Shown piece after piece: positions 1 to 35,826 of a stretch of 35,826 nt of DNA; position 1 is the stretch's first letter; each line of letters opens with the position of its first letter. Source of the DNA: a virus. Its lineage: Duplodnaviria > Caudoviricetes. The notes beneath the pieces were generated by a model, which worked only from the letters and a program-made list of their open reading frames with translations, did no database searches and was not told the DNA's origin. The translations under genes were made by a program, and so were the position numbers. The stretch covers positions 1-35,826 of the IMG/VR virus record IMGVR_UViG_3300012157_000005; one strand, 5' to 3'.

Positions 1-843
1 AAAGAATAAATCTACATATCCGTCTTGTGTTGTTGATACAGCAAAATCCCCATCACAGGTTGCTTGAGCTAAAGCAGCTGCGTCTGTAGTTCCAGATGTA
101 TTCCATAAAGAAAAAGTAAAATCAGAACCAGCAGCATTGTTTGCCATACCAACATGTAAACCAATAACTCTACACTTAAAAGGTACTTGAAATCGTAAGG
201 CTCTTTCATCAGGAGATGCACCACTGTTAAATGTAGTTACAGTTCCAGCACCATCCAAAGGAGAAAGATTAGGTAAATAAATAACTCCAGCTGTTCCAGT
301 TGTTACAATCCATTCAAGTTGCCCATTAGAAGAAGCAATCCCAGTTCCTGCCCAAGTTCCGGCACCAGCATCTAAAAGAAGCAATGGATAATGTGCGTTG
401 CGACTTTCCTTTCCCAACACATCAGAACACACAGAGAATTGCATATTTGGAGTACCACTAGAATTGACAACAACAATAGCAATTTCATCACCTGCAGTAA
501 TATTGGCAGCAGAAGTAAGAGTTACAGTTTTCCAGACACTATCATCACCATTAGCTACAACTACAGTTCCATTAGTGTTTGCTGCCCATAGAGTGCCAGA
601 AGGACGACCATTTGTAACAGTTTCAATTCTAATCTCAATTGTACTTCCAACTGTAACTGTGCCAGTGCGAAAACTGACCGTAGTAATAGTATCTGTAATT
701 GGAAAGTTACCTACCCATGCAATTCTATCAGTTACTGAGTCAAAAGTTAAAGTTGGATTTCCTAAGGCAGATGATAAAGCTCCACCATCTACCATTGGCA
801 TTGGATAATATAAAAATGTTGGCAGAATTGATTGAAGTGTCAT
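1..843 (-). CDS. Virion/tail fibre-like beta-rich protein, 3' end truncated by the window edge (not in ORF track)
   Basis: ATG at 843, 1 nt after the stop of 845..1081. Open to position 1 by manual translation (MTLQSILPTFLYYPMPMVDGGALSSALGNPTLTFDSVTDRIAWVGNFP...DGYVDLFF). Rich in T/G/A/V/S; lies in the structural operon. Confidence 0.8.
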   Translation of the reverse strand, partial: MTLQSILPTFLYYPMPMVDGGALSSALGNPTLTFDSVTDRIAWVGNFPITDTITTVSFRTGTVTVGSTIEIRIETVTNGRPSGTLWAANTNGTVVVANGDDSVWKTVTLTSAANITAGDEIAIVVVNSSGTPNMQFSVCSDVLGKESRNAHYPLLLLDAGAGTWAGTGIASSNGQLEWIVTTGTAGVIYLPNLSPLDGAGTVTTFNSGASPDERALRFQVPFKCRVIGLHVGMANNAAGSDFTFSLWNTSGTTDAAALAQATCDGDFAVSTTQDGYVDLFF

Positions 844-844
844 A

Positions 845-1081
845 TTAAATTACAATTGTTATACCAGTTTGTAATAATGCTCTAGTTTGTGCAAGAGTTC
901 GTCCTATTTTTGCTAATCGTATAATCATTTTAACAAAAATTATAATATCTTCCTCAGAAATAGATTCTGAGATATGTGTAGTCTGTATGGGTATAGAGGC
1001 TATGGCATCTCCAGTTACTACAAACTGTAAATGGCCACCTCCAATACAAGTATTGGTTAAACGTATTGTAACTGAGGACAT
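845..1081 (-). CDS. Hypothetical protein, tail region
   Basis: 78 aa ORF tightly packed in the minus-strand operon. Confidence 0.65.
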   Translation of the reverse strand: MSSVTIRLTNTCIGGGHLQFVVTGDAIASIPIQTTHISESISEEDIIIFVKMIIRLAKIGRTLAQTRALLQTGITIVI

Positions 1082-1115
1082 AAATAATTATAATAAATGA
1101 AAGGATTAAACTATA

Positions 1116-1571
1116 TTATTCTTCCCATTCAATATTTGCTTCAGCATTAATTGCAGCACCAGTTCCGCGATTAGCTCTAATAGCATATCCCTTAGCAGCA
1201 GCTGCAGCACCTTGAATTTCAGGTTCACGTCCAAGAGGATATTGAATAACAAGACCAGAAGATGGAGGAACATTATATGTTTTAAGAACAGTGACTGTTC
1301 CTTCTGATGCCGGAAGTTTCTTGGCTGCTGCACCAACAGCTACCTGACCATCACGTTGAGAAGAAGGTGTTACAGCAGTTCCAGCAGCAGAAGCCGCAGT
1401 AACTTCAACAAGTTGAACACGAACAGGAACATCAGTTGCAGAGACACCTGAAAAAGAGATTGAGGCTTCTGTAATTGTTGCTTTTCTATTAGCCGGTGGA
1501 TTGACCTCTAGGATTGTTGACATTACTGCTGGAACTGCTGCGGCTTCTGCTGTTGCAGCATACAAACTCAT
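1116..1571 (-). CDS. Putative virion structural protein (Ala/Val-rich beta protein)
   Basis: 151 aa; AAGGAG SD upstream; structural operon context. Confidence 0.75.
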   Translation of the reverse strand: MSLYAATAEAAAVPAVMSTILEVNPPANRKATITEASISFSGVSATDVPVRVQLVEVTAASAAGTAVTPSSQRDGQVAVGAAAKKLPASEGTVTVLKTYNVPPSSGLVIQYPLGREPEIQGAAAAAKGYAIRANRGTGAAINAEANIEWEE

Positions 1572-1610
1572 GATAACTCCTTAACTGATTAACAGCATTA
1601 TTTATATAGT

Positions 1611-1874
1611 CTAAAACACAAATGGTACTGCTGATGCAATAAATGGAATGTGTGATTCAGACAATCCACCACCTATTGCATCTATAACGACATCTAACTC
1701 ATCGTTAGCAATATCATCTGTTACTGTTATTATTATATTTGTTCCTTCAATAAGATTAATTCGTGGACGATTTCCAATATTAAGACCAGTATTTTTTCTA
1801 AGTATAACAGTATTAGAACCTGGATCACCTTTTGGGCCACGAGAAGTATAAACTGAAAAATAACGAGAACGCAT
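1611..1874 (-). CDS. Small tail-fibre-related protein
   Basis: 87 aa with a short collagen-like GPKGDPG and a segment (RINLIEGTNIIITVTDD) resembling fibre repeats. Confidence 0.6.
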   Translation of the reverse strand: MRSRYFSVYTSRGPKGDPGSNTVILRKNTGLNIGNRPRINLIEGTNIIITVTDDIANDELDVVIDAIGGGLSESHIPFIASAVPFVF

Positions 1875-1881
1875 TTTTACC

Positions 1882-2106
1882 TTATCCTATGAAATCAGCA
1901 TCATCATATAGCATTTCAACATTTGCTTGATTACTTCCAGTTGTCATTCCTTGATCTCTAAGAGCAGCAAACTCTTGTGCAAGTTCTGGCATTTCTAATA
2001 CTTGAAAGACACTAGCAATTCCGTGATAAAAGGCCATGCGTTGTTCATGTGGATAGCCAGAAGAATTTGGAACATCTTTGAGGGCATTAACTAAATTCAT
2101 ATCCAT
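1882..2106 (-). CDS. Hypothetical virion-associated protein
   Basis: Probable start is the ATG at 2106 (MDMNLVNALK), 1 nt after the stop of 2108..2494; the track's longer start overlaps the upstream gene. Confidence 0.65.
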   Translation of the reverse strand: MDMNLVNALKDVPNSSGYPHEQRMAFYHGIASVFQVLEMPELAQEFAALRDQGMTTGSNQANVEMLYDDADFIG

Positions 2107-2107
2107 A

Positions 2108-2494
2108 TTACATCCTATTATGTTGAACTGCTTTTTGTGTATCTTGCCAAGCACGAACTCCAGTTATCCAAAGTATTCCATCTGTATCAAATCTAACAGC
2201 ATGTAACTCAGTTGCCTCATTCTTATCAATCACAAGATATTGATTGGCCGGCACCAAGACTGCATCAGCAAGATAAGCAAGGGAAGCAGGCACAGATGCA
2301 GCAAGAATTCCTAATCTGACAATACAATCTTGAGTTGCATATAAAACAAGAATTTCAATATCTGTAGAAAGAGCAATTTCTTGGTCAGCAGAAGTAAAAT
2401 TAATTCGCCCAAGTCCATGAAGTCTTATAACTTCAAGAGGTATTGGTTCTCCTAATGGTGTTGTTAATGGATAAAGACGACGGGCTTCAGCCAT
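2108..2494 (-). CDS. Hypothetical virion protein
   Basis: 128 aa ORF in the packed operon. Confidence 0.7.
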   Translation of the reverse strand: MAEARRLYPLTTPLGEPIPLEVIRLHGLGRINFTSADQEIALSTDIEILVLYATQDCIVRLGILAASVPASLAYLADAVLVPANQYLVIDKNEATELHAVRFDTDGILWITGVRAWQDTQKAVQHNRM

Positions 2495-2503
2495 ATTTAA
2501 TTT

Positions 2504-2911
2504 TCATAATTTTGCATCAACTTTTACTTGATTTTGCATATGTTCTTTGTATAACTTCAATGCCTCATCAGCTGCTGCAAAATCTTCTGGCTCTTTAGTT
2601 ACTTGAGCTAACCTACGTAAGGCAATTTCAGTTAATTTTAATTGAGTACCATAGTTTCTATTGACTAAAATATGTGTACTGTCTAGAACATTACTAATAT
2701 TATTAAGTTTGTTAGAAGTAACCACATTGGATGTTATAAGTGTTGTACGAACACCTTCTACTTTTGATTCTGCAACAATGGAGCGTGCTCCTGCTGCAAC
2801 ACTTGCTTGAACAATAGCTGTTTTAGTTTTAGTTGATGTCCAAGCCTGTATTCCAGCAATTAGTACAGCTGATGCAAATATAAAAAATGCTTGCCAAAAT
2901 GGATCACTCAT
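2504..2911 (-). CDS. Putative holin or other lysis membrane protein
   Basis: N-terminal hydrophobic helix (FWQAFFIFASAVLIAGIQAW); GAGGAG SD; directly downstream of the endolysin. Confidence 0.5.
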   Translation of the reverse strand: MSDPFWQAFFIFASAVLIAGIQAWTSTKTKTAIVQASVAAGARSIVAESKVEGVRTTLITSNVVTSNKLNNISNVLDSTHILVNRNYGTQLKLTEIALRRLAQVTKEPEDFAAADEALKLYKEHMQNQVKVDAKL

Positions 2912-2926
2912 ACTCCTCTTTCATGG

Positions 2927-3316
2927 TTATTTTACTCCTTCATGTTCCAACGAGAAATGATTTCCGTCAGGTTTTGGATTTCCATTTTTATCTTTGAAAT
3001 CTCCACCCCATCTGCACAATGGATGCAAGGATTTCCATTTCTCACCTAATGGACGATAAGCTTCTGAATCTCTTTGATATATATCTTCATCAGCTTCTAG
3101 TGAAGAATCTTTGAAAAGATTAAGATCAATAGCCAACTTAATATAAAGAGAATGAAGAGTGTTAGAAATACCAATACCAGCCGCCACATTTGCATTTGCT
3201 TCCGCTTTTGATCTAACAGTTTGGCCAAATGATAACTCGTAATCGTTTTCATAAGCCCAAATAATTAATTGTCCAACAAGATGAACAAAAAGTCGTTGTT
3301 TTTCTCCAAGTGTCAT
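2927..3316 (-). CDS. Endolysin, peptidase M15 family (L-Ala-D-Glu peptidase-like)
   Basis: MTLGEKQRLF start (TAATG overlap with the upstream stop); H...AIDLN, RWGGDF and DGNHFSL motifs typical of phage M15 lysins. Confidence 0.85.
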   Translation of the reverse strand: MTLGEKQRLFVHLVGQLIIWAYENDYELSFGQTVRSKAEANANVAAGIGISNTLHSLYIKLAIDLNLFKDSSLEADEDIYQRDSEAYRPLGEKWKSLHPLCRWGGDFKDKNGNPKPDGNHFSLEHEGVK

Positions 3317-4215
3317 TAGTTCCTCCTTGCCCAAGTAAATCCAATTGTTGAAACATTATACTTATCTATAGTAGCTGTAGTTGAACGAGCAGCAATAAGT
3401 CCTGTTGTGCTTGTTCTGATATGCAAATTGCTACCACCGTCTACAGCTGCTGGAGCTGTAATAGTATACATAGGTGCTGCAGTAGTAGAAGGTGCTATAT
3501 CTGCTTGATCCGGACAATAAATATAAGCAACACAAGCACCCGCATCAGAAATTCCTATATTTAATATTGCTATTACAGAAAAGTTTAGTGGAACTTTAAC
3601 TGGATCAGTACGTTTAGCTGTTGTCAAGGTATTAATAAGATTAATGTCTAATGTTGGTGTAGTCCATAGTAATTCAATACCACCACCTTCAGTTTCATAA
3701 GTAGTAAATAAGACAATAGCAGCACCAACACGTTTAATCCAGCCAATTAATCGTCTGTAATCATAATTTGCCGGCATAGTAGGAGCTGTTGCAGATAGAG
3801 AAAAAAGAACATCAATAACACCAGTGTCTGAACGCCCAATAAGATGGATATAATAATCACTATTAGCTATTGAACCAGTATCAAGACCACCTTGATTTGT
3901 TCCAACAGCCCAAGCAGCATCAAGACGCTTTGTTATAGCTGTTGTAAGAATTAAATCAAATACATTAGTTGAGTCTTTTGCAGAACCTATTGCAATATCA
4001 ATATCATTAGTAGGATCACCTGCACTGTTTGAATATGTAAGTCCATGTATGTGTCTGGGTGGAATAAAACTACCAGAACCGGGGATAAGTTTAAATTCAG
4101 TTCCACTATCATTCTTATAATACCAAAAACCATCTTGTTTAAAATAAAGTACTACTTTACCAGAGGCAGGTGTTGAAGGAGATTCTGCTTCTTCTGTTGA
4201 ATAAATTTTACCCAT
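3316..4215 (-). CDS. Tail fibre or tail protein
   Basis: 299 aa; segments GGLDTGSIANSDYYIHLI and PTMPANYDYRRLIGW resemble phage tail fibre domains; structural context. Confidence 0.65.
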   Translation of the reverse strand: MGKIYSTEEAESPSTPASGKVVLYFKQDGFWYYKNDSGTEFKLIPGSGSFIPPRHIHGLTYSNSAGDPTNDIDIAIGSAKDSTNVFDLILTTAITKRLDAAWAVGTNQGGLDTGSIANSDYYIHLIGRSDTGVIDVLFSLSATAPTMPANYDYRRLIGWIKRVGAAIVLFTTYETEGGGIELLWTTPTLDINLINTLTTAKRTDPVKVPLNFSVIAILNIGISDAGACVAYIYCPDQADIAPSTTAAPMYTITAPAAVDGGSNLHIRTSTTGLIAARSTTATIDKYNVSTIGFTWARRN

Positions 4216-4227
4216 TCTTGATTTCCC

Positions 4228-4425
4228 TTATACTATATGTAACTGGCCGACAATATCCAAACTTCCCGTGCCATTTATAAAGAAATCTTCACCAAAAATA
4301 ATCTCATATCCATCTGCAATTGTTAAAGTCTCACCACTATCTACAGAATCTTTATTGACTTGAAAAGTATGGGCATTAGTATCTAAAATATCTTTTCTAG
4401 CATGAAAAGCAGGCCTTAAATGCAT
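4228..4425 (-). CDS. Small hypothetical virion protein
   Basis: 65 aa ORF in operon. Confidence 0.6.
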   Translation of the reverse strand: MHLRPAFHARKDILDTNAHTFQVNKDSVDSGETLTIADGYEIIFGEDFFINGTGSLDIVGQLHIV

Positions 4426-4436
4426 TATTAGTCTAC

Positions 4437-5009
4437 CTATCCTATTACCTCAACACTTGAACCCTTAAAAGCTTCCCAAAATAAAAGAGCACGAGCAAAG
4501 TAACGTGCTGATTCTGTTGTTTCACCAATATCTTCTAAAATTCGTGATCTTGCAAAGTCTTCAACAGCTGTTGCCATTTCATCAAGAATCCAATCTGTTT
4601 CACCATCAGCAGTCATAACTATATGATATTGAAAATATCCAATCTTTAAGGATGATTGCAATCTAGAAAGCTTAAATGCAATATTATTTCCTGAACGATG
4701 CCAAACATCAAGACATTCTTGTCCATTTTGAAAAACTTTCTTAGGATCACGCCAATCAAGATTTTTAAAATAGCCAGCTGGTTTAATATAATCAATTGTT
4801 TTAAATCTAACAAATGGTGATGCTGTTATATCAAAGGATTGAACGTAATCAGATCCTGAAATTGCAAAATCAAAATCAACACGATCATGTGGAAAATTTG
4901 CAGTAGCAAAGAATGCAACAGCTGCATTAACAGCAGTCCTAATATCAGAGATCTTATCAGGACGTTTTGTTTTTGATGCAACTGTTGCAATCATTGCGCC
5001 AAATGACAT
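4437..5009 (-). CDS. Putative head-tail adaptor (tail tubular protein A-like)
   Basis: 190 aa, two genes after the major capsid; size, position and helical-beta-helical layout fit podovirus adaptors. Confidence 0.5.
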   Translation of the reverse strand: MSFGAMIATVASKTKRPDKISDIRTAVNAAVAFFATANFPHDRVDFDFAISGSDYVQSFDITASPFVRFKTIDYIKPAGYFKNLDWRDPKKVFQNGQECLDVWHRSGNNIAFKLSRLQSSLKIGYFQYHIVMTADGETDWILDEMATAVEDFARSRILEDIGETTESARYFARALLFWEAFKGSSVEVIG

Positions 5010-5021
5010 AAAAATCCTAAT

Positions 5022-5456
5022 TTATGAGTTATCTAGTTTTTGTTCTTGTTGCTCCAATGTAAGATCTTTTTGATCTGGTAATGGAAGAATTTCAGGTTGT
5101 ATCATACGAGCAGCTTGATAGAAATAAGGAGATACTTCTGTAACTTTTACGTGTCCTGAAAGTTTCTTAACAAAATCTCTTCTAACTGTTTCAATCTCAA
5201 CTGGATTATTAGTAATGAAAAAATAATCTTTAAAATCTGCTTTACGACCTGGACCAACAAGAAAACGAAAAGAGGCAATTGATGAATGAAAATAGACAGT
5301 TTTATCATCAGAAGAAGCAATTCGTGAAGATTCAATAAGTTCAGCAGAAGAAGCAGAAGCCTCTGCCGGTTGCTTAGCTTTGGCTTCTGCTTCTAGCTTG
5401 GCTCTTGCTACTCTCTCAGAAAAGCTAAGAGTAGTTTTGCCATTTGATTCTGACAT
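5022..5456 (-). CDS. Hypothetical protein downstream of major capsid
   Basis: 144 aa ORF in operon. Confidence 0.7.
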   Translation of the reverse strand: MSESNGKTTLSFSERVARAKLEAEAKAKQPAEASASSAELIESSRIASSDDKTVYFHSSIASFRFLVGPGRKADFKDYFFITNNPVEIETVRRDFVKKLSGHVKVTEVSPYFYQAARMIQPEILPLPDQKDLTLEQQEQKLDNS

Positions 5457-5469
5457 TTAGATTCTCAGA

Positions 5470-6690
5470 TTAACCCGCAGCGCCGGCAGTAAGATCGTAA
5501 ATGACAAAACAGCCATTTGGATTCATGAGTTCAACAGCAAATTCAGTAGTAAGAGAACCACCGTTTGCATCAACACCGTTTGCATTGTTTTTGCCAGTTC
5601 CACCAAATTCTTCAACTTTAGTATCTCTGCCTTCCATATATGCAAGTTTAAGAGCTGGCATATCAAGACCAACTGTAAGATCATCCATTCCAGCAATACC
5701 ATTAAGAATTGGGTGCTCCATTAGAATAAGATTACCTTTATAGAATTTAAAACGTTGGAAGGAAAAGCCAAAGCCTGACTGATCTGGAAGAAGTTGAATA
5801 GTTCCATTAAGACGTGCAATTTCATTAAATACTTTCATTGCCTTAGAACCACAGAAAGCAAGTCTTGTCTTAGCATCTCCCATATTGTGTGAAAATCTCC
5901 AAGCTTCTTCTAACATATCAATGAGTTGTGTCATGTTTGTAGTTGCACCAGCAGTAAATATGTTACCAGGAGCATATTGAGTAGTTGCATCAATAATACC
6001 TTGTGTAGCATGCAAGGGTTGAGCACCGGAGGTATCCATTTTAGCTTGTCCAAATAGAATTGCTGCTTCAATATCAACACTGTGTAGAGTTGAGCAGTCA
6101 AGACGACTTTCAGAGATATTGGTAAAACCAAGTTCTATTGCAGAAGCACGAGCTGTATCAGTAAGTGCCCAAGCATCACGGAAAATCTGTGTAAAGGTTG
6201 GAATATGAATAATCGTCATACCACGAGCAGTTGGACGTGAAGAACCTTCAGCATAAGCTGACCCTACTACAACAAGAACTTGATTATCAAAGATTGCAAC
6301 AGGAGCAACACGACCAAAGGCACGAGTAACAGTAATTTGTGTGGCTGAATCAACAGTAAGAACACGAAGATTTTCTCTAGTTGTAGGATTGTAAAGAACC
6401 ATATTTGGAAGAATTCCAGCTGTTGAATCAACAACTAAAACTGTATCAACAGGAGAATAGCCAGTTGGTGAACCAGCAGCTTGATTGATTTGAACACTTC
6501 CAAAGACAAGAGTTTTTGTAAAGTAACCGTGTGTTGAACTGATAGCTTTGCTTTTGCCAGTTTGTGAGGTAAGACCAAAGATAGGAAAAGAACCATCAGG
6601 ATAAAGACGAAGCATTGTTGCAGCAAAAGAGCGTTTGTTAAGTTGAGCTGGATTTACTGTGGTATTGAAAACTGACGTATAGAACGCCAT
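5470..6690 (-). CDS. Major capsid protein (DUF5309/SU10-like, HK97 fold)
   Basis: 406 aa; TQIFRDAWALTDTARA and DIEAAILFGQ motifs resemble DUF5309-type capsids; AAGGAG SD; follows portal and scaffold. Confidence 0.85.
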   Translation of the reverse strand: MAFYTSVFNTTVNPAQLNKRSFAATMLRLYPDGSFPIFGLTSQTGKSKAISSTHGYFTKTLVFGSVQINQAAGSPTGYSPVDTVLVVDSTAGILPNMVLYNPTTRENLRVLTVDSATQITVTRAFGRVAPVAIFDNQVLVVVGSAYAEGSSRPTARGMTIIHIPTFTQIFRDAWALTDTARASAIELGFTNISESRLDCSTLHSVDIEAAILFGQAKMDTSGAQPLHATQGIIDATTQYAPGNIFTAGATTNMTQLIDMLEEAWRFSHNMGDAKTRLAFCGSKAMKVFNEIARLNGTIQLLPDQSGFGFSFQRFKFYKGNLILMEHPILNGIAGMDDLTVGLDMPALKLAYMEGRDTKVEEFGGTGKNNANGVDANGGSLTTEFAVELMNPNGCFVIYDLTAGAAG

Positions 6691-6715
6691 TTAAAACTTA
6701 CTCCTTTCCTTTAGA

Positions 6716-7534
6716 TTATGCAGCTTTTTGTTGTTGCTGTCCTTGTTGTTGTTGATCTTCTGAAGGTTGTAAGTAAGCAGACCAATCATCAATAACTACT
6801 TCATCTTTCCCACGTTTTTGTTGTTCAAGTCCAGTCAACTGCTGGAAAGCTTTGGGATTAATGGCTTTCGCCATTTCAGTGAAGTATTCCTGTGTCAGTG
6901 TTGCAACTTCATCATCTGTTGCGTCAGGAAATTTGGCAGCGATCTTCTCAGAGATCATTGACATATGTTCCCTAACAACAGGATTATCTGACACATCTGG
7001 CCCACTTACTGCTTTTGATTTTGCAAGGTAATTACGTAGTGCTGTAGGGAGACCTTGCTGCTCATGTTTAACACGTGCTTCAACAAAGTGACCAGTAAGG
7101 CCGGTCGCATGTTCTAATGCACGTGAGTAAGCTTGTCTGCCGGCAAAGTTAATTGCAGCTAGGAGAGTCTTTCCGTCAATGGCATCACCTGATTGGAGTT
7201 TCTGCACTATTTCATCAGGTAAACCTGCCGTAAAGTCCATCTTTCCTGCTGCTTCCTTTACTTTGTCAGCGGCCAATAAGAATTTAGGAGGTTCATTCTT
7301 TCTTTGAGTTTCAGCATCAGGAGGAGAAAAGAGTCCTTCATATATAGACATTGCATCATTAGATTCTTCGCTACCATCATCTTGCTGTTGTTGTTGCTGC
7401 TGTATTTTTGGTTTTCCTGTTGCTGGATCTATTTCTTGTTGACTTCCAGACTTGATAACAGGTTTTCCACCCTTTCTTTTTTGAAAACGTGCAAAAATGC
7501 TATCAAGTATTCCTTGTTGGGGTGCTTGTGGCAT
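6716..7534 (-). CDS. Putative capsid scaffolding protein
   Basis: 272 aa, helical and charged, with poly-Gln tracts; lies between portal and capsid; AAGGAG SD. Confidence 0.65.
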   Translation of the reverse strand: MPQAPQQGILDSIFARFQKRKGGKPVIKSGSQQEIDPATGKPKIQQQQQQQDDGSEESNDAMSIYEGLFSPPDAETQRKNEPPKFLLAADKVKEAAGKMDFTAGLPDEIVQKLQSGDAIDGKTLLAAINFAGRQAYSRALEHATGLTGHFVEARVKHEQQGLPTALRNYLAKSKAVSGPDVSDNPVVREHMSMISEKIAAKFPDATDDEVATLTQEYFTEMAKAINPKAFQQLTGLEQQKRGKDEVVIDDWSAYLQPSEDQQQQGQQQQKAA

Positions 7535-7829
7535 TTGCTACTCCTTGTGTGGGTTGATTCTTGTGAATTTGAAGCAATGTTTCAATAACATTGATTCCAC
7601 CTTTCACAAAAACCTGTTGCATTGCATACAATTCCTTATTTGCAAAGTACGTCTTAAGATCAATTTCTGTGTGATCCTTGTATAGATCGTTTTTAAGATG
7701 TTTTAGATATTTTATGACTGAGGGATTGGAAAGAGCCGTCGAAATAGCTGCCAAGTCTGCATTAGATAAAGGAATATCCTCAATTGAAAGAGTAATTTTG
7801 TCTAAAATCTCAACTGATGTTGGAATCAT
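7503..7829 (-). CDS. Hypothetical head assembly protein
   Basis: 108 aa; ATGA overlap with the portal stop. Confidence 0.7.
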   Translation of the reverse strand: MIPTSVEILDKITLSIEDIPLSNADLAAISTALSNPSVIKYLKHLKNDLYKDHTEIDLKTYFANKELYAMQQVFVKGGINVIETLLQIHKNQPTQGVANATSTPTRNT

Positions 7830-9748
7830 ACTGGTTGTGTTGTTCCTGATTGATTTGTTTGTTGACCTTGAGCAGATTGAACTTGTGGCATAAATTGTTC
7901 AAGTCCACGAACACCACCAACACTTAAGAGATAAAGAAACATCTTTGGAAGCATTTGGCCCATTGTTTGTTGCAAAACTTGTGAAGATGAAAGAAGTTGA
8001 ATTCCACCCATAAGAACCTCTGTTGAAGCAATCTTATCAGCAGGAAGAAGTCCATCAGCCAATTTGAAATTGTTTACAATCTTACGCATATCTTCAAGTT
8101 TCTTAGTAGTAATCTCATAAACTTCACCAGAACTCATATTTTGATAACTTCCAGATACTCCATATTGATAAATATTTAGCTTAATTTGTTCTTTGATTGG
8201 TAACATTTGCTGATATTCAAGCATAAGAGCACAATTTCTCATACGACCATAAGAGCCAGCCATTGTATCATCCCATTCTTGTCTTGATTTATTACCTTTT
8301 TGAAATTGACCACGTTGAGGTTTATTTACACCATTTAGATCATCAGCCATTTCAGACATTGCACGCATATCTTGAACAACTGTCTCAGTTCCCCTTGAAT
8401 CAAATGGAATTGATTTATAAAGATCATCAATCTTCTTACCACCAAGCAGAGCATTAGCCTTATAGGGAATTTTGGCCGCTGGATAGGGGGAATTAACATC
8501 ATTGGGATTTAATGCAGTAGAGTCATATATAGCACGGTCAACGACGGCTCTACGAGCTGCATTTAAACGAATTGAAAAAAGCTTTGAATTTGCTTCTTGG
8601 AATGGAATTGCATTTTCAGCAGTTGTCATTGTTTGATATGAGAAGCCATCTTCCAAAGGTTGCCCAATGAAAACAGGAAGCATATCGTAAATCGTGAAAA
8701 TCCTTTTTGCATACACAAGTTTTTCATGATTTACGAAACAAAGTTTCCAAACTTGAGGAGTTCCTTTTTTAGGAACATTTACCATTTTATGTTCTTCTGG
8801 AATAATACGAGCATAAAGAGTTACATACTCATAAACATCAGACATACGAGATGCACGATCAATACCACTTTTTTGTTTTTGTTCAGTAAGATATGCCATC
8901 CAATCCATCATTTGACCATTGCGTAGAGCTTTGTTATTTATAAGCTTTGATATCTGTGGCTTTTCTGTATAGTAACCAAAAATATCAGTAGTAGGAGTAG
9001 ATGTAGCACTAAGCTGTGATCCCATTGCTTGTGATGTATGATATCCATTACCAGAAGATTCATGATAAGCAAGTTTACGTTTTAATTCGATACGGGAGAT
9101 AATTTCTATATGGCCAGTATACTCACCACAGTAAGGAATATCAACAGGATTAACTCGACCATCTATAATAGTATTATAAGGATCCCATGCACGTAATTTA
9201 TTAATATTGTATTGAGTTGTTTCAACTTTATTCTTTGTTGGTTCAAGATAATTTGATGTAAAGTTATAAAGATCAAGAGATGACCAGTCTACTTCAATTG
9301 CTGAAAAATTATATTTGACTGCATCCTTAAAAGATAAAGCAAGTTGACGCTGATAGCGACCACGTGTTGCATGGTCATCAATAATTGCTTGGAGTTGTTC
9401 ACCTTCTAATATTGTATTGGGTGTAGAAATTACAGGAAATATTGGATAACCTGATAGATAAATATCATTAAGGTAGGAGACATAAGAATCAACTTGTGAA
9501 ACAACAATTGGAACAGTTATTTCATCAATATTGATACCACAGGCAACTTGACCAGCAGAAGAATCATCAACACCATCTGTTCCTGTTTCTTGTGCTGCTT
9601 TGTAGCGAGCATACGCAATATCTATAAACTCCATCTTATCACGTAATTCTTGTTGCTTTTGATGGATATCAAGTATCACACCGCAATACTTGACTAAAGA
9701 TGCTTGCGCGTCTGCTGTAAGTCGGCCTACTTGTGGAGCTTGGGCCAT
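7826..9748 (-). CDS. Portal protein
   Basis: 640 aa directly after TerL; size, position and Q-rich C-terminus fit a podovirus portal. Confidence 0.8.
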   Translation of the reverse strand: MAQAPQVGRLTADAQASLVKYCGVILDIHQKQQELRDKMEFIDIAYARYKAAQETGTDGVDDSSAGQVACGINIDEITVPIVVSQVDSYVSYLNDIYLSGYPIFPVISTPNTILEGEQLQAIIDDHATRGRYQRQLALSFKDAVKYNFSAIEVDWSSLDLYNFTSNYLEPTKNKVETTQYNINKLRAWDPYNTIIDGRVNPVDIPYCGEYTGHIEIISRIELKRKLAYHESSGNGYHTSQAMGSQLSATSTPTTDIFGYYTEKPQISKLINNKALRNGQMMDWMAYLTEQKQKSGIDRASRMSDVYEYVTLYARIIPEEHKMVNVPKKGTPQVWKLCFVNHEKLVYAKRIFTIYDMLPVFIGQPLEDGFSYQTMTTAENAIPFQEANSKLFSIRLNAARRAVVDRAIYDSTALNPNDVNSPYPAAKIPYKANALLGGKKIDDLYKSIPFDSRGTETVVQDMRAMSEMADDLNGVNKPQRGQFQKGNKSRQEWDDTMAGSYGRMRNCALMLEYQQMLPIKEQIKLNIYQYGVSGSYQNMSSGEVYEITTKKLEDMRKIVNNFKLADGLLPADKIASTEVLMGGIQLLSSSQVLQQTMGQMLPKMFLYLLSVGGVRGLEQFMPQVQSAQGQQTNQSGTTQPV

Positions 9749-9772
9749 CTTCTCAGCCTTTTCCTTATTCTG

Positions 9773-11305
9773 TTAAAATGGAGTATTATCTGCTACAACA
9801 CCAGCTTTTTTAAGTTCAGCAGAATTCAATGAAATAGAATGAACCAATGCCCAAAGTTCCTGGTCAGCACGTATATCTTCAATGTATGCATGAGCGTCAA
9901 GAATATCATCACGATTTGTTTTCTTACCAATACGATATTGCAAGGCCTGGAAAACAAATTTGTGACGAACTTCTGGACTTAGAATGTAAGCTGTCAATGC
10001 AATAAGTTGTTGAATAAAGATACGAATACGAGAATCTTTACTCTTATTCTTTGGTGTTACTTCTTTAATAATAAAGTGATCTGATAGACCAGCACGTTTA
10101 AGTTCTTCAGTGAACCAAAAACACAAGGTTTGTTGATATGCTACAGATTCAACAAAAATGATACGAATATTATAAATAAGACAAAGTTCAACTGTTTTCT
10201 CAATAATTTCTTTTGGATTAAGAATACCAGAAATCATTCCACGTATATAAGGAACTGCATTCATTACATGAACTGCAAGACAAACATTATCATCTGATGC
10301 TTTATGAAAGCCAGCTGGATCAACAATACAGAAACCAGCATCAGGATTAAGTTCTTCTTCTTTAAGAGGACATGTAGGAAGAATTCCTTTTGGAAGAAGA
10401 GAAATACGTTCAAGAATTGGATCATTCATCATTTCAGCAAACCAGATATAAGCAAGATTTAAAGCTTCATCATGCTTGAATTCTTCATATAAGGCTTCAA
10501 GAGGCCGAAGTTCTTCCCAAAGAGATTTACCATCTGCAAGAATACAACCTGTGATAAGAGATGTCCAATATGGATTTTCTTTAAGTTTATAAAGAATACA
10601 GTTTTGAGGATACATATTGCCTATGTATGCTACAACTGCAAAGACTGGATCAACACATTTCAAAAGTGTCCCAACAAACCAGTTTAGTAAATGAGTTGCC
10701 TCTGTATCAGATTCTGCATTCTCTTTTGTTTGCATATCATCACATAGAACAAAGTCTGGACGTTCATGAACTATATTAAGACCACGAACGGAAGTTCCTG
10801 AACCAATAGCAGCAATAATCACTGTGTGCCGGCGATAGAGACATTTTTTAAGTTTGGCATTATCTATTGCAAGACCACCAGACCAATTGCCATAGATTGC
10901 AACCATATTAGGAGCAGATAACATTTCAGAAACGTCAGCCAAGAAGTTCTCAGCATGTGGTTCAGTAGCACATACAATAAGAATAAAGTTGATAAAGTCA
11001 TATACAATAAGCCATGTAACAAGAAGTTTTAGAAATGTAGTCTTTGCAAAACCGCGTGGAAGGCCTAGAGCAAACCTTAGAACTCTTTTTACCTGTCTTT
11101 CATCTTTATCTCTTATTGCCTTAATAAGAAGCATCCATATTGCAATGTATTCAAAAGGCCATTTAAATGTACAAACTGTAGGAAGACAAAGAGTTGAAAA
11201 GTATTGAAACGAATTAAAACCCTCATCAAAAGCTTCTTTGCTATTGACTTTAGTTTGTGTAAGACGAGAATGAGGACTACTTATTAGTGGTGTTGGTTGA
11301 TCCAT
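9773..11305 (-). CDS. terL: Terminase large subunit
   Basis: Walker A LPRGFAKTT, Walker B FVLCDD, RNase H-like nuclease motifs IVDPAG and DDILDA. Confidence 0.92.
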   Translation of the reverse strand: MDQPTPLISSPHSRLTQTKVNSKEAFDEGFNSFQYFSTLCLPTVCTFKWPFEYIAIWMLLIKAIRDKDERQVKRVLRFALGLPRGFAKTTFLKLLVTWLIVYDFINFILIVCATEPHAENFLADVSEMLSAPNMVAIYGNWSGGLAIDNAKLKKCLYRRHTVIIAAIGSGTSVRGLNIVHERPDFVLCDDMQTKENAESDTEATHLLNWFVGTLLKCVDPVFAVVAYIGNMYPQNCILYKLKENPYWTSLITGCILADGKSLWEELRPLEALYEEFKHDEALNLAYIWFAEMMNDPILERISLLPKGILPTCPLKEEELNPDAGFCIVDPAGFHKASDDNVCLAVHVMNAVPYIRGMISGILNPKEIIEKTVELCLIYNIRIIFVESVAYQQTLCFWFTEELKRAGLSDHFIIKEVTPKNKSKDSRIRIFIQQLIALTAYILSPEVRHKFVFQALQYRIGKKTNRDDILDAHAYIEDIRADQELWALVHSISLNSAELKKAGVVADNTPF

Positions 11306-11385
11306 TTAGCGAATTAAACAAAGCAGTTTTTCCATGTTGACGTGGAAAAGAAATAAAAATACGAGACAAAGCATACACAAGCTTA

Positions 11386-11976
11386 TTAGCTTGCTGTTGC
11401 TGTGGCTGGGTAAGTTGCAACATCAAATTTTCTTGGTTCTTTTGCATTTTTAATTTCCTTAACTTCTTTCCTCTTATCCTCTAGTTTTCCAAATAAGTCT
11501 TTGACTCCATCAATAGGCATTGAAGCCATATTACGATCACCTATTGCAACAATTTCAGCATTACCATTCATTAAGACTTTTTCACTTCCTACACCTTGAG
11601 GAAGCATAAGAGTAACAACATTATTATTAATGATTGAGGGTTGTCCAAGGCCGGCTGGATTGCGATACATGATACGATTTTTTGCAATGACTTCCAAAGC
11701 ACGGCAAAGAGCAGGAAGTTCAGCAAATTCAGATTTAGCCTCTGTTTCAATTTTATTAAGTAAAGCTTCTTCAGTTTTTGCATACTTGGCTTCAATACGA
11801 GTTCCACGCAGTTCCAAGCCACGAGCTTTTACCAATTCCCTAAATTCTTGATTCTTTAAGAGTTCTTGTATTTTTTCTATTGATACGCCACAAAGCTTTG
11901 CCACCTCGGAGGCAGATTCGCCAGCCGCTAAGAACTCACAAATTGTATTCTCTACGTTCTCCAAGATTTCTGTCAC
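11386..11976 (-). CDS. Putative terminase small subunit
   Basis: N-terminal HTH (ASEVAKLCGVSIEKIQELL); directly upstream of TerL; GTG start with GGAGG SD. Confidence 0.65.
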   Translation of the reverse strand: MTEILENVENTICEFLAAGESASEVAKLCGVSIEKIQELLKNQEFRELVKARGLELRGTRIEAKYAKTEEALLNKIETEAKSEFAELPALCRALEVIAKNRIMYRNPAGLGQPSIINNNVVTLMLPQGVGSEKVLMNGNAEIVAIGDRNMASMPIDGVKDLFGKLEDKRKEVKEIKNAKEPRKFDVATYPATATAS

Positions 11977-12190
11977 ACAAACCCTCCAAATTGTTGTTAC
12001 ATAAGAATCCTACTTCACAAAGCATCTTATCATACTAAGGCACCTAGAATCTATCAAAATCCCGCAATTGTTGCTTCTATGTTTTATGTTATTAACAAAA
12101 TTTAATAAGAATCCAATATTTCCTTAATTTTTGGGAAAAATGGTGAATTTTTTTGACAGTTAGTAGGTTGAAGCAGCAAGCGGCCAGATC

Positions 12191-12214
12191 AAAAAAAAGC
12201 CACCCGGAGGTGGC
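12191..12214 (-). terminator. Rho-independent terminator of the leftward early unit
   Basis: Minus strand GCCACC-TCCG-GGTGGC followed by T8. Confidence 0.85.
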
Positions 12215-12248
12215 CTTAAGTCTTTGATTGCTTTGCCTTGTCTGATTC

Positions 12249-12527
12249 TTACTTTGTGAAATCCAAGCTTGCCTTGAATGATTGGTGACATGGCCGCCGG
12301 TAGCGATACCCTTGCACCTTAGCAATCTGGGTTAGCCTGATTGCTGTGCGTATGCTCATGCCACAGCTTGCCATCATCTTGCCAGCCATGTAATGACCAT
12401 ATCTTAGGACAGCTACGATTGCACCAGCAAACAACGGCCCATGCCTTGTTGATCGCATTACCTCTTGACCTTGCTTAGTGTTGCTCAGGTTGTAAAACTT
12501 GTTTCTTGTTACGCTTGCATCGCACAT
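12249..12527 (-). CDS. Small basic hypothetical early protein
   Basis: 92 aa; AAAGGAAA SD upstream of ATG; ends just before the terminator. Confidence 0.6.
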   Translation of the reverse strand: MCDASVTRNKFYNLSNTKQGQEVMRSTRHGPLFAGAIVAVLRYGHYMAGKMMASCGMSIRTAIRLTQIAKVQGYRYRRPCHQSFKASLDFTK

Positions 12528-12580
12528 TGAAATTTCCTTTCAGAGTTTGCCCATCATTGAGAACCTACTTTTGATTCAAA

Positions 12581-12626
12581 CAGCGCACTAAGCTTGTGAC
12601 CTAATGCGCTGCAAGTATCAACTTGC
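12581..12626 (-). promoter_or_regulatory. Tandem hairpins after the 231-aa gene (possible attenuator or processing site)
   Basis: RNA GCAAGU-UGAU-ACUUGC, then CAGCGCAUUAGG-UCACAAG-CUUAGUGCGCUG followed by UUUG. Confidence 0.45.
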
Positions 12627-12636
12627 CAATGTTGTG

Positions 12637-13332
12637 CTACGACAAGTCAAGTTCTTCAGACTCCACCGCTGCGTTAAGCGATTCGTTCAGTTCCGCAAGC
12701 TTCGGGGCAAACCGTGCTTGTTTCTCTGCGGTAAGACCCTTGCCCCATTCCTCGCAATGCATCCCCAGTGCTTCAACATACTTCGGGGATGCACTTCCCA
12801 ACACGCGAGCACTGTTATAGAAAAGCTCGCCAAGCGCAGCAATAACGTTTGCTTTCTTGTTTTTCCCTTGAAGGAAAGCTTCAAAATCCGCTTTTGCTTC
12901 CCTGCGAATCTTGAGTGCTTCGCCGCTACGGGCGCTTTCTGCTGTCAGGGTTTCAAAGTCAACGGGCAACTGCTTGCCGGCATCAGGACTGAGAACAGCT
13001 TGTAAATCTTCCTTTGCTGGCTTTGCCTTGATTGTGCCGCTGAAATAATTCCTGACCTTTGCAGCCACGCTTGCAGCGATTGCTTGTTGCAGGTAGTCGT
13101 GCTTGTCGTCAGCATAGACAGGGATACCGTCGTCTTTTCCTACCATCAGTTCCCCCGTTTTCTCATCCTTCGCTTGGACTGCCGTGATTCCGAAATCCGC
13201 AAGTGAAGGATACGGAACCATTGCGTAACCGACAACGATACGTTCTTTTTCCGGCTTGCCCTTTTTGTCGAGCTTGCCAGTCGGGACTGTCTTGCTCAAT
13301 TCCAATCGCATTTTGTTTGCAAATGCACTCAT
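12637..13332 (-). CDS. Hypothetical early protein, GC-rich gene with acidic C-terminus
   Basis: 231 aa; GGAG SD; first gene after the leftward sigma70 promoter; ends ESEELDLS. Confidence 0.85.
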   Translation of the reverse strand: MSAFANKMRLELSKTVPTGKLDKKGKPEKERIVVGYAMVPYPSLADFGITAVQAKDEKTGELMVGKDDGIPVYADDKHDYLQQAIAASVAAKVRNYFSGTIKAKPAKEDLQAVLSPDAGKQLPVDFETLTAESARSGEALKIRREAKADFEAFLQGKNKKANVIAALGELFYNSARVLGSASPKYVEALGMHCEEWGKGLTAEKQARFAPKLAELNESLNAAVESEELDLS

Positions 13333-13353
13333 GGTAATTTACTCCAAGTGATC

Positions 13354-13503
13354 GAACACAATTTTATGGGCCTGTGTTCTTTGCCCACGTTTTCGTGGAA
13401 ATGGACGTACCATCGTCCCTGCATGTTGCTAGCTGTCTCTTGCACTGCAGTCTGTCCTAAGACCCTGCTTGTATGCAATGTGATGACTATCCACCACGAA
13501 AAC
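13354..13503 (-). ncRNA. Candidate structured 5' leader RNA (multibranch domain plus H-type pseudoknot)
   Basis: GUUUUCGUGG (13503-13494) pairs with CCACGAAAAC (13398-13389); internal stems; pseudoknot GUGGGC-AAA-GAACACA-G-GCCCAU-AAAAU-UGUGUUC (13388-13354). Confidence 0.6.
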
Positions 13504-13509
13504 ATAATC

Positions 13510-13547
13510 ACTATACTTACTTGCATCGAGAGAGTCAAATTTATTTT
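13510..13547 (-). promoter_or_regulatory. Leftward sigma70-type promoter with UP-like element
   Basis: TTGACT (13538-13533), 17-nt spacer, TATAGT (13515-13510), preceded by AAAATAAAT; predicted +1 G at 13503. Confidence 0.8.
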
Positions 13548-13625
13548 CAGGGTATCAGGTTGTCACGGCATCAAACCTGCGCTAGCTCTAACCCGTAACC
13601 CCTGACCGCCTTAGCTCCAGCTTGA

Positions 13626-13914
13626 CCGGGACTGCGGAATTTTGACCCCTTACCCTCTATCCGCCAAGTGACCATCCCCCGATCTAGGCAGATATATATA
13701 CATATGCAGATATATATATATCCCTTATACTATATATCTTGCCAGACTAGGTTATTGACTCTCTCTTTCTTAAAATTGATATACCCTTATAAAACCATGA
13801 GTGGAGATAGTATCAGGCAGATGCATAGATGAGAACCTAACTATAGATATCAGGTTAAGGGGCAGAGGTCACTTCGGGGGATGAGGGCATACCCCAAAAA
13901 TTCCGCAGTTCCGG
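13626..13914. repeat. Imperfect inverted repeat flanking an AT-rich core (origin-like)
   Basis: CCGGGACTGCGGAATTTT (13626-13643) vs AAAATTCCGCAGTTCCGG (13897-13914), 17/18 match; AAGTGACC (13666-13673) vs GGTCACTT (13867-13874); both centred on 13770; GCAGATATATATA repeats inside. Confidence 0.75.
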
Positions 13915-13955
13915 CAGGCCGTAAGCTGATGATTTTTAGGGGCAAAACGGCCAAA

Positions 13956-13994
13956 AAAATAAATTTGACTTCCGCCCCGTTTTTCCGGTAAAAT
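13956..13994 (+). promoter_or_regulatory. Rightward sigma70-type promoter with UP-like element
   Basis: AAAATAAAT, TTGACT (13965-13970), 18-nt spacer, TAAAAT (13989-13994); first 15 nt identical to the leftward promoter. Confidence 0.7.
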
Positions 13995-14059
13995 GGGGTA
14001 TCTGAATAGAAATTAGCAAACAAACAAGCAAACAGCAACAGACAAACAATGGAAACAAA

Positions 14060-15379
14060 ATGATAAACATAACAGAGCCAATTCACGTATTAACATACAG
14101 ATTCCAGAATGAATCCATATATCACAAAGAATATGGAAACTATACTGATTTACGTGATTTTGTTAATGACTTTAATAGCCTAGACATTCTTGCTCTATTA
14201 AATTGTCATTACATTAAGAAAAACAATCTAGGCAATTTCAATCTGTCAGATAGACTAATCGAGCATTTCATAAATCCATTACCGGACAAGCTTGATCTGT
14301 CTAGAATCAAAGAAAAACAAACAGCACAAACAGCACAAACAGCAAGCAAGGTTGGTAAGAGTTTATTGAAACCAATTGCTCAGAGTGTTAGCTATTACGT
14401 TAAAGCTAACAACGAACATAAAGCCTGTTTCATTCACCTATACGAGCATACAACAGTCACATGCTCTGAGACAGGAATTTCCTTTTCTTGTCAACTCCCA
14501 ATTCCCGGAAAGCTTAACCTAGAAGTTATCCATCCGTTAAGCTTCTATTCCAATGTTAGAGATGTAATACGCACTTACAGCAATCAAGGAATATTCCTAG
14601 AATCTGAGCTTTCAGCACAGGTTCTTTCTGGTATGCTACTTACAATCCTTAAGCATAAAAAGCTTTTGATTTGCCATGATTACGTTCAGGCAAATCTTTG
14701 CTTACAACATGCCAAGATACAAACTCTTTCCTCAGCAGTTCGCTATTTCAATGGAATTTCTTCTAGTCTTAGTATGCCTCAATTGCACCTTATCCCCGAG
14801 GCAATCTATGACTTTTTTCATGCTCCCATCTCTTTAACAAAAGAACAAATCATTGCTGACCGTGTTGAAGTTATGATTCAAAACTTTATCAAGGTTTGCA
14901 AGGGTGAAAGCGAGGGAGAGACAAGAATTGCTGGAACCATTCTCAAAACAAAACAAGAAAAAATAGGAGCAAAGGTTAAAATCTATGGTGGCAACATAGA
15001 CATAGAACACAGACAAGCATTAGGACGTGAGAAGCTTGGAAAACAAATTTTAGCCAAACTTCAAACTCTGTTCCCAGTCCCTACATTCTCGCAAGCTTTC
15101 TACGATATGCTCTATTCAAAGCTTGATGCTTTTATGTTCTTAGGAACGGAAAAGCGTGTTGAAATCAGCAAACAAATTGTTGAAAAGTTCGGCGAGCATA
15201 AACTAGGCCGTCAATTGGCTGAGTTATTCGCTACAACAAAAACAGAAACAATGGAACTTGGATTGACAACCTTTTCTCAGGAACTAGAGCAAAACTTGGG
15301 AGAATGGAAAGGACAAAAACGCAGGTTTAACTTATTTGCCTCTAAGGTTGTTAACGAAAAGGAAAATAAAAATGATTGA
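14060..15379 (+). CDS. Hypothetical protein, first gene of the rightward arm
   Basis: 439 aa ORF; no family recognised. Confidence 0.8.
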   Translation: MINITEPIHVLTYRFQNESIYHKEYGNYTDLRDFVNDFNSLDILALLNCHYIKKNNLGNFNLSDRLIEHFINPLPDKLDLSRIKEKQTAQTAQTASKVGKSLLKPIAQSVSYYVKANNEHKACFIHLYEHTTVTCSETGISFSCQLPIPGKLNLEVIHPLSFYSNVRDVIRTYSNQGIFLESELSAQVLSGMLLTILKHKKLLICHDYVQANLCLQHAKIQTLSSAVRYFNGISSSLSMPQLHLIPEAIYDFFHAPISLTKEQIIADRVEVMIQNFIKVCKGESEGETRIAGTILKTKQEKIGAKVKIYGGNIDIEHRQALGREKLGKQILAKLQTLFPVPTFSQAFYDMLYSKLDAFMFLGTEKRVEISKQIVEKFGEHKLGRQLAELFATTKTETMELGLTTFSQELEQNLGEWKGQKRRFNLFASKVVNEKENKND

Positions 15380-15584
15380 TTCTCTTGGCTCCACTTCCTT
15401 ACAAGAAATAGATACATCAATCCTACAGTCTTGCCCTTGTCATTTTTGCCTAGCACAAGGAATTAAAGCAGATGCTTTTCTTATTTTAAGCAAAGAACAT
15501 AAGGCAACAAGATTAAAGAATCATAAACGTGTAATGTGTGATAATGGACATATCTTTTCAACAAATCAATCTTTAAGCATATAA
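15372..15584 (+). CDS. Small Zn-ribbon-like protein
   Basis: ATG 15372 with AAGGA SD; CPCHFC...CDNGH motif. Confidence 0.6.
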   Translation: MIDSLGSTSLQEIDTSILQSCPCHFCLAQGIKADAFLILSKEHKATRLKNHKRVMCDNGHIFSTNQSLSI

Positions 15585-15594
15585 GGAAAATCAA

Positions 15595-15981
15595 ATGAAT
15601 ACAAACACAAGACAACCAAGACAACCAATGAATCCAGTCTTGGTTGGAGATACAGCAAACCAAGCAAAGACTGACGCAAGCAAGAATCGTAAGACATTCT
15701 CTATTCTTATGTCTACAGGACATAAGAAAGAGGGTTTGATTCGTTCATTCCTTGTCGTGCAATCTATTTCAAGGTTTGATCGTCAAATAACTACAAAAGA
15801 TGAAACAAAGTGGCCAATTTTTCACGAACCTGAATTACAAGATGCATTCAAGAAACAAGAAGAAATCAAATGCATTATAAGCTTTCAGTCTTTTCAAGAT
15901 GGTGAATTCTTTGCCATTGCAAGACTTTATAAGGAAAATCAGGTAAACAACAAGAAAGAAAAGGATAAAACAAATGGATAA
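15595..15981 (+). CDS. Hypothetical protein
   Basis: 128 aa; AAGGA SD. Confidence 0.7.
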   Translation: MNTNTRQPRQPMNPVLVGDTANQAKTDASKNRKTFSILMSTGHKKEGLIRSFLVVQSISRFDRQITTKDETKWPIFHEPELQDAFKKQEEIKCIISFQSFQDGEFFAIARLYKENQVNNKKEKDKTNG

Positions 15982-16231
15982 GTTTCTTGATCTAAAAAAT
16001 GGTTATAAATATCGCTTTGTTGCAACAAATAGTGTAAATCAGTTTTTTCAGTTCGTAACTCCAACAAATGAAACCTTAGATATTCCTGTATTTATAATAC
16101 AGAGTCTTGGAAACAAAAAAGATATTCCTACTAAAAACCTACAGATTAAATATCTTCGTGATAAATATAAAATTGGTTTACCACTAGCAATAAGGATTTA
16201 TGAGTTTGCACTTGAAAGATACCCTTCATAA
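15974..16231 (+). CDS. Hypothetical protein
   Basis: 85 aa; AAGGA SD; overlaps the upstream stop. Confidence 0.65.
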   Translation: MDKFLDLKNGYKYRFVATNSVNQFFQFVTPTNETLDIPVFIIQSLGNKKDIPTKNLQIKYLRDKYKIGLPLAIRIYEFALERYPS

Positions 16232-16243
16232 GGAAAAACAAGC

Positions 16244-16390
16244 ATGAAAATATATAATCACTTTTGCATAACTCATATATCAAGGAAAGATTTTACAAAT
16301 CTTCTTGAAATCTTTTCTTGGTATGATAATGGTAACTGGATTTTTCCTAATTGGTTAATCATTTGGGGAAAAAGATTAGGTTATCTATGA
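16244..16390 (+). CDS. Small Trp-rich hypothetical protein (48 aa, not in ORF track)
   Basis: AAGGA SD; MKIYNHFCITHISRKDFTNLLEIFSWYDNGNWIFPNWLIIWGKRLGYL; its TGA overlaps the helicase ATG. Confidence 0.6.
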   Translation: MKIYNHFCITHISRKDFTNLLEIFSWYDNGNWIFPNWLIIWGKRLGYL

Positions 16391-18462
16391 ATCTTCTAAG
16401 TAATCTTCCCTTAACAGATAAGCAAAAAGAACAGTTAGCACAAGCGCGTGCAATTAAACAAGTAGGCCCATCTTTCTATTCGCTTTCCATATCACAAAGG
16501 GAAGCGTTAAGAAAACAATTTCGTCAAGAGATTGAAAACGAAATAAACGGAAAGGTTAAAACTCTTTATGTTCAAGATTCTACAACAATTCAAATTCAGG
16601 CAGAAAATCAGGAAGCAAAGCAAACACAAAATAAGATACAGCCAAAGAAAAACCGTTTCAGTTTACAAAATAGCAATGTTAAAGCTAGCAAACCAATTAC
16701 AGATACCAGTATCTCAAATAACAATGAATATGAGACTTCAATTTCTCCGCTTGAACAGATACAGCCCGGCGATAAATTTACGGAAGCAACTATTAAGAAA
16801 GAGGCTTTGGCACCTATCCCAAATCCGCAAAGCGATAAACCTTTTCAATCAATTAGCCCTTCAACAGGCTATGGTGGAACGAAAAAATACGAAACATTTG
16901 CATTAACCATTGAATTAAATGCAAAGCAACTACTTGCCGCTGAGTATGCTGAAGCTGGTAAATCTTTTTGTCTGACAGGTGCAGCAGGAACAGGCAAAAC
17001 AACGGCCTGTCGTGAAATCGCAAAACGTCTTTTGATGCATGGTAAACTTGGAAGTCATGATTTTAAACTTCAAGGTGGAGAGCATGTTGTAGCACCTAGT
17101 ATTGCCTTTTGTTCTTATACAAATAGAGCAACAGACAATATTAGACGTGCATTACATAAAGATCCTGATCTTGAACGCGAACTAATGTATAATGTTGTAA
17201 CCATTCATAAGCTTTTGGAATATGAACCTATTTTTTTTCAAAAACAAGATGAAGAAACAGGTGAATGGTATGACACAATGCGCTTTGAGCCTCAGCGTAA
17301 TTCACAAAGACCATTAGGCATAACTCACCTTGTCATTGAAGAATCTTCAATGCTCGGAACAGATTTGGGATTAAAGTTACTTGATGCCTTAAGGCCAGGC
17401 TGTCAAATCATTTACGTTGGTGACATTAATCAGCTTCCACCTATCTTTGCAAAATCAATGCTTAACTATGCATTGATTTTGCTTCCTGTTGTTGAACTAA
17501 CAGAAGTATATCGTCAAGCTCTTGAATCTCCCATTATTTACAATGCACATCGTTGCTTGAAGGGAGAAGAACTTCAAGATAAGCGTCCATTCTTTCAAGT
17601 TGTTTCAGGTAAAGCACTTGAAACAATGCCAACAGAATCAGGCTGTGTTAATCTCTTAGTTAATTCCCTTAAGACATGGTATAACACAACACAAGAGGAT
17701 GGAAGTAAAAAATATGATCCTGAACAAGATATTATTCTTTCTCCCTTTAACAAAGCTGATGCTGGCACTATTGTCTTGAATCAACACATTGCACAGTTCA
17801 TAGGCAAGCAACGTAATGCAATGGTTTATGAGATTCTTGCTGGAATCAGAAGGCTCTACTTGGCCGTCGGTGATCGTGTAATGGTTGACAAACAAGATGG
17901 ATATATTACAAAGATACATCACAATGCACGTTATATGGGGAAAATGCCTAAGCCTGCATCAACAGAATTAACACGCTTTGGCATTACTCTCATTGGAAAT
18001 AAAGAACGCGAGGATGAAGATATTGAACTTATCCTTGAAGGATACGCTGGCCTTAATGTTGCTGATATTCCAGAGAATGATGAAAAACCAAAGAAACAAG
18101 AAGCTTCACATATTGTTGAAGTTACCCTTGACAATGGAGCAACAGAAGTTCTTTCAACAGCCGGCGATTTTGGAGAAACAAAATTCTCTCTTGGTTATGC
18201 TCTTACAGTTCACAAAGCACAAGGTTGTGAATGGCGCAAGGTAATTATCTTGCTCCACAAATCACACGCAATCATGTTAACTCGTGAATTGCTCTACACA
18301 GCAATAACGCGGGCACGTGAGTATTGCATCATTGTTGATCTCTGCAATCAAACTCAACGAGGAATTGACAATCAACGAATCAAAGGCAATTCAATCCAAG
18401 AAAAGATTGAATGGTTTAACAGTGAAGTTTCCCTTAACGAACCAATTCCGGTGATACCATAA
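16387..18462 (+). CDS. RecD/Dda-like superfamily 1B DNA helicase
   Basis: GAAGTGKT, LVIEESSML, VGDINQLPP, LTEVYRQ, YALTVHKAQGCEW and LLYTAITRA motifs; ATG 16387 coupled to the upstream stop. Confidence 0.9.
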   Translation: MNLLSNLPLTDKQKEQLAQARAIKQVGPSFYSLSISQREALRKQFRQEIENEINGKVKTLYVQDSTTIQIQAENQEAKQTQNKIQPKKNRFSLQNSNVKASKPITDTSISNNNEYETSISPLEQIQPGDKFTEATIKKEALAPIPNPQSDKPFQSISPSTGYGGTKKYETFALTIELNAKQLLAAEYAEAGKSFCLTGAAGTGKTTACREIAKRLLMHGKLGSHDFKLQGGEHVVAPSIAFCSYTNRATDNIRRALHKDPDLERELMYNVVTIHKLLEYEPIFFQKQDEETGEWYDTMRFEPQRNSQRPLGITHLVIEESSMLGTDLGLKLLDALRPGCQIIYVGDINQLPPIFAKSMLNYALILLPVVELTEVYRQALESPIIYNAHRCLKGEELQDKRPFFQVVSGKALETMPTESGCVNLLVNSLKTWYNTTQEDGSKKYDPEQDIILSPFNKADAGTIVLNQHIAQFIGKQRNAMVYEILAGIRRLYLAVGDRVMVDKQDGYITKIHHNARYMGKMPKPASTELTRFGITLIGNKEREDEDIELILEGYAGLNVADIPENDEKPKKQEASHIVEVTLDNGATEVLSTAGDFGETKFSLGYALTVHKAQGCEWRKVIILLHKSHAIMLTRELLYTAITRAREYCIIVDLCNQTQRGIDNQRIKGNSIQEKIEWFNSEVSLNEPIPVIP

Positions 18463-18472
18463 GGAGTGTAAA

Positions 18473-18907
18473 ATGAATATTATTGAACTTTTTCAAAAAG
18501 CACAACAAAAGCTTTATAAGCCAAAATTTATTTTTGAATCATGTGATATGAAGATAAAAATTCATATTGCAGCAAAAGCACATTATCCAAACTTTCCAAA
18601 CTATCTTTATATATCAAAAGCAGAAACTGGAGATTACCTTGGAAAGTTTCTTAAGACAGGAGAAATGATTTTACAACCAAATATTCCAGATAAACTAAAA
18701 GAAGATTTAGTAATCATTAAAAATGATCCAATTGAATTTGGAAAACTTTATGGACAGAAATACTCTTTTTGTTGTTTTTGTGGAACAGAAATAGTAACAA
18801 AAGAATCTCTTACTGCTGGTTATGGCCCTATTTGTGCAGAAAAATGGGGACTACCGTGGGGTTCTATTTTTGATGAAAATATATCTAAAGAGGAACTAAT
18901 GCCATGA
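18473..18907 (+). CDS. DUF6011-like Zn-finger protein
   Basis: C-terminal CCFCGTEIVTKESLTAGYGPICA fits the CxxCG...SxxxGxGPxC pattern; AAGGAG SD. Confidence 0.7.
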   Translation: MNIIELFQKAQQKLYKPKFIFESCDMKIKIHIAAKAHYPNFPNYLYISKAETGDYLGKFLKTGEMILQPNIPDKLKEDLVIIKNDPIEFGKLYGQKYSFCCFCGTEIVTKESLTAGYGPICAEKWGLPWGSIFDENISKEELMP

Positions 18908-19074
18908 CACTAAGCAAAATAATAGCTAACATTGAACGTAAAATACGTGAAGGAAAGTTTACACTTCAAACAGAAGTTGAAGTTGTTATTGTAGAGAAAC
19001 ATAATGGAAAACTTGTTATGGCAGAAATTGGTAAACATTCAATCAAACAATTACAAAGCATCTTTGACAAATGA
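18904..19074 (+). CDS. Small hypothetical protein (56 aa, not in ORF track)
   Basis: MTLSKIIANIERKIREGKF...; ATGA overlaps at both ends. Confidence 0.6.
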   Translation: MTLSKIIANIERKIREGKFTLQTEVEVVIVEKHNGKLVMAEIGKHSIKQLQSIFDK

Positions 19075-19289
19075 AATATCTCATCAGGTTTTCCAGAAAA
19101 CTTTTTGGTTATCCACTTACAAGAAAAGAAATTGACCGCTTAGAACGACTTAAACGCAGAGCGTATTATCTCCAAAACAAAATTGATATGATGCCAATAA
19201 ATTATAATATGGACAACACAAGAGCAGAATTATCTGCATTATGTTGGGCAATTGAAAAGATTAGTGGAAAATCATTTACAACATTGTAA
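19071..19289 (+). CDS. Hypothetical protein
   Basis: 72 aa, coupled to the upstream ORF. Confidence 0.6.
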   Translation: MKYLIRFSRKLFGYPLTRKEIDRLERLKRRAYYLQNKIDMMPINYNMDNTRAELSALCWAIEKISGKSFTTL

Positions 19290-19306
19290 AGAATGCAGGA
19301 AAACAA

Positions 19307-19624
19307 ATGCCACAACTTACTCCTAACACAATCCAACGTGTAATCCCAGAAGAAGAAAATGTAATTGAATTTAAGAAGAGTGCCCACAATATTGGTTCCT
19401 TTGGATATAAGGGAGTCAATATTGAGGTATTCTCTTGTCCAATTCATAACAATGAATTACTTGCTTGTGTATCAGGTTTAGGTCATACTCTTAATATGCT
19501 TTATTTAATAGAATCTGAATATCATAAGACAATGACTCCAGTAGAACTGCTAGTAATTGCTTATAATGACTTCAAAGACTTCATAGTCTATGAACGTGAG
19601 GAAGAACATCTTGCTCTTCACTGA
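19307..19624 (+). CDS. Hypothetical protein
   Basis: 105 aa; AGGA SD. Confidence 0.65.
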   Translation: MPQLTPNTIQRVIPEEENVIEFKKSAHNIGSFGYKGVNIEVFSCPIHNNELLACVSGLGHTLNMLYLIESEYHKTMTPVELLVIAYNDFKDFIVYEREEEHLALH

Positions 19625-20126
19625 AATCAACAAGGGGATGTTGGCCGGCCTTATCATGTATCTTGGAAATCAACATGATCTTTACATTCCACATATGAAG
19701 CCAGCAATTGAATTGCTTCATTGGCTACGTAGAGAAGAAGATAATCTTGAAACTTACTGGGAAGAATTAGATCGTTTAAACTTTTCTCACGATCATATAT
19801 TTATTGCATCATTTAAAGCAATTGATATATGTTCAATTTGTCTTGCAACATTTGGTCAAACTCTTGGTGGTCGTATTCGCAGAGGTTGTATTGAATGTCA
19901 GGGAGAATCCCCTGCTTTCTTAACAACCATATGGGAATATCGTCTTGCATCTGATCTTAATATATCATACCAGTATTTAGAAACACATTTAGCAGAAGCA
20001 TTGCTAATTCATAAAAAGGTAAAGGAATATGCAAAGATTCAACATTGCAAAACCGAAACAAGATCAGAACATAAGTCAGAGCCAGCAACAGAGCAAAGAA
20101 ATTCTACTAGAAGATTTAGTATCTAG
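19590..20126 (+). CDS. Hypothetical protein with CxxC...CxxC
   Basis: CSIC and CIEC pairs suggest Zn binding; start uncertain. Confidence 0.6.
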   Translation: MNVRKNILLFTEINKGMLAGLIMYLGNQHDLYIPHMKPAIELLHWLRREEDNLETYWEELDRLNFSHDHIFIASFKAIDICSICLATFGQTLGGRIRRGCIECQGESPAFLTTIWEYRLASDLNISYQYLETHLAEALLIHKKVKEYAKIQHCKTETRSEHKSEPATEQRNSTRRFSI

Positions 20127-20463
20127 TAGAGTAGCTTTATCTGAACCTGTTATTGACAATAACAACAACAATGCCGAAAGTGGTGAGTTTACGCTTGCCT
20201 CATTGTGGAATAGCATTTGTGATAAAGAGGATATTATCATTGTCATTGATCGTGTTGATGAACCAAGGGTAAGAAAACAACTTAGTAGCTTAAAGGCAAA
20301 AGAGAATGCCAAGATGAAATCAGCCGGCATTAAACCAGATGATACCACCTTGGAATTCATTGAACATAAAGATTATCCTGAAAAGGATAAGATCAAGCTT
20401 CAGATCATTCTGAAGCACAAGCCTACAATAAAGATTCATAAACTTATCATTGCAAAGGATTAA
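20029..20463 (+). CDS. Hypothetical protein
   Basis: 144 aa; AAGGA SD. Confidence 0.7.
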   Translation: MQRFNIAKPKQDQNISQSQQQSKEILLEDLVSSRVALSEPVIDNNNNNAESGEFTLASLWNSICDKEDIIIVIDRVDEPRVRKQLSSLKAKENAKMKSAGIKPDDTTLEFIEHKDYPEKDKIKLQIILKHKPTIKIHKLIIAKD

Positions 20464-20464
20464 T

Positions 20465-20632
20465 ATGCCACAAATTAAGATGCCTCTTTCAGAAGCTCTT
20501 AGATGGATAGTTCGTGCAATAGATAATGGTAAACCAGAAGTTGCAAAGAAAATAATTGAAGAAGATTTACTTCCAGCATTAATCAAACAAGAACAAGAAG
20601 ATGCATTAAACTATGCAAAAGGAAAAATATGA
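20465..20632 (+). CDS. Small hypothetical protein
   Basis: ATG 20465 (MPQIKMPL) with AAGGA SD. Confidence 0.55.
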   Translation: MPQIKMPLSEALRWIVRAIDNGKPEVAKKIIEEDLLPALIKQEQEDALNYAKGKI

Positions 20633-20961
20633 CAACCGAAAGTAACGAAGTAACAATTCTTCCTCCCGAAGCAACAGTAACGCAACAACACATCAAAGAT
20701 ATGATCTCCCTTCTATCACAAACAGAAGATGGAGAACCTCTAAAAGATGCAATGACCAAGTTAAAACAAGCTCTTAAGGAAAATCCTGTTGCTTGTGCAA
20801 TGCTTCTTCCTGAAGAAATTGGTGAATGTGTAAAGCATCTTATGAGGATAACAGGCCGGGACTTGGAAATGCAAGCTTCTGGTAAGAAGAAGGAACCCAA
20901 ACAAAAGTTTGATTTCTCAAATGAAGAAACTCTTAAAGAATTAGAGAATGACTTATTCTAA
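20629..20961 (+). CDS. Hypothetical protein
   Basis: 110 aa; ATGA coupling; acidic C-terminus. Confidence 0.7.
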   Translation: MTTESNEVTILPPEATVTQQHIKDMISLLSQTEDGEPLKDAMTKLKQALKENPVACAMLLPEEIGECVKHLMRITGRDLEMQASGKKKEPKQKFDFSNEETLKELENDLF

Positions 20962-20972
20962 CTTTATAAGTT

Positions 20973-21224
20973 ATGACTATCTCTGACTCTACACTCTTAA
21001 GACTTTATCGTAATAGACAACAACGTGAGCGTAGAGCTACTAACTATAAAATTCCGGGTTATAAAGAAGAACAAAATAAAAGAGAAAGAGAAAAAAGAAA
21101 GAATAGAAATTATCTAAAAGAACCTTCGCGAAGCTCATACTATCGTAAGCTTAAGAGATTAGGCTTTTCAAGACAAGAAATTTTAAAGGCAATATTAATT
21201 GAAAAAGAAAGGAAAGAATCATGA
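20973..21224 (+). CDS. Basic (K/R-rich) hypothetical protein
   Basis: 83 aa. Confidence 0.55.
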   Translation: MTISDSTLLRLYRNRQQRERRATNYKIPGYKEEQNKREREKRKNRNYLKEPSRSSYYRKLKRLGFSRQEILKAILIEKERKES

Positions 21225-21490
21225 AATCCATACAAGATCTTTGTATTTGGTTAAACAAAGTAGAACAAGCTTTAGAACTTACTATGTCAGACAAAATATT
21301 ATCAGTAGAAATTTTTACAGATAAGTCTTTTCGCATCAATAAACAAAATGGTGACTCTGCTGAGACCATCTACGATTCAAGTGATCTTTTACTAATGCAA
21401 AGTATAGATATTAATGATCTTCCATATCATGACCCAAATATGTTTGCTGAAGAAATTAGAGAAACAATAGTAGACAAAAAGGAAATTTAA
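21221..21490 (+). CDS. Hypothetical protein
   Basis: 89 aa; ATGA coupling. Confidence 0.65.
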   Translation: MKSIQDLCIWLNKVEQALELTMSDKILSVEIFTDKSFRINKQNGDSAETIYDSSDLLLMQSIDINDLPYHDPNMFAEEIRETIVDKKEI

Positions 21491-21491
21491 A

Positions 21492-21794
21492 ATGAAACAA
21501 ACAGCTCTTCTAATTGCTCTTATAGGTGGTTTCCTTCTTGGGAGTGCTCAAATCTTGCATTTCAACACTCCCATTCCATCTTTTGTTGTTAACATAGCTA
21601 TTAAGGAATGTGAATCAAATCATGGACTAAAGGCAATTCAAAAACACATTTTTCCTCAGAACTCCTATACCTTCTTTTGTCGCAATACAGCTCGCTTTGT
21701 TAGTGTTTCTTTTTCTCCACTTCTTGTATCAATAGATGAAACACAAAAAGAAGCACCAGAAACAAAGCAAAATAAATCATTAGATTCCAAATGA
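21492..21794 (+). CDS. Putative membrane-anchored or secreted protein
   Basis: N-terminal MKQTALLIALIGGFLLGSAQ hydrophobic segment. Confidence 0.6.
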   Translation: MKQTALLIALIGGFLLGSAQILHFNTPIPSFVVNIAIKECESNHGLKAIQKHIFPQNSYTFFCRNTARFVSVSFSPLLVSIDETQKEAPETKQNKSLDSK

Positions 21795-22756
21795 TAGCAG
21801 ATTACGCAATAGATATTGCACAGCTTTTAAAGAAACCATACCATTCAAATAACCCACATCAACTCTCTTATTCTCTACTTGGTGATTTCCACGAATGTGA
21901 ACGTAAGTTTCAACTTAATCGTCTCTTACAAAATCCTTCAATTCATGGTAAAGAAGATATGCCGTGGCATATTAGGGGAACTGCATATGGGGCCGGCATT
22001 CAAGCATACATTCTAACAGGAGACTTAGATCTTGCTAAGTTTATCACCTGGCTGGCATACTCTCCTGAACTTGAGGACTTAGATCGTGTTCCAACAATCT
22101 CACAAGCTCGCACCATAAACAACATAGACCTATCAAAAGACAAACTAGATGCAATTCGTGCTCGTTATGAAATAGCAATCTTTAATGGTAAACCAGCTAT
22201 TGAGTTATCATTCAAGATTAATATTGATAACAAGTGGTTTTATACAGGACTTATAGACATTGTCCTGTTTGATAAGGAGCTTAAGATTTATGTGGTCTTG
22301 GAAGTTAAAACTACCCTTTACAAGATTGCAGATTTACGTCCGTTATACCAAAACTCTGCCCAAGCATTGGGTTATTCAATTGTTCTTGACAAAATCGTTG
22401 GCGCAGAACAAAACCAATTTGGCACTCTGTATTTTGTCTGTAGAGATAAAAATAACAAAGACTTCATTCCTGACATTGAACTCTTCCCCTTCAACAAGAC
22501 AATCATTGATAGATTAAAGTGGTTCTACACATTAGGAATGGATGTTGAAAGACTTAACAAGATGAATGAGATGGGAATCTTTCCTATGCGTGGCCATTCA
22601 TGCCTTAAGTTTGGAAAGGTTTGCACGCATTTTGGATTCTGTAGCACCAGTGCCGGCGATATCCAAATGGCAGATCAGAAAGATAAGCAAAAGTATGATT
22701 TTGAATTTAATCTTCAAGACATCATTGACGATCATCTAAGGAGAATACCAAAATGA
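21791..22756 (+). CDS. PD-(D/E)XK exonuclease, Cas4/RecB-like
   Basis: LSYS...CERKF, GLIDIV, LEVKTT and C-terminal CLKFGKVCTHFGFC; four Cys arranged as in Fe-S Cas4-like nucleases. Confidence 0.8.
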   Translation: MIADYAIDIAQLLKKPYHSNNPHQLSYSLLGDFHECERKFQLNRLLQNPSIHGKEDMPWHIRGTAYGAGIQAYILTGDLDLAKFITWLAYSPELEDLDRVPTISQARTINNIDLSKDKLDAIRARYEIAIFNGKPAIELSFKINIDNKWFYTGLIDIVLFDKELKIYVVLEVKTTLYKIADLRPLYQNSAQALGYSIVLDKIVGAEQNQFGTLYFVCRDKNNKDFIPDIELFPFNKTIIDRLKWFYTLGMDVERLNKMNEMGIFPMRGHSCLKFGKVCTHFGFCSTSAGDIQMADQKDKQKYDFEFNLQDIIDDHLRRIPK

Positions 22757-23070
22757 GCATTATTGACAATCTTCTTGCAGCATCCTTTGACACAATACAA
22801 GAACCAGAAAAAAATCAATTTAAATTACCCCAAAAAGAAATCAAACCTGATACAGAAGGTTGTATCTACGAAATTCAAGCACCATTACATAATTCACTTG
22901 ATTGCTGTTCATCATTGTTTGAAGCACAGATAAATGCTAAGAAGCATAATGAATATAAGATATGGAAAATTTTTGTAGGCTCACAAAAGAGAATTCTCAT
23001 AGAATCATATGAACAGCGACAACACAATAACGCATTACGAATTGCAATACGACGGAAGGGAATTGTGTGA
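22753..23070 (+). CDS. Hypothetical protein
   Basis: 105 aa; GGAG SD; coupled. Confidence 0.65.
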   Translation: MSIIDNLLAASFDTIQEPEKNQFKLPQKEIKPDTEGCIYEIQAPLHNSLDCCSSLFEAQINAKKHNEYKIWKIFVGSQKRILIESYEQRQHNNALRIAIRRKGIV

Positions 23071-23573
23071 GTGCACCAATAAGAGAGCATAGACATCACT
23101 TTCAGCATCAAGCTAACTTCATGGACTTGTGTAAGATGCCACGAAGTAGTTTACAACAACTTATCATAGAAAATGGACTTACACATCCTCAATTTTTACA
23201 GCAAGTTGCTCTTTGGAGTCGTCTTATTAACGAAGAAGTAAATACAGAATTACGCTCACATCTTAATGATCTTCTTTCAATGCCTATTGGTCATCTTATG
23301 CAATCAGAAGAGCAACGATTAGAGTTTGTAACAAAAATAGCAGATGACATTGTTGATTCCATCTACGTAATTGACGGCCTTTCTAATCTTTTTGGTCTTC
23401 CACGTGATGTTCTTTTTCATGCAATTCATGCTTCTAATATGGCAAAAGCACAAAAAGATAAGGATGGCAACGTAATTGTTATGCGTCGTGCAGATGGAAA
23501 GATCATTAAGCCAGAAGGCTGGATTCCTCCTAATGTGAAGGGTATTATTGAAGCTTGGACAAGGATACCATGA
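23067..23573 (+). CDS. MazG-like all-alpha NTP pyrophosphatase (DR2231/PRA-PH-like, probable dUTPase)
   Basis: LINEEV..EL, IADDIVDSIYV, IHASNMAK and RADGKIIKPEGW motifs. Confidence 0.8.
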   Translation: MSAPIREHRHHFQHQANFMDLCKMPRSSLQQLIIENGLTHPQFLQQVALWSRLINEEVNTELRSHLNDLLSMPIGHLMQSEEQRLEFVTKIADDIVDSIYVIDGLSNLFGLPRDVLFHAIHASNMAKAQKDKDGNVIVMRRADGKIIKPEGWIPPNVKGIIEAWTRIP

Positions 23574-23818
23574 ACCAAGAAGATAAAACTAAGCTTCATA
23601 ATTCTCTTGCAATGGCTAGAAACTTAATAGATTATCACTATATAAAATCTCTTATAGAAAATAAAAAATCAGTGGAAGCTCTTAGTGCTCTATCAGAAGC
23701 CTGTATTGCTATGCAAGAGGTATCAGTTATTATCTCGAAATTAGCAATTCGAGAATCATTCTCAGAAATAAAGAGAGACATCAATGACATTACAAATAGC
23801 TCACCAAAAGTGCAATGA
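23570..23818 (+). CDS. Hypothetical protein
   Basis: ATG 23570 (ATGA overlap); AAGGA SD. Confidence 0.6.
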   Translation: MNQEDKTKLHNSLAMARNLIDYHYIKSLIENKKSVEALSALSEACIAMQEVSVIISKLAIRESFSEIKRDINDITNSSPKVQ

Positions 23819-23972
23819 TTGTAAGTTCTATTCGAATACCACCTTATATGAACTTTGCCTTCATGCAAGGTCAGCTTATATATATGAACATCAAGATTTT
23901 CATACAATTCAACACATGAGATCAGAACAAAACCCATGTGGAACTCAAGCAATTCTTTTTGTGAGAAAATAA
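23784..23972 (+). CDS. Small Cys-rich hypothetical protein
   Basis: CNDCKF...C...CG pattern. Confidence 0.55.
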   Translation: MTLQIAHQKCNDCKFYSNTTLYELCLHARSAYIYEHQDFHTIQHMRSEQNPCGTQAILFVRK

Positions 23973-23981
23973 GGAAACAAA

Positions 23982-24218
23982 ATGACTATTAACACCCATT
24001 TAGGTGATCCTGAATTTGATGAGTATAACTCTGGCTTCCAAGATGGTTGGGATGCTTGTCATAAACAATTCGCAGATATTCTTAAACGATTTCCATTACA
24101 ATGTGCAATGATTTCTCAAAGACTTCCTTTACATCCTTCTCAACCTGATGAAGTCATTGAACACACAGATTGGTTACATGCACAAGGAAAAATATCTGAA
24201 ACGGATATAAAAACATGA
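23982..24218 (+). CDS. Hypothetical protein
   Basis: 78 aa; AAGGA SD. Confidence 0.6.
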   Translation: MTINTHLGDPEFDEYNSGFQDGWDACHKQFADILKRFPLQCAMISQRLPLHPSQPDEVIEHTDWLHAQGKISETDIKT

Positions 24219-25177
24219 GACTCACAGAGATCGCTAAGGCCGTCAAACAAGAAGGAAAACCTCTTGACTGTTGGAACCTCTTGATCTATGGAGATCCAAA
24301 GACAGGAAAGACACGTCTAGCAGCAACCATTGCTAAGGTTCCCTACATTCAAAATGTCCATTTCTTTACCCTTGAAAATGGCCGTCAAACTCTCATAACA
24401 ATGTATAAAGAAGGAATTCTTACAGAAGAACAAGCTAACAAAATTATTATCTATACAATTCCAGATACTCGTGATCTTCCAATGGGAATGGAAACAATAA
24501 TGAAAGTTCTTACCTCTTATCGTAATAATGTCATATGTGAAGAACATGGCAAAGTTGATTGTATGCCTTGTGCTATCAGAGAACCAAGTAAGCAAGTGGC
24601 TGGGGCAGAAGTTCTTGGTAAGATCAAATCTTATACAGGCCAAACATTTAACCTTAAGAATCTTACCAAGAATGATGTTGTAATCATTGATAATTTTTCC
24701 CAGCTAACTCGTAGTATCATTGCCTATGCAACTAAAGGTAGAGATTACGAATTTAAACCTGGTTGGGATGAGTTTGGCCTTTTAGGGCGTGTTCTTGGTG
24801 ATGCTTTAGGAGTTATGCAAGCTTGTTCTAATACAAATTTCATTGCAACTTCACATCGTGTTGGAGTTCGTTTTACACTTGAAGGTAAAGTTGCAGATAC
24901 AGAAGAAATCTCAGAAGAAAATACAATTGAAAAATATTTTCCAATGATTGGTTCTAAGAACTTCTCTATGTTGTCAGCCGGCTTTTTCTCTCACATTATT
25001 TACATTGAAAAAAGACTTAATCAACACAAGGGTGGAAGTGCAACTAACTATAACAAAGATATCTTAACAGGTTCACGAGGTGGCTGGAGAATGGAGGATG
25101 AAAAAACTCTTGATCTGGCTCCATTATTTGAAAAGCTTGTTGGAAAGGAGAAATCAGATGTTGCTAAAGTCACTTAA
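24215..25177 (+). CDS. AAA_24/Sak4-like P-loop ATPase (single-strand annealing recombinase)
   Basis: LLIYGDPKTGKT, VVIIDNFSQL and FIATSH motifs; upstream of an SSB-like gene. Confidence 0.75.
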   Translation: MRLTEIAKAVKQEGKPLDCWNLLIYGDPKTGKTRLAATIAKVPYIQNVHFFTLENGRQTLITMYKEGILTEEQANKIIIYTIPDTRDLPMGMETIMKVLTSYRNNVICEEHGKVDCMPCAIREPSKQVAGAEVLGKIKSYTGQTFNLKNLTKNDVVIIDNFSQLTRSIIAYATKGRDYEFKPGWDEFGLLGRVLGDALGVMQACSNTNFIATSHRVGVRFTLEGKVADTEEISEENTIEKYFPMIGSKNFSMLSAGFFSHIIYIEKRLNQHKGGSATNYNKDILTGSRGGWRMEDEKTLDLAPLFEKLVGKEKSDVAKVT

Positions 25178-25409
25178 GGTTGAAAGAGAACATTCTTGGA
25201 AAAATCCTCCTACTGGAAAACTTCAGGGAGAAATTGAATTTGCAGATCAACAAGGTCTTGTTAAATTTAATCTTACAGAAGATGATGCTGTGGCAATTCT
25301 TAAACTCTGTGCAACACGAATTCTTGAAAGAGTAAGAGGTGCAACAGCCTCAATGATTCAAAAAGTTGTTGATGATGCAAAACTCATTGAAAATAAGGAG
25401 GAAGATTGA
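25158..25409 (+). CDS. Hypothetical protein
   Basis: ATG 25158 (MLLKSLKVER) with AAGGAG SD. Confidence 0.6.
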   Translation: MLLKSLKVEREHSWKNPPTGKLQGEIEFADQQGLVKFNLTEDDAVAILKLCATRILERVRGATASMIQKVVDDAKLIENKEED

Positions 25410-25533
25410 CAACCGAACGTAAAGTTGTGACTGGTATTCCAGGCTAGATTCTATTAAATCTTAATAACTCTTAATGTTCTCTTACTCGCAGAGGTATCAC
25501 CCATTGTCAATTTTTCCAAAGGAACTTTCCAAA

Positions 25534-26082
25534 ATGGAAGAAGCTAACAAAGTCGCAGAAGAAACAACTCTTACCCTGCTTGATCTTGACACTGTTTCCA
25601 GCCTATCTTTCGATGATTTGGAAGAGGCTCCGGGGTTTGTAATTCCTCCGGCCGGTGTTTACGATCTCTTGCTTGAAACAGCAAAGTTGGAAGAGTATAC
25701 CAAAAAGGCAAAAGGTGATGAGCCTGCATCAAAAGGACATCGTATTGCTCATTACTACACAATAGAAGCAGTTGAAGAACTCGTTGATCCAAAGGAGCAA
25801 AAACCTCCTATTGCTTCTAAATTCTCTGAACGCTTTCAACTCAATGAACAAGGTCTCAAATACTGGAAAACTAAGGCGAAGCAAATTCTTGGTGACTCTG
25901 TTGATGGTGCAAATCTCACTGTTGCTAATGTCATCAAAGAACTTGCAGCCGGAACCTATCGAATCAAAGCAAAGGTTGCGCTGAAAGTCACGGATGGAAC
26001 TGGTGAAAATACAGGCAAGAAGTTCACCAATATTCAGATTCGTGTTCTCAAGCGGCTAGAGCAACCTTCGCTTCCGGCATAA
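25534..26082 (+). CDS. Putative single-stranded DNA-binding protein (DUF669-like OB fold)
   Basis: ATG 25534 with AAGGA SD; PPAGVYDLLLE and GKKFTNIQI segments; follows the Sak4-like ATPase. Confidence 0.6.
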   Translation: MEEANKVAEETTLTLLDLDTVSSLSFDDLEEAPGFVIPPAGVYDLLLETAKLEEYTKKAKGDEPASKGHRIAHYYTIEAVEELVDPKEQKPPIASKFSERFQLNEQGLKYWKTKAKQILGDSVDGANLTVANVIKELAAGTYRIKAKVALKVTDGTGENTGKKFTNIQIRVLKRLEQPSLPA

Positions 26083-26114
26083 TAATAAGTATAAGATAAC
26101 GAATCAGTGAATCA

Positions 26115-26174
26115 AAGGGGCACATTGTATTATGTGTTATATTAGCAAGATATGATGTTGCCCCTTATTTTTTT
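26115..26174 (+). terminator. Long hairpin plus T-tract after the SSB gene
   Basis: AAGGGGCA-CATTGTAT...ATATGATG-T-TGCCCCTT followed by ATTTTTTT. Confidence 0.65.
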
Positions 26175-26186
26175 ACAGGAAGGCAG

Positions 26187-26636
26187 ATGAAAAGAAAAGG
26201 ACATCAACAAAGAAGAAAAGAGCTTCTCAATGATCCCACTGCAAATACAGAGTATTATACTAAAGACAAAAATGAAGGCCCACTTCATATACATGTTAGT
26301 GCACCAAATCGTCGCAAACTTCAACGTCGTGTTCCTTCTACAATTCTTCAAGAAGCTGAATCCCTTATCTATGGTGAGCGCAATAAGCATTATCGTCATC
26401 CAACAGAAAACTTTAACAACATTGCAAATCTTTGGAATGCTTATTTCAAAGCAATTCTTGCAAGGCCGGGAGTATCTGGCTCTGCTGCTGTTTTCCAAAT
26501 TAACAACATTGACATTGCCTATCTCAATATCCTTCAAAAAATTGCTCGTGGTGCAACAAATCAAGAACATATAGATAGTGTCATAGACATTGCAGGATAC
26601 GCTGGTTGTATTGAAAGAGTTCTGAAGAACAAATAG
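26187..26636 (+). CDS. DUF6378-like protein (possible nucleotide pyrophosphohydrolase)
   Basis: ILQEAESLIYGER..HYRHP.ENF..IA.LW.AY, KIAR and DS.IDIAGYA motifs. Confidence 0.75.
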   Translation: MKRKGHQQRRKELLNDPTANTEYYTKDKNEGPLHIHVSAPNRRKLQRRVPSTILQEAESLIYGERNKHYRHPTENFNNIANLWNAYFKAILARPGVSGSAAVFQINNIDIAYLNILQKIARGATNQEHIDSVIDIAGYAGCIERVLKNK

Positions 26637-26645
26637 AAAGACAAA

Positions 26646-28931
26646 ATGCAAATCCTAGTCAACTATGATCCGAAGGAAAAAGGACAGCTCCCCATAGTTG
26701 CAGGATTGCTTAAGAAATATGGAATCTCTGCAAAAGCTTCCTCAGAATCATTTGGAATCTCAGAACTTCTAAATGCAGCAAAGAAATCAAACTCTCAGGG
26801 TATCCTTCTATGCAATGAAGGAACATTAAAAAACTGTGTTCAAGTTCCAGTTAAAACGCAAGCGACTCTCTCAACTTTCCGAGGGAGTCGCTTGAATTTT
26901 TCTATTCCAGCAATTATCTGTGCTCCATTAGAACAACTACATACCTTGACGTATGGACATTTCTTACTTGAAAATGATGTTAAGAAGTTTAGGGAACTTG
27001 GCCGGCCACCAATTCAACTCAAGTTCAAGGTATGTGAGACACAAGAAGATCTATTCAAAGCGGCATTTGTCCTCTCTGAATGTCTTTTTATCTCAGGTGA
27101 CATAGAAACTGATGGTCATTCTCGCATTACTTGCATTGCATTTACAGGAGTTACAGAACAACTTACAACAATAACTTATGTAATTCCCTTTATTGATTTT
27201 GGATTAGATCATTGGCCAACACAAAGCCAATATGCAGATGCAATCCAAACAATGCAAACAATTTGTGCAAATGAAGTCCCCAAGATGTTCTACAATGGAA
27301 ACTATGACTGCCAATATCTTATCAAATATAACTCAGAACCTAATAATTGGGTTCTTGATGCAATGGGTCTTCTTCATGCACAATATGCAGAATTAGAAAA
27401 GAATTTAGCATTTGCAGCATCTCTTCATTGCTATGACTACTACTATTGGAAACTTGAAGATGCTTTAAGTAAAAAGAACAAAGAAATACGTGGATACTGG
27501 GGATACTGTGCAAAAGATTCATGGTATCCTGCTCGTATTTTTCTCAACATGATTCAGGAAGGATATCCATCTTATGCAATTGCGAATTATCAGCGCCTTT
27601 TTAAGTTATGTTATCCATGTATCTATTGTGCCTTTGAAGGTATCAAAATTGATGAAAATGAGAGGCTTAAAGCACGAAAGGAAAGCGAAGAAGAACTTAA
27701 TAAAAGATCACATACTCTCAAAACAATGGCCGCAAATCAGAACTTCAATCCAAACTCAAGTACACAAGTGGCCGTTTTTTTATACGATATTATCGGTGCA
27801 AAATCTATCCAAATTAAAAATAAGGAAACTGGTAAATATGAAATTAAGAAATCCACAGACAAGAAAATTTTACAGAACAAAATTGCACCACAACATCCAT
27901 TGCTTGCACGTATTATAGATGACATAGTTTCATATAGAGAAGAAGTAAAAGCAATTTCAACTTACTTTGACTTTTTACAATATAGGATGCCAGATGAATC
28001 AGATCGTCTCTTATATTCAATGTCTCCCTTTACAACGGATACAGGCCGGTTCTCAAGCAAGCAAAGTAACTTTCGTGAAATAAATTATGAAAAAGGTAAA
28101 GCAATTTCTTATGGTATGCAAATTCAGAATCAACCAACAGATAGTTCTACAAAATCTTTTTTAGTTGCTGATTTAAACTACGAAATGGCAGAGGCAGATA
28201 ATAACAAGTCAGAAGCAAGATGTGTTGCTTTCCTATCTGGCTGTCGAAAGATGCAAACAGCAATTGAAAATCAAGATCGTGATTTCTATAAATCTCTTGG
28301 CCCATTATTCTTTGGAATTCCTTATGAAAAAGTATCAAAGGAACTTCGTAACTCAGCTCTGAAGCATATAGTTCACCAAGCAAATTATCTTGGAGGATGG
28401 GAAGTATTTATTAATAGAATTGGAATTAAAAAAGTATATGAAATTGGAGCAATGTTAGGAAAAAACATTGTTGATGTTAAAGCTTTTGTAAATTGGCTTA
28501 TTTCTAGGTATCATGTAGGATTTCCAGAAGTACAAGAACATTGGAAAGAGATAAGAAGAGAAGTATTACGATCACATAGACTTGTTTCAGTCTTGGGCTA
28601 TACAAGACATTTCTTTGGAAACATAATAGAAGATCACGGAGTTCTTCGAGCAGCAGTTGCACATGAACCACAAAATCTAAGTGTAAGCATTTTGAATAAA
28701 GGTTTTTGGCGAATGTATCGTGATATTGTTCTTCAAGAGCATGGAGCATTTCGCTTAAAAAATCAGATTCATGATGCTATCATGTTTCAATATCTACCAG
28801 AAAGACGAGAAGAATTTAAGATTCGTGTCCTCCAATGCATGGATAATCCTGTTAACGTAAGAGGACAAGTTCTTACTATCCCTGTTGACTATAAATACGG
28901 ACAATCGTGGAAACAAATAAAAGACCAGTAG
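26646..28931 (+). CDS. polA: Family A DNA polymerase with 3'-5' exonuclease and a UDG-like N-terminal remnant
   Basis: ExoI DIET, ExoII YNGNYD, ExoIII YCAKD; TGRFSS; motif A ADNNKSEAR, motif B RNSALKHIVHQANY, motif C QIHDA. Confidence 0.9.
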   Translation: MQILVNYDPKEKGQLPIVAGLLKKYGISAKASSESFGISELLNAAKKSNSQGILLCNEGTLKNCVQVPVKTQATLSTFRGSRLNFSIPAIICAPLEQLHTLTYGHFLLENDVKKFRELGRPPIQLKFKVCETQEDLFKAAFVLSECLFISGDIETDGHSRITCIAFTGVTEQLTTITYVIPFIDFGLDHWPTQSQYADAIQTMQTICANEVPKMFYNGNYDCQYLIKYNSEPNNWVLDAMGLLHAQYAELEKNLAFAASLHCYDYYYWKLEDALSKKNKEIRGYWGYCAKDSWYPARIFLNMIQEGYPSYAIANYQRLFKLCYPCIYCAFEGIKIDENERLKARKESEEELNKRSHTLKTMAANQNFNPNSSTQVAVFLYDIIGAKSIQIKNKETGKYEIKKSTDKKILQNKIAPQHPLLARIIDDIVSYREEVKAISTYFDFLQYRMPDESDRLLYSMSPFTTDTGRFSSKQSNFREINYEKGKAISYGMQIQNQPTDSSTKSFLVADLNYEMAEADNNKSEARCVAFLSGCRKMQTAIENQDRDFYKSLGPLFFGIPYEKVSKELRNSALKHIVHQANYLGGWEVFINRIGIKKVYEIGAMLGKNIVDVKAFVNWLISRYHVGFPEVQEHWKEIRREVLRSHRLVSVLGYTRHFFGNIIEDHGVLRAAVAHEPQNLSVSILNKGFWRMYRDIVLQEHGAFRLKNQIHDAIMFQYLPERREEFKIRVLQCMDNPVNVRGQVLTIPVDYKYGQSWKQIKDQ

Positions 28932-28947
28932 AATCGACAAAGCAAAT

Positions 28948-30192
28948 ATGGCCGTCGAATTCTACAAGAAATACTTCAACTACATTGGTGAAACAGAGGC
29001 TCCTTATATATATCATCGCTGGTGTGCAATATCTATCGTGGCTGCTATTCTCGGAAGAAATGTCTTTTTTCCTTTTGGACATTCTCGTGTTTACCCTAAT
29101 ATGTATGTTATGCTGGAAGGCAATCCAGGAGCTAGAAAAGGAACAGCATTAAAACCAGCCAGAAATCTACTTAAAGGAATTGAATTTGCAAAACTTGCAC
29201 CAGATCGTCTATCAGCAGAACGATTCATTGCAGAAATGCAGCTTCTTAATCAGCCAGAATCAATTGATGGAATAGACTTTGAAAGACTTAACTTTGAAAC
29301 TCCCTCAGAAATATATGTTATGGCAGCAGAGTTCCAAGACTTCATTGGAACAGCCAACATATCATTCATTGTTCTACTTACAAACCTTTGGGACAACCTG
29401 GACGAATACAAGCACCCAAAACTCCACGGAAAATCAATATACGTCTATGCCCCAACCGTTAATCTTATTGCGGCGGCCAATCAACAATCAATAGCACAAG
29501 CACTTCCAATAGAAGCAATAGGACAAGGTGGAACATCCAGAATTGTATTTGTGCATGGTGAGCCTACTGGTAAACAGATTACATTTCCAAAGCCTGTCTC
29601 ACAACAAGCTAAATTGGAAATGGAGTCTTTATTAAAGAAAATACAAGAGGATTTACATGGCGAAATTACCATATCAAATTCTGCAAGAACTTTATTGGAT
29701 AGGGTTTATAAAGAATACTCTTACCTTGATGATTTTCGTTTTAATCATTATAACACCAGACGTTTTGACCATATCCTTAAGCTTTGCATTGTTTTTGCTG
29801 CTATGGATTATTCATTGGAAATTCGAGATTCACATGTATTACAAGCTAATACTTTATTACACGCAACGGAACAAAGAATGGGAAAAGCACTAGGACAATT
29901 TGGTAAAGGAAAACACTCAGATGTTGCAAATGCAATTATTGAATTCATTAAAATAAATCTTACAAGGAATAAAAGGCCGGCAACAGTTAGAGAAATTTGG
30001 AAACAAGTAGATACAAATCTTAATAAGTTTGAAGAATTGGCAGAGATACTTAGAAATCTTGAAGCTGCTGAAAAGATACAGATCAAAGAGATAGCAGGCC
30101 GTCGTGGATACGTTCCACTAACCAAGATAATGAATGGATGGAAGGATGATATGTTATTAAAGGACTTCCTAACACCAGAGGAAATGCCATGA
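28948..30192 (+). CDS. DUF3987/YfjI-like P-loop protein (putative replicative helicase) with possible C-terminal winged helix
   Basis: YPNMYVMLEGNPGARKGTA, AAEFQDF, LTNLWD and GGTSRIVFV motifs; directly after PolA. Confidence 0.7.
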   Translation: MAVEFYKKYFNYIGETEAPYIYHRWCAISIVAAILGRNVFFPFGHSRVYPNMYVMLEGNPGARKGTALKPARNLLKGIEFAKLAPDRLSAERFIAEMQLLNQPESIDGIDFERLNFETPSEIYVMAAEFQDFIGTANISFIVLLTNLWDNLDEYKHPKLHGKSIYVYAPTVNLIAAANQQSIAQALPIEAIGQGGTSRIVFVHGEPTGKQITFPKPVSQQAKLEMESLLKKIQEDLHGEITISNSARTLLDRVYKEYSYLDDFRFNHYNTRRFDHILKLCIVFAAMDYSLEIRDSHVLQANTLLHATEQRMGKALGQFGKGKHSDVANAIIEFIKINLTRNKRPATVREIWKQVDTNLNKFEELAEILRNLEAAEKIQIKEIAGRRGYVPLTKIMNGWKDDMLLKDFLTPEEMP

Positions 30193-30527
30193 TAGTTCTT
30201 GATTGGGGTCATCATTACGAGATAGAACAATTAGATAATCCTGATGAATCTAAACAAAAAATTGTCTTTGTTAAACGATATTGTGGTTTTGATAATCATC
30301 CTGGAACAACCAACCAAGAACTACTTAGAGTTTTAATTAGTAGAGTTCAGTTTTTAGAAAATCAATTATCTTGGATTGGAAATGAACAAATTATACATCA
30401 TTTACGAATGGCATTAGTTTTGCATGAAGCAAGAGCTTTAATACGCAAAGTAGAAAAACACCAATTAAATCCAGAAAATATTGCTATTAATAAAAAAGAT
30501 GGCCATTTTATTTTGACAAAAATATGA
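30189..30527 (+). CDS. Tad1/Acb2-like protein (candidate anti-defence nucleotide sponge)
   Basis: HHYEI...IVF...GTTNQELLRVLISRV...N..II..L..AL...R...R parallels the Tad1 pattern as recalled. Confidence 0.55.
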   Translation: MIVLDWGHHYEIEQLDNPDESKQKIVFVKRYCGFDNHPGTTNQELLRVLISRVQFLENQLSWIGNEQIIHHLRMALVLHEARALIRKVEKHQLNPENIAINKKDGHFILTKI

Positions 30528-31003
30528 ACATTCTTTCCCTACCAATCCTCAAGCTAATTGCTCGTGGCCGGCCTTGTAAACAGATTCTCTTCAACAACAC
30601 TCCCTATCTTGAACGCTTTTATCTTTTTCGTATATTTGGTTATACTTACTACTTGCATCGTATACTTTTTGCAGATGCAGATCGTGATCTTCATAATTAT
30701 CCTTGGCAATCTGCTTATTCTCTTATCCTTAATGGTTCTTACATTGAACGTCGTCTTGAATTTGGTTTTCAAAAACGCAAGATTGAATATATATCACCTG
30801 AAGTTATCAATATTATTCGTGGCTACTATTTCTACAAAAATATTGATCGTTTTAATCACTTTGGTGAGTATTCTTGGCATACAATTATGGAGATCAATGA
30901 ACCAGAAACTTGGCTTTTGTTTTGGCATTCTACCCCATTTAGAGAATGGGGCTTTTTAAGAGCAACAGGTTTTCAAAAAGCAAAGGAGAAAGTGTGGGAT
31001 TAG
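30524..31003 (+). CDS. Cupin-fold (cysteine dioxygenase/RmlC-like) protein
   Basis: PYLER, YLH...D.DRDLHNYPW, SLILNGSYIE, WHTI, TWLLF and REWGF, typical of a phage cupin family. Confidence 0.65.
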   Translation: MNILSLPILKLIARGRPCKQILFNNTPYLERFYLFRIFGYTYYLHRILFADADRDLHNYPWQSAYSLILNGSYIERRLEFGFQKRKIEYISPEVINIIRGYYFYKNIDRFNHFGEYSWHTIMEINEPETWLLFWHSTPFREWGFLRATGFQKAKEKVWD

Positions 31004-31809
31004 GTGATGAAATAATGGTAACAGCTCTTGTCAAAAAGAATAGAAGAGAAAATCCTATTCCTCACGTTATTGTTAACTCAAAAGGCTTAATGCGTTGGAG
31101 TGTTGCTTGGGAAAATAATCCATACATTTTAAACAAAAAAGAGCTACTTGGACATAGGCCAAATTTTGATAAAAACTATTATACATTATCTTCTGGAAAT
31201 GGTGGAGGCCGTCACTACATTGATTATGAAAAATCCAAACATCATCAATTCTATGTATGGAAAGAATGGGATATAGAACCTGGTGAAATTTTTCTTTCAG
31301 AAAAAGAGTACGAACTTGCAAAGAATTTTCAAAAAGGTTATGGTAATCCAATTATTCTCATTGAACCAACAATTAAAGGACATCTTCAAGAAAATAAGAA
31401 TTGGGGAAAGCATAATTGGCAACATTTAACAAAACAATTAGATAAAAATAACATACGCACAATTCAATTAAATCATTTTTATTCAAAACTAAACTTAACT
31501 AGTAATATACATACAGTTCATTCAATTCGTGAAATATTTGCTTATATCTCTGTAGCAGATATGATTATCTCACATGAAGGTGGCTTTCATCATGCTGCTG
31601 CTGCATTAGGAACTCCTGGAATTGTTATATTTGGAGGGTATATAGATCCAAAAATTACAGGATACCCAATTCATACAAATCTTACAGGCACAAAAGTATT
31701 TTGTGGCAATCTTATTCCATGTTCACATTGTCGTAAGGCAATGAATTCAATTACACCCGAGAAAGTTGTTTATGAAACCTTAAAGATTTTGGAGAAGAAA
31801 TATGGATAG
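30994..31809 (+). CDS. Glycosyltransferase, GT9 (heptosyltransferase)-like GT-B fold
   Basis: GTG 30994 with AAGGAG SD; GLGDEIM, NNPYI, EGGFHHAAAALGTPGIVIFGG and C-terminal CxxxxxCxxC..AMNSITPEKV. Confidence 0.85.
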   Translation: MGLGDEIMVTALVKKNRRENPIPHVIVNSKGLMRWSVAWENNPYILNKKELLGHRPNFDKNYYTLSSGNGGGRHYIDYEKSKHHQFYVWKEWDIEPGEIFLSEKEYELAKNFQKGYGNPIILIEPTIKGHLQENKNWGKHNWQHLTKQLDKNNIRTIQLNHFYSKLNLTSNIHTVHSIREIFAYISVADMIISHEGGFHHAAAALGTPGIVIFGGYIDPKITGYPIHTNLTGTKVFCGNLIPCSHCRKAMNSITPEKVVYETLKILEKKYG

Positions 31810-32548
31810 ACAAATTAGCCTGCTCATTCCATCAAGAGGTCGGCCAGAACGCCTCATTGAAATGATGGCATCTGCTTGGGGAACATCTGATAAAACACTT
31901 GAACCTTTACAGTTCTGTGTTGGTTTAGATGAAGATGATCCTGCATATTCTACTTATATAAAAACCTTAGAAGAAGCTGATCTTACTCTTAATATTGCGT
32001 ATCATATATCAACAAAGCAGATGTCAGCTCCTGAGCATCTTAATAGAATGGCAACAACAATTGCTTCAGGTGATCTTATGTTTGCACTAGGAGATGATGT
32101 TATCTTTAGAACAATAGGATGGAATACAGAAATCAATCTTCTTTGGGATAAAGTTCCAGATAATATCTTAGTTGCTTATTGCAATAATGGAATGAATCGT
32201 GAGAAATGTGAGCATTTTATCTTGCACAGTGATTGGATACACCTTTTAGGTAATATTTGTCCTCCTTACTTTCGTCACTTTTGTGTTGATGCTTGGGTTG
32301 AGGATATTGCAAAACGAATTAATAGACTTTCATGGCTTAAATATGTTACAGTTGAACACATGCATTTCAAATATGGTAAAGCAAAAACTGATGAAACATA
32401 TCAAGCAGTTCGTTATCCAATAGGTAATTCTTCAGTCTCACAATTTGATACTGAAATGTATAATAAAACAGACATCGAAAGAATTAAGATTGCAAATAAA
32501 TTACGAGCATACATTGAGTCAAAATCAACAACTTCAGCAAGAACCTAA
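31802..32548 (+). CDS. Glycosyltransferase, GT2-like GT-A fold
   Basis: ISLLIPSRGRP, LDEDDP, GDLMFALGDD (DxD-like) and FCVDAW motifs. Confidence 0.8.
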   Translation: MDRQISLLIPSRGRPERLIEMMASAWGTSDKTLEPLQFCVGLDEDDPAYSTYIKTLEEADLTLNIAYHISTKQMSAPEHLNRMATTIASGDLMFALGDDVIFRTIGWNTEINLLWDKVPDNILVAYCNNGMNREKCEHFILHSDWIHLLGNICPPYFRHFCVDAWVEDIAKRINRLSWLKYVTVEHMHFKYGKAKTDETYQAVRYPIGNSSVSQFDTEMYNKTDIERIKIANKLRAYIESKSTTSART

Positions 32549-33389
32549 ATTTTTACAATATTATGTCCGTGAAAAATTTGCATCAATTTCTCTTCAAATC
32601 TTCAAAGGCTTTGATATTAAGAATCATGGAGCTTGGGTTCCTGCATCAAGAGGACAAATTTACTTTGGGCAAGGATATACACATATTGTTACAGGACTTC
32701 AATATGGATCACTTAGGGTTTTTCAACAGATCTACAATATCCAACATGCAAGACGTGAACCCTATCTTTTTATTGATGCTGGCTATTTGCTTGCTAAGCC
32801 TCATCTTACAGATATTGATACTTGGCGACTTAGAATCGTTCCTAATGCTTATCAAATGAATTGGATTTCAAAGAATCAAGATGACTCGAAACTGATTGCA
32901 TTATGTGTTAAGGGACTTCAAGTATATGATGGCTGGAGAGAAACAAATTCTAAGAAATATATCTTACTTATTCCTCCATCATCTGATGCAGTCTCACAAG
33001 TTTTCGGTTTATCAAACTGGGAAACTCAAGTTCTTATAAAATTAAAAGAGCACACAAAACGAGAAATCATTATAAGAAGAAAAGGAAATGAAGTTCCTCT
33101 TATGGCTCATTTGTCTGGTGCTCATGCAGTTGTTGCTTATACTTCTAATGTTTCTACCGATGGGGCCGTCGCAGGTATTCCAGCATTTTGTTCACAATTT
33201 GCTGCGGCAGCTCCTATTTCATTGAGGCTTGAGAATTTAGATATGATTGAAAATCCGTGGAGACCATCTAGGGAAATTAGGGAAAATTGGCTTTTAAGTC
33301 TTGCAAACAATCAATTCTTGCTAAAAGAGATTGTAGAGGGAAAAGCAAGAGAGATTGTGATGAAAGAGATGTATGGAATTTACTCCTAA
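32445..33389 (+). CDS. Putative GT-B glycosyltransferase (KpsC/KpsS-like C-terminal region)
   Basis: YLFIDAGY, ILLIPPS, IIIRRK and AHAVVAYTSNVSTDGAVAGIPAF motifs; start uncertain (possibly TTG 32514). Confidence 0.65.
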   Translation: MILKCIIKQTSKELRLQINYEHTLSQNQQLQQEPKFLQYYVREKFASISLQIFKGFDIKNHGAWVPASRGQIYFGQGYTHIVTGLQYGSLRVFQQIYNIQHARREPYLFIDAGYLLAKPHLTDIDTWRLRIVPNAYQMNWISKNQDDSKLIALCVKGLQVYDGWRETNSKKYILLIPPSSDAVSQVFGLSNWETQVLIKLKEHTKREIIIRRKGNEVPLMAHLSGAHAVVAYTSNVSTDGAVAGIPAFCSQFAAAAPISLRLENLDMIENPWRPSREIRENWLLSLANNQFLLKEIVEGKAREIVMKEMYGIYS

Positions 33390-33618
33390 AGATCAACAAC
33401 TTCTTGTATACATGCAAGGTGAATTTGCTGGCAAAAAGTTCTGTGGAGGGATGGTTTTAAAGTATATTAAAGATGATAATTATAAAATTACTCAAATTGC
33501 TCCTATTTTTGATAATCACTTCTATCGAAATGTTCTAATAACAATAGAGAATATAGAAGCAAAATGCAAAAATAATAATTGGACTGTGCAGTTTACACCA
33601 ATAAGGATACCTGCATGA
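33373..33618 (+). CDS. Hypothetical protein
   Basis: 81 aa, packed in operon. Confidence 0.6.
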   Translation: MEFTPKDQQLLVYMQGEFAGKKFCGGMVLKYIKDDNYKITQIAPIFDNHFYRNVLITIENIEAKCKNNNWTVQFTPIRIPA

Positions 33619-33824
33619 ATATAAAATCAGAGTTAGGACACGTTTTGGATGCAACAATTCCTCCACAAGAACATATGTCTTCAAATAAGAATGAGTTTTA
33701 CTTTCACCATCTTATTCATAATGGACATAAACTTATCATTGTAAGAGAACAGCCAATTAAAGATGATTTCTTAAAATTAATAAGACCATATTTGCAGAAA
33801 CAATTTCCAACACGAGACTTTTGA
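33615..33824 (+). CDS. Hypothetical protein
   Basis: ATG 33615 (ATGA overlap); AAGGA SD. Confidence 0.55.
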   Translation: MNIKSELGHVLDATIPPQEHMSSNKNEFYFHHLIHNGHKLIIVREQPIKDDFLKLIRPYLQKQFPTRDF

Positions 33825-33825
33825 T

Positions 33826-34224
33826 ATGACCAAGAAAAAAGATACAGGCATTGCCAAAGTTGATGCCAAAATGTCAACAGGTGAAATTAAATCCTTTCCA
33901 ATGCAAGAAGAAATACGAGATATATTAAATAAGTTAGAAGGACGGCTCCCAGGAAATCTTGGATTTGATCCAAACAATGCAACAACAAAAGAGCTAGAAG
34001 ATAACCACTTTTCAGGCTATCGTCTTAATGTCTTTGTTAATCAAATTGAACTATGGTGCAATGGAAAGATTCTTACTACACGAAATGCCCAAGCTGCTGC
34101 TGCTAATCCTGGGATTCTTGCGGAAATGCATGAGGAAGCATTTCACACGGTGGGAAGTATTGTTGCTGTGGAACTACAAACACAGAAAGAACAACCACCT
34201 TTTGATAAGAAGGAGCTACACTAA
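33826..34224 (+). CDS. Hypothetical protein
   Basis: 132 aa. Confidence 0.7.
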   Translation: MTKKKDTGIAKVDAKMSTGEIKSFPMQEEIRDILNKLEGRLPGNLGFDPNNATTKELEDNHFSGYRLNVFVNQIELWCNGKILTTRNAQAAAANPGILAEMHEEAFHTVGSIVAVELQTQKEQPPFDKKELH

Positions 34225-34469
34225 TGGGCCTAGAACTTCTTAACCAAACAATGGATCAGGCCGGCACAGGACTCTCAGCAGAAGAAGTTGCTGTTTTGGC
34301 CGGCCAAATCCAAGACTTAAAAACCTTACTTGATAATCCACCAAATGGAATGTCTAACTGGGATTATGAGTTTATTGAATCTGTTTCAATCGCATATGAA
34401 GAACTTAAAGTCTTAAGTAAGAACAGAATTGAAAACATTGAAAGACTTTATATGAGGCATTGTAGTTAG
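34224..34469 (+). CDS. Hypothetical acidic protein, last gene of the rightward arm
   Basis: 81 aa; AAGGAG SD; TAATG coupling. Confidence 0.7.
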   Translation: MGLELLNQTMDQAGTGLSAEEVAVLAGQIQDLKTLLDNPPNGMSNWDYEFIESVSIAYEELKVLSKNRIENIERLYMRHCS

Positions 34470-34828
34470 ACATTAGTCCATCTTCCATTTTTAATAAAAC
34501 CATGATCTTTACAAGGACAATGTGATTGTAAACTAGGTAATATTGTTAGTGGCCTCCATGATTCTACTGTCCACATATTACCAAAACCTTTAACTTTATC
34601 AGTAAGTTCAGTATGAAAATATATACCTCCTTCATGATAACCACTTTCAGTTTTACATACATGACTTACAATGGCACCAACAATTGGTTGTTCTTTTATT
34701 AATTGTTCTAAATATTGATACTGTGGATTTAAGGATAAATCAGGATTCCAATGAAGCCAACGAAATAAATGCTTATCATCAAATAAATATATTTCATTAT
34801 CTAAATATAAATCAGATGGTTGCTTAAT
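34466..34828 (-). CDS. DUF6527-like protein without a canonical start codon (not in ORF track)
   Basis: Open frame 34837-34466: IIYIKQPSDLYLDNEIYLFDDKHLFRWLHWNPDLSLNPQY...WTVESWRPLTILPSLQSHCPCKDHGFIKNGRWTNV; C-terminal motif fits DUF6527. Confidence 0.65.
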   Translation of the reverse strand: MKQPSDLYLDNEIYLFDDKHLFRWLHWNPDLSLNPQYQYLEQLIKEQPIVGAIVSHVCKTESGYHEGGIYFHTELTDKVKGFGNMWTVESWRPLTILPSLQSHCPCKDHGFIKNGRWTNV

Positions 34829-35825
34829 ATAAATTATCTATCATTTGCCTTAAAGGTGAATCAGGTTCTAGCTTTCTCATCATATTTGCTCTTGTTCCTT
34901 CTTCTGACTTAAGCATTACTTCATTCAAAGCAGAACGAAAACCTTTGGATGTTCCACCAAAACGGAGATAATCAGATGCAGTCTGAGAAAGGATTTCCCC
35001 ATTTAGAGTATTATTACGAATCGCAGTCGAAAGAGCATCTACAGCTTTTGCTCTTCTGTCGTGATCCAATGATTCATAAAATCTATTTAGGTATTGAGCA
35101 TTACGCACAACCTGTTCTTCTAGCGGACGTGTACCTAATAGACGTGCAAAGACACCAAGTGGAGTCCAAACCTCTGAAGATGGACTCATTGTATTATACT
35201 CTTGTGTTATCGAAGACCCCGATACAAGTTCAGCCCATCGAGCAATTGGTCTATTCATTGACTGTAAAGACAAAGCTTCAAACATAGATTGTGTTGCATT
35301 TCCTGTTGTTATTCCTTCTCCTGTCTTACTAATAATTGAATGAGCAGCAGAAAAACCCTGTTTCATGCCATTAAATATAGCAATTTCACCCATTGTAGAG
35401 GGAATCCGTGGAGAAATATCACCGCGAGTATAGAACGCTGGCCCAATTGAAGAAGGCAGTCCATAAAGAATTAGACGTGCAGCTTGATCGTCTAATGCAC
35501 GGTAAGTTCCGGTTGTCAGGTCAATATGGTGGTCGGACATTGATCCTACAACTTGCTCTGACAACATATGATAGCCGGGCCAGGATGCCATACCGAAGAT
35601 ACCGGACTGAGCAAGTGCAAGCGAAGCTAACTGTTTAAAGTTCTTATTCTCAAGGCTTCGGTAAATTGATTGAGCATAAGTAAGAACATATGTTTGGTAA
35701 AGACCAATTGCAGCACCAAACGTCCCTTGAAATAATACAGGACGTTGATGTGCATAGTAATTACCCACAGAACGATCAGTAAAAGCAACAGCTGCTATTG
35801 TTGCTGCTGTATCTCCAATTCCAGT
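34824..35825 (-). CDS. C-terminal part of a large internal virion (ejection) protein, truncated by the window edge
   Basis: Frame stays open past the track start to the edge (TGIGDTAATIAAVAFTDRSVGNYY...); G/A/S/L-rich helical composition typical of podovirus core proteins. Confidence 0.65.
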   Translation of the reverse strand, partial: TGIGDTAATIAAVAFTDRSVGNYYAHQRPVLFQGTFGAAIGLYQTYVLTYAQSIYRSLENKNFKQLASLALAQSGIFGMASWPGYHMLSEQVVGSMSDHHIDLTTGTYRALDDQAARLILYGLPSSIGPAFYTRGDISPRIPSTMGEIAIFNGMKQGFSAAHSIISKTGEGITTGNATQSMFEALSLQSMNRPIARWAELVSGSSITQEYNTMSPSSEVWTPLGVFARLLGTRPLEEQVVRNAQYLNRFYESLDHDRRAKAVDALSTAIRNNTLNGEILSQTASDYLRFGGTSKGFRSALNEVMLKSEEGTRANMMRKLEPDSPLRQMIDNLY

Positions 35826-35826
35826 A

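Follow-up and report, generated by a model that had tools for sequence, protein, structure and literature searches.

A GC-rich, strand-biased word in excess in an AT-rich podophage, with a Chi-like signal as its possible function

Chi sites in phages and the phage of the window

Chi sites have, to our knowledge, been described in few bacteria, and their excess in chromosomes is hard to separate from codon usage. Among phages, Chi is over-represented in lambdoids that carry a recombinase and lack a RecBCD inhibitor (median observed/expected ratio 2.5), with ratios of 10.8 in P1-like and 2.6 in T5-like phages, P1 carrying 50 Chi sites of which 31 lie on one strand (PMC3784561; 10.1101/2021.07.08.451572). 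Computational prediction of Chi was judged inadequate by the authors of one of these studies (10.1101/2021.07.08.451572). The Chi of P. syringae Lz4W has been shown biochemically (PMC5959072).

The window, that is the whole stretch of 35,826 nucleotides analysed here, belongs to an AT-rich PaP2/119X-like podophage from sediment with a GC content of 36.5% (Table 1). A second contig (G001) is 99.9% identical to it, 18 of 24 public runs listed contain half or more of the sampled words (six of them may be the source), and all 30 bins of positions 14501-34400 were covered in four public runs. The near-identity of G001 together with these public runs excludes an assembly artefact. A complete relative (G002), with 77.7% nucleotide identity over 34,014 aligned bases, has a GCCGGC excess like that of G001, and only two binned contigs were found, both distant (capsid identity 51% and 28%).

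Table 1. Arms, genes and motif sites of the window (., no single orientation)
Feature	Coordinates	Strand	Remarks
Late arm	845..13332	-	context; oriented motif sites inside: 6 on +, 2 on -
M15 endolysin (late arm)	2927-3334
Major capsid (late arm)	5470-6690
Portal (late arm)	7826-9748
Terminase (late arm)	9773-11976
Arm junction	13510..13994	.	nested inverted repeats; mirrored sigma-70-like promoters
Early/replication arm	14060..34469	+	context; oriented motif sites inside: 17 on +, 4 on -
Dda/RecD-like helicase (early arm)	16351-18462
PD-(D/E)XK exonuclease (early arm)	21791-22756
Sak4-like annealing protein (early arm)	24215-25177
DNA polymerase A (early arm)	26646-28931
Primase-annotated protein (early arm)	28948-30192
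GT9-like, GT2-like, capsule-synthesis-like and cupin genes	30524-33389
Motif site	2246..2253	+	palindromic core; orientation from position-1 G
Motif site	3769..3776	.	palindromic core; no orienting flank
Motif site	4245..4252	+	variant at position 6
Motif site	5481..5488	-	palindromic core; orientation from position-8 G
Motif site	7099..7106	+	variant at position 7
Motif site	7138..7145	.	palindromic core; no orienting flank
Motif site	9720..9727	-	variant at position 6
Motif site	10827..10834	+	palindromic core; orientation from position-8 G
Motif site	11649..11656	+	palindromic core; orientation from position-1 G
Motif site	12292..12299	+	variant at position 6
Motif site	12975..12982	.	palindromic core; no orienting flank
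Motif site	15206..15213	+	variant at position 6
Motif site	17862..17869	+	variant at position 6
Motif site	18159..18166	+	palindromic core; orientation from position-8 G
Motif site	19643..19650	.	8-bp palindrome, readable on both strands
Motif site	20322..20329	.	palindromic core; no orienting flank
Motif site	20854..20861	+	variant at position 7
Motif site	21991..21998	+	palindromic core; orientation from position-1 G
Motif site	22651..22658	+	palindromic core; orientation from position-8 G
Motif site	23372..23379	-	variant at position 6
Motif site	24238..24245	+	variant at position 6
Motif site	24380..24387	+	variant at position 6
Motif site	24976..24983	.	palindromic core; no orienting flank
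Motif site	25646..25653	-	variant at position 7; overlaps site 25650..25657
Motif site	25650..25657	+	variant at position 7
Motif site	26464..26471	+	variant at position 7
Motif site	27000..27007	.	8-bp palindrome, readable on both strands
Motif site	28044..28051	+	variant at position 7
Motif site	28950..28957	+	variant at position 6
Motif site	29471..29478	-	variant at position 6
Motif site	29975..29982	+	palindromic core; orientation from position-1 G
Motif site	30097..30104	+	variant at position 6
Motif site	30566..30573	.	8-bp palindrome, readable on both strands
Motif site	31207..31214	+	variant at position 6
Motif site	31838..31845	-	variant at position 6
Motif site	33164..33171	+	variant at position 6
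Motif site	34259..34266	+	palindromic core; orientation from position-1 G
Motif site	34298..34305	.	8-bp palindrome, readable on both strands

Excess and shape of the motif

The 18 copies of GCCGGC, four of GGCCGGCC and eight plus one of GGCCGTC listed in a first-pass annotation were all found where it had placed them, and its estimate of about one GCCGGC by chance agrees with the computed expectations of 1.3 (order 0) and 1.1 (order 2). Shuffling of the 55 coding sequences (200 shuffles), either among synonymous codons or also keeping junction dinucleotides, left the 18 copies of GCCGGC against means of 1.3 (maximum 5) and 2.1 (maximum 7) respectively, and the nine of GGCCGTC against 0.9 (maximum 4) and 2.2 (maximum 6). 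The GCCGGC excess, proposed to be more than codon and dinucleotide usage would give, hence persists at 18 against 2.1 in the shuffle preserving both, and the codon-aware shuffles (18 against about 2) likewise support the claim that amino-acid choice is insufficient as an explanation. All 18 copies are intragenic, with 12 in the Ala-Gly frame, three in the Pro-Ala frame and three in the Arg frame, and Ala-Gly with both codons ending in C numbers 14 of 75 and 15 of 97 against 1.2 and 2.0 expected. The cost of the motif is rare codons, in genomes otherwise purging palindromes: the avoidance of palindromes that had been cited for phages in general holds here, with 28 of the 64 palindromic hexamers below half of expectation and 12 absent. 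As expected of Chi, the motif is over-represented beyond composition and codon usage, and an AT-rich phage that spells a GC-rich word with its rarest codons removes the codon-usage confound and makes the preference readable position by position.

The three words are forms of one graded motif with the consensus GGCCGGCG, bearing out their treatment as a single signal, although the motif is longer and less symmetric than the proposed consensus near GGCCGKC. The excess of the 8-base consensus drops with each mismatch. In G001 and G002 together the 7-mer core occurs 39 times against 1.9, its single mismatches being enriched 5-6 times at positions 1, 6 and 7, 3.2 times at position 2 and 2.6 times at position 4, with none tolerated at positions 3 and 5 (0.4 and 1.1 times), while 20 of the 21 double-mismatch classes lie at 0.25-1.25 times expectation. 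When five smaller lineages are included, seven copies of the full 8-mer stand against 0.19 expected, and three of its one-mismatch classes reach 15-21 times expectation. The bases past position 8 are unconstrained, on which ground a DNA uptake sequence of the Neisseriaceae type, a fixed word of 10-12 bases running beyond its GC-rich start, was rejected.

That such a word arose as a mutational trace of cytosine methylation and repair in the host, whether by Vsr very-short-patch repair or by a methyl-C-directed mismatch-repair ratchet as proposed for cyanobacterial HIP, is rather unlikely. Methyltransferases matching the core do exist in Proteobacteria, with ScmA accompanied by VsrA in Caulobacter and a tentatively assigned methyltransferase for this core listed beside a nicking-enzyme entry in Ralstonia (PMC12907096, PMC5390034), and one Oscillatoria has GCCGGC among its alternative HIPs, HIP density being about 1 per kb (PMC4390886). 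One 5-mer T-neighbour of the first C is also low (19 against 41), as are three double-mismatch classes (0.25-0.37 times). However, the C-to-T neighbours of the hexamer that Vsr enrichment, as first proposed, would drain are not depleted in the window (3 against 2.3 and 15 against 7.9) and stand at 1.1-2.2 times in G001 and G002; being at or above expectation, they leave the Vsr reading unsupported. Ala-Gly pairs carrying T at the inner C are enriched (11 against 5.0 and 12 against 7.5), and repair at the first C is non-synonymous in the dominant Ala-Gly frame, such that the synonymous excess is not producible by it. Outside the motif the GG-CC tetramer is at 0.6-0.8 times expectation, and the flank preferred is G rather than the pyrimidine of ScmA. 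A HIP-type iterated palindrome was rejected, the rCCGGy siblings being at 1.2-1.4 times expectation and the consensus asymmetric.

The gradation of the motif also bears on a density-read host self mark drawn by the word, such as Dnd phosphorothioation, in which more sites would give more protection. In Streptomyces lividans Dnd modifies a GG-CC core partially and with flank preferences, with DndFGH attacking unmodified DNA (PMC6435447), and selection on site number fits such a mark. The motif class lacking the position-1 G, and hence the GG-CC core, is nonetheless enriched 17 times although Dnd would require that core, the preferred Streptomyces hexamer reaches only 1.9 times, and a strand bias is not predicted, leaving this reading improbable.

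Very improbable is that the phage glycosyltransferase cluster decorates host-methylated sites, with the motif selected as an anchor for DNA hypermodification. The cluster is present in G001 and G002 and has no tblastn match in 63 outgroup loci, although most of these stop short of the cluster region, and clusters of this sort often glycosylate virion proteins. No methyltransferase, hydroxymethylase or TET/JBP-type match was obtained in the scanned ORFs, nor any Vsr or nicking-enzyme family above threshold, which goes against the earlier suggestion that the motif is the target of a phage DNA-modification system. Blanket protection of the DNA is also hard to reconcile with the continued purging of restriction palindromes by this phage.

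Polarity, turnover and possible readers

The window holds 38 motif sites, about 1 per 0.9 kb. A hand count over the site lists, giving raw tallies without an arm-wise null, puts the oriented sites on the + and - strands at 23:6 in the window, 26:11 in G001 and 33:14 in G002, with about 70% on the same strand of the chromosome in both arms despite the flip of the coding strand. Pooling G001 and G002 gives 59:25 (some sites being common to both genomes), to which the early arm contributes 32:8 and the late arm 27:17; in G001 by itself the late arm has only 9:7. Chi-square by hand is about 15 pooled, about 5.5 for G001 alone and about 8.5 for G002 alone. By this count the polarity is independent of coding direction, as for Chi, and has the same sign in both arms. 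No strand bias was mentioned in the first-pass annotation. A chromosome-strand bias would not be predicted for a palindromic methylation target.

On this evidence the motif is tentatively read as a Chi-like site of the host RecBCD or AddAB whose number is kept by selection, as proposed for P1, a reading that falls somewhat short of probable; of the options first put forward, that of a dispersed protein-binding signal fits best. An enzyme of the RecBCD or AddAB type would enter at a free DNA end left by a packaging cut, by rolling-circle replication or by fork breakage, reach a site in the right orientation within 1-2 kb, halt degradation and pass the end to recombination, with the strand bias mirroring the direction in which the DNA is packaged or replicated. 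The palindromic GCCGGC is proposed to be the commonest form because it is counted on both strands.

Consensus positions 2-8 match six of the first seven letters of the P. syringae Chi, the sole mismatch being C for T. At that position T is the only tolerated substitution (T 16 against 4.1, A 4 against 3.0, G 0 against 0.7), and the 8-mer sharing 7/8 positions with the P. syringae Chi is found 10 times against 0.25. The T variant could represent simple CpG decay, against which speaks its mirror on the other strand, which is not enriched (6 against 5.5). The word itself is absent from the published Chi words compared, and none of those tabulated has a palindromic core, which counts against the Chi reading. 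The phage has a recombinase match of its own (Sak4-like), and no Pfam match to Gam or Abc2 was found among 56 window ORFs and 26 others, which is weak evidence as many small ORFs are unannotated. Its excess of 20-37 times exceeds the published phage Chi values compared, the nulls differing between them.

The same polarity could serve a phage-encoded protein that reads the word as a cue for lagging-strand priming or helicase loading, for recombination, or for packaging or ejection, although this is unlikely. The strand bias and a density near one site per kb suit use at the Okazaki scale, and the A/T skew at four-fold sites differs from one arm to the other (p 5e-10 and 2e-9), compatible with one-directional replication. 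The mean gap between sites is 866, 920 and 859 bases in the window, G001 and G002, a density of the HIP type (about 1 per kb), and the sites are distributed along the whole genome, thinner around the arm junction, but their spacing shows no clear regularity (P for CV 0.025, 0.07 and 0.24). The strong signal is limited to a single clade (capsid identity of at least 75%), which would suit a phage reader, yet homologues of the polymerase, primase, helicase and Sak4 occur in relatives lacking the excess. Described primase recognition sites are 3-5 bases against the eight of this word, and a phage reader leaves the likeness to known Chi unexplained.

Of the 31 GCCGGC sites in G001 and G002, six are common, 11 are found only in G001 and 14 only in G002; mostly different positions at equal excess indicate that the number of sites is maintained and not their places. 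All six further lineage fragments have 0.7-2.0 sites per kb. No comparable word was seen in PaP2, Tiera, Aeromonas P5 and most other family members, such that the need for the word would have to be lineage-specific; weak words of the kind occur in EBPR podovirus 3 and three others (G007, G020 and G012). A polar DNA-tracking machine other than RecBCD or AddAB is a doubtful reader, either an undescribed host defence sparing word-dense DNA or a phage protein of replication or packaging that responds to a graded cue of eight bases; were it true, phages of the family would show lineage-specific words and hidden signals could be read from phage genomes.

Implications and likeness to described systems

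If the Chi reading holds, the motif is a predicted Chi for an uncultured sediment bacterium, selection for Chi extends to a PaP2-like podophage at an excess above the published cases compared, and the Chi words of hosts might be sought in phage genomes. Should it fail, whatever reads this polar signal, maintained in at least seven phage lineages, would still have to be found.

The Fredfastierviridae-like podophages (PaP2, 119X, PaMx41, Polaromonas phage Tiera and EBPR podovirus 3) share the gene order, homologous portal, polymerase, capsid and helicase (35-49% identity) and low CpG; none has an excess this large, a related but weak GC-rich word being seen in EBPR podovirus 3. No such excess is seen in the family's Pseudomonas phages. 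The phage word differs from the P. syringae Chi by C in place of the T at Chi position 3, a further G preferred upstream and a loose position 6; 7-mer variants of the P. syringae Chi have been proposed to be weakly active, and it was reported as unskewed in its genome (PMC5959072).

The HIPs of cyanobacteria, HIP1 and alternatives including rCCGGy in Oscillatoria PCC 10802, are likewise GC-rich, occur about once per kb, vary at outer positions and include GCCGGC, but are palindromes tied to a resident methyltransferase, whereas the phage word is asymmetric and strand-biased and its siblings are not enriched (PMC4390886). The target of ScmA and VsrA in Caulobacter, and a similar motif in Ralstonia, has a six-base core identical to that of the phage; it needs pyrimidine and purine flanks and is slightly over-represented in Caulobacter, in contrast to the G flank and undrained T-neighbours seen here (PMC12907096, PMC5390034).

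Like the phage studied here, P1, P7, D6 and the inhibitor-free lambdoids carry a GC-rich octamer far above codon-usage expectation at 0.5-1 site per kb. They differ in that the phage word has a palindromic core and graded mismatch tolerance, that no sign of lysogeny genes was seen in the window phage, and that P1 Chi sites crowd toward the genome ends while those here appear spread throughout. In keeping with P1, the sites lie on both strands with the majority on one (31 of 50 in P1, about 70% here).

A graded GC-rich word in excess of codon composition

The window (GC 36.5%, CpG at 0.53 of expectation) carries all of the sites reported in the first-pass annotation, comprising 18 GCCGGC, four GGCCGGCC and eight GGCCGTC with one more on the opposite strand, and the excess of GCCGGC and GGCCGTC persists under the codon- and dinucleotide-preserving shuffle proposed there as a refuting test. 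Synonymous-codon shuffling of 55 coding sequences (200 shuffles) gave a mean of 1.3 GCCGGC with a maximum of five against the 18 observed, while a stricter shuffle also preserving codon-junction dinucleotides gave a mean of 2.1 and a maximum of seven; for GGCCGTC nine were observed against 0.9 and 2.2, respectively. All 18 GCCGGC sites are genic, 12 encoding Ala-Gly, three Pro-Ala and three lying across an Arg codon. The shuffled nulls rule out a codon or dinucleotide artefact, just as unrelated site flanks and concordant other assemblies rule out a repeat or assembly artefact. General creation of palindromes is likewise ruled out, with 62 of 64 palindromic hexamers at 1.3 times expectation or lower. 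The sense and antisense excesses are alike, such that the signal is not on RNA and a transcription-linked signal is ruled out. GCCGGC occurs 22 times in G001, a 45.7 kb contig 99.9% identical to the window, and 27 times in G002, a complete relative of 47.5 kb at 78% identity, with a reversed control word found twice in each. The enrichment is real, strong and lineage-wide.

GCCGGC, GGCCGGCC and GGCCGTC are one motif. Its perfect 7-base core was found 39 times in G001 and G002 against 1.9 expected, with single mismatches at position 1 (6.2 times expectation), 6 (5.4), 7 (5.0), 2 (3.2) and 4 (2.6) also in excess, compared to 0.4 at position 3 and 1.1 at position 5. Among double mismatches 20 of 21 classes lay within 0.25-1.25 times expectation, the exceptional class (2.7) overlapping opposite-strand sites. 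With 21 kb from five smaller lineages added for the 8-mer counts, G was favoured at position 8 and the full GGCCGGCG occurred seven times against 0.19 expected; its variants with one mismatch at position 1, 6 or 8 stood at 15-21 times expectation. At position 4, T is the sole tolerated substitution, and bases past position 8 appear unconstrained. With a site class defined post hoc, after the data had been seen, by a match at two or more of positions 1, 6 and 7, the window has 38 sites, G001 has 49 and G002 has 53, at mean gaps of 0.86-0.92 kb, with no regular spacing clearly seen. Sites in coding DNA number 47 (G001) and 51 (G002) against null means of 7.4-7.5 and maxima of 14-15.

When sites were oriented by their asymmetric letters and counted by hand in window orientation, 23 were on the plus strand and six on the minus strand of the window with nine unoriented, the plus:minus ratios being 26:11 in G001 (12 unoriented) and 33:14 in G002 (six unoriented). 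The early arm gave 17:4 and 15:4 and the late arm 9:7 and 18:10, the coding strand flipping between the arms. In coding terms the pooled ratios are 32:8 against 17:27 (chi-square about 15, by hand and uncorrected, with some sites shared between genomes), with single-genome chi-squares of about 5.5 and 8.5 (likewise by hand and uncorrected). The strength of this bias is uncertain since it is uncorrected for an arm-wise null and the sites are partly common to both genomes. Third-position skews are confounded with expression and do not tell the leading strand.

Turnover of sites and distribution among relatives

The window represents most of a podophage genome arranged in two divergent arms, the closest annotated relatives being EBPR podovirus 3, Polaromonas phage Tiera and Pseudomonas phages PaP2, 119X and PaMx41 (Fredfastierviridae), with polymerase and portal identities of 35-41%.

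Features of the window and related genomes (window positions unless a genome is named)
Feature	Position	Strand	Description
Late arm		minus	Packaging and virion genes
Early arm		plus	Helicase, exonuclease (no meaningful PDB match), Sak4-like protein, DNA polymerase A, primase-annotated protein
Inverted-repeat region	13510-13994		Inverted repeats nested around an AT-rich hairpin core (15 nt at 100%, 18 nt at 94%); mirrored sigma-70-like promoters directed into both arms; may be a divergent promoter, an origin or an end junction
Small ORF	30189-30527		PHROG 2428; possibly similar to anti-CBASS protein Acb2; PDB search at E up to 1 gave no match
Cupin, GT9-like, GT2-like and capsule-synthesis-like genes	30524-33389		Adjoin primase; common to G001 and G002; no match in the outgroup loci compared
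Endolysin and tail-associated modules	845-4425; G002 92-2309, 42916-46822		Wholly different in G001 and G002; G002-specific modules contain motif sites
G001 module	G001 41771-44667		No motif site

In the aligned G001 and G002 genomes GCCGGC occupies 31 positions, of which six are common, 11 are confined to G001 and 14 to G002, many differing by at least two bases. GCCGGC was retained at 6/17 and 6/20 (30-35%), a rate close to the 17-33% of other hexamers, which rules out fixed inherited sites; what is maintained is the site number, with the places changing. None of the 84 differences among near-identical contigs fell at a site, with fewer than one expected. Six further fragments of the lineage, with capsids 75-91% identical where covered, carry 0.7-2.0 sites per kb, and the family locus L028, with a capsid 66% identical, carries 0.11.

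The wider comparison drew on 63 other family loci, retained from 103 once near-duplicates and those lacking a full capsid match had been dropped, in none of which was a comparable excess found, the highest being about threefold on small counts (order-2 model). A scan of 24 complete or partial distant genomes, made without choosing a word beforehand, gave words with p of about 1e-8 at best, far weaker than the motif, with p near 1e-4 expected by chance in such a scan. Together the two sets rule out a family-wide trait. Modest excesses of GC-rich words were seen in the distant family members G007, G020, G012, G011, G022 and L001, with G007 having a 7-mer identical to that of the motif (7 against 0.5 expected) and G020, G012 and EBPR podovirus 3 having other, modest words. 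They could represent the same phenomenon in a weaker or host-specific form.

Methylation, repair and selection on short words

It is unlikely that the motif was made as an imprint of host methylation and repair, whether by Vsr or a HIP-type ratchet. The loss of C-to-T neighbours predicted by the Vsr proposal of the first-pass annotation was not seen in the window (3 against 2.3 and 15 against 7.9 expected), and in G001 and G002 these neighbours stand at 1.1-2.2 times expectation. Ala-Gly with both codons ending in C accounts for 14 of 75 cases where 1.2 are expected and for 15 of 97 where 2.0 are, but the T-ending Ala-Gly neighbour is enriched too (11 against 5.0 and 12 against 7.5). If the first C, which ScmA methylates (PMC12907096), were repaired, the amino acid would change in the Ala-Gly frame, so such repair cannot explain this synonymous excess. 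Under the HIP ratchet model rCCGGy siblings should be enriched (PMC4390886), yet these reach 1.2-1.4 times expectation. In keeping with an imprint, matching methyltransferases are described in Caulobacter and tentatively in Ralstonia (PMC12907096, PMC5390034), one T-neighbour 5-mer is low (19 against 41 expected) and three double-mismatch classes are low, for part of which avoided restriction sites may account. In scans of 56 ORFs of the window and 26 of G001/G002, no methyltransferase, Vsr or nicking family scored above threshold, with the lone PHROG 'DNA methyltransferase' match falling on a glycosyltransferase-like ORF. Scanning 16 ORFs with PADLOC yielded two weak matches, probably by chance. 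That the density of sites marks the DNA as self is quite improbable, and a role for the sites as glycosylation anchors is barely credible.

In G001 and G002, 28 of 64 palindromic hexamers fall below half of expectation and 12 do not occur at all, with several non-palindromic restriction-type words likewise avoided. As the motif was gained while other palindromes were purged, we infer that selection on short words is effective in this lineage. This unusually broad avoidance of restriction words suggests hosts from a group with many Type II systems, a trait that could aid in identifying the host. The family loci L136, L080, L074, L088, L083, L179 and L004 have lost nearly all copies of one of two tetramer palindromes, or of both, and this lineage-differing loss is a clear signature of restriction avoidance. 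CpG is depleted family-wide (0.35-0.9 of expectation), even in phages of GC-rich hosts. Runs containing the DNA bear the label freshwater sediment or sediment; neither a prophage nor a close copy of the phage among binned contigs was found, and Atlas searches returned no host taxon.

Comparison with Chi

A graded, polar and turnover-prone word at about one per kb is the pattern expected of Chi-site selection, and the motif can tentatively be read as a Chi-like host signal, the likeliest of the readings weighed here. A host helicase-nuclease would read the word, by which the phage would gain protection or recombination at free DNA ends. A polar reader of the word encoded by the phage itself is somewhat unlikely. 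Counting against a Chi-like signal are the palindromic core, the apparent lack of crowding of sites at ends and the absence of the excess from the Pseudomonas relatives, and there is a published warning that computation cannot reliably predict Chi (10.1101/2021.07.08.451572). A search covering subscription literature thinly found no report of the motif in any phage, nor of enriched words in this family.

For Chi to act, RecBCD must reach it from the 3′ side; the active orientation in lambda follows the direction of packaging (10.1101/2021.07.08.451572; PMC3784561). Chi is over-represented in phages with a recombinase and no inhibitor (median 2.5), with values of 10.8 for P1-like and 2.6 for virulent T5-like phages, and in P1 31 of 50 Chi sites lie on one strand (PMC3784561; 10.1101/2021.07.08.451572). 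Such enrichment being known in phages, the motif would work like a known kind of signal, of which it is a putative member. Its word differs from the Chi words described in the literature examined. The Chi-like word proposed for Ralstonia is a different word, the core 5-mer of which is depleted here. The Chi of P. syringae (PMC5959072) matches consensus positions 2-8 at six of seven letters, the consensus having C for T at the sole position where T is tolerated, and the 8-mer identical to it at seven of eight letters occurs 10 times against 0.25 expected.

Follow-up and report, generated by a model that had tools for sequence, protein, structure and literature searches.

The question raised by this locus is what a long and structured RNA leader is doing in front of a phage gene, and whether it represents a new regulatory element. 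The window, by which is meant the whole analysed stretch of 35,826 nt (IMG/VR record IMGVR_UViG_3300012157_000005), covers most of a podophage genome, near-identical contigs of which reach 46–47 kb. An earlier note on this DNA had pointed to a multibranched domain, a pseudoknot and a competing hairpin in the leader, and when the sequence was re-read all of the helices it listed were found on the minus strand where it had placed them.

Genome setting and the gp1 gene

The minus strand of the window encodes both terminase subunits, the portal and the major capsid protein, and the plus strand a helicase, a Sak4-like protein, a polymerase and a primase. Three further plus-strand ORFs at 30946–33389 (287, 248 and 314 aa) resemble, on inspection by eye, genes for glycosyltransferases or DNA modification. 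The leader precedes a gene for a 231-aa protein that is assigned to the gp1 family of the Pseudomonas phages PaMx41, PaP2 and 119X by sequence homology and by its position beside the small terminase gene. The protein itself (P0001) matched no PHROG or Pfam family, phrog_15550 included; phmmer linked it to 84 representatives, phrog_15550 was matched by 78 of the 85 aligned family members, and one member (P0053) led to ORF1/gp1 of PaP2, 119X and PaMx41 (1e-16 for the last) and to a gene of Polaromonas phage Tiera. In PaMx41, PaP2 and 119X (Jamesmcgillvirus, Fredfastierviridae) the gene of this family occupies the same slot by the small terminase and has its own promoter and terminator, and it is found at the end of the genome in PaMx41. 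A preprint describes gp1 of PaMx41 as an early-stage gene whose function is not known (10.64898/2026.02.24.707611).

The gp1 gene and the 92-aa ORF downstream of it have GC-rich third codon positions (0.51–0.52, with gp1 at 0.51) compared with 0.18–0.36 in 12 other genes of the window, the GC content of the genome being 36%, and for gp1 this suggests an adaptation to host translation. A strong hairpin with a 12-bp arm lies between the two (12555–12610, minus strand) and came up as a control match in the pseudoknot scan. No relative of gp1 that could point to the host was found among the genome contigs searched.

The structure model of gp1 (pLDDT 94.5) combines a long beta-hairpin at the N terminus with a helix of 28 residues, which ends in the conserved motif RN[KR], and a bundle of helices at the C terminus. 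Family proteins are mildly acidic (median net charge −4), with conserved basic residues (R94, K159, RN[KR] in 61 of 85) and an acidic tail: the last ten residues carry a net charge of −2 or lower in 75 of 85 members, and 29 of 85 end in D/E-F. Acidic tails are typical of ssDNA-binding proteins, and that of gp1 hints at nucleic-acid binding, as a pointer. Searches of gp1 gave no Pfam, named PHROG or PDB sequence match; fold searches with two models gave nothing clear (Foldseek best E 0.02–0.14; VIA best Z 6.7–6.8, on the C-terminal helices only) and barely covered residues 1–135, and the ESM Atlas returned only unnamed viral clusters.

Promoter and leader

The promoter predicted for gp1 scores 10/12, with a −35 box TTGACT at 13538–13533 and a −10 box TATAGT at 13515–13510. 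The region holds seven sigma-70-like sites against 3.6 in shuffles, and in 37 of 40 relatives' leaders such a site lies 45–190 nt before the gp1 start. The whole leader has a folding z of −2.7. The stretch was present in 24 public runs, six of them recorded as RNA. Contigs of the RNA-library runs X19 (12942–13487) and X22 (12926–13445) span the pseudoknot and the gp1 start, as unstranded contigs that are not read as transcripts; none of the four RNA-library runs compared had a contig over 13488–14134, and in two the contigs break off at 12236, close to the terminator, neither of which is taken as evidence for a start or an end.

Upstream of the promoter, at 13680–13750, there is a region of inverted repeats rich in AT dinucleotides, and similar ATCTGCATATG motifs occur in relatives. 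It may mark a genome end or origin, since gp1 sits at the terminus in PaMx41 and Tiera. A divergent sigma-70-like promoter (13965–13994, plus strand) stands before a 439-aa ORF that has no PHROG match.

Table 1. Features of the gp1 leader and its surroundings, with positions in the window.
Feature	Positions	Strand	Remarks
Sigma-70-type promoter TTGACT-17-TATAGT	13510..13538	−	predicted +1 near 13503
Predicted untranslated gp1 leader	13333..13503	−	171 nt; +1 by prediction
5' domain	13389..13503	−	closed by 10-bp stem 13503–13494/13398–13389; nearest relatives only
Hairpin GUGGU/AUCAC, loop GGAUAGUC	13480..13497	−	overlaps closing stem
Variable inner arm (UUGCAU/GUGCAA, GCAG/CUGC, GUC-UUAG-GAC)	13440..13478	−	pairing probabilities 0.12–0.74
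Hairpin GGACG-AUGGUA-CGUCC	13403..13418	−	pairing probability 0.49
Alternative "switch" hairpin CCACG-AAAA-CGUGG	13385..13398	−	lineage-specific; pairing probability 0.01–0.19
H-type pseudoknot (predicted)	13354..13388	−	ends 8 nt before GGAG, 21 nt before AUG
Shine–Dalgarno (SD) GGAG	13342..13345	−	invariant in alignment A6
69-codon open frame over leader	13329..13538	−	stop overlaps gp1 AUG; likely not a gene
231-aa gene	12637..13332	−	PaMx41/PaP2/119X gp1 family (phrog_15550), early gene, no assigned function
92-aa ORF	12249..12527	−	downstream of gp1, likewise GC-rich third positions
Terminator-like hairpin with U-run	12196..12217	−	likely end of transcription unit

A predicted pseudoknot kept by shape among gp1 relatives

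The predicted pseudoknot is made up of S1 (GUGGGC/GCCCAU), L1 (AAA), S2 (GAACACAG/UUGUGUUC) and L3 (AAAA), without an L2, and one of equal quality arose in 2 of 1000 shuffles. Its assignment to the H-type class follows from prediction and covariation: the loop of stem 1 pairs with a 3' strand, L1 and L2 are short, and L3 is longer. When first described as a textbook case, it was given an L2 consisting of one G. Its place, S1 and L1 stand, but this G can form a G-U pair with the U that opens the 3' strand, which extends S2 to 8 bp; near-identical phages (L001 and L003) and contigs of two RNA-library runs have an A at that position (A-U), and S2 is for this reason better drawn as 8 bp without L2. 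No other pseudoknot of the window stands ahead of a genuine SD and start codon, and none before other genes is credible.

Scans of viral and metagenome sequences, together with two phage records, supplied the loci with gp1 relatives, which were used if upstream DNA was present and a profile confirmed family membership. One weak match (L025), loci truncated ahead of the start and loci that exactly repeated an earlier one were excluded, and the 59 leaders were collapsed to 40 by shared 8-mers. A finder for perfect H-type pseudoknots, run with 60 dinucleotide shuffles per leader and p ≤ 0.05, identified one that beat at least 95% of the shuffles in 21 of these 40 non-redundant leaders. Nineteen of the 40 score −19 or lower and end 17–25 nt before the ATG, whereas none of 119 other SD-bearing ORFs from the same loci do, nor any of the 29 control ORFs that have a promoter; such a score at other distances was seen in 8 of the 119. 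The corresponding Fisher values, 7e-14 for the 119 controls and 4e-6 for the 29, overstate independence because the leaders are related and the score and distance cut-offs were fixed after the first survey of the 40 leaders had been seen. Relaxed rules add three leaders (L051, L079 and L081) at 19–22 nt. Among five loci that were found later, one (L124) has a pseudoknot at the predicted place, 22 nt before the AUG; three of the others belong by N-terminal sequence to a clade without pseudoknots, and one more had none.

The canonical element is thus missing from 19 of the 40 leaders, and these include both cultured phages: Tiera has none, and the gp1 leader of PaMx41 differs in having only a weaker candidate (p = 0.08) that ends 14 nt before the AUG. 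On the protein tree the element occupies two large clades (12 of 14 and 9–11 of 15 rows) and is nearly missing from a third clade and from four basal rows, including PaMx41 and Tiera, which requires 6–7 gains or losses. It has been lost, for example, in L033, whose protein is 61% identical, and in L061, the sister of L060.

Where the pseudoknot occurs, the gp1 proteins span 33–100% identity. The 21 pseudoknots have no stem letters in common and their loops keep no letters; S1 is 4–7 bp (12 in one), L1 1–5 nt (11 in one), S2 5–10 bp and L2 0–2 nt, and L3 is often A-rich. A MAFFT alignment of L004, L008 and L028, a small covariation set of three sequences with the structure drawn from one of them (L008), has 96% of its cells paired and nine pairs changed on both sides, six of them in S2, compared with 30–45% pairing in slid controls. 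S2, which has eight pairs, is 100% paired in this sequence-driven alignment. Judged from these comparisons, the pseudoknot is likely to be real and conserved, kept by shape and position and not by letters. The proposal of a candidate new cis-regulatory leader element is in this respect supported, and more strongly than the earlier note could do, as the pseudoknot is kept by structure across the whole range of protein identity and has no Rfam match.

Other structures also recur in these leaders. In four leaders without the pseudoknot (L010, L033, L058 and L072) there are short hairpins with AUCA loops, and AUCA or AUUC is also seen in some L3 loops. In L113, L121, L130, L085 and L088, likewise without pseudoknots, the loop of a hairpin is able to pair with the SD or adjoining bases; 0–8 of 100 shuffles were as good for the first three, and the pairing is weak in the last two. 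These hairpins are possibly a repressive variant in the pseudoknot-less clade. A search before other genes gave one candidate in PaMx41 and none convincing in Tiera. The former is a perfect H-type pseudoknot (6 + 7 bp, score −27.3) on the plus strand at about 9657–9696 of the PaMx41 genome (L100), between the major capsid stop and ORF12 and ending 29 nt before an ATG; the record marks the region partly as a terminator.

Position at the ribosome site

The distance from the 3' end of the pseudoknot to the AUG is 17–33 nt across the 21 leaders (median 22, sd 3.3), whereas that from the predicted +1 to its 5' end varies between 1 and 126 nt (sd 41), and the pseudoknot therefore appears to be tied to the ribosome site and not to the 5' end. 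The SD begins 5–19 nt further on and is excluded from S2 in all 21 canonical cases. In E. coli, 30S footprints of the translating fraction are described as spanning −20 to +10 and −20 to −5 (bioRxiv 10.1101/2025.04.04.647229), so that an element ending about 21 nt before the AUG would stop where the 30S footprint begins. The start region itself (−20 to +20) has a median ensemble energy of −3.4 kcal/mol both with and without the pseudoknot (p = 0.84), and is more structured in the five nearest relatives (−5.4 to −13.0 kcal/mol).

The explanation we favour, at somewhat less than an even chance, is that the pseudoknot is a translation element recognised by shape alone, which docks the 30S subunit at the edge of its footprint, likely via ribosomal protein S1, and keeps the start site open. 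It is based on the shape-only conservation, the fixed spacing, the open ribosome site and the replacement by hairpins in sister lineages; the lack of conserved loop letters is what would be expected for a reader of shape. A host sigma-70-type promoter would start the gp1 message, the site being present and its use presumed. The pseudoknot, a structure indicated by covariation, would fold locally and lock the upstream RNA away from the SD region, and S1 would then hold the 30S subunit just upstream of −20, allowing fast and repeated initiation. This holding step draws on the tisB work (PMC7708055) together with the 30S-seq footprints. S1-binding pseudoknots are described there as differing in topology. 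A dependence on S1 is presumed because the hosts of the relatives are proteobacterial. Several observations weigh against such a translation element, namely the absence of a canonical pseudoknot from almost half of the leaders, the repeated changes on the tree, and the SD-pairing hairpins of pseudoknot-less leaders, which look like repression and not enhancement. Since its place is taken in sister lineages by a plain hairpin or by an open A-rich stretch, the pseudoknot is likely to be a tuner and not essential.

As gp1 is the only gene of the window with a pseudoknot before its SD, a gene-specific operator fits equally well. The gp1 protein might bind the pseudoknot shape in its own message, and in excess block or trap the adjoining 30S subunit, as gp32 does in T4 gene 32 and S15 in rpsO, a possibility that we regard as the main rival although rather unlikely. 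The element stays with one gene family over the full range of protein identity, the acidic tail and conserved basic residues of gp1 would suit a nucleic-acid-binding role, and a protein sitting on the pseudoknot would contact the −20 edge of the 30S footprint. The patchy spread is also compatible with autogenous control, as gene 32 of RB49 is described as lacking the T4 pseudoknot (PMC3014915, PMC535899). Against this, the loops offer no conserved bases for specific recognition, gp1 is net acidic, and the pseudoknot has been lost in L033 and L061. The T4 geometry is not reproduced either: the SD follows closely and the leaders hold 0–2 copies of UAAA, compared with the unstructured tract of more than 40 nt with UUAAA repeats reported for T4 (PMC535899).

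A further alternative is that the pseudoknot acts as a stabiliser of the mRNA, forming a compact barrier to 5'-end-dependent decay as near as possible to the ribosome site without a direct role in initiation. In 7 of the 21 leaders at most 8 nt separate its 5' end from the predicted +1, a processed RNA that began at the pseudoknot would retain the full ribosome site, and hairpins take its place in sister lineages. However, the five nearest relatives that have a separate 5'-terminal stem keep the pseudoknot 38–126 nt inside, and a hairpin would suffice as a barrier, yet both pseudoknot stems covary. We consider stabilisation alone to be improbable.

The leader could also be used in other ways, either by the pseudoknot or 5' domain being cut out to act in trans, or by the leader encoding a peptide. 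Type III toxin–antitoxin systems have pseudoknot antitoxins, and a decoy for such a system would be one example; the size and topology of the element presumably resemble those antitoxin units. The early promoter is strong, and an open frame runs over the leader into the gp1 start. But the element is present as a single copy, with no terminator between it and the gene and with no Rfam match, and the fixed distance between pseudoknot and AUG disfavours the processed small RNA that had been suggested. The 69-codon frame is likewise unlikely to be a gene: it has no PHROG match, its TTG start is part of the −35 box, and the frame is not conserved, being closed after 51 nt in L028 and giving unrelated peptides in L004 and L008. 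In three relatives an AUG within the conserved loop starts frames of 8, 53 and 14 codons; the window lacks this AUG. Taken together, an RNA acting in trans or a leader peptide seems extremely improbable.

The 5' domain and the alternative hairpin

The 10-bp stem proposed to close the 5' domain holds up well, with ten Watson–Crick pairs, a count reached by 4 of 300 leader shuffles, and a pairing probability of 0.94. Equivalent stems occur in L004, L008, L028 and L032, while the long domain is restricted to the window lineage, L004, L008 and L028 (4 of 40 leaders), L032 having a single stem. The helices listed inside it are present as complementarities, but the fold is partly different, and in the nested model of the full leader their probabilities are only 0.06–0.74 (GUC-UUAG-GAC 0.74, GGACG/CGUCC 0.49, GCAG/CUGC 0.27, UUGCAU/GUGCAA 0.12 and GUC/GAC 0.06). 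The inner arm is replaced by unrelated stems in L004, L008 and L028.

A hairpin that the earlier note did not list, GUGGU/AUCAC, is the first to fold in simulated elongation, is strengthened in L003 (GCCAC) and is supported by relatives too. Its loop is predicted in the relatives to pair with a downstream GGRAYC strand; the window version of this pairing is 3 bp only, GUC with GAC at 13437–13435, and is identical to the GUC/GAC helix listed before. Of the relatives' domain, the flanks GAU and AGC are retained in the window. In L004, L008 and L028 the closing stem, the loop-pairing hairpin, the variable arm and a covarying hairpin form a four-arm fold that keeps the unpaired letters UGAU, AGCG and GCUC, and as the loop–strand pairing is itself a pseudoknot, each of these leaders would have two. 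The pattern of the domain was found in viral contigs only at gp1 loci and in chance matches, and among 185,579 prokaryotic genomes it had 10 matches, all of which lack the hairpin context.

It had been proposed that the hairpin CCACG-AAAA-CGUGG makes the leader a riboswitch-like switch. The 5' domain would be the aptamer for a ligand or protein, stabilisation of GUGGU/RYCAC would free CCACG, and the switch hairpin would then break the pseudoknot. The helices concerned are indeed mutually exclusive in the window, and the unpaired letters and covarying four-arm fold of the three relatives, with its loop–strand pairing, are features that an aptamer could have. A rough estimate that assumes a pseudoknot penalty favours the pseudoknot state of the window over its best nested fold by 2.8 kcal/mol, and in L003 puts it 0.7 kcal/mol above the best nested fold, which there contains the switch hairpin, so that a local equilibrium is possible, but not as a family trait. 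The hairpin has a probability of 0.05 in the full leader, with a peak of 0.19 in simulated elongation, and it is missing from all four of the other long leaders, where the equivalent stretch folds to between 0 and −1.6 kcal/mol, compared with −6.8 in the window. In L008 and L028 the hairpin of the GUGGU/RYCAC type can coexist with the closing stem, and SD pairing changes little between the states. The domain belongs to few leaders, with three alignable sequences, and has no credible copy in the prokaryotic genomes and no Rfam match; most leaders with the pseudoknot have no upstream domain at all, and the loops of the pseudoknot are without conserved letters. A ligand- or protein-responsive switch is accordingly disfavoured, and we hold it to be very improbable. 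On the favoured explanation, the 5' domain of the nearest relatives would be a later addition that likely protects the 5' end.

A more far-reaching proposal can be made: that gp1, a conserved early protein in which no fold has been recognised, represents a novel type of nucleic-acid-binding protein and recognises, whatever its letters, the pseudoknot next to its own ribosome site, that this would be a second, independently evolved case of phage pseudoknot autoregulation beside T4 gene 32, and that in the window lineage the four-arm 5' domain, with its own loop–strand pseudoknot, gates it. We think this combination unlikely.

Comparison with known systems

The claim that the leader belongs to no known family agrees with a search of the Rfam 15 covariance models, in which nothing reached the gathering threshold for the window, 14 loci, L028 and L008 (best E 2.5). 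The TPP riboswitch (RF00059) was rejected for L028, at 11.5 bits of 54.3 required (E 8.9) and with UCACA for UGAGA; this and other weak Rfam rows (TPP, Termite-leu and snoRNA) were judged to be chance matches. Likenesses to hammerhead, pistol, twister-sister and fluoride RNAs were dropped by eye, having a different topology and no Rfam row. A blastn search of the leader against phage records gave a single 24-nt chance match. No description of the element was found among the literature listings and abstracts searched, and the readable supplements of a screen of IMG/VR viral RNAs with 10,006 candidates (PMC10690425) contain no match, although an automatic candidate there is possible. Nothing with a bearing on the leader was met in PMC9959647, in 10.1101/2022.03.30.486325 or in a study of pseudolysogeny of a Jamesmcgillvirus (PMC13348215). 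On the evidence of sequence, the element is uncatalogued and a new variant among leader pseudoknots, with a function that is only proposed.

Its wider interest is that only the shape of a pseudoknot, and its fixed spacing from the start codon, are preserved in a phage family, and RNA screens that cluster by sequence would tend to miss elements of this type. As over 20 natural variants exist whose letters are unrelated, a compensatory series is already at hand for asking whether such a structure beside the 30S subunit enhances, represses or only protects a message. The finding points toward a function for gp1, an unannotated core early gene, which is also carried by PaMx41, a cultured and genetically tractable model phage for CBASS.

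Small H-type pseudoknots near the SD are also found in the preQ1-I and SAM-II riboswitches. The gp1 pseudoknot differs from these in having no conserved ligand-binding letters, an S2 that does not include the SD, and no Rfam match. As regards the features of a riboswitch, no conserved unpaired ligand-binding nucleotides were found in the pseudoknot, the letters of the 5' domain are kept in three close relatives only, and there is no conserved expression platform, the switch hairpin occurring in one of five long leaders.

The nearest phage precedent is the gene 32 operator of T4, T2 and RB69, likewise an H-type pseudoknot with two coaxial stems that lies upstream of the SD of one gene and has a patchy distribution (PMC3014915, PMC535899). 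The analogy drawn in the earlier note stands for a pseudoknot upstream of the SD, but not for the defining geometry: the T4 pseudoknot is described as lying about 67 nt upstream and requiring a UUAAA-rich tract of more than 40 nt, while that of gp1 ends about 21 nt before the AUG and is followed by no such tract. Furthermore, gp32 is a proven ssDNA-binding repressor, to which gp1 is unrelated in sequence.

The 5' pseudoknot of the tisB mRNA is likewise of the H-type, in a bacterial-type leader, and is proposed to recruit S1 and the 30S subunit by shape, S1 needing the pseudoknot on this mRNA (PMC7708055). As described there, it acts 100 nt upstream of a sequestered ribosome-binding site, after processing and under antisense control, a geometry unlike that of gp1, whose pseudoknot abuts a mostly open site. 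A tisB-like arrangement with a distant, sequestered site is not seen in the family as a whole, given the 5–19 nt between pseudoknot and SD and the equal folding energies with and without the pseudoknot.

The rpsO leader of E. coli offers a third comparison, in which the pseudoknot lies where translation is initiated, docks onto the platform of the 30S subunit and can be both recognised by the ribosome and bound by its repressor, S15 (PMC3858243). It pairs into the coding sequence and is described as docked and then melted by S1 (PMC3858243, PMC7038950), whereas the gp1 pseudoknot stops before the SD; the best Rfam match to an S15 leader in the region was insignificant and lay elsewhere than the pseudoknot. 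With rpsO as an example, we consider that enhancement of translation and autorepression through the gp1 pseudoknot are not mutually exclusive.
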